Positions 1 to 53,359 of a stretch of 53,359 bases of DNA are shown here, one piece after another. The stretch is from an uncultured Bdellovibrionales bacterium (lineage in GTDB: Bacteria > Patescibacteriota > Minisyncoccia > Moranbacterales > UBA1568). The notes beneath the pieces were generated by a model. The model was not told where the DNA came from. It did not search any database and was given only the letters and a program-made list of their open reading frames with translations. A program made the translations under genes and the position numbers. The stretch covers positions 1-53,359 of the forward strand of contig CAZQWS010000006.1 in NCBI GenBank assembly GCA_964597355.1. The letters are read 5' to 3'. Each line of letters begins with the position of its first letter. Positions within the stretch are counted from its first letter, which is position 1.

Positions 1-155
1 ACCAAAAATTCGAGCACTGAGCGTTTGGATGGCACTGATGGAAATCCCTGGGCCAAGATAAGTATCCTGCCTGTTTGCTTTTCCGGAAAAGCCACTTCAG
101 CCACAATAGCTTTGGCAAAACGAGTACGATAGATGACTGGCTTAGAAAAAGACAT
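1..155 (-). CDS. N-terminal part of a probable alpha/beta-hydrolase-family protein, truncated by the window edge
   Basis: Hand translation from ATG at 155: MSFSKPVIYRTRFAKAIVAEVAFPEKQTGRILILAQGFPSVPSKRSVLEFL, open to position 1. The strand-GxPSxP pattern resembles the start of small hydrolases. Not in the ORF track. Confidence 0.45.
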   Translation of the reverse strand, partial: MSFSKPVIYRTRFAKAIVAEVAFPEKQTGRILILAQGFPSVPSKRSVLEFL

Positions 156-182
156 AGCGATCAATTGAATGCAAACCTCTTT

Positions 183-1433
183 TTATGGAAGATAGAGCGC
201 TGGATTGATAGTGGCACCGACCGGAATATCCTTGACACTTTTGATATTTTTGGAGGGTACCACGTCAAACGATTTGGTTGAGAACACCGTGAAGTGAAGA
301 TGGGGGCCGGTAGAGTAACCAGTATTCCCCGATTTTCCGATCGTATCCCCCTTGTTTACTTTGGCGCCCTTCTTTACGGATTGACTCGAAAGGTGTCCAT
401 ACATAGTGACGAGACCATTGCCGTGGTCGATAGCGATCCAACGACCATAGGCATAGCGGCCATTGTTACCAACGCCCACCACTTTGCCATCGGCGGCAGC
501 CAATACCTTGGTGCCTGTCGGCGCGGCATAGTCGATGCCATTGTGAAAGGTATACCAACGGGTGAAACTCGTCTTCCCATATTTCTGCGTTAGGCGCACG
601 CTGGCGAGTGGATAATCCAAAAGACCTTTTTTATACTTTGGAATATCCTTGAGGTCAAGAGCAGCTGTCTTGCCGGATTCAATATCTTCAATTTCAGATT
701 CGATAGCTTTGCGTTGTTCTTCGAGGTCATCAACAAGGGCATCATATTTCTTCACTTCTGATTGAGTCTTAGCTAGTAGTACTTCCTTAGCCTTCTTAGC
801 CCCTTCAAGCGAACGTTCCTGTTCTTCTAGATCCTGGCGCAATTTGTCAGCCTGAACTTTCTTATTCGTAAAGCCTTTGCGTTCTTCGATCAGGCTGGAA
901 CGTAAAGTTCTCAGTGATCCCAGCACTTCACGCATTTTCTGCCCCGTGCTATGGGTCCATTCTTCCGCCTGAAGCGGATTCACAAACCGAGAAGTATTGG
1001 TAATGAGTTCGAAAGAAAGCCCGTCTTTTTCCTCATACGAACCACGCATAATTTCAGTAAGAATTTTTTTCTGAGATACGATTACCATCTCTTTTTGGTC
1101 AATCCGATTTCCGAGGCTGACGATTTCCTCATTCAGAATTCGAAGTTCTTGAGCATTGGCCTGAATCTCAAGTTCAAGTCCCTTCACTTGCGCTTCAACT
1201 CCTTCAAGTTGGTCAGAAAGAACCGCCCCTTGGCGTTGTTTGAGGTCCACAATTTGTTTGTAGGCTTTGATTTTGGCTTTGATTTCATCCAATTCATCTT
1301 CACGGTCTTCGATCAAGGTATCAATACTTTCCTCGGCTGCCCATACCAAAACATGACCCAAAAGAATTTGGGACACGATAAAAAAAGAGGCGCCAATCAA
1401 GAAAAAAAATCGTTTTGGGGCGAAAAAAGACAT
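183..1433 (-). CDS. Coiled-coil plus M23 metallopeptidase (EnvC/NlpD-like murein hydrolase or activator)
   Basis: N-terminal hydrophobic signal/TM, long heptad coiled coil, C-terminal M23 motifs HNGID (HxxxD), YGHL and PHLHF (HxH). Confidence 0.9.
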
Positions 1434-1460
1434 GTTAATAGTATACCATGTCCCTTGTCG

Positions 1461-1482
1461 AGTAAAAGCCTAGGCTTTTACT
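1461..1482. other. Perfect 22-bp palindrome overlapping the gltX stop codon (possible terminator or operator)
   Basis: AGTAAAAGCCTAGGCTTTTACT is its own reverse complement. Confidence 0.6.
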
Positions 1483-3026
1483 TTCGTGATGGCGGTTTCG
1501 ATGCGAAAAAGAGTTTCCGGTTTCCCCAGTACCCAGGCGACATCCATGGGTGAAGGCGAACGTTCGGCGCCAGTCAGTGCGACGCGCAATGGCCAAAGAA
1601 AATCCCCTTTCTTGTCTCCAGCCGCTTCCAAAAGTTTCGCATTGAGAACTTCATGAGCCCAGTCTGTTTCAGTGAGTGTTTCCAAAAGAGTCTTCGCTCG
1701 AGCTAATTCTTGGGCTGCCGCTTCGAGACTATTCCCCTTCCAGGCCAACAACTGAGCAGGGTAATCAACAGTCTCGACAAAGAAGAAGGGGTTACTTGCT
1801 CCAACTTCCAGAAGGGTTTTAAGTCGTTCTTGCTCGACAGTCAAAACCTTGGCCAAATACATATCACCTTGGCACTCGGTACTAGTTTTGGTATACCAAG
1901 GAGCACGTTCGATCATTCCCAAAGCTCGGACTCGGGCGAGGAGCTCGGGGACAGTGAGCCTGGTGATGTATTCATGATTCATCCAGTCGAGCTTCTTCCG
2001 GTCAAAAACAGCGGGAGCTGCATTCAAAGTCTCTAGTGAAAAGTGTTCCGCGAGCTCAGTCAGCGAAAATATTTCTTGGGTACTGCCCCTGCCTGGATTC
2101 CACCCAAGAAGCGCAATGAAATTGAGAAGCGCCTCTCGAAGATACCCCGCTTCGACAAAGGCATCTACAGAAACATCACCATCCCGTTTGGAAAGTTTTT
2201 TCTTGCCGTCCGTGCCGAGAACAACGGAGAGATGTACGAATGTCGGCGCTTCCCACTGAAATGCTTCATAGAGAAGAATATGTTTTGGCAAACTCGAAAG
2301 CCATTCTTCACCACGAAGCACATGGGTAATTTCCATGGCGTGGTCATCGACAATATTGGCGAGATGATACGTCGGATAGCCATCGGATTTGAGGAGCACA
2401 AAGTCTTCGATATCGTTTGCTTTGTATTTGAGTTCACCCCGCAACTTATCATGACAAATAATCTCGCCCCGGTTTTCTGGCACGCGGAAACGCACGACAC
2501 AGGGTTTGCCATTTTGGCAATCTTCTCTAGCAGCCTCGAGCGTCATCGCCCGACAGAGGCCGTCATAACGAGGTGGTTGTTTGGTACGTTCTTGGCGTTC
2601 TCGGAGTTCCGTGAGACGCTCCTCGGTACAAAAGCAATAATACGCATGGCCTGTATCGATCAGTTTCTTCACCGCCTCTTCATAAAGTGACAAACGTTCG
2701 GACTGAATATAGGGACCATACTTCCCCTTTTCATAGACGCCGGGATAGCGAGTCGAGAGTGTGCCCGAAAGTTCATCTTTATCAGCAAGAAAAATCGGGC
2801 CCTCATCATAGTGAAGGCCAAAGTCCTTGAGAAAGGTCATAATATTCTCGACCGCACCTGCGACAAAGCGCTTCTGGTCGGTGTCATCGATACGCAAAAT
2901 AAACTGCCCACCCGTTTTCTTGGCGAGAAGGTAGTTATAAAGTGCCGTTCGGAGTCCCCCAACGTGTTGGAGACCAGTAGGCGACGGTGCATAGCGCACC
3001 CGCACGGATTTATTTGTCTCTGACAT
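1470..3026 (-). CDS. gltX: Glutamate--tRNA ligase
   Basis: VRYAPSPTG, HIGH-like HVGG, LRIDDTD, RGEEW, KMSKS-like KLSKR, CFC zinc-knuckle region, C-terminal anticodon-binding domain (LRVALTG). Confidence 0.97.
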   Translation of the reverse strand: MSETNKSVRVRYAPSPTGLQHVGGLRTALYNYLLAKKTGGQFILRIDDTDQKRFVAGAVENIMTFLKDFGLHYDEGPIFLADKDELSGTLSTRYPGVYEKGKYGPYIQSERLSLYEEAVKKLIDTGHAYYCFCTEERLTELRERQERTKQPPRYDGLCRAMTLEAAREDCQNGKPCVVRFRVPENRGEIICHDKLRGELKYKANDIEDFVLLKSDGYPTYHLANIVDDHAMEITHVLRGEEWLSSLPKHILLYEAFQWEAPTFVHLSVVLGTDGKKKLSKRDGDVSVDAFVEAGYLREALLNFIALLGWNPGRGSTQEIFSLTELAEHFSLETLNAAPAVFDRKKLDWMNHEYITRLTVPELLARVRALGMIERAPWYTKTSTECQGDMYLAKVLTVEQERLKTLLEVGASNPFFFVETVDYPAQLLAWKGNSLEAAAQELARAKTLLETLTETDWAHEVLNAKLLEAAGDKKGDFLWPLRVALTGAERSPSPMDVAWVLGKPETLFRIETAITKVKA

Positions 3027-3038
3027 ATGTCAAATATA

Positions 3039-3091
3039 GCTTATCCAAGCGCCTTTTCCTAGTTGACTTTTTTATAAAAATATGCTAGTAT
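3039..3091 (+). promoter_or_regulatory. Cassette-1 left hairpin (GCTT-ATCC-AAGC) and sigma70 promoter
   Basis: TTGACT 3063-3068, 17-nt spacer, TG-C-TAGTAT 3083-3091 (extended -10). 30 of 31 nt identical to 42483-42513. Confidence 0.75.
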
Positions 3092-3164
3092 TTTAACTTG
3101 TACCTTCCAAGTTCGTCCCGCTAGCGGGACGAAGTTTTCCCTCTCAATAAGAAAGGTCTTTACC

Positions 3165-3764
3165 GTGGAAAAACTTCCGCTCCCGCTTGCACTGAACATC
3201 TTCGGGGCTGTTCTTGGCTCCCTTGCTGCCTGTCTCTACGCTCTGCGTGTCTGGCAGCAGAAGGAGCGAGCCAATCTCGCCACCTGGTCCATCATCCTTT
3301 TCCTCGACCTCGTGGGGCTTTACCTGACTTACGTCACCGGTAATCATGAGCCCTACATCCAGATGGGCTGGTGTATCGCGGCACTCTTCATTGTCATTGC
3401 GGCATGGGTGCGCAAGGGTGATTGGCTGTGGACGAGGACCGAAACTGTCGTGCTCGCCATCTGTGTTGCGTCGGTTTTCATCTGGCTCACAAGCGAGGCA
3501 GTGCTCATCTCGCTCCTCGGTTACCTGACGGCCGCTTATCTCTCGGTCTGGCCGCAAGCCAAGGACTACCTTCGGCATCCGGAGGTGGCACGAAAGAGCG
3601 CTTGGGTGTGGCAGGTGAGCATCATCGCCATCCTGTTCCCGCTCATGGCTAAGCTCGTTGAGCGCAAGTACGGCATCGAGCACACCCTCATCTACTACGC
3701 GTTGATCGGCCTCAACGTGATCATGGCCATGCTCTGCATGCGCCGCCCTCCGACAAGGGCATAA
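3165..3764 (+). CDS. GC-rich polytopic membrane protein (~6-7 TM), distantly PQ-loop/small-transporter-like
   Basis: GTG start after GAAAGG; alternating hydrophobic helices; two related motifs RANLATW and RKSAWVW. Spot count 38/60 GC in line 3541. Confidence 0.7.
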   Translation: MEKLPLPLALNIFGAVLGSLAACLYALRVWQQKERANLATWSIILFLDLVGLYLTYVTGNHEPYIQMGWCIAALFIVIAAWVRKGDWLWTRTETVVLAICVASVFIWLTSEAVLISLLGYLTAAYLSVWPQAKDYLRHPEVARKSAWVWQVSIIAILFPLMAKLVERKYGIEHTLIYYALIGLNVIMAMLCMRRPPTRA

Positions 3765-3765
3765 T

Positions 3766-3818
3766 CGCTGGCACGGCCAGCGTAACAGACGGCAGTCACC
3801 TGAAAAGGAGGCTGCCGT
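3766..3818 (+). terminator. Double-hairpin terminator of cassette 1
   Basis: CGCTGGC/GCCAGCG (3766-3782), then ACGGCAGTC/GGCTGCCGT (3789-3818) with inner CCT-GAAA-AGG, followed by TTAAACTTTT. Confidence 0.7.
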
Positions 3819-3850
3819 TTAAACTTTTATTCGATTATCTACCTTGCGAA

Positions 3851-3932
3851 TACTACTATACTCTATAGTATAGTAGTAAATGTATAAATTTTGATTTTGA
3901 AAAATTGATCCTATAGGCATAAATTTTCAAAA
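3851..3932. repeat. Two AT-rich inverted repeats between convergent genes
   Basis: TACTACTATACT-CTAT-AGTATAGTAGTA (3851-3878, 12-bp stem) and TTTTGAAAAATT...CCTATAGG...AAATTTTCAAAA (3895-3932). Confidence 0.7.
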
Positions 3933-3961
3933 TAGAATTCAATGAGAAAAGGGCGAGCCGA

Positions 3962-4651
3962 CTATTTCTGGCTCAAGACTTTGATTGGAAATACCACGAC
4001 AGCATTCCAGATGCGGTGGAAGCGGCTCGGCTGCTTCAACAAACGCCAGAGCCACTCGAGACCACATGAGCGCATCCATTTGGGCGCACGTGGGATAGCG
4101 CAGGTAAGAAAATCAAAAGCCCCACCGACCCCCATTACCAATCTGAAATTCGTATGGCGTGTTCGAAAGGTTTCGAGATAGAGCTCCTGAAGAGGAGCTC
4201 CGTAATTACAGAACAAAATGGCCGCTTGTGAACTTTGTGGTTCACGGAGTGAGAGCATTTCTATTTGAAGTTTCGGATAGCACTCGAGAAGCGCTGTTTT
4301 TATTGTTTCTGGACTACTCAAACCTTGTTCATAGAGCGCGAGGGCCACTCCATAGCCTTTAGCTTCAGCCAATTTCAAAATTTCATGGAGCAGATCAGCG
4401 CCTGGAAAACGATCAACTAGCTTCTCACCTACAAGCCAAAAAGGGAGGTTAATACCGACTCCGTCAGCAATCCGTAAATCGGCTTTTTTGAGCGCCTCAC
4501 GAAAATTGGGATGTGAATGGGCTAAGAGAAGAAACTCTGGATTGACGGTTGCGATACGGTGGAAACCACCCTGAAGAAGCCACTCGTCTATTGCTTGGAG
4601 GATGGCGCTTCGGGAGAGATTATCGATAGTGACGCCAAAAGTCTGTATCAT
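3962..4651 (-). CDS. WecB/TagA/CpsF family glycosyltransferase (GT26)
   Basis: IATVNPE, ADLRIADG, RFPGADL, MGVGGAFDF, RAPKWMRSCGLEWLWRL. Confidence 0.92.
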   Translation of the reverse strand: MIQTFGVTIDNLSRSAILQAIDEWLLQGGFHRIATVNPEFLLLAHSHPNFREALKKADLRIADGVGINLPFWLVGEKLVDRFPGADLLHEILKLAEAKGYGVALALYEQGLSSPETIKTALLECYPKLQIEMLSLREPQSSQAAILFCNYGAPLQELYLETFRTRHTNFRLVMGVGGAFDFLTCAIPRAPKWMRSCGLEWLWRLLKQPSRFHRIWNAVVVFPIKVLSQK

Positions 4652-4679
4652 GTATTGAGTATCTAGTATCCAGTATACT
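4645..4679. repeat. Heptamer tandem array (GTAT-N3) x5
   Basis: GTATCAT GTATTGA GTATCTA GTATCCA GTATACT, exact period 7, filling the thpR-tagA junction. Confidence 0.8.
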
Positions 4680-5227
4680 TACCCTTCAAGCGGAAATTCA
4701 GCGATCGGAACATAGGTCCGTTTGCCTTCAACACTGGTACTTTCAAATAATGTGATCGAAGAAACAGGTTCTACAAAGTTTACGTTTTTATCAAACTTTG
4801 GTTTCTCGCTCAGGGCTTCAAACTTGCCACGACGGATTTTTCCAAGCGTAATATGCGGACGAAAACTTTTTTTCTCAGGGACGAGATAACCAAGTTCACG
4901 ATCAAGGTTTTGTCGCAGTTTGAGAAGCATAGGATCATCCTCGCCATAGAGAAAAATAGCCGTAGGATGTGCGCTATCGGGAAAATAACCAATCCGATTG
5001 AAGCGAAGTTCGAAGGGAAGCACTCCTGTTACGGAGGCTTCGATTGCGGGCAGGATTTCATCGAGATTTTCCTCCGCCACAAACCCAAGGAAAAGCACCG
5101 TCACATGGAGGTTTTCCTTGCGAGTCGGGATAATCGGCCAATCTTTGAATGCCTCAATTTCTCGGCTCAAGCGCTTGGCCAAGGGAGAGGAGAGGCTGAT
5201 CCCGACAAAAAGACGTTTCGTTTGCAT
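4679..5227 (-). CDS. thpR: RNA 2',3'-cyclic phosphodiesterase (2H phosphoesterase, 2'-5' RNA ligase family)
   Basis: N-terminal RLFVGI and two HxT motifs (LHVTV, PHITL). Confidence 0.88.
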   Translation of the reverse strand: MQTKRLFVGISLSSPLAKRLSREIEAFKDWPIIPTRKENLHVTVLFLGFVAEENLDEILPAIEASVTGVLPFELRFNRIGYFPDSAHPTAIFLYGEDDPMLLKLRQNLDRELGYLVPEKKSFRPHITLGKIRRGKFEALSEKPKFDKNVNFVEPVSSITLFESTSVEGKRTYVPIAEFPLEG

Positions 5228-5315
5228 GGAGATACTTCAAAATTCTCCTTACTATAGCGAAAAAATGCCCTTTTGGCAATGCATTCTCCTTTGGTATTCT
5301 TGGTACAATAGCTCT

Positions 5316-7205
5316 ATGCCGCATCTCTATCGTATCGATATCGCCCCGTTGACACCGCTCCCTCTTACCAAGGCGCCATTTTTTAGTTACCGCTCGGACA
5401 GCGAAATTCCCTTGGGAAGCTTGGTCCAGGTCCCTTTTGGCCGTCGTTCTCTTCGGGGGATAGTCTACGCCTGTGCCCCCCTCCCCGGCCGAGCACCTCT
5501 TTGGCTTAAGCCTGTAGAACGAGTGATTCGAGCAGGATGGCTCACGCTCGAACAGCGTTCTTTGGCAGAAACTATCAGTGACACATACTTTTCTTCGCTT
5601 GGTAATACCCTGAAACACTTTGTTTTTCCTCTTTCCAACAAAGGACTCATTCCCGACCCATCATCCGCTAAAGTTTCTCAAAAAAAGTCACGCAGTCGCT
5701 CAAGCAAAGAAATGGGGCTTGAATTTGGTAATGACTTCGCCCTCTCCGAGTGGCTCAAAGAAACGCTTGAGAAAAACCTTGCCCATGAAGAAGCAACTCT
5801 TGTCTTAGTCCCCGATCTCTTTCTCCTCGCTACCCTTGAACAACGATTCCAAAAGATACTTGGGGAAAGGGTGATTGTCCTCTCCAGTAAGCTCACTCCG
5901 AAACAAATGGAGCTGGCCTGGCAAGCAATCCGCACAGGAAAGGCCAAGATCATCCTTGGCACCAGACAAGCAATTTTTGCTCCCTTTAGTAATTTGCGAC
6001 ATATCATCTTTCTCTATCCAGAGGAACGGCTTTCGTATAAACAATGGGACATGACTCCGTACTATGAAGCACTGTTTGGCGCGCGGACGCTCGCTCGTCT
6101 TTTCAAGACTTCTCTCACGCTCGTTACACCATCTCCTGGAGTTTTGAGTGAAGCTTTCCCGAAGAACTGGAAAAAAATATCAGCCCCTCAAACATCATCG
6201 CTTCTTCTCATTGACTGTCGTCTCGAGGGAAAAGGAGCTCGTTCTAAAATCTTGAGTAAAGAACTACAGAAACAACTAAAGGCTTTACCGTCTTCTGCCA
6301 AGGCTCTTTTTATGGCCAAAGAACGTGGGGTAAGTGGAGTAATGATTTGCCAACAATGCAAAACTACGGCTCGTTGTCCAAACTGTTCCCATCCTTTGGC
6401 CGAAAACAAAGAAGGAGTACTCCGATGCCTCCACTGTTTGTACGAAAGCAGCCTTTTCCCTAAATGCTCAAAATGTGGTCATATGCATTTCAAAGGATTT
6501 GGAGTCGGTACGGTCAAAGTAGAACGTGAGCTCGAACGGTATTTCCCAGAAAAACGATTTCTCTGTATCGATCGAGACAGTCTAAAAAAGACTGAGGAGT
6601 TCAAAGCGCTCGTCAAAAAATTCAGAGAACATCAGTATGATTGGGTCATTGCCACTCCAGAAATTGGGACACTTTTACAGTTGCCAAAACAGGATTTGAT
6701 TGTTATGCTGGAGGCCGACCATGCGCTTGCCTTCCCTGATTTTGAGGGTGAAGAATGGCTTGGAATAGAGGTGAAACGCCTCCAGGCGAAGCTCGGGAAC
6801 GAGGGTACGCTCGCTGTCCAAACCTTTACCCCAGAGGAACGAGTATGGCAATGGCTCTCTCAAAACCAAGAGGCAAAACTTTGGAAAGCACTTTTTGAGG
6901 AACGAGAAAGCTTTGGCTACCCCCCAGTCACTGCTATCATAAAAATAAGCCTTCCAGTAAAACCAAAAACAACTACCCCTCTCGATCTCGGCACTATTCA
7001 GAAACGGTTTGCCAAAATGTTTCAAGATAATGACCAAATAGAGATCTCTCCGATCTATACACCAAAAAAGAAATTGGGAGCGAGTACGCCGAGTTTTCTA
7101 ATAAAATATCCGGCCAGTAGCCCAATACCTGAAGATCTGAAGACTCTTCTCAAGCGAGAAAGCACTCATCTTAAAGTCGATATTCATCCCCTCCACCTTC
7201 ACTAG
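5316..7205 (+). CDS. priA: Primosomal protein N' (PriA) with degenerate helicase motifs
   Basis: 3'-binding domain (GSLVQVPFG), GTRQAIFAP, SYKQ, four CxxC zinc motifs (CQQC, CPNC, CLHC, CSKC), YPP. Start moved to ATG 5316, 6 nt after TG-G-TACAAT; the upstream part of the 4998 ORF overlaps thpR. Confidence 0.85.
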   Translation: MPHLYRIDIAPLTPLPLTKAPFFSYRSDSEIPLGSLVQVPFGRRSLRGIVYACAPLPGRAPLWLKPVERVIRAGWLTLEQRSLAETISDTYFSSLGNTLKHFVFPLSNKGLIPDPSSAKVSQKKSRSRSSKEMGLEFGNDFALSEWLKETLEKNLAHEEATLVLVPDLFLLATLEQRFQKILGERVIVLSSKLTPKQMELAWQAIRTGKAKIILGTRQAIFAPFSNLRHIIFLYPEERLSYKQWDMTPYYEALFGARTLARLFKTSLTLVTPSPGVLSEAFPKNWKKISAPQTSSLLLIDCRLEGKGARSKILSKELQKQLKALPSSAKALFMAKERGVSGVMICQQCKTTARCPNCSHPLAENKEGVLRCLHCLYESSLFPKCSKCGHMHFKGFGVGTVKVERELERYFPEKRFLCIDRDSLKKTEEFKALVKKFREHQYDWVIATPEIGTLLQLPKQDLIVMLEADHALAFPDFEGEEWLGIEVKRLQAKLGNEGTLAVQTFTPEERVWQWLSQNQEAKLWKALFEERESFGYPPVTAIIKISLPVKPKTTTPLDLGTIQKRFAKMFQDNDQIEISPIYTPKKKLGASTPSFLIKYPASSPIPEDLKTLLKRESTHLKVDIHPLHLH

Positions 7206-7222
7206 TCACTAAATTCTCCTCC

Positions 7223-7687
7223 ATGCCTGCTCATCCCGATATTGTTACCGGAGCCAAAAACGTAACGCTCCACACCAAGACGGTTCTTGTCAAAGATCCG
7301 TTGGATGAAAGTATCCAAAATCTCCTTCCAGAGATGCTTCGAATTATGCGCGAGGCGAACGGTATTGGACTGGCTGCCCCTCAGATTGGCCTGTCGCTTC
7401 GCCTCTGCGTCATCGAAATTGATGGCGTGATTCGCTACCTTATCAATCCCAAAATCACCTCCACTTCTCGGGAAAAAGTTTTCTTTGAGGAAGGCTGCCT
7501 CAGTCTCCCAGAAGAGTATTTTGAGATTGAACGCTTTGCCAAAGTAACCGTTCGCTATCAGAATGAAAAAGGCGAAGATATGAAACTCCGGGCCCATGGA
7601 CTGCTTGCATATTGCATCCAGCATGAGCTCGACCACCTCGATGGGAAGCTCATCTATGACCGCTATCACGAACAGCGGCGCAAGTAA
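7223..7687 (+). CDS. def: Peptide deformylase
   Basis: GIGLAAPQIG, EGCLS, QHELDHLDG. Confidence 0.97.
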   Translation: MPAHPDIVTGAKNVTLHTKTVLVKDPLDESIQNLLPEMLRIMREANGIGLAAPQIGLSLRLCVIEIDGVIRYLINPKITSTSREKVFFEEGCLSLPEEYFEIERFAKVTVRYQNEKGEDMKLRAHGLLAYCIQHELDHLDGKLIYDRYHEQRRK

Positions 7688-7721
7688 CTCAATCAACTGG
7701 CAAGAACCAAACACAAATACT

Positions 7722-8708
7722 ATGACCGAAACACTGTTTACAAAGACCTCCACCCCTCAAGTCCGGGTTGTCTTCATGGGGACCCCAGCTTTGAGCCAAT
7801 CCATGCTCGAGGCACTCATTAACGAAAGGTACAATGTGGTCGGTGTAGTGACTCGACCTGACCGCCCCGTTGGCCGCGAACAGACCCTTCAGGCGAGCCC
7901 GGTCAAAGAAACAGCTACAAAACACGGAATTCCCATCTTTCAACCTGAACGCCTCGATGAAGCAGCTCTCAAGGAGATCAAAGAATGGAAGCCAGACCTC
8001 ATTGTAGTAGCTGCCTACGGACGCATTCTCCCTAAGCACCTCTTAGAGTTACCTGGTTTCGGTTGTGTCAATGTCCATACGTCACTTCTCCCCCGATGGC
8101 GGGGTGCTTCCCCTATCCAAAATGCCCTTATGGCTGGTGACACAGAAACCGGAGTCACACTTATGCTCCTTGATGAAGGAATGGATACGGGTGATATAAT
8201 CGCGAAACGGGCTTGTCCTATCGACCCACATGAACGGGCTGATGCTCTGACACAAAAGCTCACTCAACTCGGCCAGGCGCTCCTCATTGAAACGCTTCCG
8301 CTTTGGGTGAAACGCAAGATCAATGCTGTCCCTCAACCAACCGAAGGAATAACGCTCTGCCAGATGATCGAGCGAGAAGACGGCCGTATTTTTTGGGATA
8401 CGCCGGCTCAAGAAATCTACAATCGTTTCCGAGGCCTTTATCCTTGGCCTGGTGTCTTCACTTTTTGGAAACGTAGCGAAGACGATATTGTTCGTCTCAA
8501 AATCCATGAGATGAACTTTCAAAAACTCACCCCCGAAGGTGCGCATCCTCTTGGAAGTGTTTTTGAAATTAGTGATAAGGTAGGCGTCACCACGAGCGAA
8601 GGTGTTATTTTTCTTGAAACGGTGCAGCCTGAAGGGAAAAACCCCATGCCCATCCAGAACTTTCTCCAAGGTAATCCTCAATTTATTGGGACAGTTCTCA
8701 TGTCTTAA
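7722..8708 (+). CDS. fmt: Methionyl-tRNA formyltransferase
   Basis: VFMGTP, VVTRPD, VAAYG, NVHTSLLPRWRGASPIQ, MDTGD; follows def. Start moved to ATG 7722. Confidence 0.96.
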   Translation: MTETLFTKTSTPQVRVVFMGTPALSQSMLEALINERYNVVGVVTRPDRPVGREQTLQASPVKETATKHGIPIFQPERLDEAALKEIKEWKPDLIVVAAYGRILPKHLLELPGFGCVNVHTSLLPRWRGASPIQNALMAGDTETGVTLMLLDEGMDTGDIIAKRACPIDPHERADALTQKLTQLGQALLIETLPLWVKRKINAVPQPTEGITLCQMIEREDGRIFWDTPAQEIYNRFRGLYPWPGVFTFWKRSEDDIVRLKIHEMNFQKLTPEGAHPLGSVFEISDKVGVTTSEGVIFLETVQPEGKNPMPIQNFLQGNPQFIGTVLMS

Positions 8709-8717
8709 TTCCTTCGT

Positions 8718-9557
8718 ATGCAAGATACACGAGAAAATAAGCAGCAAGGCCGCATTCTTCTCATTGGATTCATGCTTATTCTTGGAGTAGTGGCATGGTA
8801 TTTTGGGCGCTACTGGTACACCAACTGGCAAGAAGAAAAGGCTGCCGCTAAAGCCGCGATTGAAGCATCAACGGATGTAGCTCTCACAGAATTACGTTTC
8901 CTCACTCCCAAGGATGTCCTGGATCGACTGGAGCGCGATGAAAACATGCTCCTTATTGATATTCGCCAAAAAGAAGATTTTGACATCGAACATATCATTG
9001 ATTCTCTTTCGATACCAGTTACCACTATCAACTCATTCTCCTCTCTCCAGGGACAACTCATCATTATTATTACTGGATCTGAAATTCCAAATGAAACACT
9101 CAAGGGTATCCATGGACTCTTTACTGAGCGTAGATATACCTTTGCCTTCCTTGAAGGCACGCTCAATGAATGGAAGGCGGCTGGCGGTACTACTATCTCT
9201 ACTGGCGACCCTACTTCGATCTTTGACTACTCGAAAGTAATCTTTATCCCTCCAGATCAAGTTAGCACCACAGCCATTGAACTAAGTGATCCGCTTTTTC
9301 TTGATGTGCGTAGCGTAGATGCATTTAAGAAGGAACACATACCTGGAGCTATCAATATTCCCCTCTCTGACCTTGAGCGACGACGGACAGAAATTTCTCT
9401 GGGTAAATCAGTGTTTATTTATGGCGAAAATGATTACGAAAGCTACCAGGGAGGGGTACGTCTTTTCGACCTTAACATCTTCGGCGCGCGTGTCATTCGG
9501 GGTGGTTTTGTTGCTTGGAAAGAAAAACAACTACCCATCACTACTGGGACGCGATAA
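8718..9557 (+). CDS. Membrane-anchored tandem rhodanese-homology protein with no catalytic Cys
   Basis: N-terminal TM; two repeats LIDIR..F..EHIIDS and FLDVR..F..EHIPGAINIP; GG..AW ends; no Cys in the protein. Confidence 0.8.
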   Translation: MQDTRENKQQGRILLIGFMLILGVVAWYFGRYWYTNWQEEKAAAKAAIEASTDVALTELRFLTPKDVLDRLERDENMLLIDIRQKEDFDIEHIIDSLSIPVTTINSFSSLQGQLIIIITGSEIPNETLKGIHGLFTERRYTFAFLEGTLNEWKAAGGTTISTGDPTSIFDYSKVIFIPPDQVSTTAIELSDPLFLDVRSVDAFKKEHIPGAINIPLSDLERRRTEISLGKSVFIYGENDYESYQGGVRLFDLNIFGARVIRGGFVAWKEKQLPITTGTR

Positions 9558-9588
9558 GAAAAAACAGCCTACTACGGGCTGTTTTTTC
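9558..9588. terminator. Bidirectional intrinsic terminator between the rhodanese gene and groES
   Basis: GAAAAAACAGCC...GGCTGTTTTTTC hairpin with A/T tracts on both sides. Confidence 0.85.
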
Positions 9589-9608
9589 TTTCTATCCAAA
9601 AAACTTGT

Positions 9609-9890
9609 CTAAAGCTCTATCACCGCCAAAATATCTTTGTGGTTTACGAGAATGTATGGTTCACCAGCAACTTCGATTTCTTCACTTGACCCATAACGCT
9701 TAAAGATCACTCTCTCACCTTTTTTCACTGCGATATCTTTGCTCGTGCCAAGAGCCATCACCTTTCCCTCCTGTCGACGTTCATCGGTAGCGTTTTCTGG
9801 AAGATAAATACCCGTAGCGGTTTTCTTTTCGGGCTTCATCGGTTGAATAAGCACGTTTTCTCCTAAGGGGCGAATAGTAGTTTTGACCAT
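9609..9890 (-). CDS. groES: Co-chaperonin GroES
   Basis: IRPLGENVLI, mobile loop KTATGIYLP, VKKGERVIF, DILAV; 93 aa. Confidence 0.95.
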   Translation of the reverse strand: MVKTTIRPLGENVLIQPMKPEKKTATGIYLPENATDERRQEGKVMALGTSKDIAVKKGERVIFKRYGSSEEIEVAGEPYILVNHKDILAVIEL

Positions 9891-9940
9891 ATAGTTAGTA
9901 CTCTTTGTGGTTTACTTGTACTACCCAGTTTATCGCCTGA

Positions 9941-9967
9941 TTAGCAATCATGTCAAGAGAGTGCTAA
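9941..9967. promoter_or_regulatory. CIRCE element (HrcA operator) overlapping the -35 of the groES promoter
   Basis: TTAGCAATC-N9-GAGTGCTAA, one mismatch to TTAGCACTC-N9-GAGTGCTAA. TTGACA on the minus strand at 9956-9951 lies inside the spacer; TAAACT is 18 nt downstream. Confidence 0.88.
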
Positions 9968-9973
9968 CCCGTA

Positions 9974-10315
9974 TCAATGGAGTTGTGAACGATACAATAC
10001 AGAGAGCTCTTCAACGGCCCGACGCGGATCTCGGTCAAAAAGGTCGAGATAATATTGCTTACGACTTACCGTGTTTGGTTTTGATGGAAATTCCAAAACA
10101 TTTTCACGAAACCATTGGCCAAGTTCAAACACGGTGTCTATAGCAGCTTCCTCCTTTTCCCCTTCTCCAAATTGTTCAGGCAGAGACTCACATATTCTAT
10201 CAGCCCACGCTTTCTGGAGAACGGTTGAACGAAAACGTTCTTGGTCTTCTGGTGATTCTCCAGCAAGTTGCTTCCGGACATCACGATACTGGGCAATGGT
10301 TTGTTCGAACCCCAT
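9974..10315 (-). CDS. Hypothetical protein (113 aa, charged, probably helical)
   Basis: ATG 6 nt after the S41 stop; fills the gap before the groES promoter; no recognised motif. Confidence 0.6.
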   Translation of the reverse strand: MGFEQTIAQYRDVRKQLAGESPEDQERFRSTVLQKAWADRICESLPEQFGEGEKEEAAIDTVFELGQWFRENVLEFPSKPNTVSRKQYYLDLFDRDPRRAVEELSVLYRSQLH

Positions 10316-10321
10316 ACTGAT

Positions 10322-11611
10322 TTACTTTATAATTTTACGTGCCTCTTCAATAGCCCGATCTAGCTGATTATCTCTCTCTAGATCATTTTCATCTCGTTCC
10401 AGTGATATTTCTACATCAGGGGCGATACCGATATTATTGATCGCTTCTCCGTTGGGAGTAAGCCAGTGAGCCACCGTAATTTTAACTGACGTGTCGCGCG
10501 AGACGGGTACAAGCTCTTGTACCGATCCCTTGCCGAAGGATTTCTTGCCCACCAACACCACCTGCTCCCGATTGTCTCGAATGGCCCCAGCGAGAATTTC
10601 TGAAGCGCTGGCACTCCCTTCATTGATAAGGATACTGACCGGCAGATGACTGAGTTTGCCTCTACCTGGAACGGTACGTAATTCCTTGCGCTCTTTTTCG
10701 GCGTTTTCTTCAATAACCGCTACCTGATTCCCTGAAAGAAAATGTCCGGCAATATCTACTGCGGTTCCCAAAAAACCACCGGGGTTATTGCGTAGATCAA
10801 GCACGACAGCTTGGGCACTATTTTTTAGTATCTGATCGGCTACGGCCAAAAACTCTTCACTGGTATCGTCGCCAAAACGAGCTAGCCGTACCACGGCTAT
10901 TCCATCGCGCATCTCGAGTTTGATACTCTTTACGACAATGGTATCACGTTCCACGGCGATATCACGAATTTCCTCTTCTCCCGAACGAAAGATAGAGAGC
11001 GTAACCTCGGTTCCCTTTGGACCTCGAATCCGATCCACGGCTTCCTCGATACTCAGGTTAGTGGTGGGTTCACCATTAATCTTGAGCACTTTGTCTCCGG
11101 CCAAAATCCCCGCCCGCACCGCTGGTGAATCATCGAGCGGCGCAATCACGGTTAACACCTCGTTCTTAATACCCATCTCTGCTCCAATTCCTTCAAAACT
11201 ACCCGCCAAATCCTCCTTAAACTCACGGTTTTCTTTGGGACTGAAGAAGGTGGTATAGGGATCGCCAGTAGCCGCCAACATCCCATCAATAGCACCATAA
11301 AAAAGTTCTTTAGCATCCAGTTCATTGCGACCCAGGTATTTTTCCTTCAGGAGATCCCATACCCGCCAGAAGAGCGAGAAATCAATCGCCTGATCACTCT
11401 GCGCGGCTGTATTGAGAAAGATAGCTTCCCCAGGAGCGACACGGGTCTCAGTCATGACAGCTCCATACTGCCCTTTTTGGTAGCCGGCATAAAAAACAAA
11501 CAACAGTAATCCGATCAGACTTCCGACAAGAATGGATTTTTTAGCGCGAGAAGATTGACCAATTGAGGTCGAGATGATCGTGGTAGGCGTTTCAGGATTC
11601 ACTGATTCCAT
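10322..11611 (-). CDS. S41 family carboxy-terminal processing protease (CtpA-like, PDZ)
   Basis: N-terminal TM, FEGIGAE, PDZ (GILAGDKV), DLRNNPGG, catalytic ASASEI and FGKGSVQ. Start moved to ATG 11611. Confidence 0.95.
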   Translation of the reverse strand: MESVNPETPTTIISTSIGQSSRAKKSILVGSLIGLLLFVFYAGYQKGQYGAVMTETRVAPGEAIFLNTAAQSDQAIDFSLFWRVWDLLKEKYLGRNELDAKELFYGAIDGMLAATGDPYTTFFSPKENREFKEDLAGSFEGIGAEMGIKNEVLTVIAPLDDSPAVRAGILAGDKVLKINGEPTTNLSIEEAVDRIRGPKGTEVTLSIFRSGEEEIRDIAVERDTIVVKSIKLEMRDGIAVVRLARFGDDTSEEFLAVADQILKNSAQAVVLDLRNNPGGFLGTAVDIAGHFLSGNQVAVIEENAEKERKELRTVPGRGKLSHLPVSILINEGSASASEILAGAIRDNREQVVLVGKKSFGKGSVQELVPVSRDTSVKITVAHWLTPNGEAINNIGIAPDVEISLERDENDLERDNQLDRAIEEARKIIK

Positions 11612-11618
11612 AATAAAG

Positions 11619-12440
11619 TTAATGATGCGGGAGAGTTTTACCCCGATATTTAATAAAATATTTGAGAGCACTCTGGATATGATACCAAGTCAAACGATTC
11701 ATGAGAAGCGAAAGGAAGAATCCGCCCTTGGCACTTCCTTTAGCATGATAGTGGTACACTACGGATTCCGGGTAGTAGACCACTTGGAGTCCAACCTCCC
11801 AAAAACGCCGACACCAATCCACATCCTCCATATACATAAAGAAGCGGTTATCCATCGGCCCAATCATTTGAGCCTGCTCGCGTCGAAAAAATATAGCTGA
11901 ACCAATCACCCAGTCTACCGCGAGCGGTACTGAAAGATCCTGATCAGCCAGGGTAAACCAGCGCAAATGTTTCTTCCCAAACGGAAGCTTGCCCAAAAAT
12001 GTACGCCGATAGAGAATGGTCTCTGGCCGATAGAAGCGGTAACAGCTTTCCTGAACGCCTCCGTTGAAGTTGAGTTGTTTTGGTCCAATAAGGCCGATTT
12101 CTGGATGAGTTTCGGCGTAAGCAAGGAGTTTCTCGATACTCTCTTTTTGGACTATGATATCCGCGTTGATACAAAAAATATAGTCACCTTTGGCTTCTTG
12201 GACGGAGCGATTGATAAGTCGGCCAAATCCAACGTTTTCAGCACTGGGAAAAAAACGTACTTCCGAAAACTCTTCTCGAAGGAGCATTGCTGTCGCTTCT
12301 TCAGTGGCGCTATCTACCACGAGAATTTCGTAAGAAAATGAGGCGGATTGAAGATGTTCTCGCAGTGCTTGAAGAGACAAACGGAGTAGTTTGGGACTTT
12401 TGAAACTATTGATGGCAACAGTGACTCGAGGACGAGACAT
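11619..12440 (-). CDS. GT2 glycosyltransferase (WbbL/rhamnosyltransferase-like)
   Basis: VVDSAT, NVGFG, INADI (DxD-like), FFMYMEDVDWCRR. Confidence 0.9.
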   Translation of the reverse strand: MSRPRVTVAINSFKSPKLLRLSLQALREHLQSASFSYEILVVDSATEEATAMLLREEFSEVRFFPSAENVGFGRLINRSVQEAKGDYIFCINADIIVQKESIEKLLAYAETHPEIGLIGPKQLNFNGGVQESCYRFYRPETILYRRTFLGKLPFGKKHLRWFTLADQDLSVPLAVDWVIGSAIFFRREQAQMIGPMDNRFFMYMEDVDWCRRFWEVGLQVVYYPESVVYHYHAKGSAKGGFFLSLLMNRLTWYHIQSALKYFIKYRGKTLPHH

Positions 12441-12478
12441 GGGTCACAAAAAAGCTAAGGAAGGATTTAAGAGAATTG

Positions 12479-13672
12479 CTACGGCAAACTCTGGAAGAGA
12501 GCATGGATACGGTCGTAGTTATCGCCACGAGGGAGCAGGATATAACCAGCCTCTTTGGTCTCAGTCGGAGCATACAAGAGTCCTTCTTCGGAATTCTCTA
12601 ATACCTTGTGAGTGATACTAGCCTCGCTATTCTGCTGGTATAACTCAAAGAAACGCTTCATCTCCCATGTTTCCAAATTGACTAATACATTGTCTCCGAG
12701 ACTATCCAAAAGTCCATTGATCTTTCCGAAATCTGTGAACGTACCGATCGAGAGTGCCTTAGCTTTGAGCGCATCAATTATAATCTGCTGACGTTTCGCT
12801 CGGTCGAAGTCACTTGAAGTGTAGCGGGCACGAGCATAACAAAGAGCTTTTTCTCCATCAAGTTTATTCTCGCCAGCCGGCAATTTGAAATTACCTCCGC
12901 ACTCAAGTTTAGCCGGGTCAATCTTGGCATAACAAAGCGTATAGCGCTTAGGATTTGTATAATAGGTGCCGTTCTTACGCTGGATACGCTTTACCTCATA
13001 ATTCCCTGAAGGAATCGTGTACATGATACCGTCACAACGTTGCTCCGTCCCCAAAAACTGGACGCTTTCTAGAAAGGGTTCAGTCAGAGTAATTGTGATC
13101 CCTCCAATGGCATCTACAAGATCTTTAAAACCTTCAAAGTTGATGACTGCGCCATAGGGAATATCGAGGCCAGTTACCTCACCAACAATTTGGCGCATAT
13201 CCTTCAATCCCTCTCCTCGACCCCGTTCTTCACCAAGAGCATATACGGCATTGATCTTGCGTTGTTCATTACGGCCTGGCACTTTAACATAGAGATCGCG
13301 TGGGATAGAAACTATCGAAGCTTTGGAGGTATCATTGGGGTCCTCTTCATTTTTTGAGTGAAGCGAAACCACCATGATAGTATCGGCCAAAAGCCCACCA
13401 CCGATGACTCCTTCCCCACGCATACCCAGTAACAAAACATTAACCCTCCCTTCTTTTTCACCCTTGAGTTCATCCTTGGCTCCAGGCAGTGTCTTGGTAA
13501 GATTTTCAAAAAGCCCTCCCTCCCCCAAAGAAATTTTATTAAAAACAAAACCAGCCTTTACAAAGAAGGCTACCCCAGCAATAAGTACTAACACACTAAA
13601 AAAAGCTAGGATACGCCAAAAGCGCTTCCGATTGATGTATGTTTCGGGAGTCAATGAGGATTGGGTAAACAT
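12479..13672 (-). CDS. LCP (LytR-CpsA-Psr) family phosphotransferase with a Cys-containing insertion
   Basis: N-terminal TM, NVLLLG, LADTIM, SIPRDLYV, KINAVY, GFKDLVDAIGG, ALCYARAR, DFDRAKRQQ. Start taken at ATG 13672. Confidence 0.93.
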   Translation of the reverse strand: MFTQSSLTPETYINRKRFWRILAFFSVLVLIAGVAFFVKAGFVFNKISLGEGGLFENLTKTLPGAKDELKGEKEGRVNVLLLGMRGEGVIGGGLLADTIMVVSLHSKNEEDPNDTSKASIVSIPRDLYVKVPGRNEQRKINAVYALGEERGRGEGLKDMRQIVGEVTGLDIPYGAVINFEGFKDLVDAIGGITITLTEPFLESVQFLGTEQRCDGIMYTIPSGNYEVKRIQRKNGTYYTNPKRYTLCYAKIDPAKLECGGNFKLPAGENKLDGEKALCYARARYTSSDFDRAKRQQIIIDALKAKALSIGTFTDFGKINGLLDSLGDNVLVNLETWEMKRFFELYQQNSEASITHKVLENSEEGLLYAPTETKEAGYILLPRGDNYDRIHALFQSLP

Positions 13673-13696
13673 GAGCAAAAGTACAGTGGATAAAAA

Positions 13697-14848
13697 TTAA
13701 GGGAGGAGTGTCCGATAGATAGTAAGCAAATTCTTGGCACTTTTCTCCCAAGAAAAAAGCTGGAGACGTTCTTTTCCGGCCTGGATAAGCTGCTGAGCTA
13801 CATCCTTCTCAACAAGAAGACTATACAAGGTTTTTTTCATTTCAGCAAGGCTCGTGGGATCAAAGGCAAGAAAGGCATCGCCTCCTACTTCCTCAAAAGG
13901 TGGGATGCGCGAGGCGAGGACAGGAGTGTCAGAGGCGAAGGCTTCAAGTAAGGGAATTCCAAAACCCTCATAAAGAGAAGGGAAGGCGAAAACATGTGCT
14001 CCAGCCACCAATGCCCGCAGGGTGGGGACATCAACATAGCCAGGAAAGATAATTCGTTTGTTTATGGCCTCGTCAGAGAGACGTATATCTACGTGGTAAC
14101 CGAAACGATTGCCTGTCAGCACCAATCCTACCTCTCGGAGTTCCTCGGGTCGTTCTACCCAAGCCTGAATGAGAAGCGGGATATTTTTTCTTGGCTGCAT
14201 TGTCCCTGAAGCGATGATATAGTGTTTGGGCAACTGGAACATTTGTCGAATCGCATCCATATCTCTTTCGGCAACTGGAACAAGCCAATCTTTTGCTACA
14301 GCGTTGGAAACGACGGCTATTTTGCCAGATGCATACGGATAGTAACGTTCGATTTCCAACCGTGTAAACTGTGACGGAGCGATGATGACATCAGAACGCC
14401 GGAGTGAGCGAGGAATAAGGAGACTAAGAAAAAAACGATCCCTCAGCGCAATCCACTTAGGATAAGCGGCAAATGAGACATCATGGATATGCGTCACGAG
14501 CTTTGTCTTGCGTGGAAGAACAAGCGGAGCAATGTACTGGGTATGGTAGATATCGACTGGATGGCAACTAAGTTCCCATGGCAATACCAGCATATTCCAG
14601 ACAAAGCGATTCTTCCCTTGAGGAAGTGAAACGACTACCACATCTTTTCGACCGACACATTCAAGTTTGATCCGAAGTCCTTCTAGTTTCTGTGGATTCG
14701 ATTCATGTGTAAGTAATCGAAAAGAAAATTGGCCGCGCCCCTCTTGAAGCAGTGCCCGCGTAAGATTTAAAAATACTACTTCATCACCGGTACGTTCTTG
14801 GCCAATAAGCCGGATATCGATACCTACAAGAGGGAGGTTTGAAATCAT
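13697..14848 (-). CDS. GT4 glycosyltransferase
   Basis: VGIDIR, THIHDV, PRKN, FPSLYEGFGIPLLEA (EX7E). Start moved to ATG 14848. Confidence 0.93.
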   Translation of the reverse strand: MISNLPLVGIDIRLIGQERTGDEVVFLNLTRALLQEGRGQFSFRLLTHESNPQKLEGLRIKLECVGRKDVVVVSLPQGKNRFVWNMLVLPWELSCHPVDIYHTQYIAPLVLPRKTKLVTHIHDVSFAAYPKWIALRDRFFLSLLIPRSLRRSDVIIAPSQFTRLEIERYYPYASGKIAVVSNAVAKDWLVPVAERDMDAIRQMFQLPKHYIIASGTMQPRKNIPLLIQAWVERPEELREVGLVLTGNRFGYHVDIRLSDEAINKRIIFPGYVDVPTLRALVAGAHVFAFPSLYEGFGIPLLEAFASDTPVLASRIPPFEEVGGDAFLAFDPTSLAEMKKTLYSLLVEKDVAQQLIQAGKERLQLFSWEKSAKNLLTIYRTLLP

Positions 14849-14850
14849 AT

Positions 14851-16431
14851 TTATGCGATATTTTCTGAACGCGAAGGAAAGAGCAACGGGAAGAGAGCAA
14901 ACCACACCCATACGAAACCGAGCAGTAATCCAGTATTAAACAGATTAAAGACCAGGAATCCAGCCAAAATTGCTAAAAGTGGCGCAGCGAATGGCGACAC
15001 GACCGCTCTCTTCCACATCCTGTAACTCATAAAGAGTACTCCACCAACAAACATTATAAAGGCCATAAGAGCAACAATCCCGCCCCCGAGCCAGAGTTCC
15101 AAGAAAAGGTTACTCGCGTTGTAACTTGCTCCCCGTTCGTCTAGCCCAAGCTTGGGGCCGATGTTTCCCCAACCAATCCCAACCACTGGATGATCTTTGA
15201 TTTCCCCCAAAGAAGTTTCATAAATTGCTTTGCGAATATTGACATTAGGATCGGGGCGTTTGGTCGTTGTGACTATCTTTCCTTCAGCTAAGCGAGCTTC
15301 CTTTTCCTCAAGTAAGATATGCTGACATCCGTACTGAGATAATGTTTCTCCGGTCTCAATATATTGCGGAGGAGTCATCGTACCATCGCAAACGATAGTG
15401 ATGGTTTGATACTGTGACGCTACGCTTCCCGCGCGATCGATAAGGGCAAAGCGTGTAAGCGGAACTGTTTCTACCAGTACCAATGCGACGCCAAAAACAA
15501 CAATGAGGCACTCAATCGAAAGCAAAGCTGGCCGAAAAGCAAAGCCCTTATTTTTTTCATAGAATACCAGGACTAAAAAGCTTCCAAGTAACACCACCGC
15601 TCCGATCCAAGCACTACGACTTACCGTAATGATAAGCGTTGTAAAGATAAGTAGGAGAAAAGACAAGGGAAGCAGAAGCGCCTTTAATGAGAATCTATCT
15701 GTCAGCCGTTCTTTCAGCCACCAGAGTGCCGGTGCCAAAACGAAAAGACAGAATAATCCAAGCCAATCAGGTTCGATGAGTGTCCCATTGGGGCGGCCTG
15801 GCATAATAGAGAAATGACCGTAACCAAGAAAGAAAAGTATATTCTGACTGATACCCCACAAAAGCACTAGACTCGCCGAGAGTAAGAAGAAAAAAAGAGC
15901 TTGTTTGACGTCTTGCCACTGACGTAAGAAAAGACGACTCAAAAAATAAAGGAACAGAAAGGAGCCGACGACTACCGTTTGTTTGAGCGCGACACTTTGT
16001 CCGACAATACCAGCGAATACGATGCCACTAAAAAGTATCACGAAGATCGTATCAACCATATGCCAACGGAAGAACGGCTGGACTAGTCGCCCCGTAACAA
16101 ACCGAATGCCGATGGCTATGCCCAAGAAACCTCCAACCCATTGGTATGGTCGTAAGTCAAAACCAAAATCCACCGGTGTCACTGAAACAATCTCCAACGG
16201 CAGGATGGCCACAAAGAAAAGAAACATCCAACTCGGTCGAGCAAGGCAGGCCAGAAAAAGAAGCAGGGAATAAAATAGAAAGTATTCTACAGAAAGCGGC
16301 AGAACACCAATATAAAAAAGTATTGTTAACACTATCGCTGCCAGCATTGAGCCAAAAAGGAAGGTATTGCGCGCAGAAAAACACCGTTCGATAATTAACG
16401 AGATATTCTCAAATACTGATTGAAACTGCAT
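14851..16431 (-). CDS. O-antigen ligase/polymerase-like membrane protein (Wzy_C/WaaL family)
   Basis: ~12 TM, RPNGTLIEPDWLG, TVSRSAW, R..IY, HPVVGIGWGN, ASNLFLELW. Confidence 0.85.
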   Translation of the reverse strand: MQFQSVFENISLIIERCFSARNTFLFGSMLAAIVLTILFYIGVLPLSVEYFLFYSLLLFLACLARPSWMFLFFVAILPLEIVSVTPVDFGFDLRPYQWVGGFLGIAIGIRFVTGRLVQPFFRWHMVDTIFVILFSGIVFAGIVGQSVALKQTVVVGSFLFLYFLSRLFLRQWQDVKQALFFFLLSASLVLLWGISQNILFFLGYGHFSIMPGRPNGTLIEPDWLGLFCLFVLAPALWWLKERLTDRFSLKALLLPLSFLLLIFTTLIITVSRSAWIGAVVLLGSFLVLVFYEKNKGFAFRPALLSIECLIVVFGVALVLVETVPLTRFALIDRAGSVASQYQTITIVCDGTMTPPQYIETGETLSQYGCQHILLEEKEARLAEGKIVTTTKRPDPNVNIRKAIYETSLGEIKDHPVVGIGWGNIGPKLGLDERGASYNASNLFLELWLGGGIVALMAFIMFVGGVLFMSYRMWKRAVVSPFAAPLLAILAGFLVFNLFNTGLLLGFVWVWFALFPLLFPSRSENIA

Positions 16432-16449
16432 AGCAAAAAGACTTACTCT

Positions 16450-17610
16450 TTATTGTATCAAAGCTTGGCATACTCTCTCGGCAAAAGCCTCCCACAAATA
16501 GTTTTTGGCCCGCGCTAAACCGCGTGTCTTGAGAATCACACTAAGTTCCGGCTGAATAAGCAGTTTCTGGATATATTCCTTCAACTCTCCTTCGCTGTAA
16601 GTCGTGTTTTTGATCACCAAGGCCTCTCCTTGACTAGTGAGCTCAGCGAGTGATCCGGCTCTAGTGGTAATAACCGGCGTTTCAGAAGCAAAGGCTTCGA
16701 GTACTGGCAAACCAAACCCTTCATAGCGCGAAGGGAAGACAAACATCCTCGCCCCTTGGTAGAGAAACGGAAGATCGGCTTCTGGCACCAATCCCAACAA
16801 TCTCACATGCCCTTCCAAGCCTAGTTCTCGAATCAACCTCTGCACTGGTGTCGCCAGCGGATTGGTTTCAGCGTGAACTTTGCCCGAAATCACGAGTGGT
16901 GGAAGAGATGAAAAGTTTTCTCCAACCAGCATTGCATAAGTCCGAAGCACTGCCTCGGTATTCTTCCGAACCTCAAGTCCACCACCATGATACAGGTATC
17001 CAGGGACAAGATTATAGCGCTTCAAATGTTGCTCAAGCGTTGCCACATCTACTCGTTTAAAAAAACGCTTATCCACCCCGAGAGGCGCGACAGTAATGTT
17101 CACTTCAGAAATATTGAGCAGTCTCACAATATCCTGTTTCGTTGTTTCGGAAGGAGTGAGAACGTGCACAACCTGAGAAATCGCTTTTTCTATCTGGCGG
17201 TAATGCAACCGACTGATCCACTTATTGAGATATTCCGGAAACAACTTTGGAATCATGTCATGGACGAGCATTACATGCCGAATAATTTTTGACCGAGAAA
17301 ATACAGTCGCGCTTTGGTAGAGGCTCAGAAACACATCACAACCGTCGTGAACCGCTTCTTGAGCTAATTGCTTTTCCCACAGCCACTGACGGATCACATC
17401 ATCCCGTTTCCACCACGGTAAAAAAACTTTCATTTTGAAATTATCTGGGAGCCTGAAGTCAAGTTTCGGCTCCTCTTGGCAATAGAGAGTAAATATAAGT
17501 TTTACATCATTACTTTGAGATCGCACTAATTCTTTCAGGAAATTGGTGGTGACTTGCCCGATCCCCGTCATCGGTTTCGCGAGAAAACTTGCATTGATGC
17601 CTATGTGCAT
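16450..17610 (-). CDS. GT4 glycosyltransferase
   Basis: IGINAS, LVHDMIP, RKN, FPSRYEGFGLPVLEA. Confidence 0.93.
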   Translation of the reverse strand: MHIGINASFLAKPMTGIGQVTTNFLKELVRSQSNDVKLIFTLYCQEEPKLDFRLPDNFKMKVFLPWWKRDDVIRQWLWEKQLAQEAVHDGCDVFLSLYQSATVFSRSKIIRHVMLVHDMIPKLFPEYLNKWISRLHYRQIEKAISQVVHVLTPSETTKQDIVRLLNISEVNITVAPLGVDKRFFKRVDVATLEQHLKRYNLVPGYLYHGGGLEVRKNTEAVLRTYAMLVGENFSSLPPLVISGKVHAETNPLATPVQRLIRELGLEGHVRLLGLVPEADLPFLYQGARMFVFPSRYEGFGLPVLEAFASETPVITTRAGSLAELTSQGEALVIKNTTYSEGELKEYIQKLLIQPELSVILKTRGLARAKNYLWEAFAERVCQALIQ

Positions 17611-17619
17611 AGGATGTAG

Positions 17620-18216
17620 TTACGATGATATTCCAATAGTTTCTAACACTGCTTTAGTCATCTGATCCAATTCCGTCGCCAATGGATGCTTGAGCTTCTC
17701 CTGAATCACTTTGTTCTGTTCCTCTACCGACCAAATATACTCTGCCTTGCTCCGACCATAGGTTTTCCAAAAATCATCGCCATACTTTGGATAGTCATCC
17801 AGGAACGACCGGATATTGCAGATCTTGTCAGCCGCCGCGATCATGAGCGCTCCTTCCGAATCATCTGCAAGCCGACGCAGATATTCTTCTTTGATAGCGC
17901 GCCAGCGACTAGACCGAGTCAAATGGAATCCTGTCACTCGTATCGAACGGTCCTCCGTCACTTCTTTGACCAGTCGTGTCACTTCTTTCCCGAACTCAAC
18001 TTCAATTGTGTCTGGCGTCATTCCCTTCACATCCTCAAGGACATCATGGAGAAGCCCTGCAATCACGACGTCCTCACTGTCCGTAAAGTGCGCCAAAAGA
18101 AAGCCTACCGCGTATGGATGGACGAAGTATGGGAGACCGCTCACTCGTCGTTTTTGCTCACCGTGCCATTCGGCTCCCCGCTCGATGGCCCGCCAAATTC
18201 GATCACTAAGAAACAT
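17620..18216 (-). CDS. HD-domain hydrolase, RelA/SpoT-hydrolase (Mesh1/small alarmone hydrolase)-like
   Basis: GLPYFVHP, AGLLHDVLED, EVTED, AADKICN; extended -10 TGCTACAAT 7 nt before the ATG. Confidence 0.88.
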   Translation of the reverse strand: MFLSDRIWRAIERGAEWHGEQKRRVSGLPYFVHPYAVGFLLAHFTDSEDVVIAGLLHDVLEDVKGMTPDTIEVEFGKEVTRLVKEVTEDRSIRVTGFHLTRSSRWRAIKEEYLRRLADDSEGALMIAAADKICNIRSFLDDYPKYGDDFWKTYGRSKAEYIWSVEEQNKVIQEKLKHPLATELDQMTKAVLETIGISS

Positions 18217-18263
18217 ATAGGTTATTGTAGCAAAGAAAAATATGCATTAAAAAAGTTAATGAG

Positions 18264-18460
18264 CGCTCCCGATCGTACGCGTGATACATCACGCAGTAGT
18301 CACAAGAACGCCCGGTTGAGATAATTCTCAACCTCTTTTTCGCACCCATCGGTACAGTATGGATGTAGAGGACTTTAGCCCTTAAGCCTCTTTCTATCTC
18401 AAGTGATATCGGTTCTACCGATCCACCAGGGATAAAGATAAACACCAGACGGTCGGGGCG
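18264..18460. ncRNA. Candidate structured non-coding RNA (~197 nt), family unknown
   Basis: Ends pair (CGCTCCCGATCGT 18264-18276 with ACGGTCGGGGCG 18449-18460). Internal hairpins at 18279-18294, 18314-18333 and 18408-18422. GC-richer than its AT-rich flanks. Confidence 0.35.
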
Positions 18461-18669
18461 GCGAATTGAATCCTCACGCTTTTGGGTTACCTAAGATTCT
18501 AACTCGGAAAGTATCCACTTCAAAAACTTTTTTCTCATGCGTTATATTTTTACATAAATTTATAATTCTGTCAATAGTAACGTTACTGGTATCTCTTCAA
18601 ATGTGTTATCTAATTGAGTTAAACCATTGGAAAAGCTACAATGTGAAGGTATACCAACTGATACATTTT

Positions 18670-19956
18670 ATGGAGAATACTACGAAACAAACCGTGGCAG
18701 TGATCGGGCTTGGCTATGTCGGACTGCCTTTGGCGTTACGCGCTAGTGAACGCGGCTACCGAGTTATTGGTTTTGATACGAGTGAAAAGAAAATCGCCCT
18801 TCTCAAAGAAAAGAAGTCACCTATTGCTGATGAAAAACTTATTGAGCAAGTCAAACAATTTGAATTCACCCCAACCACCGATCCGAGCGCTCTCAAGGAA
18901 GCTGACATCATCCTCATTTGTGTCCCTACCCCAGTAGACGAAACCTATTACCCTGATCTTACGCCCGTACGCAACGCTGCCACTCTCTCGGCCAAGAATT
19001 TGAAGAAAGGTGCCCTCGTTGTCCTGGAATCGACTGTCAATCCTGGAGTCTCGGAAGAAGTAATCCAACCCATTCTCGAAGCCGAAGGTCACACTCTCGG
19101 AACCGATGTCTATCTCGCCCATTGTCCAGAACGTATCAACCCCGGTGACCCTAAATGGAATGTCTCGAATATTCCCCGCGTGGTAGGCGCAGCGGACGCC
19201 ACCGGCCTCGAACGTGCACTCAATTTCTATCGTTCGATCGTCGATGGCGAAATCCGTCCGATGAAATCCATCCGCGAAGCTGAAGCCGTCAAAATTGTCG
19301 AGAACTCTTTCCGTGATATCAACATCGCTTTCGTCAATGAACTGGCGAGGTCATTTGATGTGCTCGGCATCGATACCAAAGACGTCATTGAAGGCGCGGC
19401 TACCAAGCCTTTCGCTTTCATGCCGCATTTCCCTTCTTGCGGCGTCGGTGGACACTGTATCCCAGTGGATCCGTATTACCTCATCGAACGGGCCAAACAA
19501 TCTGGTTTTGATCACCGGTTCCTCAAGATCGCCCGCGAAATCAACAACAGCATGCCGCTCTATACGGTCGAGCTCCTTCAGGATGCTTTGAATGAAAAGA
19601 AGAAAGCCTTGAATGGCACCGTGGTTGGCGTCCTCGGTCTCGCCTACAAAGCCAATATCGATGACTTGCGTGAATCCCCCGCCCTGCGTATCGTCAAAGC
19701 TCTCAAGGATCACAAGGCCGACGTAATCACCTATGATCCGCATGTGAGTAGCCGTTCAACCGAAGCAAGTCTCGAAGCTTTGCTCGAAAAAGCTGACGCG
19801 ATTATCCTCGCTACTGACCACCGTGTCTTCAAGGAAACACTCACTCCCGAGCTCTTGAAACAGTATGAGATAGATGTCCTCGTGGATGGGAAAAACGCAC
19901 TCGATAAAACCCTCTTCCAAAACGCTGGTATTCTCTACAAAGGTATCGGCCGTTAG
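18670..19956 (+). CDS. Nucleotide-sugar dehydrogenase, UDP-HexNAc 6-dehydrogenase (WecC/WbpA-like)
   Basis: GLGYVG, ICVPTP, ESTVNPG, CPERINPG, KIVENSFR, GVGGHCIPVDP, DLRESPA. Start moved to ATG 18670. Confidence 0.93.
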   Translation: MENTTKQTVAVIGLGYVGLPLALRASERGYRVIGFDTSEKKIALLKEKKSPIADEKLIEQVKQFEFTPTTDPSALKEADIILICVPTPVDETYYPDLTPVRNAATLSAKNLKKGALVVLESTVNPGVSEEVIQPILEAEGHTLGTDVYLAHCPERINPGDPKWNVSNIPRVVGAADATGLERALNFYRSIVDGEIRPMKSIREAEAVKIVENSFRDINIAFVNELARSFDVLGIDTKDVIEGAATKPFAFMPHFPSCGVGGHCIPVDPYYLIERAKQSGFDHRFLKIAREINNSMPLYTVELLQDALNEKKKALNGTVVGVLGLAYKANIDDLRESPALRIVKALKDHKADVITYDPHVSSRSTEASLEALLEKADAIILATDHRVFKETLTPELLKQYEIDVLVDGKNALDKTLFQNAGILYKGIGR

Positions 19957-19962
19957 GATCAA

Positions 19963-20054
19963 GTATTTTGTATAGAGTATGTCGTATCTAGCATGCTTGT
20001 AGAATTATGAATCCCCTACATAATACGCAATACTGTATACTCGATACATCAAGC
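19963..20054. repeat. Pair of complementary heptamer arrays, (GTAT-N3)x4-5 then (N3-ATAC)x4-5
   Basis: GTAT at 19963, 19970, 19977, 19984 (GCAT 19991); ATAC at 20023, 20030, 20037, 20044; exact period 7. Confidence 0.8.
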
Positions 20055-20056
20055 AT

Positions 20057-20347
20057 ATGATCTTTGGCCTCATAAAATTAGTAGTATGGTTCCTTGGGGT
20101 GGCGACACTCGCCTATATTGCTTTGCCCTATTTTGGTTATGAAGTAAACTGGAACTATTGGAATGAAAGTAAGGCTACCTGTGAAGAACGCTTGCGATCC
20201 TGCCAGCGAGATCTCATCAAATCTGGTCTCGAGGGTGCCAAAGAAAAATGTGATTTCAAATGTGTAGATACGAAATCGCTTATCCAAAAGAAAGCTAAGA
20301 GTCCCGTCAATGCTTTATCCTCCCCAACTGATGATAGTAGTCAATAA
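20057..20347 (+). CDS. Small membrane-anchored protein with four Cys
   Basis: Hydrophobic N-terminus, then C-x6-C and C-x3-C; in line with the glycan operon. Confidence 0.7.
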   Translation: MIFGLIKLVVWFLGVATLAYIALPYFGYEVNWNYWNESKATCEERLRSCQRDLIKSGLEGAKEKCDFKCVDTKSLIQKKAKSPVNALSSPTDDSSQ

Positions 20348-20377
20348 ATTTGAAATTTTGATTTTTTAAATTGCCCT

Positions 20378-21331
20378 ATGCGTCTCATCATCAATATCCC
20401 CGCATATAACGAAGAAGCTGTGATCGGCAACACGATCAAAAACATGCCCCGCTCATACCGTGGCATCGATGAAGTCATGATCCAAGTCGTCGATGATGGT
20501 TCGAGCGACCGCACCAGTGAGGTAGCGAGAGAAGCTGGGGCCAACTTCGTTTTGCGCCATGATATCAACCGCAGGCTCGGAGTGATGTTTGCCACCGCCA
20601 GTGAAAATGCCCTCAAAGAAGGCGCGGACATCATGGTCAATATTGATGCCGACGGCCAATTTGACTCGGCGGAAATCCAAAAACTGATCGATCCTGTCCT
20701 CAATAATGAAGCCGACATGGTCGTCGGTGACCGCTTCTCGGAGTCGAGTGCCAAAAATATTCCTTGGATCAAGGATTTCTTCAACCGCCTTGGCGCTTCC
20801 ATGGTCGGTTCATTCCTCAATGTCAAAACGCATGATATTACCTGTGGTTTCCGCGCTCACAACCGAGAAACCCTCCTTCGTCTCAATAACCCCACTGGTT
20901 TTACCTATACCCAGGAGACAATCATCGATGCCATTGGGAAAAATCTCCGCGTCGTATGGGTTCCGGTCACCGTCACCTATTTCGCCGATCGCCAGTCGCG
21001 CATTGTCAAAAGTGCCTGGAGCTTCATCAACAATAGCGCCCGCATCATTTTGAAAGCTGTCCGGGATGTCCGCCCGATGAAATTCTTTGGCATTCCGGGA
21101 CTGATTCTGCTTACGGTTTCCTTTATTTCTTTCCTTGCCTTTTTGGTCCAATACTTGTCCCACGACTTCAAAGTCACTCCCTATATCAACTATCTTCTCT
21201 TTACAAGCGTGACTGCCCTCATCGGCATCCAACTTCTCATTTTCGCGTTTATCGCGGACATGATCAAAAGCAACCGCAAACTCGCCGAAGATGTCCTCTA
21301 TCGGATGAAAAAAGAAAAATACCAGAAATAA
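20378..21331 (+). CDS. GT2 polyprenol-phosphate glycosyltransferase-like (DPM/GtrB/ArnC type) with two C-terminal TMs
   Basis: IPAYNEE, VVDDGSSD, NIDADGQ, VVGDR, DITCGFRA, C-terminal RPMKFF plus TM pair. Confidence 0.9.
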   Translation: MRLIINIPAYNEEAVIGNTIKNMPRSYRGIDEVMIQVVDDGSSDRTSEVAREAGANFVLRHDINRRLGVMFATASENALKEGADIMVNIDADGQFDSAEIQKLIDPVLNNEADMVVGDRFSESSAKNIPWIKDFFNRLGASMVGSFLNVKTHDITCGFRAHNRETLLRLNNPTGFTYTQETIIDAIGKNLRVVWVPVTVTYFADRQSRIVKSAWSFINNSARIILKAVRDVRPMKFFGIPGLILLTVSFISFLAFLVQYLSHDFKVTPYINYLLFTSVTALIGIQLLIFAFIADMIKSNRKLAEDVLYRMKKEKYQK

Positions 21332-21335
21332 TGGT

Positions 21336-22463
21336 ATGCGTATTCTCTTTGTTTCACGGGCTTTTCCGCCCACTATTGGTGGTATCGAAAAGCAAAATGC
21401 TGAAGTGGCTGAGTTTTTGGGGAGAAAGGCACCACTCACCCTGATTGCCAATACGCGAGGGAAAAGTTTTCTCCCTGTTTTTTTACCTTTGGCCATGTTG
21501 CAAATCCTCTGGAAAGCGAGAAAACATGATTGTCTCCTCCTCGGTGATGGGGTCATCGCTCCACTGGGAGCCGTAGCGAAATTTATCTTTCCAAAGTTAA
21601 CTGTAGTCTCGATTATTCATGGACTAGATCTCACCTTTGGCAAACAAACTGGCTTATTTGCTCGAATATACCAATGGGTCAACATCCCCTCTCTCAAAAA
21701 ACTGGATGGGCTTATTTGTGTTAGCCAAAATACCAAAGCGATCGCTGAATCCGTCGGTGTAAAGCCCGAAAAAATCTCGGTCATCCCAAACGGTGTCGAT
21801 CCGAGCTTCTTCAATGAAACCCATACCCGAACTGAACTCGAAAAGCTTCTCAAGCGAGATTTGAGCCAAGAGAAAGTTATTCTCCGTCTTGGACGCTTTG
21901 TGAGGCATAAGGGAGCTGAATGGTTTATCAGAAATGTCATGCCCAAACTTCCTGAGCATGTTATTCTCGTCGCGGCTGGTGGCGTCGCCAAGGGAGCTCA
22001 TCCCGGTGATAGTAATATCTTTCCTCTTTGCGAAACAGCCGTCCGTGAACTTGGGCTAGAGAAAAGAGTCATTCTCCTTCCCAATGTTCCTTGGTCTACC
22101 GTCAAGCTCCTCCTCTCGACCGCTGATGTGGCGGTAGCTCCCAATATTCCAGTCGTGGGGAGCGCCGAGGGCTTTGGCATCGCCGTGATTGAAGCTTCAC
22201 TAAACCGTTTACCCATCGTGACCTCGCGCCTCGAGGGGCTCCAAGAAGCTCTCGTCGATGGAGAAAACGGACTTTTCGCTGAACCAGAAAATGCCGATGA
22301 TTTCGTCGCAAAAATTAACTGGCTCTTGGCTGATGATACTCGCCGGAAAGAGTTTGGCGAGAAAGCCCGGGCATATACCCTCGAGCACTACAGTTTGGAC
22401 ACTCTTTCCGATCGATACCTTGAAGTATTAAAAAATATCTCTACAAAGGGCCGACCTTTGTAA
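21336..22463 (+). CDS. GT4 glycosyltransferase
   Basis: FPPTIGGIE, IIHGLD, IPNGVD, GRFVRHKG, AEGFGIAVIEA. Confidence 0.93.
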   Translation: MRILFVSRAFPPTIGGIEKQNAEVAEFLGRKAPLTLIANTRGKSFLPVFLPLAMLQILWKARKHDCLLLGDGVIAPLGAVAKFIFPKLTVVSIIHGLDLTFGKQTGLFARIYQWVNIPSLKKLDGLICVSQNTKAIAESVGVKPEKISVIPNGVDPSFFNETHTRTELEKLLKRDLSQEKVILRLGRFVRHKGAEWFIRNVMPKLPEHVILVAAGGVAKGAHPGDSNIFPLCETAVRELGLEKRVILLPNVPWSTVKLLLSTADVAVAPNIPVVGSAEGFGIAVIEASLNRLPIVTSRLEGLQEALVDGENGLFAEPENADDFVAKINWLLADDTRRKEFGEKARAYTLEHYSLDTLSDRYLEVLKNISTKGRPL

Positions 22464-22467
22464 AAAT

Positions 22468-24417
22468 ATGGTTGAAACATTTCTTCTTTTTACCACTCTC
22501 GCACTGACTTTTTTCCTCCCCGGCTGGCTTTTCTTACACGTATTCTGGAAAAACAAATTCTCTTTCCTTGAAGAGAGTCTTTATTCTTTCGCCCTTGGTC
22601 TCACGCTTGTAAACGCACTAGCACTTATTCTTGATCGGCTCAACGTACCACTTTCTTTTACTGTCCTCGCTTCCTCTTTGGTACTGATACATATAGCGCT
22701 TGGTGGTATTCTCTGGTACCGAAATCGAATATCAACAATCAACAATCAACAATCAAATATTCTTGGAAATTGGAAATTGGAAATTGGAAATTCACGAATG
22801 TGGAGCCTTCTCCTCCTCATGCTCGTGATTACTATCGGCATCAAAGCCTACTACCTCGTGCCAGCTGGACTCCCTACTGCGACTGACATGGGCCATCATA
22901 TGTATTGGGCCAAGTATATTGCCGATAAACAAGAGCTCCCTGTTTACCAAAAAATCGAAGTAACGACTGATACCACCACTGGCGCCACGACGGTTACCCC
23001 TCCAGGCCATATCGCTGACTTTATCATTGGCGAGCATATCCCCTTTGGAGTTATTTCCATTCTCTCGGGACTTTCCCTCATTAGTTCTTTCCCCGTACTC
23101 GTCCTTTTGCTTATCAATCTCCTGTCGCTCCTTGGCATGCTCGCCCTCACCCTCCGTCTCGGACAAAGCCTTTGGAGTGAACAAGAACGCTCTCTCTTTG
23201 TACTCGGCACCTTTCTTTTTCTTGGACCACTCTTTGCCCTCGCTTCTCCACAGGCCAAATTTGTTTCGGGTGGTGTCGTGGGCAATCTCCTCGGGAATTT
23301 TTTCATCCCGCTTATTCTTCTCGCTTTCTATCTTGGTCTCCGTGAAAAACGCGGGGGCTTCATCGCGCTCGGCACCCTCCTCATGGGCACCCTCGCCTAC
23401 ACGCATCACCTCTCTACGCTCGTTCTTGGTTTTATCCTCATTGGTATTGCTCTCATGGCCTTACTCACAGTATGGAGAGATTTTCTTCCTACTGTGAAAA
23501 CATGGTTACTCACTTGCTTCAAGCCTTCCGTAGGCATCGTCGTTCTCGGCATAGCGCTCTTTCTTCTTTTTATCGCCGTCCCGAGCTATTTGGACCGTGA
23601 AGCCATCGATTCAGCTATCGGGAGCCCGGTCAAAACCACGCGCACTGGCCTTTCGTATTTCCAAGTCACCAATTCTCTCGGTATTGGGAAAAGCGCTCTC
23701 GCCATTGCTGGGTTGGTCCTTCTCGTTATCACCTGGAAGCGGTTTGAAAAACAGGATCCACTCGCTTGGGGACTCCTCTTTGGTTGGGCCGTGATGCTCT
23801 CACTCATGGCGATGAAGCCGCACTGGCTTTTCCTTGATATTCCGTCCAACCGGGTGGGCAGTTACCTCATTTATCCTGCTGGCCTTCTCGCTGGCTATGC
23901 CTTTATGGTCATGGCCAATGCCTTGGCCACGGCCAAAAAGAAAACCCTGGCCACTCTCCTCGGCAGTCTTCTCCTCGGTGTTATTGTCGCCAATGGTGTC
24001 TTTGAAAATGGAGCTGCTCTCAGCACGGTGAACAAAGCTCGCGAAGCTCAGGAAGTTTTCACCGCTTCGAAGTATCTCAGTGAAAAAACGAGCGAAACAG
24101 AAATGATCCTCAAGGACCACAATTATCTCGCCGCCGATGCCTGGATGAAGCTCTTCTTCGTCCGCGATTATGGTTATCCTCTCTCACGTGGTCTCTTCTC
24201 TCGCTACGAAGAAACCGGCAGCCGCCGCGAGCGTTGCACCCTCGTCATGATAGCGAGTCCCAATAGCACCGAAGCCAAGGAGTGTTTCGACGGTACTGGT
24301 ACCAACTACATCGTCGTCAATCCTACCTTTGACGCCGTCCAATTTGAAAAGTCAGGCGGCTTCGCCAAAGTCTACGCCAGCGACCACGTGGTGGTGTTCA
24401 AGCGCTTGCAAGAATAA
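22468..24417 (+). CDS. Polytopic membrane protein, probable GT-C-fold glycosyltransferase
   Basis: Many TMs, luminal-loop motif PTATDMGHHMYW, YTHHLS, soluble C-terminal domain. Family inferred from topology and context. Confidence 0.65.
   Translation: MVETFLLFTTLALTFFLPGWLFLHVFWKNKFSFLEESLYSFALGLTLVNALALILDRLNVPLSFTVLASSLVLIHIALGGILWYRNRISTINNQQSNILGNWKLEIGNSRMWSLLLLMLVITIGIKAYYLVPAGLPTATDMGHHMYWAKYIADKQELPVYQKIEVTTDTTTGATTVTPPGHIADFIIGEHIPFGVISILSGLSLISSFPVLVLLLINLLSLLGMLALTLRLGQSLWSEQERSLFVLGTFLFLGPLFALASPQAKFVSGGVVGNLLGNFFIPLILLAFYLGLREKRGGFIALGTLLMGTLAYTHHLSTLVLGFILIGIALMALLTVWRDFLPTVKTWLLTCFKPSVGIVVLGIALFLLFIAVPSYLDREAIDSAIGSPVKTTRTGLSYFQVTNSLGIGKSALAIAGLVLLVITWKRFEKQDPLAWGLLFGWAVMLSLMAMKPHWLFLDIPSNRVGSYLIYPAGLLAGYAFMVMANALATAKKKTLATLLGSLLLGVIVANGVFENGAALSTVNKAREAQEVFTASKYLSEKTSETEMILKDHNYLAADAWMKLFFVRDYGYPLSRGLFSRYEETGSRRERCTLVMIASPNSTEAKECFDGTGTNYIVVNPTFDAVQFEKSGGFAKVYASDHVVVFKRLQE
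22731..22790. repeat. In-frame heptamer arrays (ATCAACA)x3-4 and (TTGGAAA)x4 inside the CDS
   Basis: ATCAACA at 22731, 22738, 22745 (ATCAAAT 22752); TTGGAAA at 22763, 22770, 22777, 22784; encodes STINNQQSNILGNWKLEIGN. Confidence 0.85.
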
Positions 24418-24488
24418 GTTCTGCAAGCTCCCTAACACTTTCTTCCTACTTTCTTTCACCATCAACCATCGGTATCCCCATTTCTTTT

Positions 24489-24828
24489 GACAGCAAAAGA
24501 AATAAAAAAAGAAAACTGCTGTCCGGTACTTCCCACTCACGCTTTTGTTACCTATCCTTTCCGGAGGTTTCATCGCCTCGGAATGATAAAACCTTTACCC
24601 GTGAAGGATAGAACAAAAAGGTTCGTTCCCAGTAATGGACAGTATAAATCTTTCTCTCATAACCCCATTGCGTGAGGTGAAAGCGTTCCTCTATGACTGG
24701 AGGAAGAAGGATTCATCTAGTCTCTCGCGTATGAATCCGCTGGAAGTCATAGCTAGGAACGGTATGAGCCAGAAGCACGGGGCAGTCCTTTCTTTGGTTC
24801 GTTTCTTTGGATGAGCAAAGAAATGAAC
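24489..24828. other. Highly structured intergenic element (four stems) between convergent genes; MITE-like or ncRNA
   Basis: Stems at 24489-24523, 24542-24620, 24684-24761 and 24797-24828 (13 bp, GTTCGTTTCTTTG/CAAAGAAATGAAC). Confidence 0.55.
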
Positions 24829-24834
24829 AAGAAG

Positions 24835-25845
24835 TTATTCCACAACAGCCAATAAAGATTGGAAACTCTCTTTGATCCACTCTTCATCCAAGTTGCGGCC
24901 GATGAAGACGAGCTTGGTTTCTTTGGCTTCACCTTCTCGCCACTCCCGGTCCGGATGAACTGTATAGAGCGTATGCACGCCCTGGAGCACGCCGCGTTTC
25001 CCCTCGAATTCATCGGTATAGACGATACCCTTGTAGCGGAGGAGATCTGGCCCACTGCGTTCAATTACTTCACCCAGCCAAGCGTACAATGCGTCAATTT
25101 TTATAGGCTTGGATGAGCGCACCACTACAGAATTAATGTCGTGGAGATGATCTTCATGTTCATGTTCTTCTTCGAGAAAATCTTCAGGGACATGCCGGAA
25201 GCTATTTTTCCCAAACAACTCTCCGAGAGGGACATCTGATTGCACCGCTTCGAGAATTTTTGCTTCGTGATTGAGGCCGTGTATCTTTTTCTTTACCGTT
25301 TCTTTTTCTTCATTGGTCAAAAGATCGCATTTATTGAGGATAAGGATATCCGCGAGGGCGATTTGCTCGGCCGAGAGTGGTAGGTACCCAAGCTGCTTCC
25401 CAATATGTTTACCATCGACGACCGTGACGATCGCGTCGAGCTCATAGCAAGTGGCTACTACTTCGTCGAGGAGAAAGGTCTGAATGAGAGGCAAAGGATC
25501 AGCGAGACCTGTTGTTTCGATCACCACTCGGTCAAATTCTTTCTTTTCGCCTTCAATTCCAAGCTTCGCTTTGGCGAGCTTGGTCAAAGTATCAATAAGA
25601 TCTACCCGCACCGTGCAACAGAGACAGCCGTTATTGAGCTCGACCATCGATTCATCGCGCGCCACGATGAGATCCCCATCGATCCCCACCTGACCAAATT
25701 CATTCACAATCACCGCGATTTTTTCGCCGTGCTCTTCTTTCAAAATTCTATTAAGCAAAGTAGTTTTGCCCGCGCCAAGAAAGCCGGTAAGCAGAGTTAC
25801 TGGGATCTTTTTGAAGGGAATATCAGGAGTATTTTGGGCATTCAT
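24835..25845 (-). CDS. COG0523 (CobW/YjiA/YeiR-like) G3E P-loop GTPase, metallochaperone
   Basis: LTGFLGAGKTT, NEFG, GCLCCTV (CxCC), IETTGLADP, NKCD, His-rich EHEHEDHLH, CobW_C with RYKG. Confidence 0.95.
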   Translation of the reverse strand: MNAQNTPDIPFKKIPVTLLTGFLGAGKTTLLNRILKEEHGEKIAVIVNEFGQVGIDGDLIVARDESMVELNNGCLCCTVRVDLIDTLTKLAKAKLGIEGEKKEFDRVVIETTGLADPLPLIQTFLLDEVVATCYELDAIVTVVDGKHIGKQLGYLPLSAEQIALADILILNKCDLLTNEEKETVKKKIHGLNHEAKILEAVQSDVPLGELFGKNSFRHVPEDFLEEEHEHEDHLHDINSVVVRSSKPIKIDALYAWLGEVIERSGPDLLRYKGIVYTDEFEGKRGVLQGVHTLYTVHPDREWREGEAKETKLVFIGRNLDEEWIKESFQSLLAVVE

Positions 25846-25856
25846 AATCTCTTTCG

Positions 25857-25885
25857 ACGCTACCCTGAGAGGAGCTCTCTGTCAA
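25857..25885 (-). promoter_or_regulatory. sigma70 promoter of the COG0523 gene
   Basis: TTGACA-N17-TAGCGT on the minus strand, ending 11 nt before the ATG. Confidence 0.6.
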
Positions 25886-25914
25886 GCGGTTTTACTGGCG
25901 AGTACAGTCAAAAC

Positions 25915-25923
25915 TGATATAAT
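25915..25923 (+). promoter_or_regulatory. Extended -10 promoter giving a leaderless transcript
   Basis: TG-A-TATAAT, then 6 nt, then ATG 25930. Confidence 0.65.
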
Positions 25924-25929
25924 GGAACC

Positions 25930-26292
25930 ATGCTTCAAATAAGCCAAAAAACCTTTCTCCTGGCAGGAGTGGCCTTGCTTTTTATCGTTTCGAGTGCCCT
26001 CTTTGCGTACCATAAGCGCGCCCTTGACCCAATGGTCACTGGCGACTGGTGGGCGATTCGTTTTGTCTCGCTTCAGGATGAAGAGGACCTTCGTTTTGAA
26101 GTAGAGAACCACAGTCCGATCACCGAAGGAACGTATCAAATCTTTGCCGATACCACTCTCCATGAAGAAAGTCGTTTTGAAGTTGCGACCAGTACTGTAA
26201 CTACGGTTACTCCAACCAAAGAGCTAGCCAATACCAAGCGTATTCGCATCCTGGTAAAGCTTGGAAACAAAGAACAATCACTCATTCGTTAA
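25930..26292 (+). CDS. Small membrane-anchored protein with a beta-rich (Ig-like?) extracellular domain
   Basis: Single N-terminal TM, then alternating beta-strand-like segments; first gene of the GT4-RtcB unit. Confidence 0.65.
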   Translation: MLQISQKTFLLAGVALLFIVSSALFAYHKRALDPMVTGDWWAIRFVSLQDEEDLRFEVENHSPITEGTYQIFADTTLHEESRFEVATSTVTTVTPTKELANTKRIRILVKLGNKEQSLIR

Positions 26293-26294
26293 CT

Positions 26295-27419
26295 ATGCCC
26301 AAAAAAGTCCTGCTTGCTACCCGTCCGCTTGTTCCTCCTTGGGATGAAGCCTCCAAAAATTTCGCTTACTTTCTCGGGCGTGAGGTACGAAATCATGAGC
26401 TTACTCTTCTCACTACTAAAGAAAAACTCATCGGCCTTCCCGAAACGGTTACCGAAGAACCGATTTTTGAAAGCAATCACCTTGATCTCTCAGCCAAACT
26501 AAACCTGTTTCGCTATCTTCGTAAAATGCGAAAGAATTTTGATATTACTCATTACCTTTTTACTCCTACCAAGCAAAATTCAACCCTTATCAAACTTCTG
26601 GCAAAACCAACCCACGGAAAAACACTCCAAACCATCGCTACCCTCCGAGAAGACCTCTACTCTCCAGAAGAACTCCGTTCCATGCTTTTTGCTGATCATC
26701 TGATCGTTTATACCGATCTCACTAAGGAGAAGCTCGAGAAACTTGGCTTTAATAATGTTTCGCGTATCTATCCAGGAATTGATCTCGAACTCTATCGGCC
26801 TACGGGAAAAAATCAGAACGTTCTCGATACCTACCACCTCAGTCCGGAAGACTGCTTCATTATCTATCCTGGCGAATATACTCGCCTAGGTGCGACCGAT
26901 ATACTCACAGAGGCCTTTATCGAATATTTTACTCAGCATCTTGAAAGCCGAGTAAAGTTTCTCTTTGCCTGTCGGATCAAAAACGAAGTCGACGCAAAAA
27001 AGCGTGAAGCACTCCGAAAAATAGTTACCGAAAAAGGTTTGGCAGACAAGATCCTCTTCGATGAAAACAATGCTACCTTTGACATGCCTGCCCTCTACAA
27101 CACCGCTGACCTCGTTCTCTTTCCGGTAGAAAACCTCCGGGGAAAATTTGATGTTCCCCTGGTGATTATCGAAGCCTATGCCTGTGGTAAGCCCGTTATC
27201 CTCAGCGATTTACCCCAGTTCCGAGAATTTACAAATAGTGATATTTGTGTTACTATCCCCAAAGACTCAAAGGAGAAATTACTTGAATCTGTGGCTTATT
27301 TAAGCCAAAATGAAGCTGAAAGAATGCGTCTAGGAGAAAAAGCTCGACGCTTTGTAAAAGATCATTTTGATCTCAAAAATACTGCCAAGCAGTATGAAGA
27401 GGTCTATTCTTCTCTCTAA
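26295..27419 (+). CDS. GT4 glycosyltransferase (atypical EX7E)
   Basis: GT-B layout, IYPGID, LVLFP, PLVIIEAYACGKPVILSD; the first Glu of EX7E appears replaced (GKFDVP). Confidence 0.85.
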   Translation: MPKKVLLATRPLVPPWDEASKNFAYFLGREVRNHELTLLTTKEKLIGLPETVTEEPIFESNHLDLSAKLNLFRYLRKMRKNFDITHYLFTPTKQNSTLIKLLAKPTHGKTLQTIATLREDLYSPEELRSMLFADHLIVYTDLTKEKLEKLGFNNVSRIYPGIDLELYRPTGKNQNVLDTYHLSPEDCFIIYPGEYTRLGATDILTEAFIEYFTQHLESRVKFLFACRIKNEVDAKKREALRKIVTEKGLADKILFDENNATFDMPALYNTADLVLFPVENLRGKFDVPLVIIEAYACGKPVILSDLPQFREFTNSDICVTIPKDSKEKLLESVAYLSQNEAERMRLGEKARRFVKDHFDLKNTAKQYEEVYSSL

Positions 27420-27494
27420 TTCATCTCGAACTCTCTACGGGTCTTCATAATTCTTATTTTGACCCTCTAGAGCTCTCTTTTTCAAAATTATAGT

Positions 27495-29000
27495 ATGTAC
27501 GAACAAGCCTTCAAAAAAATTTCAGAACACAAAAGTGAAATGCGGACGGAAAAGATGAAAGTGCCGGTCGTGTTTCATATTGGGGAAAAACTCATGCCCA
27601 ATGTCGATACTTTGGCCCAGCTCGAAAGTGTGGCCAGCAACGATTCGGTGTCACAACATATCGCTGCTATGGCTGATGTTCACAGTAAGCCTGGCCGAAA
27701 AAATGCTACCGGTACCACTGTTGTTTCCGAAAAGTTTATCCTGCCTCAGGTCAATGACTCTGACCCTGCTTGTGGAATGCGTTTGGTCCGTCTCAATCTC
27801 GACGAAAGCAATATCACTCCCGAAGAAATTGATCGCGTCTTCCAGGCAGCTACCAAAACTGTTCCGACCAAAAAATATGTAGGGACCGTATTGCCCTTCC
27901 ATGTTATCGTCGATATTTGTCGTCTCGGAATCGAGCCCCTCATCAAGTACCTCGGTATCAAGACCAAGAACGAAGCTCAAAATAGTATTGACCGCGGGAA
28001 CTTCTTCCAAACGCCGCCCAGTCGTTTTGATATTCTTCGACTCCTTCCTCCCCTCTTCCTCTTTTTTGCTCAATTCCGCGCCGGTATTATTGGCGCTGCC
28101 GGCAATCACTTTCTCGACCTCATGAAGGTAACGGATGTCATCGATCCAGAAGTGGCTGCTAAGTTTAATCTCAAGAAGGGTCAGTATATCCTCATGGTGC
28201 ACTGTGGGTCAGGCATTCTCGGCCAATACACCATGTACATGTACACCGCCAAGAAACGTGAGCATCTTTCCACGGCCATTCTCATGAATATCGGCCGCTT
28301 CTTCTGGTTGACTCCTTTCCGAAAGACTATCAATGCTATCGCTCAGAAAATCCGTGAGTCAAACTTTGGAAAGAAAGAACCCCTGATCACGTTTGATGGC
28401 GAGGGCGAGGACGGGAAGCTTTACATGCAGGCTCGCTATGCCTGCTCTAACTTCGCACATGCTAACCGAGCCACTATTACTCATAACTTCGTCAAAACGG
28501 CTGAAAAGGTATTGGGGCGGACTATCGAAGCCGATCTCCTCTACGATATGCCGCATATCCTCGTGTCACAGGAGGAACATTATGGCAAAAACATGTGGGT
28601 ACACCGGAACGGCACCTCGAGAGCCTATGGCAAGGCGCGTATGGCTGATCATCCAGTCTTCAAAGACACCGGCGAACCAGCCTTTATCCCGACTTCTATG
28701 AGTACGGAAGCCTATCTTTGCGTCGGCCAAGATGGTAACGTCACGAGTTTTTACTCATGCAATCACGGTGCCGGAAAATCTGCCAAGAAAACTGAAAGTG
28801 TCGTCCCCGAAAGCAAAGCCGAGCTCCACGAAAAGCTCAAAGAGAAAGGCGTGAAACTCTACAACGGTCGCTCGTCCAAAGTGATCGAACAGGATTCTTC
28901 GCATTACAAACGCGCTGAAGACGTGATCGAAAGCGTCGTCGAAAACGAAGTCGTTAAACCCGTCGTCAAATTGCAGCCTATTTCAGTGATCATGTATTAG
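27495..29000 (+). CDS. Divergent RtcB-family protein
   Basis: MADVH, DPACG (DxxCG), GNHFLD, VHCGS, NFAHANR, YDMPH, VHRNG, IPTSMS, CNHGAG, EQ....YK, C-terminal KLQPISV all align with the RtcB motif order. Symbol withheld because several conserved residues differ. Confidence 0.88.
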   Translation: MYEQAFKKISEHKSEMRTEKMKVPVVFHIGEKLMPNVDTLAQLESVASNDSVSQHIAAMADVHSKPGRKNATGTTVVSEKFILPQVNDSDPACGMRLVRLNLDESNITPEEIDRVFQAATKTVPTKKYVGTVLPFHVIVDICRLGIEPLIKYLGIKTKNEAQNSIDRGNFFQTPPSRFDILRLLPPLFLFFAQFRAGIIGAAGNHFLDLMKVTDVIDPEVAAKFNLKKGQYILMVHCGSGILGQYTMYMYTAKKREHLSTAILMNIGRFFWLTPFRKTINAIAQKIRESNFGKKEPLITFDGEGEDGKLYMQARYACSNFAHANRATITHNFVKTAEKVLGRTIEADLLYDMPHILVSQEEHYGKNMWVHRNGTSRAYGKARMADHPVFKDTGEPAFIPTSMSTEAYLCVGQDGNVTSFYSCNHGAGKSAKKTESVVPESKAELHEKLKEKGVKLYNGRSSKVIEQDSSHYKRAEDVIESVVENEVVKPVVKLQPISVIMY

Positions 29001-29041
29001 TATTACACTGAAATCATTCTTCACTATCTCTCGTCTCGCTT

Positions 29042-29641
29042 ATGCAAATTATCACTCTCTCTGGTGTCGACGGGAGTGGGAAAAGCACCCAACTCACTCA
29101 CTTACAACAACTCCTCGAAGCAAAGGGAGGAAAGGTTGCCTATATTCATGCCGTAGCCTTTAGTCTCCCCCAAGCTGCTCGTGGCCTTTTTATACGCCCT
29201 CAAAAAGAAAAGACTCCGAGTAAAGCCAAAGCAAAAAGCGGTTTCGTTGGTGTTTTCCTTCGAAAAATAATCCTCCTCATTGATCTCATCCGTTTTCATT
29301 TCTTTGTAAAACAGCTCAAAAAAGCCGGCGTACACTACCTTCTCTCTGACCGGTATTTTTATGATACCCTCGTCAATATCGCCTATCTCGATGGTACCAA
29401 GCTCAATACTTCTTTTGCTCGCCTTGCCAATCGATTCATTCCCAAACCAAACAAAGCCTACTATCTCAGAGTTACCCCTGAGAAAGTTATGGAACGACCA
29501 AGAAAGCCAGAGCAAGGCCTTCAGTACCTCAAAGATAAAACCATTCTTTTCAATGAAGCTGCGCTTCTGTGGTCATTCATCACTCTCGATGCAGACCAGC
29601 CAATCGAGACAGTAGCCGAATCTTTGCATCAATCCTTATGA
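29042..29641 (+). CDS. Thymidylate-kinase-like P-loop kinase (DRYxYD subtype)
   Basis: SGVDGSGKSTQ P-loop, LLSDRYFYD, PKPNKAYYLRV; lacks the REPGG and AYQG motifs of housekeeping Tmk. Confidence 0.8.
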   Translation: MQIITLSGVDGSGKSTQLTHLQQLLEAKGGKVAYIHAVAFSLPQAARGLFIRPQKEKTPSKAKAKSGFVGVFLRKIILLIDLIRFHFFVKQLKKAGVHYLLSDRYFYDTLVNIAYLDGTKLNTSFARLANRFIPKPNKAYYLRVTPEKVMERPRKPEQGLQYLKDKTILFNEAALLWSFITLDADQPIETVAESLHQSL

Positions 29642-29692
29642 AGCAAAAACCTGCCCGGCACTCCGCTTGCTTACAACTCTTGTAAAGAGACT

Positions 29693-31219
29693 ATGTCATC
29701 CAAAGAACATCTCTCATCAACAGATTCAAAACCACATTCTTCAAAGCGTGGTGCGGGGTTTGCCCAAGCCGTCATCTGGCTCACCCTCGCTGAAATCATC
29801 TACAACTTGTCAGGGTATATCGTCCATGCGCTCACTGGCCGCTTTCTTGGGCCGGCTGAATATGGTCGCTACGGACTCGTTATCACCCTCACTACCATGG
29901 TGATTGTCCTCGTGGGAAACGGCATCCCTACGGCCATGTCCAAATATCTTTCTGCGGCTTCAGAAAAAGATCCAGGAACTATTTATGGCATTCGTCGGGC
30001 TGCCTTTCGGATTCAACTCATTCTCATGGGGAGCCTTACTTTTCTTTTTTTCCTCGCAGCGCCCCTCATCGCCTCACTCTTGCGTGATCCAAGTCTTACT
30101 CCGCTGTTCCAACTTTCGAGCCTCATCATTCCTACTTTTGCTGCTGCCTCTTTCAATCTCTATTTCTTTATTGGCCTCCATTTTTTCCGGGTTCAAGCCT
30201 TCCTCAAAACCCTCCGCTCATTGGGACGAATTATCTTTATCGGTGGTCTCGCTTTTATGAGTGGCACCTGGGGCGCAGTAACGGGTAATATCCTCGCGCC
30301 ACTCATTGTTTTCCTCGTCGGGCTCACTCTAGAGCCCTGGCTCATGCGACGCTACTTTCCTGAAGCTCATCAAGCCAAAACGACTGCCTCGAGCTTTCCT
30401 TGGCGTGACATCGTATCACAGGCGCTTCCCTTGACCCTCTTCCTCCTTTTCTACGAACTCATTCTCACGGTCGATCTTTTCTTGGTAAAAATTCTTCTCG
30501 CCGATGATCATCTAACCGGTATTTACAATGCCGCTATTACTGTCGGACGTATTCCTTATTATCTTTTTTACGCTCTCGCTATCGCCCTTCTTCCGACCAT
30601 TGCTAAGACTGAGGCTCATCGTGACACGGAAGCTACCAAGAAACTCCTGAGCCAATCTTTCCGTCTCATGCTTTTCTTACTCATTCCGCTTGTTGTACTC
30701 CTGGCTCGCTACGCCCCTGAGACCCTTCATCTCTTCTATGGCAATGCTTTCCTTGAAGCAGCTCTCCCTATGACTATTCTCACTATCGGTGTCGGCTGTC
30801 TCACGGTTTTTTATGTCTTTACTTTTGCTATGAATGGAGCAGGACTGCTTCGTTTCCCGCTTCAACTCTCAATTGCTGGCGTTATGCTCGGTCTCGCGCT
30901 CAACCTGACCCTTATCCCGCTGTATAGTCTCATTGGTGCAGCACTCGCCGTTACGATCGTTTCTTTCCTTCTCATGCTCGGTATCCTCATCAAAGTCTTC
31001 ACTCACTTCAAACTTTCATTCCCGTGGCGTACGGTTTTCTTTTCCTTCCTCGGAGTGCTTCTCCTATGGTTCGTCAGCCGGTTCCTGCCCGATGGCAGCT
31101 GGTTCATTCTCTCCAGTACTATTCTTGGAGTCATTTACCTCAGTTTCCTCTATCTCACCAAGGCCTTGACCCCAGAAGACCTCGCCCCTTTCAAGAAATT
31201 CGTTAAACGCTCAGCTTAG
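29693..31219 (+). CDS. Wzx-like oligosaccharide flippase (MOP superfamily)
   Basis: ~14 TM, RFLGPAEYG, GIYNAA, NLTLIPLYSLIGAALA. Confidence 0.9.
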   Translation: MSSKEHLSSTDSKPHSSKRGAGFAQAVIWLTLAEIIYNLSGYIVHALTGRFLGPAEYGRYGLVITLTTMVIVLVGNGIPTAMSKYLSAASEKDPGTIYGIRRAAFRIQLILMGSLTFLFFLAAPLIASLLRDPSLTPLFQLSSLIIPTFAAASFNLYFFIGLHFFRVQAFLKTLRSLGRIIFIGGLAFMSGTWGAVTGNILAPLIVFLVGLTLEPWLMRRYFPEAHQAKTTASSFPWRDIVSQALPLTLFLLFYELILTVDLFLVKILLADDHLTGIYNAAITVGRIPYYLFYALAIALLPTIAKTEAHRDTEATKKLLSQSFRLMLFLLIPLVVLLARYAPETLHLFYGNAFLEAALPMTILTIGVGCLTVFYVFTFAMNGAGLLRFPLQLSIAGVMLGLALNLTLIPLYSLIGAALAVTIVSFLLMLGILIKVFTHFKLSFPWRTVFFSFLGVLLLWFVSRFLPDGSWFILSSTILGVIYLSFLYLTKALTPEDLAPFKKFVKRSA

Positions 31220-31245
31220 TTTCTCAACAAACATCTCTTATAAAG

Positions 31246-31307
31246 AGGCTTATCCAAGCCTTTTTTAATATTATAGTATTGACTCAAATTAAGAAAAGTG
31301 CTATAGT
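31246..31307 (+). promoter_or_regulatory. Cassette-2 left hairpin/terminator and sigma70 promoter
   Basis: AGGCTT-ATCC-AAGCCT-TTTTT (31246-31266); TTGACT 31279-31284, N17, TG-C-TATAGT 31299-31307. Confidence 0.75.
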
Positions 31308-31383
31308 TTATCGTTGCAAAGTCTCGAACTGTGCAATGGCTGTATTCCCGGCCATTAGGGAAAGTTCTTTCAAGGAGAGCACA

Positions 31384-31773
31384 ATGAGTGCAGACACCAC
31401 CGTCGTCATCGCGGCCTACATCCGCCCATGGTATAGCGAGCTGGCGTACACGGCCGAGGTTGTCCAAGCCGTCGAGAACCTGTTCGATGATGAGTCCGCC
31501 CTGGAGACGGCCAAGACCATCTTCCTCATGCGTCCTCGCGTCTGGTTCACCGGCACTGGTGGTTTGAGCCGGGCGAAGCAATTCGCCAACCTGCTCGCCG
31601 AGGAAACTCGCGAGAACGGTATCCTTGAATACGAGAATCGGCTGATCATCGAGATCGCTGAGGATGGGGTGTATAGGCTCTCTCGTAGGGGTAAGCGTCT
31701 ACCGCTTGTTCAGGAGGTAGACCGAGAAGAGGCTCTGCCTTACGACGACTGTCAGTCCTATCACATACCTTAA
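31384..31773 (+). CDS. GC-rich hypothetical protein (129 aa)
   Basis: ATG 31384 follows AAGGAG; the 31279 TTG of the ORF track is the -35 box. Spot count 37/60 GC in line 31501. Confidence 0.7.
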   Translation: MSADTTVVIAAYIRPWYSELAYTAEVVQAVENLFDDESALETAKTIFLMRPRVWFTGTGGLSRAKQFANLLAEETRENGILEYENRLIIEIAEDGVYRLSRRGKRLPLVQEVDREEALPYDDCQSYHIP

Positions 31774-31785
31774 GCTCAAAGGCTA

Positions 31786-31833
31786 GGTGTAATCGCACCG
31801 CAAACGACCCCCCCCTACAAGAGGTCGTTTTTG
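31786..31833. terminator. Double-hairpin terminator of cassette 2
   Basis: GGTG...CACC (31786-31799), then AAACGACC/GGTCGTTT followed by a T-rich tract. Confidence 0.7.
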
Positions 31834-31853
31834 TTTTGTCTGTTTACAATTTC

Positions 31854-34163
31854 TTATGGAAGGATTTCCAATCCCTTCTCGGCAGTGAAAGTGAGGTTTT
31901 TTTCGGTGACGCGGAGCTTACCATCGGCGTCAATACTCATTTCAAGCGCAACGGATTTTTTACTCGAATCCCCAGTTTGGAACTTTTCAAAAGCTGAGCC
32001 AAGGGAAGTATAGACGGGAACATTCTCAAGATTCTTTTGTTCATAGGGTATTACGAGTCCTGTCCCGATAACAAGGGACACTCCAGTCTTCACGATTTCT
32101 TGCAACAGTTCCTCTCGTTTGGGACTCATCACTTTCCCCTGCTTTTCATCCCAAGCGATAACCACAACCACTGGTTCGTTTTTCTCTTTCATCGGAACCA
32201 GAGTCTCACGCAACACATCAAGACCGATCCCGCCATTTTCGCGATAGTCTACCCAATGCATTTTTTCCGCACCTAACCATGTGGTTACACTCATCTCCCC
32301 TACTTCCCTGTCTGGAATTTCATTTTTAATCTTGCCAAGGGTTCGTATGTCGGTATAAGAAAGGTTGGCTGCTGTCTTTCGAAAAGGGATAGGATCCGCA
32401 AGTATTTGAGCTGCATTACTAAGATGTATAATATCCAAATTTGCTGCAGCAAACATATTACTAAATCGTAGTGGAAAAGAAAGTTCTGCTGATGCTCCAA
32501 TAGGTGGCAGCGGATCAGCTTCGTCACCTAAGGGGAGCCGTAAATCTCCAATAAATTCCAAGTATGAAGGACTGGCTTCAATAAGTCCTCTCACTAAACG
32601 TTCATCCCCTGAACGCACTGCCACCTCTCGCACTTTTGGATAATAACCAAGTGTACCGAGAAAAAGCACTCTTGCTTCAGGATTAGTATTGAGAAGTGTT
32701 ATTACTTCTCCCTGGGATCCAAACAGGGATTCTCCTTTGTTTCCAAGGAGACGATGTGCCCAACCGAAAAGAGAGAAGTGGCAGACAGGTGATCGTAGAG
32801 TCTCTTGCATCTTTTCTTCAAGAGACTTCAGTTGAGTTATTTTTTCATCTACTGAGATTTGATTGGATTCATAGCGAAGAGCAGACCTTTCCTCTGTAAG
32901 ACGAAGAATAAGTCTATCGATTTCTTGGATTGACTGTTTGAGATTATTTTCACCTCTGGTAGAGCCGGCTACATAACACATCCAGTTAGAACGTTGTTTG
33001 ACTATTGCATCCGTTCGACTGTTACCTGTTTGAAGAAATATATCTATAGTTTGAAAAACGGGATCAAGTCGATTCTGCTCCTCTTTGGCATATTGCTCTA
33101 ATTTCGTTTTACGAAACTCAATAGATTTCTGTAAACGATCAGTCAGCTCCGTTTGGTTCAGAGAGAGATTAGCCTCATGTTCATCCTCCATAGCCTGCTG
33201 CTCAGCCTTTTCTTTTTCAAAAGCCAATCGTTCCTCATCAGTCAAAATTTTACAAGCAGGAGATATCTCCCCTATCTTATTCTCTTTATAAATATTACTT
33301 TCTATCTTAAGTGAGTTCAGATAGTATAGAGAGGAATCCAGATTTCCTTGAGGAGCTTTACAATCTACCCCGTACCTGTTTTTGCTGAACGTATTATCTT
33401 TGATATGTACATCGCCAAACTTCTTGGCGCTATGGAAAAACTGTGCTGCAATACCACTCGCGACGTTACCAGAAAATGTATTACCACTAAAGACAAACTC
33501 CGCACTCCCCAAAATAATCTCTACTCCTGATTCTTGATTGTTCCGGAAGCTACTGTTCTTGATAAATCCCGTGACATTTTCCCGGATATCAACACCTTCT
33601 TCACGGCCATTGACCACCTCTATATTTTCAATCTCCGCCCTCGTTCCCGCCTGAAGATATAGCCCCTTCCCCGCATTTTCGATCATTGTATCCCGAACCA
33701 CTACCATCGTACTGCCTGGTTCGGTTTTGATAGCCACTTTGTTAATATCTTTGAAACGCAATTTCTCTAATTCGACACGAGAATTTTTGGTTATTAACAC
33801 ATCACCTGTTTTGGTAAATCCAAGTTTCTCAAGCTCGACACCATCAGAAAGAATCATGTCGCCAGTAATCGTAACTGCTTTAGCATCAGCCCCCACTATA
33901 GAGGTCCCTCTAGGAACTGTAACATCGGCCCCATAATTTCCAGGGAAAACATAAATCTTTTGTCCCTTGTCATCTCCAATGGCATCTACTGCAGCTTGGA
34001 TTGAACCAAAGGGATCATCTTCGGAGCCATCTCCGTCCTCACCAGCTTTGACATAATAATCATAACTCGCTGCCTGAATCGGCAAGACAATCAAAAAGTT
34101 GCCCGTTACCAACAGGAAAAGCAAAAACAGGTTCGAATAGGATGAGAAAAGGCGCTCAAACAT
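31854..34163 (-). CDS. Exported multidomain protein: right-handed beta-helix + coiled coil + degenerate CapA/metallophosphatase-like domain
   Basis: Signal peptide; YYV...G.D.G.G...PFGSIQAAVD start; parallel beta-helix repeats (NNQESGVEI, GNTFSGN); C-terminal VLFLG...VVIAW...LVIG...VYTSLG follows the CapA motif order. Confidence 0.7.
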   Translation of the reverse strand: MFERLFSSYSNLFLLFLLVTGNFLIVLPIQAASYDYYVKAGEDGDGSEDDPFGSIQAAVDAIGDDKGQKIYVFPGNYGADVTVPRGTSIVGADAKAVTITGDMILSDGVELEKLGFTKTGDVLITKNSRVELEKLRFKDINKVAIKTEPGSTMVVVRDTMIENAGKGLYLQAGTRAEIENIEVVNGREEGVDIRENVTGFIKNSSFRNNQESGVEIILGSAEFVFSGNTFSGNVASGIAAQFFHSAKKFGDVHIKDNTFSKNRYGVDCKAPQGNLDSSLYYLNSLKIESNIYKENKIGEISPACKILTDEERLAFEKEKAEQQAMEDEHEANLSLNQTELTDRLQKSIEFRKTKLEQYAKEEQNRLDPVFQTIDIFLQTGNSRTDAIVKQRSNWMCYVAGSTRGENNLKQSIQEIDRLILRLTEERSALRYESNQISVDEKITQLKSLEEKMQETLRSPVCHFSLFGWAHRLLGNKGESLFGSQGEVITLLNTNPEARVLFLGTLGYYPKVREVAVRSGDERLVRGLIEASPSYLEFIGDLRLPLGDEADPLPPIGASAELSFPLRFSNMFAAANLDIIHLSNAAQILADPIPFRKTAANLSYTDIRTLGKIKNEIPDREVGEMSVTTWLGAEKMHWVDYRENGGIGLDVLRETLVPMKEKNEPVVVVIAWDEKQGKVMSPKREELLQEIVKTGVSLVIGTGLVIPYEQKNLENVPVYTSLGSAFEKFQTGDSSKKSVALEMSIDADGKLRVTEKNLTFTAEKGLEILP

Positions 34164-34166
34164 GAA

Positions 34167-35942
34167 TTATTCTTTTATATCTTCCGTAGGATCATCATGC
34201 TCTTTGACAGATTCCTCCCGGGAGAAAAACTCTCGCAGAGTATAGCGTGGCGCCACTCGAGATCGAGGCTCTTTTGGTGGTTTGGAGAAATCCTGACGCT
34301 CGGCCGTGATCGCCTCTTCCTTTGGCAAAAGCTCGATAGCGGTAAGGGTGCCAAAAGAAGTTTTGGTTCCTACACTATAGTATGGAAGATATTTTTCTAA
34401 GGACTTCTCGTGAGGAGAACTCGTTCGAATAACAAGGAAATATACTCCTTCACGATAAATATTTGTTATACCGAGTGCGTCACTCTGTAGACCACGCTTA
34501 CTTATATGGTAATTGAGTGCTCGTTCATAGTGAGATTCACTCGCCATATAAATCGGCTGATTGGTTTCTCGGGAACGTTTTTCGAGAAAGTCCACAATGG
34601 CTTTTTGTTGCTCGAGAGTAACCCGCGTCGGCTCCTTGAGAATACGGTCAGGAGCGCTCATCACCGCTTCCGTCTTGGCACGCGATAATTCATCAAAACG
34701 AGCGAGGAGAAAATGAAGATTAGTGAAGATAAAAAGACCTAGCACTCCTACCATAAATCCCTTCCCGAGACGACCAGGCAAGAAAAGTTTTTGAAGGACA
34801 AGAATGAAACAACCCAACAAGAGGAAAAAGAGCGGGGCGTTTGGCAGAAAAAAACGAGGAGCGATGCCGTAAGAAAGCGGGAGGTAGAGTACAAAAGTGA
34901 CACCAAACCAAATAAGAGCCAAGAGAAGGAGGTCTTTCTTCCTTGTTTCTGTCTCTCGCCACCAGAGATACATGAGCGAAAGAAGAGCGAGGCCAAGGAG
35001 GATAACCGCTCCTACCCCATACCACTTTCCTTTGTCGCACTTCGCATCACAGATAGATCCAATCACTCCATTGGAAAGCACAATCGACGGGAAGGTAGCT
35101 CCTTCGAAACCCGTGAGAATCACAACGCTATGAAGCCCGAATTCACTTACATCTCGGACAGCTTTTTCGATAAGCGGGTGGTCTTCTTTTTCAGATTTTT
35201 CCGTCAAAGCCCCGATAAATTCACGAGCATTAGCACCTCCACTAGCCATTTCATTGAGCATCATCGGGAGATAAAGAAGAGCAACAATGGCGAGGGCTCC
35301 TCCCCAAAATTTGAGGGCTATCCTTGGCCGCTTTATCAAAAGGAATGCGACTGCAATCGTAGGGAGAGCCATGAAAGCCAGGAAATGCATATGTGTCGCC
35401 ATAGAGAGACCAAAGGCACTAAGAAAAAGCCAGCAGCCTTGATATTTTTCCTCGGCATCAACAGCTCGGAGCAGAGCATAGAAACCGAGCAGCGAGAAAA
35501 ACGGTACCAAATTGGGATTCCATGCAAAGCGGCCGTACATAACGAGAAAAGCCGATACGGAGAAAAGTGCCGTAAGGCCAAGTGAAAGAGGGACTGCAAA
35601 GAATCTGCGGGCCAGCAAATAAAAAAGCGGCAAAGTAAGGATAGAGAAGAAGGCTACCATAGCCGCTCCACCTACTACAGAATCACCCGTAAAAAGTCCG
35701 CCGAGATAGGTAAGCCAATAAAAGCCAGGACCCAAACGAAGGAAAGTTCCTCCTGCTCGGGGGCCGAGAAGCGGTAGGTCAGCTGCATCACCAGCGAGAG
35801 CCTGATCAATTACTTGGACATCTCGGGCTTGATCAAGCTCAAAGTGAAGCCAGTCGCCCAAGTTATATGTACGGAGGAATAGCCCCATCCCGATAATAAG
35901 CAAAAAAACTGCCCAAAATACTTGTTTTTTTGACCAATTCAT
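34167..35942 (-). CDS. GT-C glycosyltransferase (ArnT/PMT-like)
   Basis: HFELDQARD first-loop acidic motif, LLGP, GRFAWNPN, multi-TM core, RFFL, soluble C-terminal domain. Confidence 0.85.
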   Translation of the reverse strand: MNWSKKQVFWAVFLLIIGMGLFLRTYNLGDWLHFELDQARDVQVIDQALAGDAADLPLLGPRAGGTFLRLGPGFYWLTYLGGLFTGDSVVGGAAMVAFFSILTLPLFYLLARRFFAVPLSLGLTALFSVSAFLVMYGRFAWNPNLVPFFSLLGFYALLRAVDAEEKYQGCWLFLSAFGLSMATHMHFLAFMALPTIAVAFLLIKRPRIALKFWGGALAIVALLYLPMMLNEMASGGANAREFIGALTEKSEKEDHPLIEKAVRDVSEFGLHSVVILTGFEGATFPSIVLSNGVIGSICDAKCDKGKWYGVGAVILLGLALLSLMYLWWRETETRKKDLLLLALIWFGVTFVLYLPLSYGIAPRFFLPNAPLFFLLLGCFILVLQKLFLPGRLGKGFMVGVLGLFIFTNLHFLLARFDELSRAKTEAVMSAPDRILKEPTRVTLEQQKAIVDFLEKRSRETNQPIYMASESHYERALNYHISKRGLQSDALGITNIYREGVYFLVIRTSSPHEKSLEKYLPYYSVGTKTSFGTLTAIELLPKEEAITAERQDFSKPPKEPRSRVAPRYTLREFFSREESVKEHDDPTEDIKE

Positions 35943-36042
35943 GTGATTCCTTTTTGGAAGAAGTTACGCTATACTGAGCTCATTGAAGAAGCTTTTTTCT
36001 TCTTTAATTTTACGCTATTTTTCCTGATTGTCCACGATTTTT

Positions 36043-38292
36043 ATGCTCCAACCTCTTTCTCTTCTTTCTCTTCGTTTACTCCTTCTCTTCACCACCTATT
36101 GTTTTGTCGTCCAACCGTTTTGGCTCTTTTCTTTCCTCCAATGGTTCCCCAGTAATGAATTTTTCTATGCTATTTTTACTCTCCTCGGAGGCATAACGGT
36201 TTGGGTGACTTGGCGTCACCATCGCGAATTGAATGCCTCCTTCAAAAGTCTTCTCGTTTCCTTTTTCCCGGTGGCCCTCATCATTGGAGTCGGGCCTTTC
36301 TTTGCCCGGGAATTTCACTACCTCGTTCACCTTTCTGTCGGACTGTATACCATCAGTGTTTTGGTGTTCTGGGCCAGAAATTTCATCCGCCACGCCAAAA
36401 GTCAGGATGAAGACACAAGCGCACTCAAAGTTTTCTCCCCTTTCTCATGGAAGAAAAAGAGTAACCGCTTAGCCCTACTCTTTGTCACTATACTCACTCT
36501 CTCTTTCTTTGCTTTTGGATACCAAAATCTCACTCGTTTTGCCGCAGTTGACGAGCCGCTCTGGCTCGATGGTCGGATTGGCAATTTCTGGAAGCATCTC
36601 TCTCTCGAACACATGGACAAAACGCTTATCAGTGATAAGCCTGGGATCACCGTAGCCATCGCCAGCGGGCCCGGACTCTGGTTTGTCCACCCCAAAGACT
36701 ACCGTGATACCAGAAATGACTTTGAGACTAAGCACCCCGGCACCAACATAGAAGATCTCTACTTGGCCTTTCGCCTCCCTCTTCTCATCACCATTACCTT
36801 TCTTTTACCTCTGTTTTACCTTCTTCTCGCTCCTCTCGTAGGTACAAGTGCTGCTCTCTTTGGCTACACTGCCATCACCCTCTCGCCCGTCCTCATTGGA
36901 ATGAGTAAAATCGTCAATCCCGACTCGCTGCTTTGGGTCTTTGCCCCGCTTTCTTTCTTGGCCTATCTCGTTTTTCTGGAAAAAAAATCGTGGCGCTTCC
37001 TCATCCTTTCAGGAGTGTTCTTTGGACTCGCTCTCCTCACCAAGTACGTCGCTAATTTTCTTGTTGTCTATCTCTTTACTCTTTCTTTCCTCTATCCACT
37101 TTGGAAGCAAGGCGAGCATCTCACTTTGAGTTTTCTCTTCAAGGTGTTTCTTGTTTGGTTTGGTATTGGCATCGCCACCCTCTATCTCTTTGTACCTGCT
37201 TTCTGGGTAGCACCAAGTACTATTCTCGCGAGTACCATATTTAGCCAAGCCTTTGAAAAAGTCGCCTGGATTTTTATCACCCTCATGACCTTGGTATTCA
37301 TTGACCAGTTCCTGGTAAAAAGCCGGGTCAGTATTTTCTTCATTGACACCCTTAAGCCCTACGGTGGCATGTTCGGGAAAATTATCCTCGGATTTTTCGT
37401 TTTAGCTTTCGGCTTTGCTTTTTTGAATAGCCTCTTCGGTATGCCTTGGATTCATTTCAGCGAGATGCTTGCCTCTCCAAAAACTTCAGGACTCGATCAC
37501 ACCATTCGTCTTTTCTTTACTAATTTTTACCCCCTCGCTTTTGGAGTTGCTCCGCTTATCCTTCTCGGTATGAGTGCCGCACTCTGGCGAACATGGCAGA
37601 CTCATTTCCGCAGCTTCACCGCGCTCCATCGCCTCATCCTTGCTGTCATAGTATTTATTCCTCTGTATTATTTTGGTTCTACTGTTAACGGTGTAGTCCT
37701 CATCAACCGTTATCAAATCATGCTCTATCCTCTCCTTGCTCTTGTAGGAGGCATCGGACTTTTTATCCTTATTGAAGTTCTCTGGAAATATTTACGAAAA
37801 TCTCCACCCCCTACAGGTGCTTCTTTCGTTTTTCTTGCTGGCATTGGGTTTTTTCTTGCAATTTCTCCTCTTTTTACTCACTTTCCCCTCTCATACACAT
37901 CTTCCCTTCTCCCAAAGCCTTACTCAGTCGATGTTAAGGATATGGGTGCAGGAAGCTACGAAGCAGCCATGTATCTCAATAGTCTCCCTGATGCCAAAAA
38001 CACCACTATCTGGACGGATAAGAGTGGGGTATGTAAATTCTATGTTGGTCCATGTATCGATGGCTTTACGAAACGACATCTTCAAGAATATAAAGTGCGG
38101 TATATTGTTCTTTCTTCTGGCCGTCAGTCTCGCACTGAGAATCGATTCACTTCCGAAGATCACACCTTTAACCCCAATGACCTAGCCATTACTCGACTCA
38201 ATACTTACTATGGCCGCGAAGATGCCTTGCATACTATTAAAATCAATAATCGCCCTAGTCAATACGTAAAAATTTTCACACTCAATCAATAA
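36043..38292 (+). CDS. GT-C glycosyltransferase (ArnT/PMT-like) with extra N-terminal TMs
   Basis: AVDEPLW (DE motif), DKPGITVA, NPDS, LLTKY, RY, EAAMYLNSLP, CKFYVGPC. Start taken at ATG 36043. Confidence 0.85.
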   Translation: MLQPLSLLSLRLLLLFTTYCFVVQPFWLFSFLQWFPSNEFFYAIFTLLGGITVWVTWRHHRELNASFKSLLVSFFPVALIIGVGPFFAREFHYLVHLSVGLYTISVLVFWARNFIRHAKSQDEDTSALKVFSPFSWKKKSNRLALLFVTILTLSFFAFGYQNLTRFAAVDEPLWLDGRIGNFWKHLSLEHMDKTLISDKPGITVAIASGPGLWFVHPKDYRDTRNDFETKHPGTNIEDLYLAFRLPLLITITFLLPLFYLLLAPLVGTSAALFGYTAITLSPVLIGMSKIVNPDSLLWVFAPLSFLAYLVFLEKKSWRFLILSGVFFGLALLTKYVANFLVVYLFTLSFLYPLWKQGEHLTLSFLFKVFLVWFGIGIATLYLFVPAFWVAPSTILASTIFSQAFEKVAWIFITLMTLVFIDQFLVKSRVSIFFIDTLKPYGGMFGKIILGFFVLAFGFAFLNSLFGMPWIHFSEMLASPKTSGLDHTIRLFFTNFYPLAFGVAPLILLGMSAALWRTWQTHFRSFTALHRLILAVIVFIPLYYFGSTVNGVVLINRYQIMLYPLLALVGGIGLFILIEVLWKYLRKSPPPTGASFVFLAGIGFFLAISPLFTHFPLSYTSSLLPKPYSVDVKDMGAGSYEAAMYLNSLPDAKNTTIWTDKSGVCKFYVGPCIDGFTKRHLQEYKVRYIVLSSGRQSRTENRFTSEDHTFNPNDLAITRLNTYYGREDALHTIKINNRPSQYVKIFTLNQ

Positions 38293-38304
38293 CTCATTAT
38301 CTGT

Positions 38305-40209
38305 ATGTCGCGCTCTTTCGCTTTCAACCTTGCTTTTCTTACTGTTATTGTTTTCGCTAGTTTTGGCTTTTATCACCTTGGCAAATTTGAAACAACAGAT
38401 GAACACCTGTGGAAATACAAACGCATTGGTGACTATTGGGAAGGCTGGCGCGAGTGGAAGCTCGAGAAAACGTATATCAACGACAAACCCGGTATCACGG
38501 TGGCTCTTTTTTCCGGCTTTGGCCTCATCCCCGATGCTCATCCGGAACGAAGCGAACTCGTTCCCCTCTCCCCAGCAGAAGCTAAACTCTTTGAAGACTA
38601 TCGAGAAGATCAGACCGAACTCGTCAATGTACGTTTTCGTCTCCCGATCCTCATCGTGAGCGCCCTTGCGATCATCGCTTTCTTTTTTCTCATTCATCAC
38701 ATATTCCGCTCTTTCCCCATCGCACTCCTCACTACGCTCCTCATTGGCCTCAATCCGATCCTCGTTGGTATCGCCCAAGTGATCAATCCGGACAGCTTTT
38801 TTTGGCTTTTCGGATTTCTTTCAGTGCTCTGCTACCTTGGTTTTCTCTTCCACGATAAACCACGTTTTCTTTTGGCTACTGGTGTCATAACTGGTTTTGC
38901 CCTCCTCTCCAAATACACTGCCTTTCTCCTCTTTCCCCTCTTTGGACTTTTCCTTATAGGCTACTTTCTCTTTTTCACCGATGAACCACGAGCTATTCTT
39001 ACCCGTCAAACAGTAATGAAGCACACCATCGCTTTCCTCAAGATCTTCGGCCTAGCTGCTCTCACTTTCTTCATCCTTCTCCCTGCTACCTTCCTCGATC
39101 CGTCGCTCTTCTTCAAAGGAGCCTCTCAATTCCTTGACCCCAAAAATTGGCCTTACTGGATAGCGGGTCTTAGTCTTTTAGCTGCTTTTGTCTTTGCCGC
39201 CTGGAAATACGGCACCAATAGCCGCCTCCTCACCCTTCAAAACTGGGTCAAAAAACGCAGTCTCTTCATCACCCGAGGAGTAGTTCTCGTCTTGGGTACC
39301 ATCATCCTCCTTTCTCTCATCAATGTCTGGACTGGCCAAGCCCTCGCTCCCGTAGAAGCGCTTCGAGATGCAGCCTATGCCAATGAACCGCAAGCCTTTA
39401 ACTTTAAACCGGTCCTCGGGAAAACCGCACCACTGTATGAGAAGTGGTTCGAAGTTGGTCTCATGGAAATCTTCCCCTTCGTATTCTCGCTTACCCCCAT
39501 CCTCTTCCTCGGGCTCTTCCTCGGCCTTATCGGTTTGTGGACCAATATCTTTTCTCCCAGAGCCAAAGTAATTGTCTTCGCCGTATTTGCTTTTATCCTG
39601 CTTTATCTCTTCGCCACCTACCAAGCAAGAGTAGTCACCAATGCCCGCTACATGATCGCTCTCTTCCCCCTCATTGCCTTAGCTTCCGCTATCGCTCTTG
39701 ATGAATGGGTACGCCGTTTGGTGAAAGAAGAACTTCAGCAAAAAACCATCGTTAGGATCGCAGGTTTCCTCTTCCTCTTGGGGGGAGTTACTCTTTGGCA
39801 ACTGAAACCGTTTTATTTTAGCTACACTAACTTTCTCCTTCCCAAAGAACAATCCATCCATGACTCTTGGGGCCACGGGTTCTACGAAGCGGCCGAGTAT
39901 CTCAATAGTCTCCCCAATCCGGAAAAGCTCGTCATTTGGTCCAACAGTAATACCGTTTGCCGTTTCTTCGTCGGCCGTTGCCTTCAGTCACGTCAGATTG
40001 ACCTAGCTCAAGTGAAGCCTGACTATTTCGTTATGTCCAAACGCGGGGTCGTGAAAGTACGCAATCAGCCAGTGCTCAAGAACAATCCTTGGCCCAAGCG
40101 TGACACCGCCTATTACGTCGACAAAGTTCAAAATAATCCTGACTGGCAGCTCCTCATCAATGGCCGTCCCGACAACTTCGTGAACATTGTCCGGTTTGAG
40201 AAAGAATAG
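38305..40209 (+). CDS. GT-C glycosyltransferase (ArnT/PMT-like), paralog of the preceding gene
   Basis: TTDEHLW, DKPGITVA, NPDS, LLSKY, ARY, EAAEYLNSLP, CRFFVGRC. Confidence 0.85.
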   Translation: MSRSFAFNLAFLTVIVFASFGFYHLGKFETTDEHLWKYKRIGDYWEGWREWKLEKTYINDKPGITVALFSGFGLIPDAHPERSELVPLSPAEAKLFEDYREDQTELVNVRFRLPILIVSALAIIAFFFLIHHIFRSFPIALLTTLLIGLNPILVGIAQVINPDSFFWLFGFLSVLCYLGFLFHDKPRFLLATGVITGFALLSKYTAFLLFPLFGLFLIGYFLFFTDEPRAILTRQTVMKHTIAFLKIFGLAALTFFILLPATFLDPSLFFKGASQFLDPKNWPYWIAGLSLLAAFVFAAWKYGTNSRLLTLQNWVKKRSLFITRGVVLVLGTIILLSLINVWTGQALAPVEALRDAAYANEPQAFNFKPVLGKTAPLYEKWFEVGLMEIFPFVFSLTPILFLGLFLGLIGLWTNIFSPRAKVIVFAVFAFILLYLFATYQARVVTNARYMIALFPLIALASAIALDEWVRRLVKEELQQKTIVRIAGFLFLLGGVTLWQLKPFYFSYTNFLLPKEQSIHDSWGHGFYEAAEYLNSLPNPEKLVIWSNSNTVCRFFVGRCLQSRQIDLAQVKPDYFVMSKRGVVKVRNQPVLKNNPWPKRDTAYYVDKVQNNPDWQLLINGRPDNFVNIVRFEKE

Positions 40210-40215
40210 TAAGTG

Positions 40216-40370
40216 TATAATCCGGACTTGCACGATTGAACGGAAAAATTCACACCGAGCCAATCGCCGTGAAGTGAGCATGGATTATAAAGAATATCAG
40301 TCTACGCTCAAACACCCTTCTCTTACCACGCGTTTTGTGAATTTTGAGTACAAACGCGCAAGTCTGATAT
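40216..40370. other. Two long interrupted hairpins filling a convergent intergenic gap
   Basis: TATAATCC/GGATTATA (40216-40289) enclosing ACTT(G)CACG/CGTGAAGT, ATTG/CAAT and CGG/CCG; ATATCAG/CTGATAT (40294-40370) enclosing CGCGTTTTGT/ACAAACGCG. Confidence 0.55.
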
Positions 40371-41321
40371 CTAAAGAGTAGATCCTTCAACTTTTTTCCG
40401 TTCTTCCAAGTAGGCTGGCAATGCAAGGAAGGAGAGAAGCATCTGGAGAAAGCGCGAGAGAAGCGCTGCGGTGACAGCCATTTCGGCCGACACTCCTACC
40501 AAACCAAAGACAAAAATATATGACCATTCCTTGACGCCGATGTTATTGATTGAGATCGGAATATTGGCGAGCAAGGTAGCGAGGAAAATACAACCGAGAA
40601 AGGCGCCGAGAGAAAGTTCGAGGCCGATGCTTTGCCACAGCGCCCAATTGCTGAGGCTCACCCCAACAATAAGAAACAAAAAAGAGAAGCCAAGGGCTTT
40701 GAGGTAGAGCCTCGTTTCAGCCAAAGGTTCAAGCCGTTCCAATTGGGTACGGACTTTTTGCCATGGCAACCAACCGGCCACGGTAAGGATGAGTTCGAAA
40801 AATCCCGTAATCGAAATGAGCGAAAACAAAGCAAAAATTGCGGCAGCGAGCATGAGTATCCCTACTATAATAAGTATCGGCTGCTGCAAGAAATACTCCA
40901 CGGGGATGAAAAATAAGGAGAGGGTCGAGAGGAGAAAGAGTGAGAGGAGTCCACTCAAGCGATCAAAGAGAACTACCCCAAAGGCTTCAAAACGCTTACC
41001 CGGCTCACTCATCCACATGGTGCGATAAGTATCACCACCAATAGTCGAGGGAAGAAAATTATTGATAAAAGCCCCAGCGAGGTAGTGAAGGAATCCTTGG
41101 CGAAGCGAAAAAGTAAATCCTTGCGTACTAGCCAAGTACTGCCACTTCCATGCTGAAAGCCAAGTTCCGGTAAGTTGGAGCACGAGATAAATTCCAATAA
41201 AAGGAAGAGACACGTTTTCAAGCGTCTTCCCCACCCCTACCCAATCCACCTCCCTTACCAAGAGCCACACCAAAATAAGAGTCACTACTCCTTTTCCCAT
41301 TTTGATAAGGTTTTTACTCAT
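40371..41321 (-). CDS. Lysylphosphatidylglycerol-synthase-TM / UPF0104 flippase-like membrane protein
   Basis: AWKWQYL, NNFLPSTIGGD, LFDRLSG, PISINNIGVKE; ~8 TM. Confidence 0.88.
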   Translation of the reverse strand: MSKNLIKMGKGVVTLILVWLLVREVDWVGVGKTLENVSLPFIGIYLVLQLTGTWLSAWKWQYLASTQGFTFSLRQGFLHYLAGAFINNFLPSTIGGDTYRTMWMSEPGKRFEAFGVVLFDRLSGLLSLFLLSTLSLFFIPVEYFLQQPILIIVGILMLAAAIFALFSLISITGFFELILTVAGWLPWQKVRTQLERLEPLAETRLYLKALGFSFLFLIVGVSLSNWALWQSIGLELSLGAFLGCIFLATLLANIPISINNIGVKEWSYIFVFGLVGVSAEMAVTAALLSRFLQMLLSFLALPAYLEERKKVEGSTL

Positions 41322-41353
41322 ACCCAGAAGTTTTTTATTATTGATAGCTTACC

Positions 41354-41413
41354 ACTTTATGTCTCATCTAAGCCATTTTTACCATTGACTTTTCCATAAA
41401 AACATGCTATCAT
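41354..41413 (+). promoter_or_regulatory. Cassette-3 left element and sigma70 promoter
   Basis: ACTTTATGTCTCATCTAAGCCATTTTT (22/27 identical to 42441-42467); TTGACT 41385-41390, N17, TG-C-TATCAT 41405-41413. Confidence 0.75.
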
Positions 41414-41495
41414 TATAAGTTGCGTTACCAAAGCGCGACACAGTCCCCTTACCGTAAGGTAAGGTGTTGAAAATTCTTCTCTGAAGGAAAGCTAG

Positions 41496-42359
41496 ATGCC
41501 CACCATCGTCTCCCGTCTGTTCCAAGCCGGCGCCACTGCCCAGTCGTACGACATGAGCAAGTTCGCCGGCCCCGCCAAAGCATTCCGCAACATCCTCCGC
41601 TCTGACGACGTCGAACGTCTCATCATCGTGACCAACACCGAACCCGGCAACAAGCTGGCTGAGGTGGTGGACAACGAGGGAGTTGCTCCGACGACTCTCG
41701 CAGTGCGGAGCGAGTTCGCTGCCGAAGGTGACCGGGTCGTCGCCGTCCAGTACGACCAATGGGGCAAGAACCCCGGTTCGGCAATGGCAGTCACCTACGG
41801 CTGCCAGGAAGCCATCCGGCGGGGTGAGAAGAGCTACATCATGCCCTGGTCTTCCGAGCTGGCGGTTACGCCAACCCACATCGCCCGCGCACTGACTTTC
41901 GCCGAATCGCGTGCCCTCGATGTCGTGGGGTTCCACCGTGAAAACTGGTTCCACAAGCTCCAGTATCACGTGTTCCAGAACACCGGCGCCATCTACACGG
42001 TCGAGACGCTCGTCAAGAACGACTTCTTCTCGGCCGATTGCGACGGCAACACCGGTCGGACCCTGGAAGTGCCTGGCTTTGGCATCGTGCCGCTTGCTGG
42101 GATGGACGATTTCCACTTCCTCTTTCGTGCCCTGAAGAACCAGGGCAGCATCCGCTGGGGCATGGTGGGCCGCAGCGCACCTCTGCCGTGGAACGTCAAC
42201 TTCGAACCCGGCAGCCAGCGGGCGTTGCAACACCTCCAGAAGGTGGCTCGCCAGGAAGCAGTCATGTACCAGTACATGGCGGACATCCTGGGCGCAACTG
42301 ATCAGATCACCCAAGGTGAGGTCCTCAACCGCATTTTCGCGGCCATGCAGATGGACTAA
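41496..42359 (+). CDS. GC-rich protein, probably a highly divergent GT-A (GT2-like) glycosyltransferase
   Basis: RLIIVTN, GSAMAVTYGCQEA, YIMPWSSE and GMDDFHFLFRAL match the order of GT2 motifs; SD AAGGA; spot count 40/60 GC in line 41881. ORF is solid, function tentative. Confidence 0.55.
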   Translation: MPTIVSRLFQAGATAQSYDMSKFAGPAKAFRNILRSDDVERLIIVTNTEPGNKLAEVVDNEGVAPTTLAVRSEFAAEGDRVVAVQYDQWGKNPGSAMAVTYGCQEAIRRGEKSYIMPWSSELAVTPTHIARALTFAESRALDVVGFHRENWFHKLQYHVFQNTGAIYTVETLVKNDFFSADCDGNTGRTLEVPGFGIVPLAGMDDFHFLFRALKNQGSIRWGMVGRSAPLPWNVNFEPGSQRALQHLQKVARQEAVMYQYMADILGATDQITQGEVLNRIFAAMQMD

Positions 42360-42371
42360 GTCCACACCTTG

Positions 42372-42434
42372 ACCTTCGAAGGTAGGAACAAAAAGAGCCG
42401 GCACGTGAACCACGTTGCCGGCCTCTTCTTTTTT
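42372..42434 (+). terminator. Double-hairpin terminator of cassette 3
   Basis: ACCTTCGAAGGT palindrome, then AAGAGCCGGCA-CGTG-AAC-CACG-T-TGCCGG-C-CTCTT followed by CTTTTTT. Confidence 0.8.
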
Positions 42435-42440
42435 ATGTTA

Positions 42441-42513
42441 ACTTTATGGCTCCCTAAAGCCATTTTTTGATACTATCTCATCAGTTGACTTTTTTATATA
42501 AATATGCTAGTAT
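42441..42513 (+). promoter_or_regulatory. Cassette-4 left hairpin and sigma70 promoter
   Basis: ATGGCT-CCCTAA-AGCCAT-TTTTT; TTGACT 42485-42490, N17, TG-C-TAGTAT 42505-42513. Confidence 0.78.
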
Positions 42514-42630
42514 AGCATGTCACGCTGGAAAAGGCGTGCCAAGAGTCATCCTGCTCCCAAGCAGGGTTTACAACCAGTAAGCTTGTAGGGCATACTTAGA
42601 AGCCCTCAAGCCTACCCTCTGGAGATGTTC

Positions 42631-43113
42631 ATGTACAACCTGGCGATCCGCCTGACCGCAACGGAAGAGATCGAGATGTTCGAATGGCTGCGGGCGTATT
42701 TCAACCTCCCGGCCGACCTTCCGCTTGGCCTGTCGGAAAAAGGTGAGCCCCAACCCATTGGCAAGGCCGTGACCACCCTGGTCTGGGGAGCTTTCGGGAT
42801 GGTGCAAGTTCACCAAGAAGAAATGGGGTCGGATCTCACCCAGATCTACGAGACCGGCCTCCAAGAGCTCCTGGACGCCTTGGCCAAAGAAGCCGCAAAG
42901 AGCGAATCCCCAGCGGACCGCGCCTTTGCCGAAAGCGCGTTCGAGGCATACACTATGGAACGCGAAGCCATGCTTCGCATCGCTCAGGGACTACCGGACG
43001 TCATCCCGGAAATCAACCGGCGCTACTACGGCGCCCAGGATGCTTTCCACTTCTTCGAGAGTCTCGTGACAGGTCAGCAGCACGACCTCTTCCTGGTTCT
43101 GGCAAGAACCTGA
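42631..43113 (+). CDS. GC-rich hypothetical protein (160 aa, acidic, probably helical)
   Basis: GGAG at 42621-42624 is correctly spaced for ATG 42631; spot count 36/60 GC in line 42901; no recognised motif. Confidence 0.7.
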   Translation: MYNLAIRLTATEEIEMFEWLRAYFNLPADLPLGLSEKGEPQPIGKAVTTLVWGAFGMVQVHQEEMGSDLTQIYETGLQELLDALAKEAAKSESPADRAFAESAFEAYTMEREAMLRIAQGLPDVIPEINRRYYGAQDAFHFFESLVTGQQHDLFLVLART

Positions 43114-43195
43114 CAGCCAGGTTCTGGACGGCTGGAAGAGGACTGCAGCACGACCGAAAAAGCCGGATGAACGATAACTACGTTCCCCGGCTTTT
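43114..43195. terminator. Double-hairpin terminator of cassette 4 (possibly bidirectional)
   Basis: CAGCC/GGCTG (43114-43134), then AAAAGCCGG..GAACG/CGTTC.CCGGCTTTT (43158-43195). Confidence 0.78.
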
Positions 43196-43248
43196 GACTT
43201 TTTATGTCCAATTTTCCTTGTGAATCTGCGTGAAATAACGCTCGGAGG

Positions 43249-44115
43249 TCACGAGAACAATACGATGCAAAGAACGCCAACAAGCATACATACAATACCA
43301 GCACTTTTTTCCAAGACATCTTTTTCCTTAAATACAGAAAATCCAAGCAGTGAGCTCCAAAGTATACTCATCCGCTTAAGAGCGATCACGTATGGGACTT
43401 GAGTCACTTGTACCGCCATCATTTGAAAGAGAATTCCTACCCCATCACTTGTCCCAACAGCACTCAGATATTTCCATTTCTTGAGAAGGAGTGGGGCATT
43501 CTTTCTAAGACGGACCATAACAAAAGGGAGCATGAAAAGAATAATGTAAAGATTGATCGATAAAGCCCATACCAAAGGTGACGTGGCCACCACACCAACC
43601 TTATCAAGAGTGGAAGTAAGGCTCCATATGAAAGCCACTAAGAGCATGAGACGGGAGCCCTGTTCTCGGAGTAAGACTCGAAACGGCTCCAGCCATCCCT
43701 TTCTCGATTGACGTATGTTTAAAAAATAAGCTCCTGTCACAATGAAACTTACCCCCATGACTCCAAACCAGGTAGGCCATTCACCGAGAATAAGCGGTGA
43801 CAAAAAAAGAAGAAACAGTGGAGTAAATGAAAGCATCGGTATTGATACTGAGAGGTCGGAATCCTTGATAGCACGCATATAGAAAATGGCAGCCAATACA
43901 TTCAATGTTCCTCCAACAAACAGGGCTCCGAGAAAAGTAAAAGAAAAATCAAAAGTAACTTGGACATTAGAGAATAACATGAAGAAAAAAAGGATAGAAA
44001 AAGCAAAGATCCGGAGGGAAAAAGCGGTGGTATACTCATCAATTTCTTGGAGTACTTTTTTGCCAAAGACATCCCCCAGCGAAACAAAGAAGGATGAAAG
44101 AAGAGCGAATAGCAT
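43249..44115 (-). CDS. EamA/DMT family transporter
   Basis: 10 TM in two repeats, RAIKDSDLSVSIP...P, LILGE, LDK, ALKR, VFKEK. Confidence 0.9.
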   Translation of the reverse strand: MLFALLSSFFVSLGDVFGKKVLQEIDEYTTAFSLRIFAFSILFFFMLFSNVQVTFDFSFTFLGALFVGGTLNVLAAIFYMRAIKDSDLSVSIPMLSFTPLFLLFLSPLILGEWPTWFGVMGVSFIVTGAYFLNIRQSRKGWLEPFRVLLREQGSRLMLLVAFIWSLTSTLDKVGVVATSPLVWALSINLYIILFMLPFVMVRLRKNAPLLLKKWKYLSAVGTSDGVGILFQMMAVQVTQVPYVIALKRMSILWSSLLGFSVFKEKDVLEKSAGIVCMLVGVLCIVLFS

Positions 44116-44145
44116 AACTATGGTTTTGTTCTAACCTGTGGGAGA

Positions 44146-45306
44146 CTACTTTCTGAAACTACTCTCAAGGACTTTTTTGAAGGAGACGGCTATCTTGTCC
44201 CAGCCCTGAAGTTCGGCGCGGCGACGGCTCTCGGCACCATATTCGGTAACCAGGGCTTTATTTTGGAGAAACATTTCAATCGCAGCCGCAATAGCTTCGA
44301 CGGATTTTTCAGGAATGATTTTGCCATTCTTCCCCTCCATGACGAGTTCAGCTGCCCCACCAGTCGGTGTCGAGACAATCGGGAGACCCGAAGCGAGCGC
44401 CTCAAGCATGGCATTACTCATGCCTTCATTGAGAGAAGGTAAGACAAAGAGCGAGGCTTCCTGATAGTAACCCTTGGTGGCTTCGCGTGGAATACGCCCG
44501 AGGAACTGTACTGTCTCTTCGAGGCCTTTTTCTTTGACCAAAGATTCGAGACTTTCTTTGGCATTGCCATCGCCCATTACTTTAAGCCGGAGTTCGGGAT
44601 ATTTGGGGGTGAGAATGGCTATTGCTTCGATAAGGTAATTGAGCCCCTTGCGTTCAGTCACCCGTGAAGCTCCTGGCGTCACGATAAATTCACCAGCCGG
44701 CCGCTTAGTGAGATCGGGTACAAAACGCTTGGTATCGACACCGTTCTCGATAATGACAAAGGTTTGTTGCGGATCAGTTTGCTTGGCCAGTTGGAGCAGT
44801 CCTTGGCTATTGGGCACAACCGCTGCTGCTCTTTTCCATACAAAACGGATAATTTGTTTCAGGAGCGGATAGAGCCAAACATATTTACGACTATAGCCTG
44901 GCACATCTGAACCGCGTAGAGACACTACATACGGCAGGTGAAATTCCCACTTAAGGAGGAGGGCTAGAAATCCGCAGGGTACTCCAAAGAAAGCGAGCGT
45001 CACGTCAAAGGAAGTTGCCGAAGACCGTATCAATTTGCGGCTATACCACCAAGCTTTCAGAGTGTAACGGACGATATCCCCCAATGACTGATGATGAAGA
45101 TTGGCAGGGTTTTTTCCAATCGGTACCCGATGGACGATGACTCTTTCCCCGACCGAGAGTTTCTCCCAGGTATCACCCAAAGCCGAGGTCACGAGGTGCA
45201 CCTCCATATCTGGCATTTTGGCAAACTCCTCGAGGAGTTGTGCGGTAGCATTGGCCGCCCCTCCTCCCAAAGGAGGATATTCGTAGTTGAGAAAGAGCAC
45301 TTTCAT
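44146..45306 (-). CDS. GT4 glycosyltransferase
   Basis: NYEYPPLGGG, LRGSDVP, IENGVD, ERKG, LPSLNEGMSNAMLEA. Confidence 0.94.
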   Translation of the reverse strand: MKVLFLNYEYPPLGGGAANATAQLLEEFAKMPDMEVHLVTSALGDTWEKLSVGERVIVHRVPIGKNPANLHHQSLGDIVRYTLKAWWYSRKLIRSSATSFDVTLAFFGVPCGFLALLLKWEFHLPYVVSLRGSDVPGYSRKYVWLYPLLKQIIRFVWKRAAAVVPNSQGLLQLAKQTDPQQTFVIIENGVDTKRFVPDLTKRPAGEFIVTPGASRVTERKGLNYLIEAIAILTPKYPELRLKVMGDGNAKESLESLVKEKGLEETVQFLGRIPREATKGYYQEASLFVLPSLNEGMSNAMLEALASGLPIVSTPTGGAAELVMEGKNGKIIPEKSVEAIAAAIEMFLQNKALVTEYGAESRRRAELQGWDKIAVSFKKVLESSFRK

Positions 45307-45311
45307 AGGCG

Positions 45312-46622
45312 TTATACACCGACACCATAATAAGTAAAGCCTGCTGCTTCTGCTTCGGATCGCTCGAGGACATTCCGGCCATCGTAAATCACGTCTCCCT
45401 TCATATATTTCTTAAGATCTTTGTGTTCCACTACTCGGAATTCATCCCATTCGGTGCAGATAAGTAAAATATCAGCTCCCTTGAGCACATCTACTGCTTT
45501 TTTACCGTACACGAGACTTTTGTGCTGGAGTGCCTTCTTAGTATTTTCTACAGCAATCGGATCAAAGGCTTTTACCTTACAACCCTCCTCGAGAAAAAGT
45601 TTAATATTTTCGATAGCGGCTGCTTCTCGAATATCATCAGTACGTGGTTTAAAGGCGAGACCCCAGACAGCTATAGTTTTGTCTTTGAGCTTTTCCCCAA
45701 AGATCTCTTTCATTTTCACGAATGGTTTAATACGCTGTGATTGATTCACCTTATCTACGGTCTCAATGATATGGAAATGAGAATTATACTCATGACCTGT
45801 TTCAATAAAGGCCTTCACGTCCTTGGGAAAACATGATCCGCCATAGCCAATACCAGCATAAAGAAATCGCGATCCGATACGATTGTCGTAGCCCAAACCT
45901 TTGGCTACTTCCTTCACATTGCCACCAGCCACATCACAGAAGTTGGCCACCTCATTCATAAAGGTGATCTTCATCGCGAGGAAAGCATTAGCTGCGTACT
46001 TGATAATTTCGGCGCTTCTGACATCGGTAAACATGATGGGACGGCCAGAGCGAGCCAAGGGTCGATAAATCTGTTCCATGAGCTTCCTGGCTTTGACTGA
46101 TTTGGTCCCCACCACTACCCGATCTGGATTGAGGAAGTCTTTCACCGCTGCCCCTTCACGGAGAAATTCTGGGTTAGACACCACTTCAAACGGATGTTTC
46201 CCTTTGGAGGCTTTTTTAATAAGCTCCTCCACCTTTTCGGCCGTCCCTACTGGCACGGTTGATTTATCCACGAACAGTTTGAAACCGTTCAAGTGTTTAC
46301 CAAACGTTTCAGCGGCCGCAAACACATACTGGAGATCGGCTTGCCCCGTCATTTTGTCTTCTGGGGTACCGACTGCCATAAACACCACTTCGGATTCCTG
46401 GATCGCATGCTTCAAGTCAGTGGTAAAAGAAAGTCTTCCTTCTTTGACATTGCGCTCGACAATTTCCTCGAGTCCAATTTCATAAATTGGAATTACTCCC
46501 TTTTTGAGTTTCCCAATTTTGTCCTTGTCGATATCGGCACAAATCACCTCATGCCCGATTTCTGCCATACAAGCACCCGATACCAGTCCCACATATCCCG
46601 TCCCGAGAAAAGTGACTTTCAT
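45312..46622 (-). CDS. ugd: UDP-glucose 6-dehydrogenase
   Basis: GTGYVG, AVGTP, KSTVPVG, SNPEFLREG, IKYAANAF, GYGGSCFPKD, AFKPRTDDIRE. Start moved to ATG 46622. Confidence 0.94.
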   Translation of the reverse strand: MKVTFLGTGYVGLVSGACMAEIGHEVICADIDKDKIGKLKKGVIPIYEIGLEEIVERNVKEGRLSFTTDLKHAIQESEVVFMAVGTPEDKMTGQADLQYVFAAAETFGKHLNGFKLFVDKSTVPVGTAEKVEELIKKASKGKHPFEVVSNPEFLREGAAVKDFLNPDRVVVGTKSVKARKLMEQIYRPLARSGRPIMFTDVRSAEIIKYAANAFLAMKITFMNEVANFCDVAGGNVKEVAKGLGYDNRIGSRFLYAGIGYGGSCFPKDVKAFIETGHEYNSHFHIIETVDKVNQSQRIKPFVKMKEIFGEKLKDKTIAVWGLAFKPRTDDIREAAAIENIKLFLEEGCKVKAFDPIAVENTKKALQHKSLVYGKKAVDVLKGADILLICTEWDEFRVVEHKDLKKYMKGDVIYDGRNVLERSEAEAAGFTYYGVGV

Positions 46623-46623
46623 A

Positions 46624-46665
46624 AGACAATCAACAGTCAACAATTAGCAATTAACAAAAGCAACT
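46624..46665. repeat. Heptamer array downstream of the four-helix-bundle gene
   Basis: AGACAAT CAACAGT CAACAAT TAGCAAT TAACAAA AGCAACT, period 7. Confidence 0.8.
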
Positions 46666-46670
46666 CTTCC

Positions 46671-47030
46671 TTAACTTTGTAAGATTTTTTCTTTTATCGT
46701 TCCGATTCTATTCCAAAGCATTGCCCCAACCTCATCTGACAGTTTCATTAGTTTTTTGTAATCTCCCTCTTTAATGTATTTTTCACGAGCACAAAAGAAA
46801 AGTAAATACTGCGTTTCCTTCAGAGAACCATATGAAATCTGGAGGAAATTCTTAAGCTCCTTATTGCCAACACGAGCAAACCCCTCAATATAATTTAAAA
46901 TAATCGAAAGCGAAGCTCGTCTTATTTGCGAAGTAAGACCGTAAATTTCTTCTTTTGGGAAAGCCTTCGTAACAGCATAGACCCCTTTAGCAAGCTCATC
47001 CATCTTCTCTTTCAAAACATCCTTTGACAT
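46671..47030 (-). CDS. Four helix bundle protein (23S rRNA IVP / bAvd-related family)
   Basis: TKAFPKEEIYGLTSQIRRAS.SI..N..EG..R...FLQISYGSLKE. Confidence 0.92.
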   Translation of the reverse strand: MSKDVLKEKMDELAKGVYAVTKAFPKEEIYGLTSQIRRASLSIILNYIEGFARVGNKELKNFLQISYGSLKETQYLLFFCAREKYIKEGDYKKLMKLSDEVGAMLWNRIGTIKEKILQS

Positions 47031-47033
47031 CTT

Positions 47034-47102
47034 TGCTGATTATTAATTGCTTATCTCCTTCGCTCCCTGTAGTTCGTTAATTGCTGTTTGTTTATTGTTG
47101 TC
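47034..47102. repeat. Two heptamer arrays upstream of the four-helix-bundle gene, complementary to the downstream array
   Basis: TGCTGAT TATTAAT TGCTTAT (47034-47054) and CGTTAAT TGCTGTT TGTTTAT TGTTGTC (47075-47102). Confidence 0.75.
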
Positions 47103-48033
47103 TGATCTCGCGAATATTGTAATTCATCCGATTCCGAACTTGGTAAAAACTCCGGACCGCGATATCCGCCAAGAGACCTGAAATAAAGAGCTGGATACCG
47201 ACCAGCATAAAAAAGATACCAACGAGCGGCCACAAGCGTTCAGAGATAGACTCTCCAAAATACAGTTTTTCTACAGCCATCCATACAAGAATGACTCCTC
47301 CTACGAAGGAAAGAATTACCCCGCTCGCTCCAAAGAGATGAAGTGGTCGGTGAGAATATTTGCGCCAAAACCAAATAGAAATCATGTCGACAAAGCCCTT
47401 GAACCCACGTTTCCAGTTGTATTTGGTCACGCCATGCACTCGTGGATGATGGGACACTTTGACTTCTCCTACCTTGTATCCTTCAAGCTGAAGGATAGCC
47501 GGGATAAACCGGTGCATTTCCCCAAAGAGATCCACATCCTTAAAGCACTCGCGTTTATACGCTTTCAAACTACAGCCTGAGTCATGGATATTGTCATGGA
47601 TAAGGACTTTGCGGAGAAGATTGGCAATACGAGAAGGAATTTTCTTACTCCATGGATCTTGACGTTTGTGGCGCCATCCTGATACGACATCATAGCCTTC
47701 ATCCATTTTGGCCAAGAGAAGAGGGATGTCAGCTGGATCGTTTTGGAGATCGCCATCGAGCGTAATTACCACCTCTCCCTGCGCTGCCTTGAAACCTGCA
47801 TCAAAAGCTGCAGTTTGACCAAAGTTCTTGCGGAAAATGATAAGTTTCAGTGGACTGAGTTTTTTCGCTTCTTCGAGGGTCTTATCGCGCGAACCATCAT
47901 CGATGAAAATAATTTCAAAAGGCCGTCCCAGTTTCTGGACTGCTTCAAGAATTTTGGAATGAAGGAGAGTAACATTCCCCTCTTCATTGTAAAGTGGGAC
48001 CACCACCGAAAGCCAAGGTTTTTCCATATTCAT
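47092..48033 (-). CDS. GT2 undecaprenyl-phosphate glycosyltransferase (ArnC/GtrB-like)
   Basis: VPLYNEE, IDDGSRD, RKNFGQTAA, LDGDLQNDP, SGWR, DSGCSLKAY, GEMHRFIP, two C-terminal TMs. Start taken at ATG 48033 (TACAAT 6 nt upstream). Confidence 0.93.
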   Translation of the reverse strand: MNMEKPWLSVVVPLYNEEGNVTLLHSKILEAVQKLGRPFEIIFIDDGSRDKTLEEAKKLSPLKLIIFRKNFGQTAAFDAGFKAAQGEVVITLDGDLQNDPADIPLLLAKMDEGYDVVSGWRHKRQDPWSKKIPSRIANLLRKVLIHDNIHDSGCSLKAYKRECFKDVDLFGEMHRFIPAILQLEGYKVGEVKVSHHPRVHGVTKYNWKRGFKGFVDMISIWFWRKYSHRPLHLFGASGVILSFVGGVILVWMAVEKLYFGESISERLWPLVGIFFMLVGIQLFISGLLADIAVRSFYQVRNRMNYNIREIRQQ

Positions 48034-48088
48034 ACGACAATTGTACAAGAGAGACTAGGCTTCTGCAATATTCTGATTTGATGCCTTG

Positions 48089-48199
48089 ACCCCGCACCTT
48101 TTCTAAGAAAAGACGTTGGTTACTGAAAGTATAAGCCAAGAAGCGGTTATGCCTCACAATGTCGTTGACCTAAAGTCCTCCTCGGAAAAGGTGCGGGGT
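48089..48199. repeat. 111-nt element bounded by a perfect 15-bp inverted repeat (MITE/REP-like)
   Basis: ACCCCGCACCTTTTC 48089-48103 and GAAAAGGTGCGGGGT 48185-48199. Confidence 0.7.
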
Positions 48200-48220
48200 T
48201 GACAAAATCAGTATTTTTTA

Positions 48221-48249
48221 TTGACAGAAAAACACTTTTGGGGTAGAGT
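48221..48249 (+). promoter_or_regulatory. sigma70 promoter of the epimerase operon
   Basis: TTGACA-N17-TAGAGT. Confidence 0.65.
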
Positions 48250-48273
48250 AATAGGTACTATTATCCAATACCT

Positions 48274-49209
48274 ATGCGTATTCTCGTCACGGGCGGAGCT
48301 GGCTTTATCGGATCTCACGTGGTTGATGCTCTGGTCGACCGCGGTCACCGGGTTACTGTCCTCGACAACCTTTCTTCAGGTCAGGAAGAAAACCTCAATC
48401 GCCGAGCCAAATTCATCAAAGGCGACATCACCAGTCAAAAAAAGCTTGAGAGTGTCTTTAAACGCGTCCAACCAGAAGCCATTTTCCACCTAGCTGCCCA
48501 AATCAATGTCCGGGCTTCTGTAGAAAACCCAATTCTTGATGCTGAATGTAACATTATCGGTAGCCTTCGACTCATGGATATTGCCATGAAGGCTGGAGTT
48601 AAAAAATTCATTTTTTCCTCAACTGGAGGTGCTATGTTTGGAGATAATGCCAGTTATCCAGTTAAAGAAAACGAGCCAGTGACTGCTCTTTCTCCTTACG
48701 GCTTGGCTAAGGCAGGGGTAGAAGGCTATCTCCGTTTCTACCATCGTATCCACGGCCTCCCCTACATTATCCTTCGCTATGGCAATGTCTATGGTCCCCG
48801 CCAAAATCCTCACGGCGAAGCTGGAGTTATTGCCGTCTTTACCAGTGCCATGCTGGAAGGCCGCAACCCTACCATCAATGGTGATGGCGAGCAGACTCGT
48901 GATTATGTCTATGTCGGTGATGTGGTAAAGGCTAACTTAGCCGCTCTTGATTCCGAACTCACCGAAGGGACCTTCCACATTGGTACCGGCAAAGAAACGA
49001 GCGTCAACGAAATTTTCCGCCTTATTAATTGGCAGTTTGGGAAGACTTTCGAAGCAACCCATGGCGAAGCAAAAGCCGGAGAAACCAAGCGAAGCGTCCT
49101 TGATGCCACCAAAGCCGAGCGAGAATTGGATTGGAAAGCAGAAGTAGCCATTGCTGAGGGAATTACTGCAACCGCTACTTGGTTCAAGGCAAGACTTCGT
49201 GAAGAATAG
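48274..49209 (+). CDS. NAD-dependent epimerase/dehydratase (UDP-glucose 4-epimerase-like)
   Basis: TGGAGFIGSH, HLAAQ, FSSTGGA, YGLAK (YxxxK), RYGNVYGPRQ, TRDYVYV. Confidence 0.93.
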   Translation: MRILVTGGAGFIGSHVVDALVDRGHRVTVLDNLSSGQEENLNRRAKFIKGDITSQKKLESVFKRVQPEAIFHLAAQINVRASVENPILDAECNIIGSLRLMDIAMKAGVKKFIFSSTGGAMFGDNASYPVKENEPVTALSPYGLAKAGVEGYLRFYHRIHGLPYIILRYGNVYGPRQNPHGEAGVIAVFTSAMLEGRNPTINGDGEQTRDYVYVGDVVKANLAALDSELTEGTFHIGTGKETSVNEIFRLINWQFGKTFEATHGEAKAGETKRSVLDATKAERELDWKAEVAIAEGITATATWFKARLREE

Positions 49210-49293
49210 TCGTTTGTTTCGACTATAGGGCCGTGGTAAATTAAGATAGATATTAAGGACAGGTTTTGCTTTTTGAGACCTCTTTTTCTGACT

Positions 49294-49986
49294 ATGCCAG
49301 ACTCTTCTCTTCCCTCCATTTTTATTGCGCTGCCTGCTTACAACGAATCCAAAGTACTCGCTGAGGTCATTCAAGAAATTCGTTCTGCTGGCTACCACAA
49401 TATCGTCATGGTCGACGACGGAAGCAAAGACGATACGTTTGAGATGGGAAAACGGGCTGGCGTAATTGCTCTCCGTCATCGTTTGAATCGAGGCAAAGGC
49501 GCTGCCACCAAAACCGCCATCGAGGCTGCCAAGTTTCTCGGAGCCGATATCATTGTCACCATGGACAGCGATGGCCAGCACAACCCAGAGGATATTGCAC
49601 AACTCATTGAACCCATAAAGAAAGGAGAGGCCGAGGTGGTCCTCGGCACCCGTCTTCTCAATCCCAAGGGTATGCCCTGGTACAAAGTTATTGCTAATAA
49701 GATTGGCAATGTTGTGACTTGGTACTTTTATGGTCTCTATGTTTCTGATAGCCAGTCCGGATTTCGAGCTTATTCACGACGAGCAGCTGAGCTCATCGAC
49801 ACTCGAACCGACCGCTATGAATACGATAGTGAAATCATCCGCGAAATGTATCTTCACAAACTCAAGTACTGTGAAGTCCCGATCGAGGTGCGTTATACTG
49901 AATATTCAATGGGAAAAATTCAAAAACAAGGATTCGTGAACGGTCTCAAGACACTCTACAAAATTATTTGGAATCTCATTTCTTAA
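49294..49986 (+). CDS. GT2 DPM1-like polyprenol-phosphate glycosyltransferase (no TM)
   Basis: LPAYNE, VDDGSKD, NRGKGAA, MDSDGQH, VLGTR, DSQSGFRA. Start moved to ATG 49294. Confidence 0.92.
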   Translation: MPDSSLPSIFIALPAYNESKVLAEVIQEIRSAGYHNIVMVDDGSKDDTFEMGKRAGVIALRHRLNRGKGAATKTAIEAAKFLGADIIVTMDSDGQHNPEDIAQLIEPIKKGEAEVVLGTRLLNPKGMPWYKVIANKIGNVVTWYFYGLYVSDSQSGFRAYSRRAAELIDTRTDRYEYDSEIIREMYLHKLKYCEVPIEVRYTEYSMGKIQKQGFVNGLKTLYKIIWNLIS

Positions 49987-50003
49987 TCACTTTTTATACT
50001 CTT

Positions 50004-50354
50004 ATGCCTGAACTTGCTCTATATCAAATAGTCATCGCTATTATCGCTGGAGTCATGATCTTCCAAGGCCTCCAGAAATTCTTCAAACATCAGGCTGGCC
50101 AAACCATCCTCAAGCTCTCTATCCGTATCATCGTCTGGGGTGGCATGGCTATTATTGTACTGTTCCCAAGTATCACCAACACCCTCGCCAAGCTCATTGG
50201 TATTTCTGACAATATCAACGCTGTCATTCTGACGGGCTTCATCTTTATCTTTCTCATGATTTTCAAACTCCTTTCTACTATTGAACGACTCGAGCAACAA
50301 ATCACCGTGCTTACCCGCAAAGAATCCCTTGAGGGAATCAACCAAAACAAATAA
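50004..50354 (+). CDS. DUF2304-like small membrane protein (usual partner of DPM1-like GT2)
   Basis: Three TMs, W..., LIGI, C-terminal IERLEQQITVLTR; directly follows a TM-less GT2. Start moved to ATG 50004. Confidence 0.8.
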   Translation: MPELALYQIVIAIIAGVMIFQGLQKFFKHQAGQTILKLSIRIIVWGGMAIIVLFPSITNTLAKLIGISDNINAVILTGFIFIFLMIFKLLSTIERLEQQITVLTRKESLEGINQNK

Positions 50355-51506
50355 ATGAACCTTCTTGTTTTTTCTCCTTACTATCCGCCACATACCGGTG
50401 GACTAGAGAGTCATAGTGATGAATTTAATCACTCCCTTTCCAGAGAAGGGGTAACTATCACTGTCTTTACTCCAAAGCTTCCTCTCTCTTCTCCATCACT
50501 TGAGACTCGTTACGATAACGTGCGTATCCTTCGTTTCCCCGCGATTGAACTTATTCCGAACTACCCTTTCCCAAAGTTCTGGAAAAAAGAATTTTGGATG
50601 CTTTGGAAAAGATTACAGGAAGAAAAGTATTCTCTCGTTCTATCTCGTACTCGTTTTTTCTTTACCTCTCTCATGGCTTGGCACTATGCCCGGAAAGCCT
50701 CAATTCCTTGGGTTCATATCGAACATGGATCAGATTTTGCTCGTTTTAACAGTCCGTTAAAAACCTTGGCAGGTAAATTGTATGACTACACGCTTGGAAC
50801 CTTTGTACTGCAAAAGAGCGATCTCAATATTGCTAATTCCAAGGCCTCTGCTGATTTCGCGGAGCGGCTTTCTCGTCGTACCGACTGCAAAGTCATTTAC
50901 CGAGGCGTAGAAAAGGATATCGTCCAAAGCGTTGCTCCCCACTCATTTTTCCAAGAACATTTTCCTGGAAAAGTAGTCATCGGTTTTGTAGGACGTCTCA
51001 TAGATGGCAAGGGAGTATTTGATCTCATAGAAGCTTTCTCACAACTCAATTCCCCTACTAGTATCTGCGCTATCATCGGCGATGGCCCAGAGCGGGCGCA
51101 GCTGGAAAAGTTCATCGCTCAAAAAAAGCTCGAGGATAAAGTGGTACTTCTCGGTGAAAAACCATTCGCCGAAGCCATGGCCCTCCTTAAGTCGTTCGAT
51201 ATCTTCGTCAACCCAAGCTACACTGAAGGTATCCCGACTGCTGTGATTGAAGCGGCTCTCTGTCGCAAAGCCATCATCGCCACAGATGTCGGTGGCACCC
51301 GAGAAATCATCACTGGGAAGAATGATGGTTTTCTTATTGCTCCACATGATATTGACGCTCTTCATCAGAAACTGAGCCTTCTCCTTGAAGATGCCACCTT
51401 GCGTCATTCGCTCGGCGAGCAAGCCTTCCTCGGAGTACAGAAAAAATTCGATTGGCATCATGCTACCGAAGAGTACCTCACTCTTTTTCATAAACTTCTC
51501 AAATAA
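50355..51506 (+). CDS. GT4 glycosyltransferase
   Basis: YYPPHTGGLE, HIEHG, IYRGV, VGRLIDGKG, PSYTEGIPTAVIEA. Confidence 0.94.
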   Translation: MNLLVFSPYYPPHTGGLESHSDEFNHSLSREGVTITVFTPKLPLSSPSLETRYDNVRILRFPAIELIPNYPFPKFWKKEFWMLWKRLQEEKYSLVLSRTRFFFTSLMAWHYARKASIPWVHIEHGSDFARFNSPLKTLAGKLYDYTLGTFVLQKSDLNIANSKASADFAERLSRRTDCKVIYRGVEKDIVQSVAPHSFFQEHFPGKVVIGFVGRLIDGKGVFDLIEAFSQLNSPTSICAIIGDGPERAQLEKFIAQKKLEDKVVLLGEKPFAEAMALLKSFDIFVNPSYTEGIPTAVIEAALCRKAIIATDVGGTREIITGKNDGFLIAPHDIDALHQKLSLLLEDATLRHSLGEQAFLGVQKKFDWHHATEEYLTLFHKLLK

Positions 51507-51515
51507 ATAAACTTT

Positions 51516-53359
51516 ATGTGCGGTATCGCTGGAAAAATTTCTTTCTCTACGCCCGTTACTCCTCAAGCCGTAGAGACGATGTGCGATGCTATCAAGCATC
51601 GTGGTCCAGATGATAGCGGTGTCTATATTTCTCCCGACCAAAAAGTAGGCCTCGGTCACCGGCGTCTTGCTATTATCGACCTTTCTCCACTAGGGCATCA
51701 GCCCATGCGTTATCTCGACCGCTATGAGCTTGTGTTTAATGGTGAGATGTACAACTTCCAGGAAAAGCGAGTGCTCCTCGAAAAAGATGGCTATACCTTC
51801 CGCTCCCACTCCGACTCCGAAGTCATCCTCGCTCTCTATGATAAATACAAAGAGAAGTGTGTCGAACACCTGCGCGGCATGTTTGCTCTCGCTATTTATG
51901 ATGAGAAGGAACAAGTGCTTTTCTGTGCCCGCGACCGAGTAGGAAAGAAACCATTTAAATACTACTTTGATGGCAACGTTTTTCTCTTTGCTTCTGAACT
52001 CAAAGCCATCCTTACTCAACCAGAGTACACGAAAGAAATTGATTACGAGGCTATCCATCACTACCTTACCCTCCAGTATGTGCCAGCACCGATGACCGGC
52101 TTTGTGGGGATTAAGAAGCTCGAACCAGCTCACTACCTCGTCCTTGATTTCAAAACCAAAACACTCAAAAAAGAGCGCTACTGGAAACTCGATTATTCTA
52201 AAAAGATTGAGTTATCTGAAGCTGAATGGGAAAAGCGCATTCTGGAGAAACTCGAGGAGTCAGTCAGGCTCCGCATGATCTCCGATGTACCACTGGGAGC
52301 ATTTCTTTCGGGAGGAGTCGACTCGAGCGCTATCGTCGCCATGATGGCCAAACACTCCAAACAGCCCGTCAAAACCTTTTCTATTGGCTTCAAAGAAGAG
52401 AAATACAATGAACTCCCCTATGCTCGGATGATCGCCGAGAAGTTTAAGACTGATCACACCGAGTTTATCGTGGAACCCAATGCTATCGACGTGCTTCCCC
52501 TCTTGGTCCGTCAATACGAAGAACCCTTTGCTGACTCGAGCGCCCTCCCTACCTACTACGTATCGAAACTCACCCGTGAACACGTGACGGTGGCCTTGAA
52601 TGGCGACGGGGGCGATGAGAACTTCGCGGGTTATACTCGCTATGCTGCCTTCAAATCTTCTCTCTTCTTAGAAAATTTTTCTTGGTTAGCAAAGACTATT
52701 GGCGTCCCCATCACTCGGCTTATCAAAAATATTTTTCCTACCACTTTTTTTGATCGTGTCTACCGTCTTACCAAAAGCCTGGCCGTTGACTATCGTGAGC
52801 GCTACATGGGCTTCACTTCCTACTTCACCAATGAACAAAAAGAGAAGCTGTATACTGAAGCATTCAAAGAGAAAATCAAAGGAGAAAACACCTATGAACT
52901 CGTTGCTGAACAGTTTCTCCAATCAGGTTCAGAGAATAAGACTGAACAGGCTGTGTGCGCTGACTTCGCTCTCTACCTCCCCGAAGATCTCCTCGTCAAA
53001 GTTGATATCGCCAGTATGACCGTCGCTCTCGAAGGTCGATCACCTTTTCTCGACCATGAACTTTTGGAGCTTACGGCTCAAATTCCTTTTGATTTGAAGC
53101 TCAAGGGATTGAATAACAAAAAATATATTCTGAAAAAAGCTCTCCGGCATCTCCTCCCTCATGAAGTTCTCTACCGACCAAAAATGGGCTTTGGGGTACC
53201 CATCGATGCTTGGTTCCGTGGGGAACTCCGCGACTACGCCAAGGAAAAGCTTCTTCAAGGTGAGCTCGTTTCCCGCGAACTTTTTCGGAAAGAAGCTATC
53301 GAAGAACTTCTTCATACTCATGCCACCACGGGAGTCAATTTTTCTCCCCAAATTTGGGC
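51516..53359 (+). CDS. asnB: Asparagine synthase (glutamine-hydrolysing)-family amidotransferase, 3'-truncated by the window edge
   Basis: Hand translation (missing from the ORF track because no stop falls in the window): MCGIAG, HRGPD, GHRRLAIID, QPM, FNGEMYNF, SDSEV, GMFA, RDRVGKKP, FLSGGVDSS, ALNGDGGDENFAGY, LEGRSPFLDH, RPKMGF. Confidence 0.95.
   Translation, partial: MCGIAGKISFSTPVTPQAVETMCDAIKHRGPDDSGVYISPDQKVGLGHRRLAIIDLSPLGHQPMRYLDRYELVFNGEMYNFQEKRVLLEKDGYTFRSHSDSEVILALYDKYKEKCVEHLRGMFALAIYDEKEQVLFCARDRVGKKPFKYYFDGNVFLFASELKAILTQPEYTKEIDYEAIHHYLTLQYVPAPMTGFVGIKKLEPAHYLVLDFKTKTLKKERYWKLDYSKKIELSEAEWEKRILEKLEESVRLRMISDVPLGAFLSGGVDSSAIVAMMAKHSKQPVKTFSIGFKEEKYNELPYARMIAEKFKTDHTEFIVEPNAIDVLPLLVRQYEEPFADSSALPTYYVSKLTREHVTVALNGDGGDENFAGYTRYAAFKSSLFLENFSWLAKTIGVPITRLIKNIFPTTFFDRVYRLTKSLAVDYRERYMGFTSYFTNEQKEKLYTEAFKEKIKGENTYELVAEQFLQSGSENKTEQAVCADFALYLPEDLLVKVDIASMTVALEGRSPFLDHELLELTAQIPFDLKLKGLNNKKYILKKALRHLLPHEVLYRPKMGFGVPIDAWFRGELRDYAKEKLLQGELVSRELFRKEAIEELLHTHATTGVNFSPQIW

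What the first reader, a model, noticed from the sequence alone, without database searches (positions are those of the whole stretch)
3039..43208. Four GC-rich single-gene cassettes share one expression architecture (3.0-3.8, 31.2-31.8, 41.4-42.4, 42.4-43.2 kb)
Seen in all four, always on the + strand: a small left hairpin containing AAGC followed by a T-rich tract, TTGACT-N17 with extended -10 TG-C-TANNNT, a hairpin-rich leader of roughly 70-120 nt, a real SD (GAAAGG, AAGGAG, AAGGA, GGAG), a GC-rich ORF (spot counts 36-40/60 versus 27/60 in a host line), then a small hairpin plus a terminator hairpin. The four proteins are unrelated and the cassettes interrupt host gene order. No integrase or transposase is in the window. 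Inference: a family of self-contained, independently expressed gene modules captured by an unknown mechanism, integron-cassette-like but each carrying its own promoter.
Basis: partly seen in the sequence, partly recalled or inferred. Interest (0 to 1): 0.78.

Follow-up and report, generated by a model that had tools for sequence, protein, structure and literature searches.

The report
Swappable GC-rich single-gene expression cassettes
An uncultured small-genome (probably CPR/Patescibacteria) bacterium carries four GC-rich single genes, each in the same self-contained promoter-leader-terminator frame; relatives have different genes, or none, in the same slots, so these are interchangeable accessory modules and not fixed host genes.

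Summary
Four + strand ORFs (3165-3764, 31384-31773, 41496-42359, 42631-43113) have GC 0.57-0.61 and GC3 0.69-0.80, against host 0.46 and 0.46 (z = 4-5.8). The motif TTGACT-N14-TGCTANNNT occurs only in front of these four. Each cassette has a structured leader, an SD and 3' hairpins.

Relatives show that the cassettes are exchangeable:
- The c2 slot holds four unrelated cargos.
- The c1 slot holds three states, one of them without an ORF.
- One relative has an empty c3/c4 slot.
- c3 itself is syntenic in six relatives.

The frame is modular. Unrelated ORFs share 93-99% identical leader or terminator modules, and the similarity ends 6-12 nt from the start and stop codons. The c1 family (54-83% aa identity) sits in six different genomic contexts. 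In one pair, similarity runs exactly from the -35 box to the terminator T-run.

The GC excess is not codon optimisation. It tracks host GC3 with a constant offset (r = 0.93, n = 6).

No integrase, attC, terminal inverted repeats or target duplication were found. The best reading is moron-like or minimal-mobile-element-like cassettes exchanged by homologous recombination. How a new ORF enters the frame is unknown. c3 has a GT-A glycosyltransferase fold, and c1 looks like a 7-TM PQ-loop/SWEET-type protein.

The parts
3039..3058 (+). c1 left element: GCTTATCCAAGC weak hairpin plus T-rich tract
   Evidence: The exact 12-mer occurs only here and at the c2 left end. It folds weakly, -2.5 kcal/mol. 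It is conserved in relative L032.
3063..3091 (+). c1 promoter: TTGACT, 17-nt spacer, extended -10 TGCTAGTAT
   Evidence: It is 97% identical over 31 nt to the c4 promoter.
3092..3164 (+). c1 leader: stem-loop 3112-3133 followed by a U-tract, and SD GAAAGG at 3151-3156
   Evidence: Folding z = -2.66. Also flagged as terminator-like.
3165..3764 (+). c1 ORF, 199 aa (GTG start): 7-TM membrane protein with a PQ-loop/SWEET/KDEL-receptor-like fold
   Evidence: GC3 0.75. 62 homologs at 54-83% identity in CPR MAGs. Model pLDDT 89.9; Foldseek TM about 0.6 but E-value only about 0.1.
3766..3820 (+). c1 3' end: small hairpin 3766-3782 and terminator hairpin 3787-3820 followed by a T-run
   Evidence: z = -7.45. 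The terminator is homologous to that of the ORF-less cassette in L032.
31242..31265 (+). c2 left hairpin GAGGCTTATCCAAGCCTT plus T-run; it also terminates the upstream flippase-like gene
   Evidence: -10.2 kcal/mol, z = -3.4. Conserved in L081, which has a different cargo.
31279..31307 (+). c2 promoter: TTGACT-N17, extended -10 TGCTATAGT
31308..31383 (+). c2 leader with two stem-loops and SD AAGGAG at 31372-31377
   Evidence: z = -1.1. The 3' 35 nt are 89% identical to the leader of the unrelated L101 cassette.
31384..31773 (+). c2 ORF, 129 aa, function unknown
   Evidence: GC3 0.69. 85% homolog at the same site in L070, while L069, L072 and L081 carry other cargos there.
31786..31830 (+). c2 3' small hairpin (31786-31799) and terminator (31802-31830)
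   Evidence: Both are conserved with L081, whose cargo differs.
41354..41381 (+). c3 left element, a degenerate copy of the c4 left hairpin
   Evidence: 27 nt, 81% identical to 42441-42467. It does not fold.
41385..41413 (+). c3 promoter: TTGACT-N17, extended -10 TGCTATCAT
41414..41495 (+). c3 leader (family A): 5' stem-loop 41419-41439, second stem-loop, then SD AAGGA
   Evidence: z = -3.81. Hairpin 1 is conserved, with G-C to A-U changes, across 8 cassettes.
41496..42359 (+). c3 ORF, 287 aa: GT-A-fold glycosyltransferase-like protein
   Evidence: GC3 0.80. 31 homologs. Model pLDDT 92.5; Foldseek hits RmlT, WrtF, TarS and TarP at E = 6e-8. Syntenic in L069-75 and L119.
42361..42433 (+). c3 3' small hairpin and GCCGGC...GCCGGC terminator with T-run
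   Evidence: z = -4.12. Homologous terminators occur in the c3 orthologs.
42441..42468 (+). c4 left hairpin ATGGCT-CCCTAA-AGCCAT plus T-run
   Evidence: -6.8 kcal/mol. Repeat of 41354-41380.
42485..42513 (+). c4 promoter: TTGACT-N17, extended -10 TGCTAGTAT
42514..42630 (+). c4 leader (family A, long form with three stem-loops) and SD GGAG at 42621-42624
   Evidence: z = -2.73. It aligns with the leaders of L119 X, L119 c3 and L065.
42631..43113 (+). c4 ORF, 160 aa, near-orphan
   Evidence: GC3 0.72. Only two remote homologs (42% and 27% identity) among 1.84 billion representatives. Absent from this slot in all relatives examined.
43114..43205 (+). c4 3' small hairpin and terminator GCCGGATGAACGATAACTACGTTCCCCGGC with T-run
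   Evidence: z = -2.49. The terminator is 95-96% identical to those of L119 X, L119 c3 and L074 c3.

Best explanation
The four loci are autonomous monocistronic accessory-gene cassettes in the chromosome of an uncultured, probably CPR/Patescibacteria, bacterium.

How a cassette works:
- A short upstream hairpin and T-tract act as an insulator or UP-like element.
- A near-consensus sigma-70 promoter with an extended -10 box follows.
- The transcript is predicted to start at a conserved GTY about 6 nt after the -10 box, so the mRNA would begin with a stem-loop. One or two further stem-loops and a strong SD follow.
- Then comes a GC-rich ORF.
- Two 3' hairpins end the unit; the second is an intrinsic terminator.
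The unit therefore expresses its gene independently of the surrounding operons and shields the convergent gene downstream. That is why it can sit in almost any intergenic site.

How it is built. The frame is modular and is shared between unrelated ORFs, within one genome and between genomes. Cargos are mostly envelope-related: a GT-A glycosyltransferase, a 7-TM transporter-like protein, and lipoproteins or small membrane proteins in relatives.

How it moves (inferred). Cassettes are gained, lost and replaced mainly by homologous recombination of imported DNA. This would use either the conserved host flanks, as in Neisseria minimal mobile elements, or the shared frame modules as portable homology. 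Occasional illegitimate joins, filtered by selection, would leave module borders at ORF edges, as in phage mosaicism and morons.

GC excess. It appears to be an intrinsic, maintained property of these genes and not only a leftover of recent import. I infer, without having tested it, that it belongs to the same high-expression, stable-mRNA design.

Shown: the anatomy, its specificity to these genes, variability between relatives, module sharing, and the promoter-to-terminator unit of similarity.
Inferred: the transcription start and mRNA stabilisation, recombination as the mechanism, and the cause of the GC excess.
For: Anatomy and specificity.

Variable slots:
- c2 site: four unrelated cargos (window and L070; L069 and L071; L072; L081). 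The left hairpin and the right hairpin plus terminator are conserved between the window and L081.
- L069 and L070 are 100% identical right next to a fully different cassette, and show a 100% / 80-90% mosaic elsewhere.
- c1 site: a 199-aa cargo in the window, an unrelated 84-aa cargo in L019, and an ORF-less promoter-leader-ATG-terminator in L032.
- c3/c4 slot: empty in L101, with a 29-bp gap, while L101 has a new cassette at a site that is empty in the window. L119 has another cassette, X, upstream of c3.

Module sharing between unrelated ORFs:
- L119 X and c3: 76-nt leader at 96% and 70-nt 3' UTR at 98.6%, ending 6 nt before the ATG and starting 12 nt after the stop codon. The ORFs are unrelated (hhalign probability 3%).
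- L060 a and b: 103 nt at 93%.
- Window c4 terminator against L119 and L074 terminators: 95-96%.
- Window c2 against the L101 leader end: 89%.
- L070 c2 against the L117 c1 terminator: 89%.

Unit of transfer. The L115 and L108 c1 cassettes lie in unrelated contexts, and their similarity runs from the -35 box to the terminator T-run only. The c1 family occupies six contexts, including inside a ribosomal-protein operon. Four-fold sites are unsaturated between the window and L108 or L115: 0.44-0.48 against a saturation value of 0.69.

GC excess:
- It is not codon optimisation. S6 and SSB in a relative, and groES in the window, have NNC 0.42-0.59 and NNG 0.25-0.35. The cassettes have 0.77-0.89 and 0.45-0.80.
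- c1 GC3 tracks host GC3 (r = 0.93, n = 6) with an offset of +0.19 to +0.28.
- c3 four-fold sites are saturated between the window and L074, yet GC4 is about 0.70 in both, against 0.53-0.60 in the flanks.

Background. Saccharibacteria are naturally competent (PMC10633639, PMC10187176). Most single-gene transfers into Patescibacteria come from other Patescibacteria (PMC12455944).
Against: - No recombination event was observed directly. All breakpoints are inferred from diverged relatives.
- Homologous recombination explains exchange, but not how unrelated ORFs first acquired the same frame with junctions so close to the start and stop codons.
- The left-end repeat between c3 and c4, and the 35-nt hairpin repeat flanking the c1 homolog in L109, could be recombination sites of an unseen enzyme.
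- Only 53 kb of this genome is available, so a recombinase elsewhere cannot be excluded.
- The promoter itself is close to a generic consensus. It also precedes ordinary genes in other taxa, so promoter similarity alone is weak evidence of common descent.
- The taxon's competence is assumed from other CPR lineages.
- The GC-offset correlation rests on six loci.
- The transcription start, promoter strength and mRNA stability are predictions only.
Confidence: 0.55

Rival explanations
1. Integron-like site-specific capture. An unidentified recombinase, encoded outside the window, inserts and excises cassettes at a hairpin site. That site would be the left AAGCC hairpin or the hairpin just after the stop codon. 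The result would be arrays of promoter-bearing cassettes.
For: - Tandem arrays occur with a repeated boundary element: the window c3/c4 left ends share 27 nt at 81%, and L119 has X followed by c3.
- Module borders lie within about 6-12 nt of ORF ends.
- A 35-nt direct repeat of a hairpin flanks the c1 homolog in L109.
- L032 has an ORF-less frame that could be a landing pad.
- The exact 12-mer GCTTATCCAAGC occurs at two different slots.
Against: - No integrase, transposase or reverse transcriptase in the window or in the fetched flanks of relatives.
- No conserved core site, terminal inverted repeats or target duplication at the cassette ends.
- The left hairpin lies outside the conserved unit in the L115/L108 pair. 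It is degenerate where no co-directional upstream gene needs a terminator.
- Breakpoints differ between sites: promoter included at the c2 site, excluded at the c1 site.
- c3 is stably syntenic.
Confidence: 0.13
2. Phage-delivered morons. The cassettes would be independent transcription units that evolved in phages of CPR bacteria, or in prophage remnants, and were left in the chromosome by transduction or prophage decay.
For: - The architecture (own promoter, own terminator, atypical composition, inserted between genes) is the definition of a moron (PMC3594210).
- The most distant c3 homolog (P0031, 30% identity) lies on roughly 42-kb marine contigs with Mu-type portal and Mu F genes, next to sugar-modifying genes.
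Against: - No phage genes in the window or around the cassettes in relatives.
- No PHROG hits for 8 cargo proteins.
- The c1, c2 and c3 families were not found in IMG/VR contigs.
- The phage homolog is neither GC-rich nor framed in this way.
Confidence: 0.1
3. Ordinary resident genes. These would be vertically inherited, very highly expressed lineage-specific genes. The strong promoter, 5' and 3' hairpins and GC3-rich codons would all reflect selection for expression, and the similarities would be convergence on consensus signals.
For: - c3 is syntenic across relatives that are saturated at synonymous sites, and it stays GC-rich.
- The promoter is close to the generic consensus and is found before normal genes in many taxa.
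- The constant GC3 offset across hosts suggests selection and not recent import.
Against: - Alternative cargos and empty sites occur at three of the slots.
- The c1 family occupies six contexts, with a promoter-to-terminator unit of similarity.
- 93-99% identical UTR modules around unrelated ORFs cannot be convergence.
- Cassette codon choice for Lys, Glu and Gln is opposite to that of ribosomal-protein genes.
Confidence: 0.05
4. A mobile promoter-leader element. The AT-rich left part (hairpin, promoter, leader) would itself be a small repeat that spreads in front of already resident foreign GC-rich genes and activates them. The ORFs would have arrived separately.
For: - The promoter plus leader is duplicated at 93% over 103 nt before unrelated ORFs within L060. 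It recurs in L065, L119 and window c4.
- The window c1 and c4 promoters are 97% identical over 31 nt.
Against: - The 3' UTR and terminator modules are shared just as strongly: 98.6% in L119, and 95-96% between window c4 and L119 or L074. The whole frame is therefore modular, not only the promoter side.
- No terminal inverted repeats or target duplication around the promoter-leader part.
- In the L115/L108 pair, promoter, ORF and terminator travel together.
Confidence: 0.07

Closest known systems
Phage morons (Hendrix/Juhala concept; reviewed in PMC3594210)
   Same: A single gene forms an independent transcription unit with its own promoter and terminator. Its composition differs from that of its neighbours. 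It is inserted between two genes without disturbing them, and it spreads horizontally.
   Different: Here the units lie among housekeeping and glycan-synthesis genes of a bacterial chromosome, not in a prophage. Different cassettes share one homologous frame of promoter, leader and terminator. The GC excess looks maintained and not merely foreign.
[quoted passage not shown] 2007; as described in PMC3787668)
   Same: A slot between specific conserved flanking genes holds different, unrelated genes in close relatives. There is no recombinase. Exchange by transformation and homologous recombination in the flanks is the obvious route, and recombination mosaics are seen around the slot.
   Different: Those elements are defined by their flanks only. 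Here the cargo units also carry a common, modular expression frame, are uniformly GC-rich, form tandem arrays, and (for c1) turn up at unrelated sites in distant genomes.
Integron gene cassettes, including chromosomal super-integron arrays with near-identical attC repeats
   Same: Arrays of unrelated single ORFs, many of them orphans, are separated by a repeated, hairpin-forming inter-ORF element. Module borders lie close to ORF ends.
   Different: Integron cassettes are promoterless, end in an attC site with conserved core sites, and need IntI and attI with a common Pc promoter. Here every unit has its own promoter and terminator. No attC-like site or integrase was found, and the slots are scattered.
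Mosaic gene-module exchange in lambdoid phages (illegitimate recombination followed by selection; my own knowledge of Hendrix and colleagues' model)
   Same: Sharp transitions between near-identical and unrelated sequence fall at gene borders. Regulatory and coding modules are reassorted.
   Different: Here this is seen in cellular chromosomes and at the scale of single-gene expression units.

Membership tests
Integron gene cassette | Cassette is promoterless and is expressed from a common Pc promoter | tested here: not met
   Each of the four units has its own near-consensus promoter with an extended -10 box.
Integron gene cassette | attC site (imperfect inverted repeat with conserved core sites) at the 3' end of every ORF | tested here: inconclusive
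   Hairpins follow every stop codon. They are ordinary stem-loops followed by T-runs, and no motif common to all four was found. No attC covariance model was run.
Integron gene cassette | Adjacent intI integrase and attI site | tested here: not met
   No integrase among the Pfam-annotated ORFs of the window or in the flanks of relatives. The rest of the genome could not be examined.
Phage moron | Independent transcription unit with its own promoter and terminator | tested here: met
   Sequence-level promoter and terminator in all four units. Not verified by RNA data.
Phage moron | Nucleotide composition differs from that of the neighbours | tested here: met
   GC and GC3 z-scores of 4-5.8.
Phage moron | Located within a phage or prophage genome | tested here: not met
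   The neighbours are gltX, wecG, flippase, PMT_2 and glycosyltransferase genes. There are no phage genes and no PHROG hits.
Minimal mobile element (Neisseria type) | Different gene content between the same conserved flanking genes in close relatives | tested here: met
   c2 slot: 4 cargos. c1 slot: 3 states. c3/c4 slot: empty, c3 alone, c3+c4, or X+c3.
Minimal mobile element (Neisseria type) | No dedicated mobility genes or terminal repeats; exchange by flank homology | tested here: inconclusive
   No mobility genes or terminal inverted repeats, and a recombination mosaic is present. However, the cassettes share frame repeats, and c1 occurs at unrelated sites.
Minimal mobile element (Neisseria type) | Host is naturally transformable | not testable with these tools
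   Competence has been shown for Saccharibacteria (PMC10633639). It is unknown for this lineage.
IS200/IS605-type or MITE-like non-autonomous transposon | Conserved terminal hairpins or inverted repeats at both ends, a target duplication or fixed target, and a cognate transposase | tested here: not met
   No inverted repeats bound any cassette. The left and right hairpins are unrelated to each other. There is no transposase in the window.
GT-A glycosyltransferases (c3 cargo only) | GT-A Rossmann-like fold | tested here: met
   AlphaFold model pLDDT 92.5. Foldseek hits to RmlT, WrtF, TarS and TarP at E = 6e-8 to 1e-5, TM about 0.5. There is no Pfam hit, and the catalytic motif was not examined.
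PQ-loop/SWEET/KDEL-receptor 7-TM superfamily (c1 cargo only) | 3+1+3 seven-helix bundle | tested here: inconclusive
   The model has seven or more helices at pLDDT 89.9. The top Foldseek hits are KDELR, SWEET13 and cystinosin with TM 0.56-0.61, but E-values of only 0.1-0.6.

The most novel reading that the evidence does not exclude
CPR/Patescibacteria might share a pool of plug-and-play expression cassettes: a standard promoter-leader / 3' hairpin-terminator frame into which unrelated ORFs are placed with near codon-precise junctions. An as yet unknown mechanism acting at the hairpins would capture and reshuffle them. This would be an integron-like system whose cassettes bring their own promoter. 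The GC-rich coding sequence would be an actively maintained part of the design, for example for mRNA survival, and not a trace of origin.
Probability: 0.2. Interest if true: 0.85.

Novelty: new variant of a known kind. Interest (0 to 1): 0.64.

Why it matters
CPR/Patescibacteria have tiny genomes and depend on host cells, and how they gain new surface and transport functions is poorly understood.

These cassettes show one concrete route. Fully insulated single-gene units can be dropped into almost any intergenic site, even inside a ribosomal-protein operon. They are swapped between strains, and they carry mostly envelope-related cargo such as a glycosyltransferase, a transporter-like protein and lipoproteins.

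The shared frame is also of practical use. It is a natural, compact promoter, 5' UTR and terminator set for expressing genes in bacteria that are only now becoming genetically tractable.

Two open points would interest specialists in mobile elements and genome evolution. One is how unrelated ORFs end up in the same frame with junctions at the start and stop codons. The other is why the coding parts stay about 0.25 higher in GC3 than every host.

Tried and rejected
- Synthetic construct or assembly chimera: rejected. The same cassettes occur in independent ENA, JGI, Logan and NCBI assemblies with natural divergence.
- Known RNA families in the leaders or elsewhere: none at gathering thresholds over the whole window and nothing credible at E <= 5 over the cassettes. 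No tRNAs in the window.
- Codon optimisation as the cause of GC richness: rejected.
- Recent import from Actinobacteria or another GC-rich donor: no such homologs. The c3 and c1 families are confined to CPR-like contigs plus one phage group, and c4 is a near-orphan. The constant GC offset across hosts argues against plain amelioration, though amelioration of c3 cannot be fully excluded.
- DGR-type adenine mutagenesis: no A depletion on the coding strand. The bAvd-like gene at 46671-47030 has no reverse transcriptase nearby.
- Defence or phage families: no PADLOC or PHROG hits. No Pfam or NCBIfam hits for the four proteins. No sequence hits in the PDB.
- Terminal inverted repeats or target duplications: none.
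- Promoter similarity as proof of common descent: weakened. A 23-base pattern search in 185,579 genomes returned many generic strong promoters before ordinary genes in other taxa.
- My first guess that the host is a Saccharibacterium: not established. Syntenic relatives are labelled 'uncultured Bdellovibrionales' (TPA MAGs), and a 90%-identity RtcB cluster contains a 'Ca. Moraniibacteriota' protein. The inter-phylum claim for c1 is therefore limited to 'several CPR lineages'.
- Phage and plasmid collections: no match for host DNA in the phage collection.

Full report
**What the window is.** The 53,359-base window is a whole contig. It has 46.8% GC and encodes housekeeping genes and a large cell-envelope glycan cluster. 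Housekeeping genes include GluRS, PriA, Fmt, Def, GroES, RtcB and Tmk. The glycan cluster includes many GT2, GT4 and PMT_2 enzymes, Wzy, a flippase-like protein, LCP and UDP-glucose dehydrogenases. There are no tRNAs, no Rfam families, and no integrase, transposase or reverse transcriptase. Close relatives are uncultured MAGs with inconsistent labels, and a 90%-identity RtcB cluster contains a 'Ca. Moraniibacteriota' protein. I treat the host as a probable CPR/Patescibacteria bacterium without naming a phylum.

**Checking the observation.** The four ORFs are 3165-3764, 31384-31773, 41496-42359 and 42631-43113.
- Their GC is 0.57-0.61 and their GC3 is 0.69-0.80. The 43 host ORFs have 0.462 +/- 0.028 and 0.464 +/- 0.057, so z = 4-5.8.
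- TTGACT-N14-TGCTANNNT with up to 1 mismatch occurs four times in the window, only in front of these ORFs. The chance expectation is 0.22.
- The leaders are 73-117 nt long, and three of the four fold better than shuffles.
- Each stop codon is followed by a small hairpin and then a terminator hairpin with a T-run.
- The left hairpin folds well in c2 and c4, weakly in c1, and not at all in c3. Its sequence is still cassette-specific: GCTTATCCAAGC occurs exactly only at c1 and c2, AAGCCNTTTTT only at c2, c3 and c4, and the c3 and c4 left ends are 81% identical over 27 nt.
- The four proteins are unrelated and have no Pfam, NCBIfam, PHROG or PADLOC hits.

**Are the cassettes variable?** Three slots were compared with relatives.
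- c2 slot (flippase-like gene | cassette | beta-helix gene). The window and L070 carry c2. L069/L071, L072 and L081 each carry a different small GC-rich ORF behind the same kind of promoter. Between the window and L081, the left hairpin and the right small hairpin plus terminator are conserved. The promoter, leader and ORF differ. L069 and L070 are 100% identical for about 2 kb next to the slot. Elsewhere they show blocks of 80-92% identity, which is a recombination mosaic.
- c1 slot (gltX | cassette | wecG). L019 has an unrelated 84-aa membrane ORF with GC3 0.87. L032 has only promoter, leader, SD and ATG, followed 17 codons later by the terminator that is homologous to the window's.
- c3/c4 slot. 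L069-75 have c3 alone. L119 has another cassette, X, followed by c3. L101 has nothing, with the LPG-synthase and GT4 genes 29 bp apart. L101 also has a new GC-rich cassette at a site where the window has 160 bp of spacer.
- c4, and the AT-rich EamA gene next to it, are unique to the window.
Empty sites and alternative cargos therefore exist. c3, however, is syntenic, and its divergence parallels that of its flanks.

**The frame is modular and shared by unrelated ORFs.** All figures below are unless stated.
- In L119, the X and c3 cassettes share 76 nt of leader at 96%, ending 6 nt before the ATG. They also share 70 nt of 3' UTR at 98.6%, starting 12 nt after the stop codon. The proteins are unrelated. 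X is the ortholog of the L065 cargo at 60% identity.
- In L060, two tandem cassettes share 103 nt of promoter plus leader at 93% before unrelated ORFs.
- The window c4 terminator is 95-96% identical to the terminators of L119 X, L119 c3 and L074 c3.
- The window c2 leader end is 89% identical to that of the unrelated L101 cassette.
- The L070 c2 terminator is 89% identical to the L117 c1 terminator.
- The window c1 and c4 promoters are 97% identical over 31 nt.
- In leader family A, the first stem-loop is conserved with compensatory changes. The second is present everywhere with a different sequence.
- In 15 of the 16 cassettes compared a GTY lies about 6 nt after the -10 box, where the first stem-loop begins; window c1 has CTT there.
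- An nhmmer model of the left end plus promoter gave full-length hits only before GC-rich ORFs in 1.2 Mb of fetched DNA. The only such hit outside the training set was L053. There were none before ordinary host genes. This test is partly circular, but the lack of other hits is informative.

**The c1 family shows the unit that moves.** There are 62 homologs at 54-83% identity in CPR MAGs. The six loci examined are in unrelated contexts:
- gltX|wecG
- HTH|NUDIX
- rplE|rpsH, inside a ribosomal-protein operon
- tRNA-Ala|FecR
- MerR|unknown
- uvrC|uvrA
Each copy is monocistronic with its own promoter and terminator, and each is GC-richer than its host. Between L115 and L108, similarity starts at the -35 box and stops at the terminator T-run, and the flanks are unrelated. 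Four-fold sites between the window and L108 or L115 are unsaturated, at 0.44-0.48 against 0.69. This fits transfer more recent than the divergence of the hosts.

**Why GC-rich?**
- It is not translational optimisation. S6 and SSB in a 46%-GC relative, and groES in the window, have NNC 0.42-0.59 and NNG 0.25-0.35. The cassettes have 0.77-0.89 and 0.45-0.80.
- It is not obviously recent import. No homologs were found in GC-rich taxa.
- c3 four-fold sites are saturated between the window and L074, yet GC4 is about 0.70 in both, against 0.53-0.60 in the flanks.
- c1 GC3 tracks host GC3 (r = 0.93, n = 6) with a constant offset of +0.19 to +0.28.
I infer a gene-intrinsic force that favours GC. Its nature is unknown. 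A role in mRNA stability or expression is my guess.

**Cargo function.**
- The c3 model (pLDDT 92.5) has a GT-A glycosyltransferase fold. It matches RmlT, WrtF, TarS and TarP at E down to 6e-8, which fits its place in a glycan cluster.
- Its most distant relative sits on Mu-like phage contigs next to sugar genes.
- The c1 model (pLDDT 89.9) is a 7-TM bundle. It resembles KDEL receptor, SWEET and cystinosin with TM about 0.6 but weak E-values.
- c4 has two remote homologs only.
- Cargos in relatives are mostly small membrane proteins, lipoproteins and an amidase-like protein.

**Mechanism.** There are no terminal inverted repeats, no target duplications and no common core site. No mobility genes were seen in any fetched locus.
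- The simplest account is exchange by homologous recombination of imported DNA. It would use host flanks, as in Neisseria minimal mobile elements (PMC3787668), or the shared frame modules.
- Rare illegitimate joins, filtered by selection, would leave borders at ORF ends.
- Competence is documented in Saccharibacteria (PMC10633639), and transfer within Patescibacteria is common (PMC12455944).
- A site-specific system acting at the hairpins is not excluded. Supporting hints are the tandem arrays with a repeated left element, the 35-nt hairpin repeat around the L109 insert, and the ORF-less frame in L032. I give this about 0.13-0.2.

**Verdict.** The feature is real and specific. It is best filed as a new variant of moron-like or minimal-mobile-element-like accessory cassettes. 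Two aspects remain unexplained: ORF-precise sharing of the frame, and the maintained GC excess.

Noticed in passing
L109:5925-6821 (also L110, L111): A c1 homolog plus a histidine-kinase gene are inserted inside a ribosomal-protein operon between rplE and rpsH. The c1 cassette is flanked by a 35-nt direct repeat of a terminator hairpin (5925-5959 and 6786-6821).
   Followed up: partly
L112:5559-6810: This c1 homolog lies next to tRNA-Ala (5684-5757). It is bracketed by repeats that resemble tRNA 3'-end fragments, which may be remnants of an integration site.
   Followed up: partly
L032:3629-3790: An ORF-less cassette: promoter, leader, SD and ATG run after 17 codons into the terminator that is homologous to the window's c1 terminator. 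It is either a deletion remnant or an empty landing pad.
   Followed up: partly
window:43249-44115 (-): An EamA-family transporter gene with the lowest GC in the region (0.42). It is absent from this slot in all relatives examined, so the same hotspot also takes up AT-rich cargo that lacks the frame.
   Followed up: partly
window:46671-47030 (-): A bAvd-like / 23S-rRNA-IVS four-helix-bundle gene lies between the UDP-glucose dehydrogenase and GT2 genes. It is present in L069, L070 and L119 and absent in L072, L074 and L101. No reverse transcriptase is nearby.
   Followed up: partly
window:3851-3878: A perfect AT-rich palindrome, TACTACTATACT-ctat-AGTATAGTAGTA, lies between the c1 terminator and the end of wecG.
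   Followed up: no
window:1-53359: All four cassettes lie on the + strand, whose GC skew is negative along the whole contig. If the skew reflects replication, the cassettes would be transcribed head-on to the fork.
   Followed up: no
L001 (= window 37670-42433): An independent ENA contig that is 100% identical to the window ends exactly at the c3/c4 junction. An assembly break at that point would be expected if strains in the sample differ there.
   Followed up: no
L070:12207-12698 and L119:15725-16525: Other strain-specific insertions occur in the same glycan cluster but lack the GC-rich frame: an AT-rich NYN-domain gene in L070 and an AbiEii-family gene in L119.
   Followed up: no
window:9609-9890 (-): groES stands alone, with no groEL next to it.
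   Followed up: no
L006, L021, L022, L035, L052, L054, L059, L063 (MAG ELA743, JBAXXQ01): One 36%-GC MAG carries at least nine copies of almost the same promoter (tacTTGACTTTTATATATAAATATGCTATTAT) before ordinary AT-rich genes. The promoter consensus is therefore widespread beyond the GC-rich cassettes.
   Followed up: partly

What the first reader, a model, noticed from the sequence alone, without database searches (positions are those of the whole stretch)
27459..31219. Candidate new system: RtcB-like ligase + Tmk-like kinase + Wzx flippase inside a surface-glycan locus
Seen: GT4, RtcB-like, P-loop kinase and flippase are co-directional with gaps of 75, 41 and 51 nt, in the middle of a glycosylation region. 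A possible internal promoter (TTGACC-N18-CAAAAT-N6-ATG) precedes the RtcB-like gene. No rtcA, archease, TROVE/Ro or tRNA is nearby. The kinase is the DRYxYD subtype lacking the housekeeping Tmk motifs. Inference: the kinase phosphorylates a hydroxyl on a sugar, polyol or nucleoside; the RtcB-like enzyme activates that phosphomonoester and makes a phosphodiester bridge on a lipid-linked glycan before flipping. That would be an NDP-donor-independent route to phosphodiester-decorated glycans, or possibly a nucleic acid-glycan conjugate. I know of no described RtcB in glycan synthesis.
Basis: partly seen in the sequence, partly recalled or inferred. Interest (0 to 1): 0.85.

Follow-up and report, generated by a model that had tools for sequence, protein, structure and literature searches.

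The report
Divergent RtcB inside envelope-glycan gene block
A Moranbacteria (Patescibacteria) genome carries an unusual RtcB-type ligase and a thymidylate-kinase-like gene fixed inside a conserved cell-surface sugar gene block; the linkage is real across about 100 related genomes, but nothing beyond position shows that the two enzymes work on sugars rather than on RNA and nucleotides.

Summary
GT4 (26295-27419), an RtcB-family gene (27495-29000), a Tmk-fold kinase (29042-29641) and a Wzx flippase (29693-31219) are co-directional, with gaps of 75, 41 and 51 nt. The order UDPGDH-GT2-GT4-membrane protein-small protein-GT4-RtcB-Tmk-like-Wzx recurs in about 90 Moranbacteria-type loci, down to 43-46% RtcB identity.

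Linkage is loose. Unrelated or opposite-strand genes separate RtcB from the kinase in 41 of 76 genomes. Orthologues with the same signature residues lie next to CysRS/RF1 or YvcK/EF-P, with no kinase or flippase nearby.

The RtcB keeps every metal ligand and the histidine nucleophile. It is the most conserved gene in the block. It has lost both guanine-specific contacts and the Arg238 clamp for the 5'-OH strand.

The kinase keeps the P-loop, both phosphate-binding arginines and DRY. That fits an NMP kinase, not a hydroxyl kinase, and canonical tmk is reported as scarce in Parcubacteria.

Best reading (~0.5): a divergent RNA-end ligase and the lineage's divergent dTMP kinase, inherited as passengers in an envelope operon. 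A glycan phosphodiester role is not excluded (~0.15). The proposed promoter is no better than chance.

The parts
18466..19956 (+). UDP-glucose/GDP-mannose dehydrogenase, first gene of the conserved collinear block
   Evidence: Pfam PF03721, PF00984 and PF03720. Found at the same position in L085, L087, L171 and L172.
20378..21331 (+). GT2 glycosyltransferase
   Evidence: PF00535, 72.7 bits. Collinear in distant loci.
21336..22463 (+). GT4 glycosyltransferase (GT4a)
   Evidence: PF00534, 97 bits. Median 44% identity across 45 genomes.
22468..24417 (+). Polytopic membrane protein of 649 aa
   Evidence: Weak DUF6077 match in the window. Orthologues carry DUF1616/DUF6541.
24835..25845 (-). CobW/COG0523 GTPase on the opposite strand, a lineage-specific insertion in the block
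   Evidence: PF02492 and PF07683. Found at this position in only 8 of the 80 genomes; L055 has a distant (26% identity) CobW homologue elsewhere, on the + strand just upstream of RtcB.
25930..26292 (+). Small protein of 120 aa with a hydrophobic N-terminus; always precedes GT4b
   Evidence: No Pfam match. The hydrophobic N-terminus is read from the sequence. Collinear in 50 genomes at a median of 31% identity.
26295..27419 (+). GT4 glycosyltransferase (GT4b), the tightest neighbour of RtcB
   Evidence: PF00534/PF13692. Lies within 400 nt upstream of RtcB in 56 of 67 genomes. Distance-matrix correlation with RtcB is 0.70.
27459..27488 (+). Promoter-like hexamers TTGACC-N18-CAAAAT
   Evidence: Present, but a 9/12 match. 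Site count is 8 against 6.1 +/- 2.4 in shuffles, so not above chance.
27495..29000 (+). Divergent RtcB-family ligase, 501 aa
   Evidence: PF01139, 229 bits. AlphaFold2 model pLDDT 92; only RtcB structures match it (4dwq, TM 0.80). Ligands D90, C93, H205, H236 and H354 and nucleophile H424 are kept. E206->D208, K480->M500, R238->G240, H242->Q244 and R190->F191.
29042..29641 (+). Thymidylate-kinase-fold P-loop kinase (Tmk-like), 199 aa
   Evidence: PF02223, 38 bits. Profile against PDB: PfTMPK at E 1.7e-12. AlphaFold2 model pLDDT 87; the top 50 PDB fold matches are all Tmk. Invariant residues G8, D10, G11, G13, K14, S15 of the GxDGSGKS P-loop (S12 about 90%), R84, D103-R104-Y105 and R152.
29693..31219 (+). 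Wzx/MOP-family flippase, 508 aa
   Evidence: PF01943, 107 bits, and PF13440. Directly follows the Tmk-like gene in nearly every locus.
34167..40209 (.). Three PMT_2/PMT (GT-C) glycosyltransferases that usually flank the block downstream
   Evidence: PF13231/PF02366. Recurrent but variable in number and position.

Best explanation
The region is part of a collinear block of about ten genes for extracytoplasmic glycosylation: UDPGDH, GT2, GT4a, a polytopic membrane protein, a small membrane protein, GT4b, [RtcB], [Tmk-like], Wzx, then GT-C enzymes. Moranbacteria and their relatives have inherited this block vertically.

Two genes in it are not glycan enzymes by family.

(1) A catalytically intact member of a small, divergent RtcB subfamily seen here only in Patescibacteria-type contigs. 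I infer that it still works as RtcB enzymes do: histidine nucleotidylation, transfer of NMP to a terminal phosphomonoester, then attack by a hydroxyl. Its substrate would be a polynucleotide 3'-phosphate end, in RNA repair or processing. Nucleotide specificity is probably changed, and the 5'-OH strand is probably held differently.

(2) A divergent thymidylate-kinase-fold NMP kinase. I infer this is the lineage's (d)TMP/(d)NMP kinase.

On this reading both are housekeeping passengers. They are co-expressed with the block and kept in place by low rearrangement, in the way adk, map and secY sit in the ribosomal-protein super-operon (my own knowledge).

Shown here: family, fold, conserved residues, synteny and its exceptions. 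Inferred: the substrates of both enzymes.
For: RtcB family membership
- Pfam 229 bits. The fold matches only RtcB structures.
- All metal ligands and the His nucleophile are conserved (residue roles from PMC8051266).

Conservation
- RtcB is by far the most conserved gene in the block. Median identity to the window over 80 genomes is 75%, against 60 for GT4b, 53 for Wzx, 44 for GT4a, 43 for Tmk-like, 42 for the membrane protein and 31 for the small protein.
- That pattern fits a conserved macromolecular substrate.

Orthologues outside the block
- Orthologues with the same subfamily signature (D208, G240, Q244, K253/E256/H257, C-terminal LMY or LMA) lie outside any glycan block.
- One context is RtcB-CysRS next to RF1 and L31.
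- The other is YvcK-RtcB next to EF-P, L9, ArgRS and tRNA genes.
- So the function does not need the kinase or flippase nearby.

Loose linkage
- Both boundaries of RtcB accept unrelated insertions. An opposite-strand Wzy-like gene, Nudix and a YjbQ-like gene lie between RtcB and Tmk-like; the kinase is more than 400 nt away in 41 of 76 genomes.
- ZnuABC-Zur-CobW, Nudix, a nucleotidyltransferase and an MBL-fold gene lie between GT4b and RtcB.

Other housekeeping genes in the same region
- GluRS, LigT, PriA, Fmt, GroES, CobW and an HD-domain protein are scattered through it.

The kinase
- Its fold hits are all thymidylate kinases.
- It keeps D10, R84, D103-R104-Y105 and R152, which align with dTMP- and ATP-binding residues of PfTMPK.
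- Canonical tmk is reported as poorly represented in Parcubacteria genomes (PMC4508563).
Against: - The block order survives to 43-46% RtcB identity with differing flanks. That is more than trivial collinearity.
- GT4b and RtcB are adjacent in 84% of genomes, sometimes with overlapping coding regions. Their distance matrices correlate best of any pair involving RtcB (r = 0.70).
- The Tmk-like gene was never seen anywhere except between RtcB and Wzx (8 of 8 kinase-centred samples).
- The RtcB has lost both guanine-specific contacts of PhoRtcB (Glu206, Lys480). It has also lost Arg238, whose E. coli counterpart, when mutated, slows sealing 200-fold, and Arg190 and His242. Canonical RNA ligation with GTP therefore cannot be assumed.
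- The kinase's NMP-binding segment (residues ~45-66) is variable and modelled with low confidence. The base-recognition motifs of Tmk are missing.
- No RNA substrate, archease, RtcA or intron-containing tRNA was found.
Confidence: 0.5

Rival explanations
1. The RtcB-like enzyme has been recruited to envelope-glycan synthesis; this is the first reader's idea, generalised. It would use its His-NMP/two-metal chemistry to activate a phosphomonoester on a sugar, polyol or lipid-linked intermediate as an X-O-P-P-N species. It would then either join that to a hydroxyl as a phosphodiester or hand the activated donor to a transferase. It would work with GT4b and the small membrane protein before Wzx flipping.
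For: - Deep conservation of the block, with RtcB always in the same slot after GT4b. Adjacency is 56 of 67 and distance correlation 0.70.
- Subfamily-wide loss of the polynucleotide 5'-OH-strand clamp (R238->G, R190->F/I/M, H242->Q) and of both guanine contacts (E206->D, K480->M).
- In clade E, the same subfamily is paired in three genomes with a YvcK-type CofD-family protein (TIGR01826, named there as a UDP-GlcNAc-binding protein), with two different sets of flanks.
- From my own knowledge: CofD enzymes transfer a phospho-moiety from a GDP-activated phosphoester and release GMP. That is the same chemical logic as RtcB step 3.
- No TagF, LicD or Stealth-type phosphotransferase appeared among the ~50 window ORFs scanned.
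Against: - The only evidence is gene position. Envelope genes are roughly half of this window, so adjacency to one has a high prior.
- Orthologues occur without glycan neighbours.
- RtcB is much more conserved than any glycan gene in the block.
- Unrelated genes are tolerated on both sides of it.
- An invariant Arg (R195) replaces Gln194 on the path of the 5'-OH strand, and the inserted segment carries invariant K253/E256/H257. RNA binding may simply be rebuilt.
- No non-nucleic-acid RtcB substrate turned up in the literature I searched.
- The kinase looks like an NMP kinase, not a hydroxyl kinase.
Confidence: 0.17
2. RtcB and the Tmk-like kinase form a two-enzyme nucleic-acid or nucleotide module that has nothing to do with the glycan genes. 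Examples would be end-healing plus sealing, or recycling of the NMP released by the ligase. On this reading the kinase acts on a polynucleotide end or on the ligase's nucleotide by-product.
For: - The kinase was never found without RtcB upstream: about 75 RtcB-centred loci and 8 of 8 kinase-centred loci.
- Both families act on nucleotides or phosphorylated ends.
- The two genes are separated by only 3-50 nt in about a third of genomes.
Against: - A 5'-kinase would destroy RtcB's 5'-OH substrate.
- The kinase's fold matches are all thymidylate kinases, with no polynucleotide kinase among the top 50.
- RtcB orthologues exist without the kinase.
- Opposite-strand genes separate the pair in many genomes.
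- The kinase is more tightly tied to Wzx than to RtcB.
- Identity of the kinase to the window does not track that of RtcB (r = -0.17).
Confidence: 0.1
3. The RtcB-like protein is a catalytically dead scaffold or regulator, kept for a structural role.
For: Some more distant relatives of the subfamily have lost active-site residues. P0251 lacks the NHF histidine and the nucleophile histidine.
Against: The window protein and all of clades A-E keep every metal ligand, N204-H205, H424 and Y471-K472, and are under strong purifying selection.
Confidence: 0.03

Closest known systems
RtcB 3'-phosphate/5'-OH RNA ligase (Pyrococcus horikoshii PH1602, E. coli RtcB, human RTCB)
   Same: Same fold (TM 0.80 to 4dwq). 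Binuclear-metal ligands Asp/Cys/His x3, the NHF motif and the His nucleophile in HGAG(K/R) are all conserved.
   Different: - Only ~25% identity.
- Glu206->Asp and Lys480->Met remove both guanine-specific contacts.
- Arg238->Gly, Arg190->Phe and His242->Gln remove most side-chain contacts to the 5'-OH strand.
- A ~45-residue insert follows the HxGS motif, with invariant K253/E256/H257.
- The C-terminus is ...IMY rather than ...VKG.
- No rtcA, rtcR or archease nearby; the gene sits in a glycan block.
Bacterial RtcB paralogues with altered activities (Myxococcus xanthus RtcB1-3; DNA 3'pp5'G capping by E. coli RtcB; RtcB with PrfH)
   Same: They show that RtcB-family members can differ in substrate (RNA or DNA, ligation or capping) and can sit in dedicated operons (review PMC10630183). 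NCBIfam TIGR03073 and NF007153 give partial matches.
   Different: The window protein scores far below every NCBIfam RtcB cutoff (115 against 407; 77 against 272). No release-factor homologue is adjacent. None of those paralogues is described in a glycan locus.
Thymidylate kinase (Tmk; P. falciparum TMPK 2wwf, S. tokodaii ST1543 2plr, T. thermophilus 5x8k)
   Same: Same fold (TM ~0.7; the top 50 hits are all Tmk). P-loop GxDGSGKS, the NMP-helix Arg, the DRY motif and a LID Arg are conserved.
   Different: - Below the NCBIfam equivalog cutoff (37.9 against 83.25).
- Lacks the REP and AYQ motifs.
- Has a 3-residue insertion after DRY (DRYFYDxxVNIxY).
- The variable loop at 45-66 has low model confidence, and some homologues carry a CxxC...C insert there.
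- Always encoded between RtcB and a Wzx flippase.
CofC/CofD logic of F420 biosynthesis (guanylylation of a phosphomonoester, then transfer to a hydroxyl with release of GMP)
   Same: Formally the same chemistry as RtcB steps 2 and 3. In clade E this RtcB subfamily lies directly downstream of a CofD-family (YvcK-type) gene.
   Different: This is an analogy from my own knowledge, not homology. The neighbour is YvcK-type (TIGR01826, 274-278 bits), not CofD proper (TIGR01819, 31-45 bits against a cutoff of 257). No CofD-family gene was found in the window.
Wzx-dependent glycan assembly loci with GT-C (PMT_2/ArnT-like) transferases
   Same: The surrounding genes (UDPGDH, GT2, GT4, Wzx, Wzy_C, PMT_2, LCP, WecG) are the ordinary parts list for lipid-linked glycan assembly.
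   Different: To my knowledge, and in the literature searched, such loci are not described with an RtcB-family gene or a Tmk-fold kinase as fixed members.

Membership tests
RtcB family (PF01139) | Sequence match above the curated Pfam threshold | tested here: met
   229.1 bits against a cutoff of 27, covering profile positions 1-424 of 426.
RtcB family (PF01139) | RtcB fold | tested here: met
   AlphaFold2 model pLDDT 92.3. The only significant PDB matches are 16 chains from 9 RtcB/RTCB entries; 4dwq_A has E 1e-36 and TM 0.80.
RtcB family (PF01139) | Binuclear metal site (Pho Asp95, Cys98, His203, His234, His329) and His404 nucleophile | tested here: met
   D90, C93, H205, H236, H354 and H424 are present. 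All but D90 are invariant in clades A-E. Clades C-E have Ala at the D90 position, with D88 invariant.
RtcB family (PF01139) | Guanine-specific contacts (Pho Glu206 to N1/N2, Lys480 to O6), the basis of GTP dependence | tested here: not met
   Asp208 and Met500 take their places and are invariant or nearly so in clades A-E. Residue roles are from PMC9745838.
RtcB family (PF01139) | 5'-OH strand contacts (Pho Asn202, Arg238, Arg190, Gln194, His242) | tested here: inconclusive
   Asn204 is kept. Arg238->Gly240, Arg190->Phe191 and His242->Gln244. Gln194->Arg195, which is invariant. The contacts may be rebuilt by R195 and the K253/E256/H257 insert.
RtcB family (PF01139) | 3'-phosphate/5'-OH polynucleotide ligation through enzyme-NMP and N3'pp5'N intermediates | not testable with these tools
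   Needs biochemistry.
Canonical bacterial Rtc RNA-repair operon (rtcBA-rtcR) or RtcB-archease pair | RtcA cyclase, RtcR regulator or archease encoded nearby | tested here: not met
   None among about 50 window ORFs scanned against Pfam, and none among the called neighbours in 12 looked-up contexts.
NCBIfam RtcB equivalogs (NF007153, TIGR03073) | Score above the curated equivalog cutoff | tested here: not met
   115.5 against 407, and 76.6 against 271.8.
Thymidylate kinase (PF02223 / TIGR00041) | Family score | tested here: inconclusive
   Pfam 38.4 bits passes its cutoff of 27. NCBIfam equivalog TIGR00041 at 37.9 fails its cutoff of 83.25.
Thymidylate kinase (PF02223 / TIGR00041) | Tmk fold with P-loop, NMP-helix Arg, DRY motif and LID Arg | tested here: met
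   The Foldseek top 50 are all Tmk, TM ~0.7. G8, D10, G11, G13, K14, S15, R84, D103, R104, Y105 and R152 are invariant in 32 homologues (S12 about 90%). They align to PfTMPK.
Thymidylate kinase (PF02223 / TIGR00041) | Thymine/deoxyribose recognition motifs (REP segment, stacking Phe, AYQ) | tested here: not met
   YFHAVxFS replaces the REP segment, Ile/Leu replaces the stacking Phe, and NIxYL replaces AYQ.
Thymidylate kinase (PF02223 / TIGR00041) | Being the genome's dTMP kinase (sole Tmk; dTMP phosphorylation) | not testable with these tools
   Whole genomes could not be scanned. The literature reports canonical tmk as poorly represented in Parcubacteria (PMC4508563).
Wzx/MOP flippase (PF01943) | Family score and length | tested here: met
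   107.1 bits against a cutoff of 28.2; 508 aa.
Proposed 'RtcB + Tmk-like + Wzx' functional system | Synteny recurs across divergent genomes | tested here: met
   About 90 loci with RtcB at 43-92% identity keep GT4b-RtcB-(insert)-Tmk-like-Wzx.
Proposed 'RtcB + Tmk-like + Wzx' functional system | The genes co-occur strictly (RtcB subfamily never without the kinase and flippase) | tested here: not met
   L068, L081/82, L083/84, L089 and L173/174 have the RtcB but no Tmk-like or Wzx gene within 5-8 kb.
Proposed 'RtcB + Tmk-like + Wzx' functional system | Uninterrupted co-transcription of RtcB with the kinase | tested here: not met
   The kinase lies within 400 nt in only 35 of 76 genomes. Common inserts include an opposite-strand Wzy-like gene.

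The most novel reading that the evidence does not exclude
This RtcB subfamily, seen here only in Patescibacteria-type contigs, no longer seals RNA. Instead it would use histidine-NMP/two-metal chemistry, with an altered nucleotide, to activate a phosphomonoester on a sugar, polyol or lipid-linked intermediate. From that it would form a phosphodiester or an NDP-activated donor for cell-envelope glycan synthesis. Its partner would be GT4b in Moranbacteria and a YvcK-type CofD-family protein in a sister clade.
Probability: 0.15. Interest if true: 0.9.

Novelty: new variant of a known kind. Interest (0 to 1): 0.5.

Why it matters
If the ordinary reading is right, two things follow for annotation:
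- Moranbacteria carry a recognisable, sequence-distinct RtcB subfamily whose nucleotide specificity has probably changed.
- The tmk reported as poorly represented in Parcubacteria may be this divergent kinase.

If the novel reading is right, RtcB chemistry would extend beyond nucleic acids for the first time. It would give a route to phosphodiester-linked surface polymers in bacteria with minimal metabolism.

Either way, the subfamily is a clean biochemical target: a soluble 501-aa protein with defined signature residues.

Tried and rejected
- **Internal promoter.** The motif exists but is no better than shuffled sequence. No terminator-like site lies on the + strand between GT4b, RtcB, Tmk-like and Wzx.
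- **RNA partners.** No tRNA or Rfam family in the window. No intron-containing tRNA in 60 related loci.
- **Archease, RtcA, TROVE.** Not found among about 50 ORFs.
- **Defence-system role.** No meaningful PADLOC match.
- **Phage origin.** IMG/VR holds only canonical RtcBs at 22-29% identity and none of this subfamily.
- **Kinase-centred metagenome scan.** Only six true relatives came back, all with RtcB upstream.
- **Literature.** No paper links RtcB to Patescibacteria/CPR biology or to glycan clusters. None links Moranbacteria to thymidylate kinase.
- **Co-evolution.** Distance-matrix correlations (0.39-0.70) are compatible with shared vertical descent and do not separate the hypotheses.
- **Tests I could not run.** I could not check whether the kinase is the only Tmk in a genome. 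I could not check whether clade D/E genomes keep the glycan block elsewhere.

Full report
**What is there.** ORFs at 26295-27419, 27495-29000, 29042-29641 and 29693-31219 are all on the + strand, with gaps of 75, 41 and 51 nt.
- Pfam assigns them to GT4 (PF00534), RtcB (PF01139, 229 bits), thymidylate kinase (PF02223, 38 bits) and Polysacc_synt/Wzx (PF01943, 107 bits).
- NCBIfam places the RtcB and the kinase far below every equivalog cutoff.
- Of the ~50 ORFs of the 53-kb window that I scanned, about half are envelope or glycan genes: WecG/TagA, LCP, Wzy_C, seven GT4, four GT2, two UDPGDH, three PMT/PMT_2 and an epimerase.
- Clear housekeeping genes are scattered among them: GluRS, a LigT-type 2H phosphoesterase, PriA, Fmt, GroES, an HD-domain protein and CobW.
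- There is no tRNA, Rfam family, RtcA, archease or TROVE.
- The TTGACC-N18-CAAAAT motif exists at 27459-27488, but promoter-like sites are no more frequent than in shuffles.
- Close homologues are annotated as Moranbacteria/Moraniibacteriota.

**Is the linkage more than local chance?** Yes, within one lineage.
- A scan of one genome per species returned 80 loci with RtcB at 66-89% identity. Most are labelled Moranbacteria; the rest are labelled Patescibacteria group, Minisyncoccota or, apparently wrongly, Bdellovibrionales.
- Nearly all keep GT4a, the membrane protein, the small protein, GT4b, RtcB, the Tmk-like gene, Wzx and PMT_2 in that order.
- I then reached more distant relatives through a representative-library search and a profile search.
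- The same order, including UDPGDH and GT2 upstream, holds at 53-55% RtcB identity (L087, L088, L093, L171, L172, L248). It also holds at 46-47% (L085/86, L091, L092) and at 45% (L090). Flanks outside the block differ.
- All eight samples found by starting from the kinase have RtcB upstream and Wzx downstream.

**How tight is it?** Not very.
- GT4b lies within 400 nt upstream of RtcB in 56 of 67 genomes.
- The kinase lies within 400 nt downstream in only 35 of 76.
- The RtcB|kinase junction often holds an opposite-strand O-antigen-ligase-like gene, a Nudix hydrolase or a YjbQ-like gene.
- The GT4b|RtcB junction sometimes holds ZnuABC-Zur-CobW, Nudix, a nucleotidyltransferase or an MBL-fold gene.
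- One Moranbacteria genome (L068) has RtcB with no kinase or flippase in the 5 kb downstream.
- Outside the block, P0393 (43% identity; 72% to P0242, whose own locus keeps membrane protein-GT4-RtcB) sits as RtcB-CysRS beside RF1 and L31.
- Three clade-E genomes (38-41% identity) have YvcK-RtcB beside EF-P, L9 or ArgRS and tRNA-Lys/Val, with no kinase or Wzx within 8 kb.
- These orthologues carry the same signature residues as the window protein.

**The RtcB itself.** It belongs to a small, isolated subfamily. Only 81 clusters at 50% identity score E <= 1e-30, and the nearest full-length representatives are 53, 43 and 41% identical.
- The model is confident (pLDDT 92) and matches only RtcB structures.
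- Against PhoRtcB it keeps D95/C98/H203/H234/H329 (as D90/C93/H205/H236/H354), N202 (N204), the nucleophile H404 (H424) and Y451 (Y471).
- Using residue roles from PMC8051266 and PMC9745838, both guanine-specific contacts are changed: E206->D208 and K480->M500, with the C-terminus ...IMY rather than ...VKG.
- Most side-chain contacts to the 5'-OH strand are also changed: R238->G240, R190->F191 and H242->Q244. Q194 becomes an invariant Arg195.
- A ~45-residue insert follows, with invariant K253/E256/H257.
- I infer an active nucleotidyl-transfer enzyme whose NTP preference and acceptor binding differ from canonical RtcB. The sequence cannot say what the acceptor is.
- It is the slowest-evolving gene of the block: median 75% identity, against 31-60% for the others.

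**The kinase.** Its profile finds P. falciparum TMPK (E 1.7e-12) and other Tmks in the PDB.
- Its model (pLDDT 87) matches only thymidylate kinases among the top 50 hits.
- Invariant residues are the P-loop with Asp10, Arg84 on the NMP helix, D103-R104-Y105 and LID Arg152. In Tmk, to my knowledge, the two arginines bind the phosphate of the NMP acceptor. This argues for a phosphomonoester (NMP-like) acceptor, not a hydroxyl.
- The REP and AYQ base-recognition motifs are absent, and residues ~45-66 are variable and poorly modelled.
- Nelson and Stegen (PMC4508563) noted that canonical tmk is poorly represented in Parcubacteria. That fits this divergent protein being the real dTMP kinase, but I could not scan a whole genome to check.

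**Weighing.** The most economical account (~0.5) is a vertically inherited envelope-glycan block that carries two housekeeping passengers: a divergent RNA-end ligase and a divergent (d)NMP kinase.

A direct role for RtcB in glycan chemistry (~0.15-0.2) is not excluded. In its favour are the depth of the synteny, the GT4b-RtcB pairing (distance-matrix correlation 0.70), the loss of the RNA-clamp and guanine contacts, and the independent YvcK pairing. All of this is positional or negative evidence, and envelope genes are so common in these genomes that adjacency to one is expected often.

A kinase-ligase nucleic-acid module (~0.1) is weakened in two ways: the kinase has an exclusively Tmk-like fold, and it is tied more tightly to Wzx than to RtcB.

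**Novelty.** I found no description of this subfamily, of its signature substitutions, or of an RtcB fixed in a glycan block. I class it as a new variant of a known kind. The 'new system' claim is unproven.

Noticed in passing
window 4679-5227 (-): A LigT/2H-phosphoesterase (RNA 2',3'-cyclic phosphodiesterase family; PF02834, 63.7 bits) lies next to a WecG/TagA glycosyltransferase. It is a second RNA-end enzyme family embedded among glycan genes, 22 kb upstream of RtcB. The called PriA ORF (4998-7205, TTG start) overlaps it, so one of the two starts is probably miscalled.
   Followed up: partly
L083 6953-9497; L089 6685-9617; L173 538-3152: In a sister clade (RtcB 38-41% identical to the window's), RtcB lies directly downstream of a YvcK-type CofD-family gene (TIGR01826, 274-278 bits) in three genomes with two different sets of flanks. 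tRNA-Lys(UUU), with or without tRNA-Val, lies just upstream. This may be a conserved two-gene unit.
   Followed up: partly
proteins P0245, P0249, P0251, P0257: More distant relatives of the subfamily have degenerate active sites: SHF or no NHF motif, HGAG replaced by HEIG/YEIG, and a loop deleted. P0251 lacks both the metal-ligand His and the nucleophile His, so it is probably a pseudoenzyme.
   Followed up: no
clades C-E of the RtcB subfamily: The position of the Mn2 ligand Asp95 (window D90) is Ala in clades C-E, while Asp88, two residues upstream, is invariant in the whole subfamily. The metal ligand may have shifted.
   Followed up: no
L054 6806-10001; L055 1602-5893: A zinc-uptake cassette (ZnuB, ZnuC, ZnuA, a Fur/Zur-like regulator; in L055 also a CobW-type GTPase) is inserted between GT4b and RtcB. 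These gene names are my reading of the ORF translations, not family-search results. The window and a few relatives carry a CobW gene 1.6 kb upstream of RtcB.
   Followed up: no
Tmk-like homologues P0192, P0223, P0239 and L085 9518-10126: Some homologues carry a Cys-rich insert (KKxCLxCxL...C) in the variable loop that replaces the NMP-binding segment. It may be a small metal-binding element.
   Followed up: no
L071 9009-11737: One genome shows decay of the module. GT4b is split into two frames, RtcB is truncated at residue 475, and only residues ~122-184 of the kinase remain. This is either a real deletion or an assembly error.
   Followed up: partly
L028 versus the window: Similarity is mosaic. 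In L028, GT4b (77%) and RtcB (89%) are among the closest to the window, while its GT4a, membrane protein and kinase are only 41-46% identical. Kinase identity to the window does not track RtcB identity (r = -0.17). This suggests recombination within the block, or very uneven rates.
   Followed up: partly
record titles of L001, L002, L005 and many others: Many third-party-assembled MAGs that carry this Moranbacteria-type block are titled 'uncultured Bdellovibrionales bacterium'. This looks like a taxonomic mislabel in the source records.
   Followed up: no
window 31279-31773 (+), 41379-42413 (-), 42625-43113 (+): These ORFs of 164, 344 and 162 aa have no Pfam match. The first directly follows Wzx and begins at the best promoter-like site of the region, which overlaps its TTG start (31279-31307; 10/12 match with a TG extension).
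   Followed up: no

Follow-up and report, generated by a model that had tools for sequence, protein, structure and literature searches.

A non-canonical RtcB-like protein encoded in an envelope glycan biosynthesis cluster of Patescibacteria

Gene content of the locus

The window analyzed here is the whole stretch of 53,359 nucleotides, and all positions refer to it. An RtcB-like gene is located within a module that encodes, in order, a small transmembrane (TM) protein, GT2, GT4, a 650-residue membrane protein, a 120-residue protein, GT1, RtcB, a Tmk-like kinase and Wzx. The features of the module are as follows, with counts given for 88 related loci.

18466 to 19956, + strand: UDP-glucose/GDP-mannose dehydrogenase (UGDH), head of the module; present in 45 of 88 loci
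20057 to 20347, + strand: small 96-residue protein with an N-terminal TM helix; relatives have a gene for 76 to 79 residues preceding GT2
20378 to 21331, + strand: GT2 of the polyprenyl-phosphate glycosyltransferase class (AglJ/PpgS/ArnC-like; Pfam), with TM helices at the C terminus
21336 to 22463, + strand: GT4-family glycosyltransferase (Pfam, NCBIfam and related loci)
22468 to 24417, + strand: 649-residue polytopic membrane protein (DUF6541/DUF1616/DUF6077-like); present in 55 of 88 loci
24835 to 25845, - strand: CobW/COG0523 GTPase, an opposite-strand insertion; present in 9 of 88 loci
25930 to 26292, + strand: conserved 120-residue protein, between the large membrane protein and GT1
26295 to 27419, + strand: GT1, a GT-B glycosyltransferase (GT4 family, Pfam Glycos_transf_1) with the N-terminal motif RPLVPPWDEASKN; partner gene of non-canonical RtcBs
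27495 to 29000, + strand: RtcB-like gene of the non-canonical RtcB family; 501 residues, ATG start, intact open reading frame
29042 to 29641, + strand: TmkL, a P-loop kinase of the thymidylate-kinase fold, 199 residues (partial Pfam match)
29693 to 31219, + strand: Wzx/MOP-type polysaccharide flippase (Pfam Polysacc_synt)

The genes for UGDH, GT2, GT4, GT1 and Wzx all lie on the + strand between 18466 and 31219, and the block is conserved across loci. With its co-oriented flippase, glycosyltransferases and sugar-nucleotide enzyme, this region has the make-up of a Wzx-dependent envelope glycan biosynthesis cluster. The true start of UGDH is probably an ATG near 18670, because its Pfam domain begins at residue 76. 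The best NCBIfam matches of GT2 were AglJ (1e-35) and PpgS (3e-28), both under cutoff, and the flippase gave weak matches to WzxE and to an O-glycosylation flippase. No initiating phosphoglycosyl transferase was recognized inside the module. Elsewhere in the window are genes for a Wzy_C protein (14851-16431), TagA/WecG and an LCP enzyme. The CobW GTPase is restricted to near relatives of the locus and stands outside the conserved core. The 120-residue protein had no match in Pfam, NCBIfam or PADLOC; a protein of 108 to 129 residues occupies the same position in loci L001, L003, L085, L086, L090 and P0341.

TmkL retains the P-loop GVDGSGKS and a DRY motif, and alignment to Thermus thermophilus Tmk showed that the TMP-binding TREPGG motif is absent. 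Its AF2 model (pLDDT 87) gave top Foldseek matches that were all Tmk (TM 0.69-0.75), and its score against the NCBIfam dTMP-kinase model TIGR00041 was 37.9, below the cutoff of 83.25. Because of the lost TREPGG motif and the score under cutoff, TmkL is unlikely to be a housekeeping dTMP kinase.

Scans for tRNAs and Rfam families found nothing in the window, and thus point to no RNA substrate gene nearby. Promoter-like sites were as frequent as in shuffled sequence (12 found, 12.4 expected) and terminator-like sites numbered 21 against 12.2 expected. None of the + strand terminators falls in the intergenic gaps between GT1, RtcB, TmkL and Wzx, which is consistent with a single transcript for these four genes. 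PADLOC gave no match for the RtcB-like protein and marginal, P-loop-level matches only for its neighbours; an anti-phage defence system was rejected, as PADLOC detected no defence signal at the locus.

Fold and active-site residues of the RtcB-like protein

The sequence-only reading had described a divergent RtcB with an intact catalytic core, and the open reading frame and its RtcB fold proved to be real. Residues 42-499 match positions 1-424 of the 426 in the Pfam RtcB model PF01139 (E=1.5e-67; 229.1 bits, cutoff 27). The AF2 model (pLDDT 90.9, pTM 0.91) is one compact RtcB fold, and Foldseek against the PDB returned exclusively RtcB entries at E<=0.001, with Pyrococcus horikoshii RtcB (4dwq_A) matching at TM 0.80/0.83 and E=2.6e-36. 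Neither Pfam, which found RtcB alone, nor the AF2 model revealed a membrane-binding or additional domain. The protein scored below the cutoffs of the NCBIfam RtcB models PRK09588 (115.5, cutoff 407) and TIGR03073 (76.6, cutoff 271.8) and likewise far under those of the intein-type RtcB models. HMMER aligned it to P. horikoshii RtcB (1uc2/4dwq) at E=1.7e-37, and identity to canonical RtcB is approximately 25%.

Residue equivalences were taken from HMMER and MAFFT alignments and are given as the P. horikoshii (Pho) residue followed by that of the RtcB-like protein. The key codons, all on the + strand, are as follows.

27675-27677: D61; 27681-27683: H63; 27687-27689: K65
27756-27758: D88; 27771-27773: C93
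28104-28112: N204, H205 and F206; 28116-28118: D208 (Pho E206)
28200-28202: H236; 28212-28214: G240 (Pho R238)
28554-28559: H354 and I355; 28605-28610: R371 and N372
28764-28766: H424 (equivalent of the nucleotidylated His)
28992-28994: M500 (Pho K480)

The kept residues are D65 (D61), H67 (H63), C98 (C93), N202 (N204), H203 (H205), H234 (H236), H329 (H354) and H404 (H424), the last lying in an NHGAGK motif within HGxG. In Pho RtcB, C98, H203, H234 and H329 are ligands of the binuclear metal site (PMC9745838), and roles for D65 and the nucleotidylated H404 have been described (PMC3973293). The protein thus has in common with canonical RtcB (P. horikoshii PH1602, E. coli and human RTCB) the fold, the Pfam family, the Cys/His metal ligands, the Asn-His-Phe motif, D65/H67 and the nucleotidylated His, and the three-step nucleotidyl-transfer chemistry is presumably the same.

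Other positions differ. The changes are E206 to D208, R238 to G240, G239 to I241, N330 to I355, K351 to N372, G379 to T400, G382 to S403, S385 to A406, R408 to K428 and K480 to M500, and the canonical loop PDGHQGYGFPIGG is replaced by ADVHSKPGRKNATG. All substitutions that had been listed by eye were reproduced by both HMMER and MAFFT. In addition, the D-x-H loop contains a 2-residue insertion carrying an invariant Lys, and residues 126-196 and 248-295 have no alignment to Pho RtcB, although the former region includes clade-conserved residues. P. horikoshii RtcB has canonical residues at all positions covered by its alignment, and E. coli RtcB1 and the PrfH-linked RtcB2 keep them at the positions changed here. 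The RtcB-like protein therefore differs from canonical RtcB sensu stricto in lacking the guanine contacts E206 and K480, the R238 clamp, the N330 contact and the HRKG lysine.

Two details of the earlier description required correction. It had placed the Pho D95 ligand, three residues ahead of the Cys, at D90. Asp at this position is confined to the subclade of at least 65% identity, apart from a single additional member, and the other members of the clade to which the protein belongs (clade A) have Ala or, rarely, Ser. D88, five residues ahead of the Cys, is the invariant acid of the clade, and because of this pattern it is likelier than D90 to be the conserved acidic metal ligand, displaced to C-5. 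The remainder of the proposed core (C93, H205, H236, H354 and H424) is invariant. Similarly, the change of HGAGR to HGAGK is true of this protein but confined to its subclade, and most of the clade retains the Arg.

The changed positions bear on both nucleotide and substrate. E206 contacts guanine N1/N2 and K480 contacts O6, together reading the base, and N330 touches the GTP gamma-phosphate (PMC9745838). Because Glu has become Asp208, Lys has become Met500 and Asn330 has become Ile, the cofactor is probably no longer restricted to GTP, with ATP or some other NTP a likely choice. R238 grips the 5'-OH strand by two of its phosphates, and the corresponding R189A substitution in E. coli RtcB slows sealing 200-fold (PMC8051266). 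In Pho RtcB alone, E206A and K480A each inactivate the enzyme; together with Archease both substitutions are tolerated, and K480A with ATP gives approximately twice the wild-type product (PMC3973293). Since Glu to Asp is also conservative, the altered pocket would be compatible with GTP or RNA. The protein could, then, be a genuine nucleic acid 3'-phosphate/5'-OH ligase with an altered pocket, one that repairs RNA or rejoins rRNA or tRNA after processing; its operon position would in that case be inherited gene order of no functional significance. A full-length match to the RtcB Pfam family, the fold and the conservation of every catalytic residue agree with this possibility, as does the survival of RtcB without E206 or K480, and with ATP, when Archease is present. 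The loss of R238, the clamp of the 5'-OH strand, argues against it, and overall we consider such a ligase the less likely assignment, though one of appreciable probability.

Conservation and gene neighborhoods of the clade

Among 236 clade members of 38 to 92% identity to the window protein, D208, M500 and H424 are 100% conserved, and C93, H205, H236, H354, D61 and H63 are invariant. G240, N372 and I/V/L355 are nearly invariant, so that the positions that read RNA or GTP in Pho RtcB are D for E206, M for K480, I or V for N330 and G for R238 throughout the clade. Substitutions fixed across 236 relatives reflect neither chance drift nor decay. A pseudogene or decaying enzyme was rejected, since the catalytic residues are invariant and the RtcB-like gene is the best conserved of the module, with a median identity of 75% compared to 42-68% for its neighbors in 80 species. 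Such conservation, set against envelope genes that evolve fast, is also what would be seen for a housekeeping or information-processing RNA enzyme.

The sequence-only reading implied that the protein should not nest inside ordinary RtcB clades. In our tree, the clade is monophyletic, lies outside the canonical RtcBs rather than nested among them, and consists of sequences from Moranbacteria and the Parcubacteria group. Together with a sister clade, B, it forms one monophyletic branch within a large non-canonical "DxHxK" group that is separate from canonical RtcBs, and many other RtcBs of this wider group lack R238 as well. Within the clade B operon, no gene is less conserved than RtcB (34%, compared to 47-60% for GT2, UGDH, GT1 and Wzx). 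There the changes reach even N202 and the HGxG motif, which would be odd for a housekeeping RNA ligase.

The order GT1-RtcB-TmkL-Wzx is kept in nearly all of the 88 loci, with exceptions mostly at contig ends, and is maintained at RtcB identities as low as 36%. GT1 lies upstream of the RtcB-like gene in 75 loci, TmkL follows it in 80, and the flippase is present in 76. In L085 and L086 the GT1 and RtcB genes share 14 nt, and among the loci with insertions between RtcB and TmkL, one inserted gene is of the Wzy_C polymerase/ligase type. A scan of genome contigs gave a best 80 loci that were all of Moranbacteria type, the wider spread coming from a metagenome scan and representatives; no second RtcB-like open reading frame was found within the ±10-kb flanks of the 80 Moranbacteria loci. 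The synteny comes mostly from one lineage, Moranbacteria plus the Parcubacteria group, and may be inherited rather than selected.

The sequence-only reading likewise implied atypical neighbors, and this was borne out. No gene for Archease, RtcA, RtcR or PrfH was found in the window or in the annotated related loci, nor next to the RtcB-like gene in at least 88 loci, and a conserved glycan biosynthesis operon is present instead. Canonical RtcBs, in contrast, have Archease or RtcA as partners, and those from the same metagenome scan adjoin Archease, a difference that speaks against an RNA ligase. In favor of one, the window encodes a LigT-type 2H phosphoesterase (4679-5227). Patescibacteria are reported, in work by Brown and colleagues from 2015, to carry many rRNA insertions, and these could require a ligase.

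The GT1 subfamily, characterized by an N-terminal motif of the PPWDE type, recurs with distant non-canonical RtcBs. Three such lineages (P0127, P0143 and P0140), with approximately 29 to 35% identity to the window protein, have otherwise different surroundings that include radical-SAM enzymes, LPG_synthase_TM, polysaccharide deacetylase, a HAD-like phosphatase and GT2. Each has a GT1-subfamily gene within approximately 4 kb of RtcB, and in P0140 the two genes overlap by 4 nt. The subfamily is thus found in the loci of four non-canonical RtcB lineages, adjacent or overlapping in two, with recurrence outside the Moranbacteria/Parcubacteria group seen in four sampled loci. The GT1s of the distant loci L126, L127 and L088 match the window GT1 at E values of 1e-41 to 1e-50 with 99% coverage, compared to partial matches only, at E>=1e-6, to the other GT4-family glycosyltransferases of the window; GT1 HMM matches were 6e-72 and 6e-63. 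This recurrence in different neighborhoods argues against an RNA ligase whose operon position is simply inherited.

Proposed role in envelope glycan synthesis

The intact core predicts that the protein is an active enzyme with the RtcB fold, belonging to a separate clade within Patescibacteria. Its place in a glycan operon beside one glycosyltransferase, constant across hundreds of these ultra-small bacteria, suggests that it probably joins or activates phosphates on a non-RNA substrate, and it most likely serves the cytoplasmic part of envelope glycan synthesis and not RNA repair. We lean, by a modest degree, toward an enzyme that applies RtcB chemistry to a non-nucleic-acid phosphomonoester in this pathway, with relaxed or changed nucleotide choice. 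The first description had proposed a metal-dependent nucleotidylating enzyme with a non-RNA substrate, an altered nucleotide or both; the fixed residues, the separate clade, the glycan operon and the recurrence of GT1 favor and partly support that idea, and its calls on D90 and on the R408K change needed correction. The more specific model, in which this RtcB branch and the PPWDE-type GT1 (with TmkL in Moranbacteria) use His-NMP to activate a phosphate carried by a sugar, a polyol or a lipid-linked compound, yielding a glycopolymer phosphodiester or an NDP-donor, seems to us evenly balanced between right and wrong.

By analogy with family chemistry, the two-metal site would be formed by C93, H205, H236, H354 and D88, and His424 would attack an NTP to give enzyme-His-NMP and PPi. 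The NMP would then be passed to a phosphomonoester other than an RNA 3'-phosphate, for which the phosphates of sugars, polyols and lipid-linked glycans are candidates, to give X-O-P-P-N. In the favored version of the third step, a hydroxyl of the GT1-made glycan would attack this product, forming a phosphodiester and releasing NMP, so that one active site would do the work of cytidylyltransferase and phosphotransferase pairs such as LicC/LicD and TagD/TagF. In the other version, the NDP-activated compound would be released as a donor for the partner GT1. TmkL may supply the substrate by phosphorylating it, or may recycle the NMP that is set free, and the adjacent Wzx flippase would export the completed lipid-linked unit.

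There are precedents for parts of this scheme. In the TagD/TagF, TarI/TarL and LicA/LicC/LicD pathways, an alcohol phosphate is activated as NDP-X, and its transfer to a hydroxyl of the glycan frees NMP and leaves a phosphodiester. In such teichoic acid and phosphocholine pathways, a kinase provides the phosphomonoester, and the setting is that of Wzx/LCP-type wall polymers. The likeness is a functional analogy and we claim no homology, as these enzyme pairs have folds unrelated to RtcB and use no covalent His-NMP intermediate. Within the family, Maughan and Shuman are said to have found 5'-phosphate capping activity in Myxococcus xanthus RtcB paralogs, for example RtcB3, a precedent for NMP transfer to phosphomonoesters besides the RNA 3'-phosphate that stops at a pyrophosphate-linked product; the substrates of these paralogs remain nucleic acid ends. 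E. coli RtcB2-PrfH, a ribosome repair module, is also a bacterial member of the family whose role was first hinted at by a conserved operon partner (PMC9304027, PMC13166195). However, RtcB2 keeps PDLHPGRG, GNHFAE, HSGSRG, HN, HRKG, HGAGR and a C-terminal ..LKN, has approximately 380 residues and is paired with a release factor homologue, none of which applies to the protein described here.

Several products of the module are membrane proteins, and its GT2 is of the polyprenyl-phosphate type. In loci of the P0127 and P0143 types, an LPG_synthase_TM gene adjoins the RtcB gene or overlaps it. RtcB chemistry could, in principle, activate both polyprenyl phosphate and phosphatidic acid, which are phosphomonoesters. 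It is conceivable that the enzyme nucleotidylates a different target, such as a protein, polyprenyl phosphate or a phosphatidyl phosphate, or that it has lost catalysis and serves the glycan machinery as a scaffold or regulator. The lack of a detectable membrane-binding or extra domain stands against such roles, nothing points specifically to a protein substrate, and a scaffold is unlikely because all catalytic residues are invariant; we consider this group of alternatives improbable.

We found no published description of the clade in the literature searched. That search, of incomplete coverage, returned no relevant paper linking RtcB to glycan synthesis, CPR or biosynthetic clusters, and RtcB reviews within it made no mention of a non-RNA branch. 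To our knowledge, RtcB has been known solely as a joiner of nucleic acid ends in tRNA splicing, the unfolded-protein response and RNA or ribosome repair. If the activity on a non-nucleic-acid phosphomonoester is correct, it would be the first such substrate of an RtcB enzyme and would extend His-NMP/phosphate-activation chemistry to carbohydrates or lipids, and hundreds of database entries named "tRNA-splicing ligase RtcB" would probably be misannotated. It would also mean that Patescibacteria have a new way of making envelope polymers with phosphodiester links, and would give a handle on how these genome-reduced bacteria build the envelope that is central to their epibiotic lifestyle.

Fold and active site of the RtcB-like protein

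The RtcB-like gene at 27495-29000 encodes an intact, strongly constrained RtcB-fold enzyme. Its product gives a full-length match to Pfam RtcB (PF01139; residues 42-499, E=1.5e-67) and falls far under all NCBIfam RtcB cutoffs (for example, 115 bits for PRK09588, with a cutoff of 407). The closest solved structure is Pyrococcus horikoshii RtcB (1uc2/4dwq; E=1.7e-37), aligned in three segments (19-125, 197-247, and 296-498). An AlphaFold2 model built with 44 homologues confidently predicted the RtcB fold (pLDDT 90.9, pTM 0.91), and a PDB search with this model matched RtcB structures alone (TM 0.80-0.83 to 4dwq).

A sequence-only reading had proposed that the metal and histidine core of RtcB is kept while RNA- and GTP-contact residues are changed. 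Its by-eye residue equivalences were all reproduced by alignment to P. horikoshii RtcB and by independent MAFFT alignments. Residues D61, H63, C93, N204, H205, F206, H236, H354, and H424 are kept. The changes, from P. horikoshii to the query, are E206 to D208, R238 to G240, N330 to I355, K351 to N372, S385 to A406, R408 to K428, K480 to M500, and PGSMG to PTSMS, and the canonical loop PDGHQGYGFPIGG becomes ADVHSKPGRKNATG. In contrast, Escherichia coli RtcB1 and the PrfH-linked RtcB2 retain the canonical key residues, as does P. horikoshii RtcB wherever its alignment reaches.

In canonical RtcB, metal 1 is bound by C98, H234, and H329 and metal 2 by D95, C98, and H203; guanine is read by Lys480 at O6 and by Glu206 at N1 and N2, while Asn330 and Asn202 hydrogen bond to the gamma-phosphate and the alpha-beta bridging oxygen, respectively (PMC9745838). 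Arg238 holds a pair of vicinal phosphates in the 5'-OH strand, and the R189A substitution in E. coli RtcB slows sealing 200-fold (PMC8051266). The catalytic engine thus appears to be preserved, while other residues, equally conserved, stand where the canonical enzyme has its guanine readers, one triphosphate contact, and the polynucleotide clamp. E206A and K480A each inactivate P. horikoshii RtcB without its partner; with Archease, K480A gave approximately twice the wild-type ligation product with ATP, for which the authors first suspected a relieved clash with the adenine amino group but then measured a faster rate with no change in KM (PMC3973293).

Hundreds of 501-residue homologues (72-92% identity) recovered by a word-indexed search carry the names Candidatus Moranbacteria/Moraniibacteriota and Minisyncoccota, which places the window in a Patescibacteria (CPR) genome. 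Among 1.84 billion cluster representatives there were 1753 matches, spanning a gradient from 53% identity to canonical RtcBs, and a further large group, of Parcubacteria group and Moranbacteria origin, emerged when a 36%-identical member served as the seed. Across 236 sequences of the query's own clade (clade A; 38-92% identity), D61, K65, D88, C93, R195, N204, H205, D208 (for E206), H236, H354, R371, H424, and M500 (for K480) are invariant, H63 and F206 have one exception each, and G240 (for R238), N372 (for K351), and I/V/L355 (for N330) are near-invariant. Such constancy marks a fixed signature of the clade rather than drift. Two details of the sequence-only reading did not extend to the clade. 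D90, taken as the equivalent of D95, is Asp only in the subclade of at least 65% identity and in a single sequence outside it; all others have Ala or Ser there, and the acid that never varies is D88, five residues ahead of the Cys. The R408K change is present in the query and is subclade-specific.

In a neighbor-joining tree of 108 representatives, the query's clade lies outside the canonical RtcBs: clade A and its sister, clade B, are monophyletic within a large noncanonical "DxHxK" group, apart from the canonical archaeal-type sequences resembling P. horikoshii RtcB. Thus, the guanine- and RNA-contact residues are replaced, the replacement is fixed, and the clade is separate. Clade B, whose gene takes the equivalent place in the operon, is more radical (N202 to S, HGAG to HE(I/F/L)G, E206 to S/T/Y, and K480 to T) and may use another cofactor or substrate again. 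In its members (L086 8001-9470 and relatives; P0125, P0129, P0130, P0134, and P0137), PGSMG is also changed to AP(F/L)xx and the C terminus is (T/S)-(Y/H).

P0190 and P0245, two representatives whose key residues are otherwise canonical, likewise have D for E206 and T or L in place of Lys480; P0190 is placed among canonical RtcBs in the tree, and P0175 has D with K kept. P0190 and P0245 hint that this pair of positions covaries when nucleotide preference shifts. One Moraniibacteriota assembly, JBPOHW01, has two RtcB-like loci on separate contigs (L062 and L081, with 72% and 74% identity to the query), which reflects either genuine duplication or a bin of mixed strains. Loci L005, L006, L009, and about 35 other Moranbacteria-type loci come from third-party assemblies titled "uncultured Bdellovibrionales bacterium", a label that seems wrong in view of their gene content and of 66-89% identity to Moranbacteria proteins.

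The glycan gene block and its conservation

Envelope-glycan genes dominate the window from approximately 11.6 to 51.5 kb, and the RtcB-like gene is part of a co-oriented block running from a UDP-glucose dehydrogenase (UGDH) gene to a Wzx flippase gene.

Genes of the co-oriented block
18466-19956, +, UDP-glucose dehydrogenase, head of the block
20057-20347, +, small transmembrane protein
20378-21331, +, GT2 of polyprenyl-phosphate type (best NCBIfam matches AglJ and PpgS)
21336-22463, +, GT4
22468-24417, +, 649-residue membrane protein
25930-26292, +, 120-residue protein
26295-27419, +, GT1 (GT4-family glycosyltransferase), directly 5' of the RtcB-like gene
27495-29000, +, RtcB-like gene, ATG start, 501 residues
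29042-29641, +, Tmk-like kinase (TmkL), directly 3' of the RtcB-like gene
29693-31219, +, Wzx flippase

No plus-strand terminator-like sites were found in the GT1/RtcB/TmkL/Wzx gaps. The neighbors are not those typical of RtcB: glycan genes stand in place of Archease and RtcA, neither of which was found within the window. Scans of the window for tRNAs and Rfam families were also negative. TmkL has a thymidylate kinase fold (AlphaFold2 pLDDT 87; Foldseek top matches all Tmk, TM 0.69-0.75) and retains the P-loop and the DRY motif, whereas the TMP-binding TREPGG motif is missing. It scores under the dTMP kinase equivalog cutoff and belongs to a small family (325 proteins, from the same taxa as the RtcB-like proteins) that has its own invariant residues.

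Relatives whose RtcB is 75%, 53%, approximately 47%, and 36% identical to the query carry the same module. By tblastn over 88 loci, 80 have TmkL, 76 have Wzx, and 75 have GT1, with misses mostly at contig ends. GT1 and RtcB overlap by 14 nt in two loci. Where RtcB and TmkL are separated by an insertion, the two loci examined have a Wzy_C gene there, in one together with an FGase-family gene. The RtcB-like gene is an obligatory member of the glycan operon. Its median identity (75%) is the highest in the module, followed by UGDH (68%), GT2 (62%), GT1 (60%), Wzx (52%), GT4 (44%), TmkL (43%), and the membrane protein (42%), yet between clades A and B RtcB is the least conserved (in L086, RtcB 34%, GT2 60%, and GT1 47%). 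This reversal hints at a change of function and not at the constancy of a housekeeping gene.

Several other features of the window were recorded. In the 18466-19956 frame, which opens with TTG, the first 75 residues are an extension that is probably untranslated, because the Pfam domain starts at residue 76; a second UDP-glucose/GDP-mannose dehydrogenase gene lies at 45312-46643 (-). The module is interrupted, between the genes for the 649- and 120-residue proteins, by a gene for a GTPase of the CobW/COG0523 metallochaperone family (24835-25845, -), matched at that site in 8 of 88 loci, all closely related to the window, with a weak match near RtcB in one more. Since RtcB enzymes depend on Mn, and both Zn and Cu poison them (PMC9745838), a tie of this GTPase to metal supply is conceivable. 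On the minus strand are wall-polymer genes of a set typical for secondary cell wall polymers in Gram-positive bacteria (3962-4651, WecG/TagA; 11619-17610, GT2, LytR-CpsA-Psr ligase, GT4, Wzy_C, and GT4); no TagB/TagF-type glycerophosphotransferase was found among the window proteins scanned. Beside the module, 31854-40209 encodes a 769-residue beta-helix protein and three consecutive PMT_2/PMT-type GT-C membrane glycosyltransferases. The sole gene of RNA-end-processing type in the window encodes a LigT/2H phosphoesterase of the 2',3'-cyclic phosphodiesterase family (4679-5227, -), 22 kb from the RtcB-like gene; it overlaps a long TTG-started PriA frame (4998-7205), whose true start is probably further downstream.

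GT1 in distant RtcB lineages and the proposed chemistry

Three more distant noncanonical RtcB lineages (P0127, P0143, and P0140 types) have neighborhoods that differ from the window's. P0127-type loci contain GT4, GT1, B12-radical-SAM and SPASM radical-SAM enzymes, and LPG_synthase_TM, and one of these loci also encodes a homologue of TmkL on the opposite strand; P0143-type loci contain GT1, a methyltransferase, B12-radical-SAM, polysaccharide deacetylase, HAD-like phosphatase, GT2, and an LPG_synthase_TM gene overlapping RtcB by 11 nt; and in the P0140 locus GT1 and RtcB overlap by 4 nt. The window has an LPG_synthase_TM gene of its own (40371-41321, -), and this domain abuts or overlaps the noncanonical RtcB gene in loci of the P0127 and P0143 types.

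The distant GT1 proteins match the window's RtcB-adjacent GT1 over 99% of their length (26-29% identity, E 1e-41 to 1e-50), whereas matches to the window's other GT4-family glycosyltransferases are partial (E of at least 1e-6 at best), and they share with the window's GT1 the N-terminal motif R-x-x-x-PPWDE-x-x-KN. They are specific counterparts of the RtcB-adjacent GT1, and one GT1 subfamily is thus repeatedly found with noncanonical RtcBs, whereas canonical RtcBs from the same metagenome scan (L107 and L114) are adjacent to Archease. A true RNA or DNA ligase whose genomic location is incidental would explain the association as inherited synteny; recurrence of the same GT1 subfamily in three distant lineages with different neighborhoods is the strongest argument against this, and we regard such a ligase as unlikely. 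Other targets or roles seem more improbable still.

We consider RtcB-type NMP transfer to a non-nucleic-acid phosphomonoester in glycan synthesis the probable class of explanation, if by no means a secure one. His424 would be nucleotidylated by an NTP, not obligatorily GTP, and the NMP would be handed to the phosphomonoester. In the favored version, a glycan hydroxyl would attack the activated X-pp-N, giving a phosphodiester; alternatively, X-pp-N may be released as an NDP-activated donor for GT1. TmkL might phosphorylate the substrate or recycle NMP freed by the RtcB chemistry, and Wzx would export the product. On a contig of just 2.9 kb (L087), a CofD-family gene (298-1302) lies directly upstream of a clade-A RtcB (P0124, 41% identical). 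Lactyl-diphospho-guanosine, which CofD enzymes use, belongs to precisely the X-O-P-P-G type of compound that RtcB steps 1 and 2 yield.

The source annotations of these homologues read "tRNA-splicing ligase RtcB" or "RtcB family protein", and no link between RtcB and glycan clusters was found in the literature searched. The fold and chemistry of this enzyme are known; its partners are apparently new, and its substrate class is probably new.

Follow-up and report, generated by a model that had tools for sequence, protein, structure and literature searches.

What does a small gene for a four-helix-bundle (4HB) protein do between a glycosyltransferase gene and ugd, and what are the short tandem repeats that enclose it? 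We examined this locus within a window of 53,359 nt, the whole stretch of DNA that was analysed; its features, in order of transcription, are as follows.

47092..48048, minus strand: GT2 gene, a family-2 glycosyltransferase of 313-318 aa and the upstream host gene (Pfam PF00535, E = 1.6e-32).
47073..47105, minus strand: distal upstream arm A1, with heptamers (AGA)CAACAAT AAACAAA CAGCAAT TAACGAA; positions 47100..47073 read CAACAATAAACAAACAGCAATTAACGAA.
47054..47067, minus strand: purine-rich box GGGAGCGAAGGAGA between upstream arrays A1 and A2, recognised from its sequence.
47031..47053, minus strand: proximal upstream arm A2, TAAGCAATTAATAATCAGCAAAG (direct repeat D1 and inverted repeats I4 and I5).
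46671..47030, minus strand: 4HB gene of 119 aa, pI 9.4, PF05635/TIGR02436 by profile matches.
46623..46658, minus strand: downstream arm B, UUUGUUAAUUGCUAAUUGUUGACUGUUGAUUGUCUU (Tandem Repeats Finder; inverted repeats I1-I6).
45312..46622, minus strand: ugd, the downstream host gene, UDP-glucose 6-dehydrogenase family, 436 aa (Pfam PF03721, PF00984, and PF03720).

The 4HB cassette fills the stop-to-start gap between GT2 and ugd exactly, and these two co-directional genes adjoin each other in filled and empty relatives alike. Arm A1 starts on the GT2 stop codon, which on the minus-strand sequence is the TAA at 47094..47092, inside the arm, and its unit type, ARCARWT, is kept across orthologous loci. 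Arm A2 repeats part of A1 in direct orientation (D1; 17 nt, 82%) and abuts the 4HB ATG. At the other end, the array TTTGTTAATTGCTAATTGTTGACTGTTGATTGTCTT (about 46658..46623) is the reverse complement of the upstream units and reaches the ugd ATG at 46622. The purine-rich box has a counterpart in most orthologues; it lies 24 nt from the 4HB ATG and is therefore too far away for an ordinary Shine-Dalgarno (SD) role. No promoter, terminator, or known RNA family of its own was found in the cassette spacers, and an Rfam scan of positions 46300-47400 returned no match at E ≤ 1.

The 119-aa product belongs to PF05635 (105.4 bits against a cut-off of 33.8, residues 8-106) and to TIGR02436 (102.2 bits against a cut-off of 24), and it also matches the bAvd Pfam profile at 36 bits, under the cut-off. 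An earlier sequence-only reading had assigned it to this family, related to bAvd and first found in 23S rRNA intervening sequences (IVSs), and had done so correctly: the two family scores are 105 and 102 bits, and the Coxiella IVS shares the design seen here. The protein matches PDB entry 2GSC (E = 2e-13); 2GSC and 2RLD contain five chains each, and a protein of the PF05635 family has been described as a pentamer (PMC4990558). No catalytic domain was detected in the 119-aa protein, which matches solely helical-bundle families. Its identity to orthologues rises and falls with that of the enzymes encoded next to it, and this divergence in step with them suggests a functional protein. There is also a likeness to bAvd of diversity-generating retroelements, which has a homologous four-helix-bundle fold, forms a pentameric basic barrel, and has a role with nucleic acid. 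A retroelement reading was nevertheless rejected, as the Avd equivalog NF033474 scored 34 bits against a cut-off of 80 and no reverse transcriptase family was found within ±6 kb; none was listed in the gene tables of related loci either, and no template repeat or variable repeat caught the eye. A defence-system component was likewise rejected (no PADLOC family at E ≤ 0.01).

The complementary 7-nt-periodic arms that the sequence-only reading described around the gene are real. Tandem Repeats Finder reports period 7 at 46626-46657 (4.6 copies, 80% matches), and the downstream arm is thus a heptamer array of the STRR type, with at least three tandem 7-nt intergenic units. The inverted arms at 46631-46658 and 47073-47100 are 82% complementary over 28 nt and lie 414 nt apart; the proximal array at 47032-47054 also complements the downstream array (18 nt at 78%, 15 nt at 87%). 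Across the window, 7 is the standout lag: autocorrelation is at least 0.72 in three regions at lag 7, in one region at lag 9, and in none at the other lags from 2 to 12; the downstream arm itself has a lag-7 value of 0.71. The predicted duplex of the two spacers has an energy of -31.5 kcal/mol, compared with -23.1 ± 3.4 kcal/mol in 1,000 dinucleotide shuffles, 11 of which were as good, and it ranks first or second against 2,133 other 51-nt windows of the same strand. Pairing of A1 with B (inverted repeats I1 and I2) appears as a long-range stem in both the predicted MFE and centroid folds of the 526-nt RNA. The fold energy of that whole RNA is no better than that of shuffles (z = 0.04), which assigns the signal to the arms rather than the ORF. 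The pairing potential is largely compositional, the upstream side being A/C-rich and the downstream side G/U-rich, and the specific match exceeds composition.

To place this locus among its relatives, we compared 76 PF05635 genes from CPR bacteria, Bacteroidota, Cyanobacteria, and Acidobacteriota with 395 neighbouring genes as controls. An inverted-complement score of at least 12 was reached by 79% of the PF05635 genes and by 3% of the neighbours (medians of 15.5 and 7; Mann-Whitney p = 9e-32). Only periods of 7 or 8 occur in the arrays, with the same period on both sides in 30/30 loci, and cognate arms outscore non-cognate ones across the family (15.5 versus 7.0; permutation p ≤ 2e-4). Whole-cassette folds predict a median of 26.5 long-range pairs, with at least 15 such pairs in 83% of loci versus 17% when the downstream flank is shuffled (p = 2e-12). 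The presence of such arms at homologous genes and pairing beyond that of shuffled controls are what the sequence-only reading had staked its proposal on, and both were found. Inverted-array packaging is a family-wide rule across several phyla and not a one-off, and it points to a widespread, little-studied insertion cassette. In full-text searches we did not find this family-wide link between gene and arrays; subscription journals lay outside the scope of those searches, and an earlier description is possible.

These controls bear directly on the idea of coincidence, namely that heptamer simple sequence repeats (SSRs) are born by slippage in intergenic spacers and that the gene merely lies between two of them. 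Such repeats are over-represented in bacteria (Rehm et al. 2015, PMC4692102), heptamer copy number varies among Coxiella strains (PMC4990558), and the window holds heptamer arrays without a 4HB gene at 4636-4686, 19955-20057, and 22731-22792, as do other loci. Yet among stringent arrays in 683 kb, 44 flank PF05635 genes and 52 are solo, making arrays some 30-fold denser in the flanks, a figure that rests on an estimate that flanks make up about 3% of the sequence. Together with the 79% versus 3% of genes with inverted arms, the equal periods on both sides, and arms that are conserved where neutral sites are saturated (see below), this control comparison effectively refutes coincidence.

We put a probability of roughly 60% on the explanation that the locus is an intervening cassette of the PF05635 family, with inverted arrays of some four to five degenerate heptamers on either side of a small ORF, and the same module as the ORF-bearing IVSs of 23S rRNA but sited in an mRNA. 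Those IVSs, in Coxiella, Leptospira, Brucella, and Haemophilus, encode proteins of the same family. In Coxiella burnetii, the 23S rRNA IVS has a 28-bp terminal stem in which RNase III cuts, and an AGAAGA purine-rich box is followed by two to three GACAGAT units and then the S23p ATG (PMC4990558). The present cassette resembles it in having terminal inverted repeats that are predicted to form an enclosing stem and loop out the ORF, as the stem of about 28 bp does in Coxiella, and it has the same order of parts: GGGAGCGAAGGAGA, about 3.4 heptamers, and then ATG. The heptamers are much alike as well, GACAGAT in Coxiella and AACAGAT in the present clade. The sites differ: IVSs occupy helix 9, 25, or 45 of 23S rRNA (helix 45 in Coxiella), whereas this cassette lies in an mRNA operon spacer between GT2 and ugd, where cleavage is only predicted. 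In addition, the Coxiella ORF is decaying, whereas the present protein, diverging as its neighbours do, appears to be functional. No rRNA was found near relatives, only tRNAs, in the seven loci with non-coding flanks that were scanned by Rfam.

If this is an intervening cassette, the arms would pair in the operon transcript and loop the ORF out, bringing the GT2 stop and the ugd start together at the base of the helix; with these two codons joined, the insertion would leave the structure of the host transcript unaffected, much as an IVS does in rRNA. The arm helix would be a likely RNase III substrate and/or would link initiation at ugd to the ribosomes that terminate on GT2. Conserved in sequence, 7-8 nt long, and numbering about five per arm, the periodic units may be recognition sites for the basic protein, one unit per subunit, an idea based on the homopentameric rings of its crystallised relatives; such recognition would give autoregulation or control of the stem. 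TRAP, an 11-mer, reads GAG/UAG every 5 nt, and HutP, a hexamer, reads UAG every 7 nt. They serve as a functional model only (each subunit reads one short core, the spacer is flexible, and the repeats roughly equal the subunits in number), having no sequence or fold relationship to the present protein. RNA data, from one true metatranscriptome and three RNA-labelled runs, yielded 2-7 short contigs and no joints; two of the contigs pass through the arms without a cut, and in the RNA-labelled run X26 both arm regions are crossed in this way.

The geometry of the arms is precise. Medians over 40 loci put the start of the up arm 3.5 nt ahead of where the upstream stop codon ends, and the end of the down arm 3.5 nt short of the downstream ATG. 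Of the PF05635 genes, 88% run in the same direction as both neighbours, and their spacers measure 40 and 42 nt. This setting by stop and start codons, with its co-directionality, points to the transcript. An alternative is that the arrays serve the host genes as leaders or for coupling, being unstructured A/C-rich or U/G-rich initiation regions with no specific link to the 4HB protein. Arrays do abut start codons (at 4651, 20057, and 46622); SD-like motifs are rare, at 5% for the gene downstream and otherwise 9-14% (4HB 10%, others 14%, window 9%); and the empty GT2-ugd junction of L097 retains three down-arm-like units before ugd. We consider this account improbable, as it leaves unexplained the complementarity of the two arms, the enrichment at a single gene family in several phyla, with SD-using bacteria among them, and the Coxiella case within rRNA. 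A split Shine-Dalgarno, with the purine box at the 5' base of the stem serving the ugd AUG, was dropped because SD-like motifs are rare whichever gene is examined.

The arms are 59-90% identical among species in which 4-fold sites are only 27-45% identical, and the 30 nt that immediately precede the ugd ATG match at 30/30 and 29/30 positions in species whose 4-fold sites are saturated (0.38-0.45). The arm sequence is under strong constraint, far beyond that on neutral sites. Among ten orthologues of the clade, arms match their own partners no better than those of other loci (permutation p = 0.15); a two-sided change in L016 that had been taken as covariation was dropped for this reason. A test of mismatch bias gave 52 G·U and 54 A·C mismatches. 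There being no G·U excess, the sense RNA is not singled out as the paired molecule, and symmetry at the DNA level would look alike. Since the arms are conserved without base-pair-level covariation or G·U bias, simple pairing is no more likely than recognition of their units, for which the basic pentameric protein is a possible reader.

Whether the ORF and its arms form one unit was addressed through relatives with empty junctions. Seven related species lack a cassette at the GT2-ugd junction, ten junctions are filled, and the two states are interleaved in a GT2+Ugd tree (neighbour-joining, no bootstrap). A 78%-identical cassette with the same units is found in L019 at the GT2_237/DUF2304 junction, which has no cassette in this window. 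The empty junctions and the relocated cassette indicate that ORF and arms behave as one insertion/deletion unit, which bears out the proposal to that effect in the sequence-only reading. Other CPR cassettes sit at yebC-like/ruvC-like pairs and in a tRNA operon. One empty site, in L100, holds a relic in the form of an array hairpin; its units are unlike those of the filled sister L102, and hairpins are therefore no more than possible footprints of lost cassettes.

Movement of this kind could mean that the arms act as DNA, as subterminal sites or ends of a mobile cassette that is moved or maintained by the 4HB protein with or without a host enzyme, RNA pairing being incidental. Transposons whose subterminal motifs are repeated and REP/RAYT-type systems would be the models. 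Presence and absence at GT2-ugd, relocation to the L019 junction, symmetric G·U and A·C mismatches, and units that are conserved and not covarying would all fit, as would the solo arrays, which match the unit of the local cassette in 45% of cases versus 12% expected. So would the 186 dispersed GGGAATC arrays of Xanthomonas (PMC4692102), one of which, with four units in the published repeat table, precedes the gene of the crystallised PF05635 protein XCC0516 (PMC4692102 supplement). We nonetheless regard a DNA-level role as rather unlikely, because the 119-aa protein has no catalytic domain, the cassette is vertically inherited at GT2-ugd down to about 65% Ugd identity, and the arms are set relative to stop and start codons with 88% co-directionality. 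Within the species, moreover, four deep DNA runs contain one uninterrupted form, with no empty-site contig or joint.

A further alternative dispenses with the stem and makes the protein a trans-acting regulator, the pentamer binding single-stranded runs of units genome-wide and its own flanks serving autoregulation. This is possible, if doubtful. It agrees with the pentameric relatives and with about five units per arm (medians of 5.5 and 5.1, the detection window imposing a floor of about 4). A TAAC core, present in most CPR relatives, is common to period-7 and period-8 arrays, which suits flexible single-strand spacing, and it shows a strand bias, with TAAC upstream in 38/59 loci and GTTA downstream in 41/63. 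The cassette unit ATCAACA (= CAATCAA) also makes a solo array at 22731-22756; this is the sole shared-unit solo array in the window and is not significant alone. Paralogues within one genome differ in unit, and each unit is retained across genera (L081, L086, and L089), a pattern that binding specificity would produce but that is equally expected from co-inheritance of gene and arms. Were a single orientation bound, there would be no reason for a second arm that is strictly inverted.

Beyond the intervening cassette itself, we tentatively suggest that PF05635 pentamers may be the missing partner of bacterial heptamer and octamer arrays (STRRs, Xanthomonas GGGAATC, and CPR TAACA), binding one unit per subunit; the gene would travel with its own inverted arrays, harmless in an rRNA helix or in the spacers of tRNA and mRNA operons, and solo arrays and hairpins would be dispersed or relic sites. 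In Calothrix and Nostoc, PF05635 genes on plasmids have heptamer arrays in their flanks. The STRRs of cyanobacteria and the GGGAATC/GGGGAYT arrays of Xanthomonas and Nostoc are, like those here, tandem 7-nt intergenic units, often in convergent pairs. The heptamer SSRs surveyed previously keep their positions between related species and differ in copy number, and they were described as repeats or G-quadruplex candidates, without an associated protein family (PMC4692102); the present arrays, in contrast, consist of A/T-rich units, belong with a single gene family, and enclose its gene as inverted copies.

The closest parallel in workings is the REP/RAYT system, which likewise has inverted short repeats around a gene, dispersed copies, and a long-resident, vertically inherited gene. 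RAYTs are HUH/Y1 transposases, and REPs occur dispersed between genes, singly or as hairpin pairs. The 119-aa protein matches helical-bundle families only and has no such transposase domain; REPs are single imperfect palindromes, whereas the present arms are tandem 7-8-nt arrays, and the likeness is therefore one of workings and not of family. An integron cassette was also rejected, as the repeats lie on both sides, tandem heptamers are not attC, and the locus gene tables list no integrase.

Gene and repeats make up one conserved module with precise stop-to-start geometry. Its design would explain how conserved operons are interrupted without being broken, at GT2-ugd, at accB-XCC0516 in Xanthomonas, and at yebC-like/ruvC-like pairs and a tRNA operon in CPR bacteria. 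It predicts RNase III cleavage in the arm stem, binding of about five units by the pentamer, and long-range translational coupling across the inserted cistron, and it carries a warning for annotation, since the flanking arrays may be mistaken for coding sequence when they are read through. If the wider suggestion is true, this would be a protein-repeat system of REP-RAYT scope that acts via RNA or single-stranded nucleic acid. PF05635 has been of "function unknown" since the early 1990s and ranks, in CPR bacteria, cyanobacteria, and Bacteroidota, among the most frequent small hypothetical genes, and heptamer repeats such as STRRs are an equally long-standing oddity without explanation; the module links these two old puzzles, and the rRNA IVS that gave the family its name would be only a special case.

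The window (G+C 46.8%) is a CPR/Patescibacteria genome fragment whose closest named homologues are from Candidatus Moranbacteria/Moraniibacteriota. A four-helix-bundle (4HB) ORF and its flanking heptamer arrays lie within a glycan gene cluster, as follows:

48048..47092, minus strand: GT2 gene (PF00535), first of the three genes named here
47100..47073, minus strand: first heptamer array, beginning on the GT2 stop codon
47067..47054, minus strand: purine-rich box between the two upstream arrays
47053..47031, minus strand: second, shorter array, abutting the 4HB ATG
47030..46671, minus strand: 4HB ORF, 119 aa, between GT2 and ugd
46622..45312, minus strand: ugd, with three UDP-glucose dehydrogenase domains

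Profile searches identified the 119-aa ORF as a clear member of PF05635 (105 bits; TIGR02436, 102 bits), placing it, as the sequence-only reading had proposed, in the protein family of 23S rRNA intervening sequences (IVS); the proposed kinship to bAvd/Avd is seen as a weaker, sub-threshold similarity. The protein is basic (pI 9.4); among solved structures, its closest relatives are 2GSC and 2RLD, each deposited with five chains. Shine-Dalgarno-like motifs at -18..-4 are rare, at 9% of window genes and 14% of genes in related loci (L016-L096), counts that are indicative only since start sites were crudely called.

The three upstream elements make up a 61-nt spacer, which carries the up arm; the downstream spacer, 48 nt long, consists of complementary units arrayed as far as the ugd ATG and carries the down arm. 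Tandem Repeats Finder returned period 7 with 4.6 copies, and a repeat search returned inverted arms of 28 nt, 82% complementary, with a second upstream copy. With autocorrelation thresholded at 0.72, the window has three regions at lag 7 and one at lag 9, the remaining lags between 2 and 12 giving none. Pairing between the two spacers reached -31.5 kcal/mol, compared with -23.1 ± 3.4 in dinucleotide shuffles, 11 of 1,000 of which were as good; the description of 7-nt-periodic complementary arms around the ORF was therefore accurate, and the arms exceed chance. When the 526-nt RNA was folded, the MFE and centroid structures both had the long-range stem, though in total energy this RNA did not surpass its shuffles (z=0.04). 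The arms owe some of their pairing potential to composition. No promoter-like site, terminator-like site, or Rfam family was found in the cassette spacers.

Scanning species-representative genomes with the 4HB protein yielded 80 loci (40-85% identity) from many CPR lineages, Chitinophagaceae, Maribacter, filamentous cyanobacteria, Acidobacteriaceae, and others, some of the MAG titles being evidently automatic mislabels. Nearly all relatives have a short tandem array just 5' of the start and its reverse-complement array just 3' of the stop, with a unit that varies by lineage.

Repeat units of the arrays flanking 4HB genes
Window clade: CAGTTAA / CAATTAA
Many CPR: GTAACAT or TTAACATN
Chitinophagaceae (two paralogues): AAGTTAT and CGGTTAC
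Nodosilinea / Phormidium: GGGAGTC

Inverted-complement scores of 12 or more were reached by 79% of 4HB genes versus 3% of 395 other genes in the same loci (medians, 15.5 and 7.0; p=9e-32). Some of the arm-bearing "control" genes are themselves divergent 4HB genes (L022 7775-8146 and L030 865-1563), and a few are unrelated to 4HB. The only periods found were 7 and 8, equal on the two sides in 30 of 30 cases. Stringently called arrays were about 30-fold denser beside 4HB genes (44 flanking versus 52 solo in 683 kb), an estimate that takes flanks to be about 3% of the 683 kb. These control comparisons effectively exclude the explanation that the arrays are coincidental slippage repeats. Full-cassette MFE folds contained a median of 26.5 long-range pairs between 60-nt flanks, and at least 15 such pairs were predicted in 83% of loci versus 17% with the downstream flank shuffled. 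The association of 4HB genes with arrays generalises well beyond the window locus.

Between the window and its orthologues, 4-fold degenerate sites have reached saturation (27-45% identity) and the downstream spacer remains 59-90% identical, so selection acts on the arm sequence itself; the last 30 nt of the spacer match the window at 30/30 positions in L013, 29/30 in L009, 25/30 in L018, and 24/30 in L017. Family-wide, cognate arms match far better than non-cognate arms (permutation p≤2e-4). Neither of two tests able to single out RNA pairing did so: within the window clade, up arms pair about equally well with any down arm, and among arm mismatches G·U (52) is no more frequent than A·C (54). 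The best description of the arms is thus a single conserved degenerate unit arrayed in inverted orientation rather than a co-varying helix. A TAAC core at 7- or 8-nt spacing is common to most CPR relatives (on the sense strand, TAAC upstream in 38/59 and GTTA downstream in 41/63). Period was equal in 119 of 120 pairs of 4HB proteins at least 70% identical and unrelated below 70%. Units number about five per array (medians, 5.5 and 5.1; detection floor near 4); in the filled GT2-ugd junction of L102 (1954-2048), the upstream array is expanded to ~13 heptamers (TGAACAA/TGAGCAG), so unit number can grow well past five.

The order GT2-4HB-ugd was retained in every examined relative with a 67-91% identical 4HB protein, and the 4HB protein has diverged in parallel with GT2 and Ugd, a sign that it is functional and vertically inherited. 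Empty GT2-ugd junctions, sought with Ugd as the query, were found in seven related metagenomic loci (GT2 74-91% and Ugd 79-87% identical), where GT2 and ugd are direct neighbours across an ORF-free gap of 24-103 nt. A neighbour-joining tree of GT2+Ugd, built without bootstrapping, intersperses the empty loci among the filled ones: empty L099 is sister to the window plus L009, and empty L098, L100, and L103 group with L016, L102, and L020, respectively. If this tree is right, the cassette would have been lost several times independently. Relics remain at some empty sites: three down-arm-like units in L097, an ORF-less array hairpin in L100, and almost nothing in L099; no empty allele within the window species was found in four DNA runs. 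At L019, a 78%-identical 4HB gene with units as in the window lies between homologues of the window genes GT2_237 and DUF2304, its cassette ending as in the window (GTTAATTGTCTT-ATG); in the window, that junction is empty (49984-50007: TAA, 18 nt, ATG at 50005). Gene and inverted arrays form one unit, as had been suggested; this module is conserved and relocatable, and it takes up the whole stop-to-start spacer of an operon. Action of the arms at the DNA level, in mobility, is a rival account of such a module.

4HB genes are co-directional with both neighbours in 88% of cases versus 72% of controls, with median spacers of 40 and 42 nt. At 40 loci with identifiable neighbours, the median start of the up arm lies 3.5 nt short of the upstream stop codon's end, and the median end of the down arm lies 3.5 nt short of the downstream ATG; the window agrees, the corresponding distances being 6 nt at the GT2 stop codon and a few nt at the ugd ATG. 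That the arrays are leader sequences of the flanking genes is a rival reading. The L066 family member (5857-6438; TTAACAT-type arms) lies within a tRNA operon spacer, between tRNA-Leu and tRNA-Phe on the same strand. None of seven sampled loci with non-coding flanks was in an rRNA gene, so the context that named the family is unseen in this sample. In two relatives, an AbiEii-family toxin gene lies just 5' of GT2 (L016 2124-2924; L180 1-87).

Arrays also occur away from this cassette. At 22731-22792, two adjacent perfect arrays, ATCAACA x3.7 (a unit equal to the cassette arm unit CAATCAA) and TTGGAAA x4.3, are in frame within an apparent 649-aa membrane ORF (22468..24417), just 5' of an in-frame ATG at 22798; neither half of this ORF has a Pfam match, and what reads as one gene may be two, linked through a stop-free repeat spacer. 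An inverted pair of heptamer arrays at 19955-20057 (AGTATnn ... nnATACT; -24.4 kcal/mol, z=-1.84) encloses a short loop and no ORF. On one side of it is a second UDP-glucose/GDP-mannose dehydrogenase-family gene (18466..19956), and on the other a 96-aa ORF, the ATG of which (20057) adjoins the 3' arm; it is a cassette-less array hairpin like that in L100. On the minus strand, a GTATACT-type array (4636-4686), unlike the cassette unit, spans the stop of the 4679..5227 gene to the start of the 3962..4651 gene. Some relatives have a divergent second 4HB gene directly 3' of ugd (L022 7775-8146; L105 1200-1445), which in L022 puts cassettes on both sides of ugd; its own, different units are CCAAGAA / TTGGTAA, and the TTGG-type resembles the solo TTGGAAA array. 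Inverted heptamer arrays flank both sides of four genes without similarity to the 4HB query (L035 264-1256, L036 9159-9608, L042 968-1627, and L071 378-797), among them, judged from translations only, one apparently NifU-like and one small membrane protein; in L035, one unit recurs in three successive spacers with alternating orientation. A purely trans-acting regulator with dispersed sites is a further rival explanation.

The closest precedent is the Coxiella burnetii IVS, in which a 4HB-family ORF (S23p) lies in 23S rRNA helix 45, inverted repeats at the termini make a 28-bp stem, and the ATG is preceded by an AGAAGA box and then two or three tandem GACAGAT heptamers plus one degenerate copy; heptamer copy number differs among strains, and RNase III cuts within the stem, at the first repeat (PMC4990558). 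The window cassette has equal parts in equal order, with units AACAGAT and AACAATT close to GACAGAT, but its host transcript is the GT2-ugd mRNA instead of 23S rRNA. A Xanthomonas family member is a homopentameric toroid in its crystal structure (cited in PMC4990558). In Xanthomonas campestris, Rehm et al. described 186 arrays of GGGAATC, 70 of which occur as convergent pairs; they also described comparable arrays from Nostoc, and drew no link to any protein (PMC4692102). Their array #15 (supplementary file 2; 4 units, 28 nt, 6 nt from bccP/XCC0517) overlaps the annotated start codon of XCC0516, tabulated only as a "conserved" neighbour (PMC4692102); XCC0516, adjoining bccP, is the crystallised 4HB family member of PDB 2GSC. 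Plasmid-borne family members are almost all in heterocystous cyanobacteria, the classical STRR organisms, and the Calothrix and Nostoc punctiforme copies have GGGTGTA/TACACCC and CAGGAGT arrays. A full-text literature search, with most subscription journals outside its scope, found no paper on a family-wide 4HB-array rule, which appears undescribed in the literature searched.

From the Coxiella precedent and the geometry, we infer that in the operon transcript the sequence-constrained arms would pair in the predicted long-range stem and loop out the 4HB ORF, so that the base of the helix would hold both the upstream stop and the downstream start. The host transcript might then be undisturbed, a ribosome terminating on GT2 melting the stem base and freeing the ugd start, or RNase III might cut the stem to give separate messages. 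The periodicity, the conservation and number of the units, and the basic, pentameric ring suggest that these units are what the 4HB protein recognises, probably where the nucleic acid is single-stranded; the protein would thereby control its own expression or the stem. An IVS-like unit inside an mRNA, as originally proposed, is supported and extends well beyond the window locus, with cleavage, binding, and operon effect putative; we file the element as an IVS-type 4HB cassette in a messenger context.
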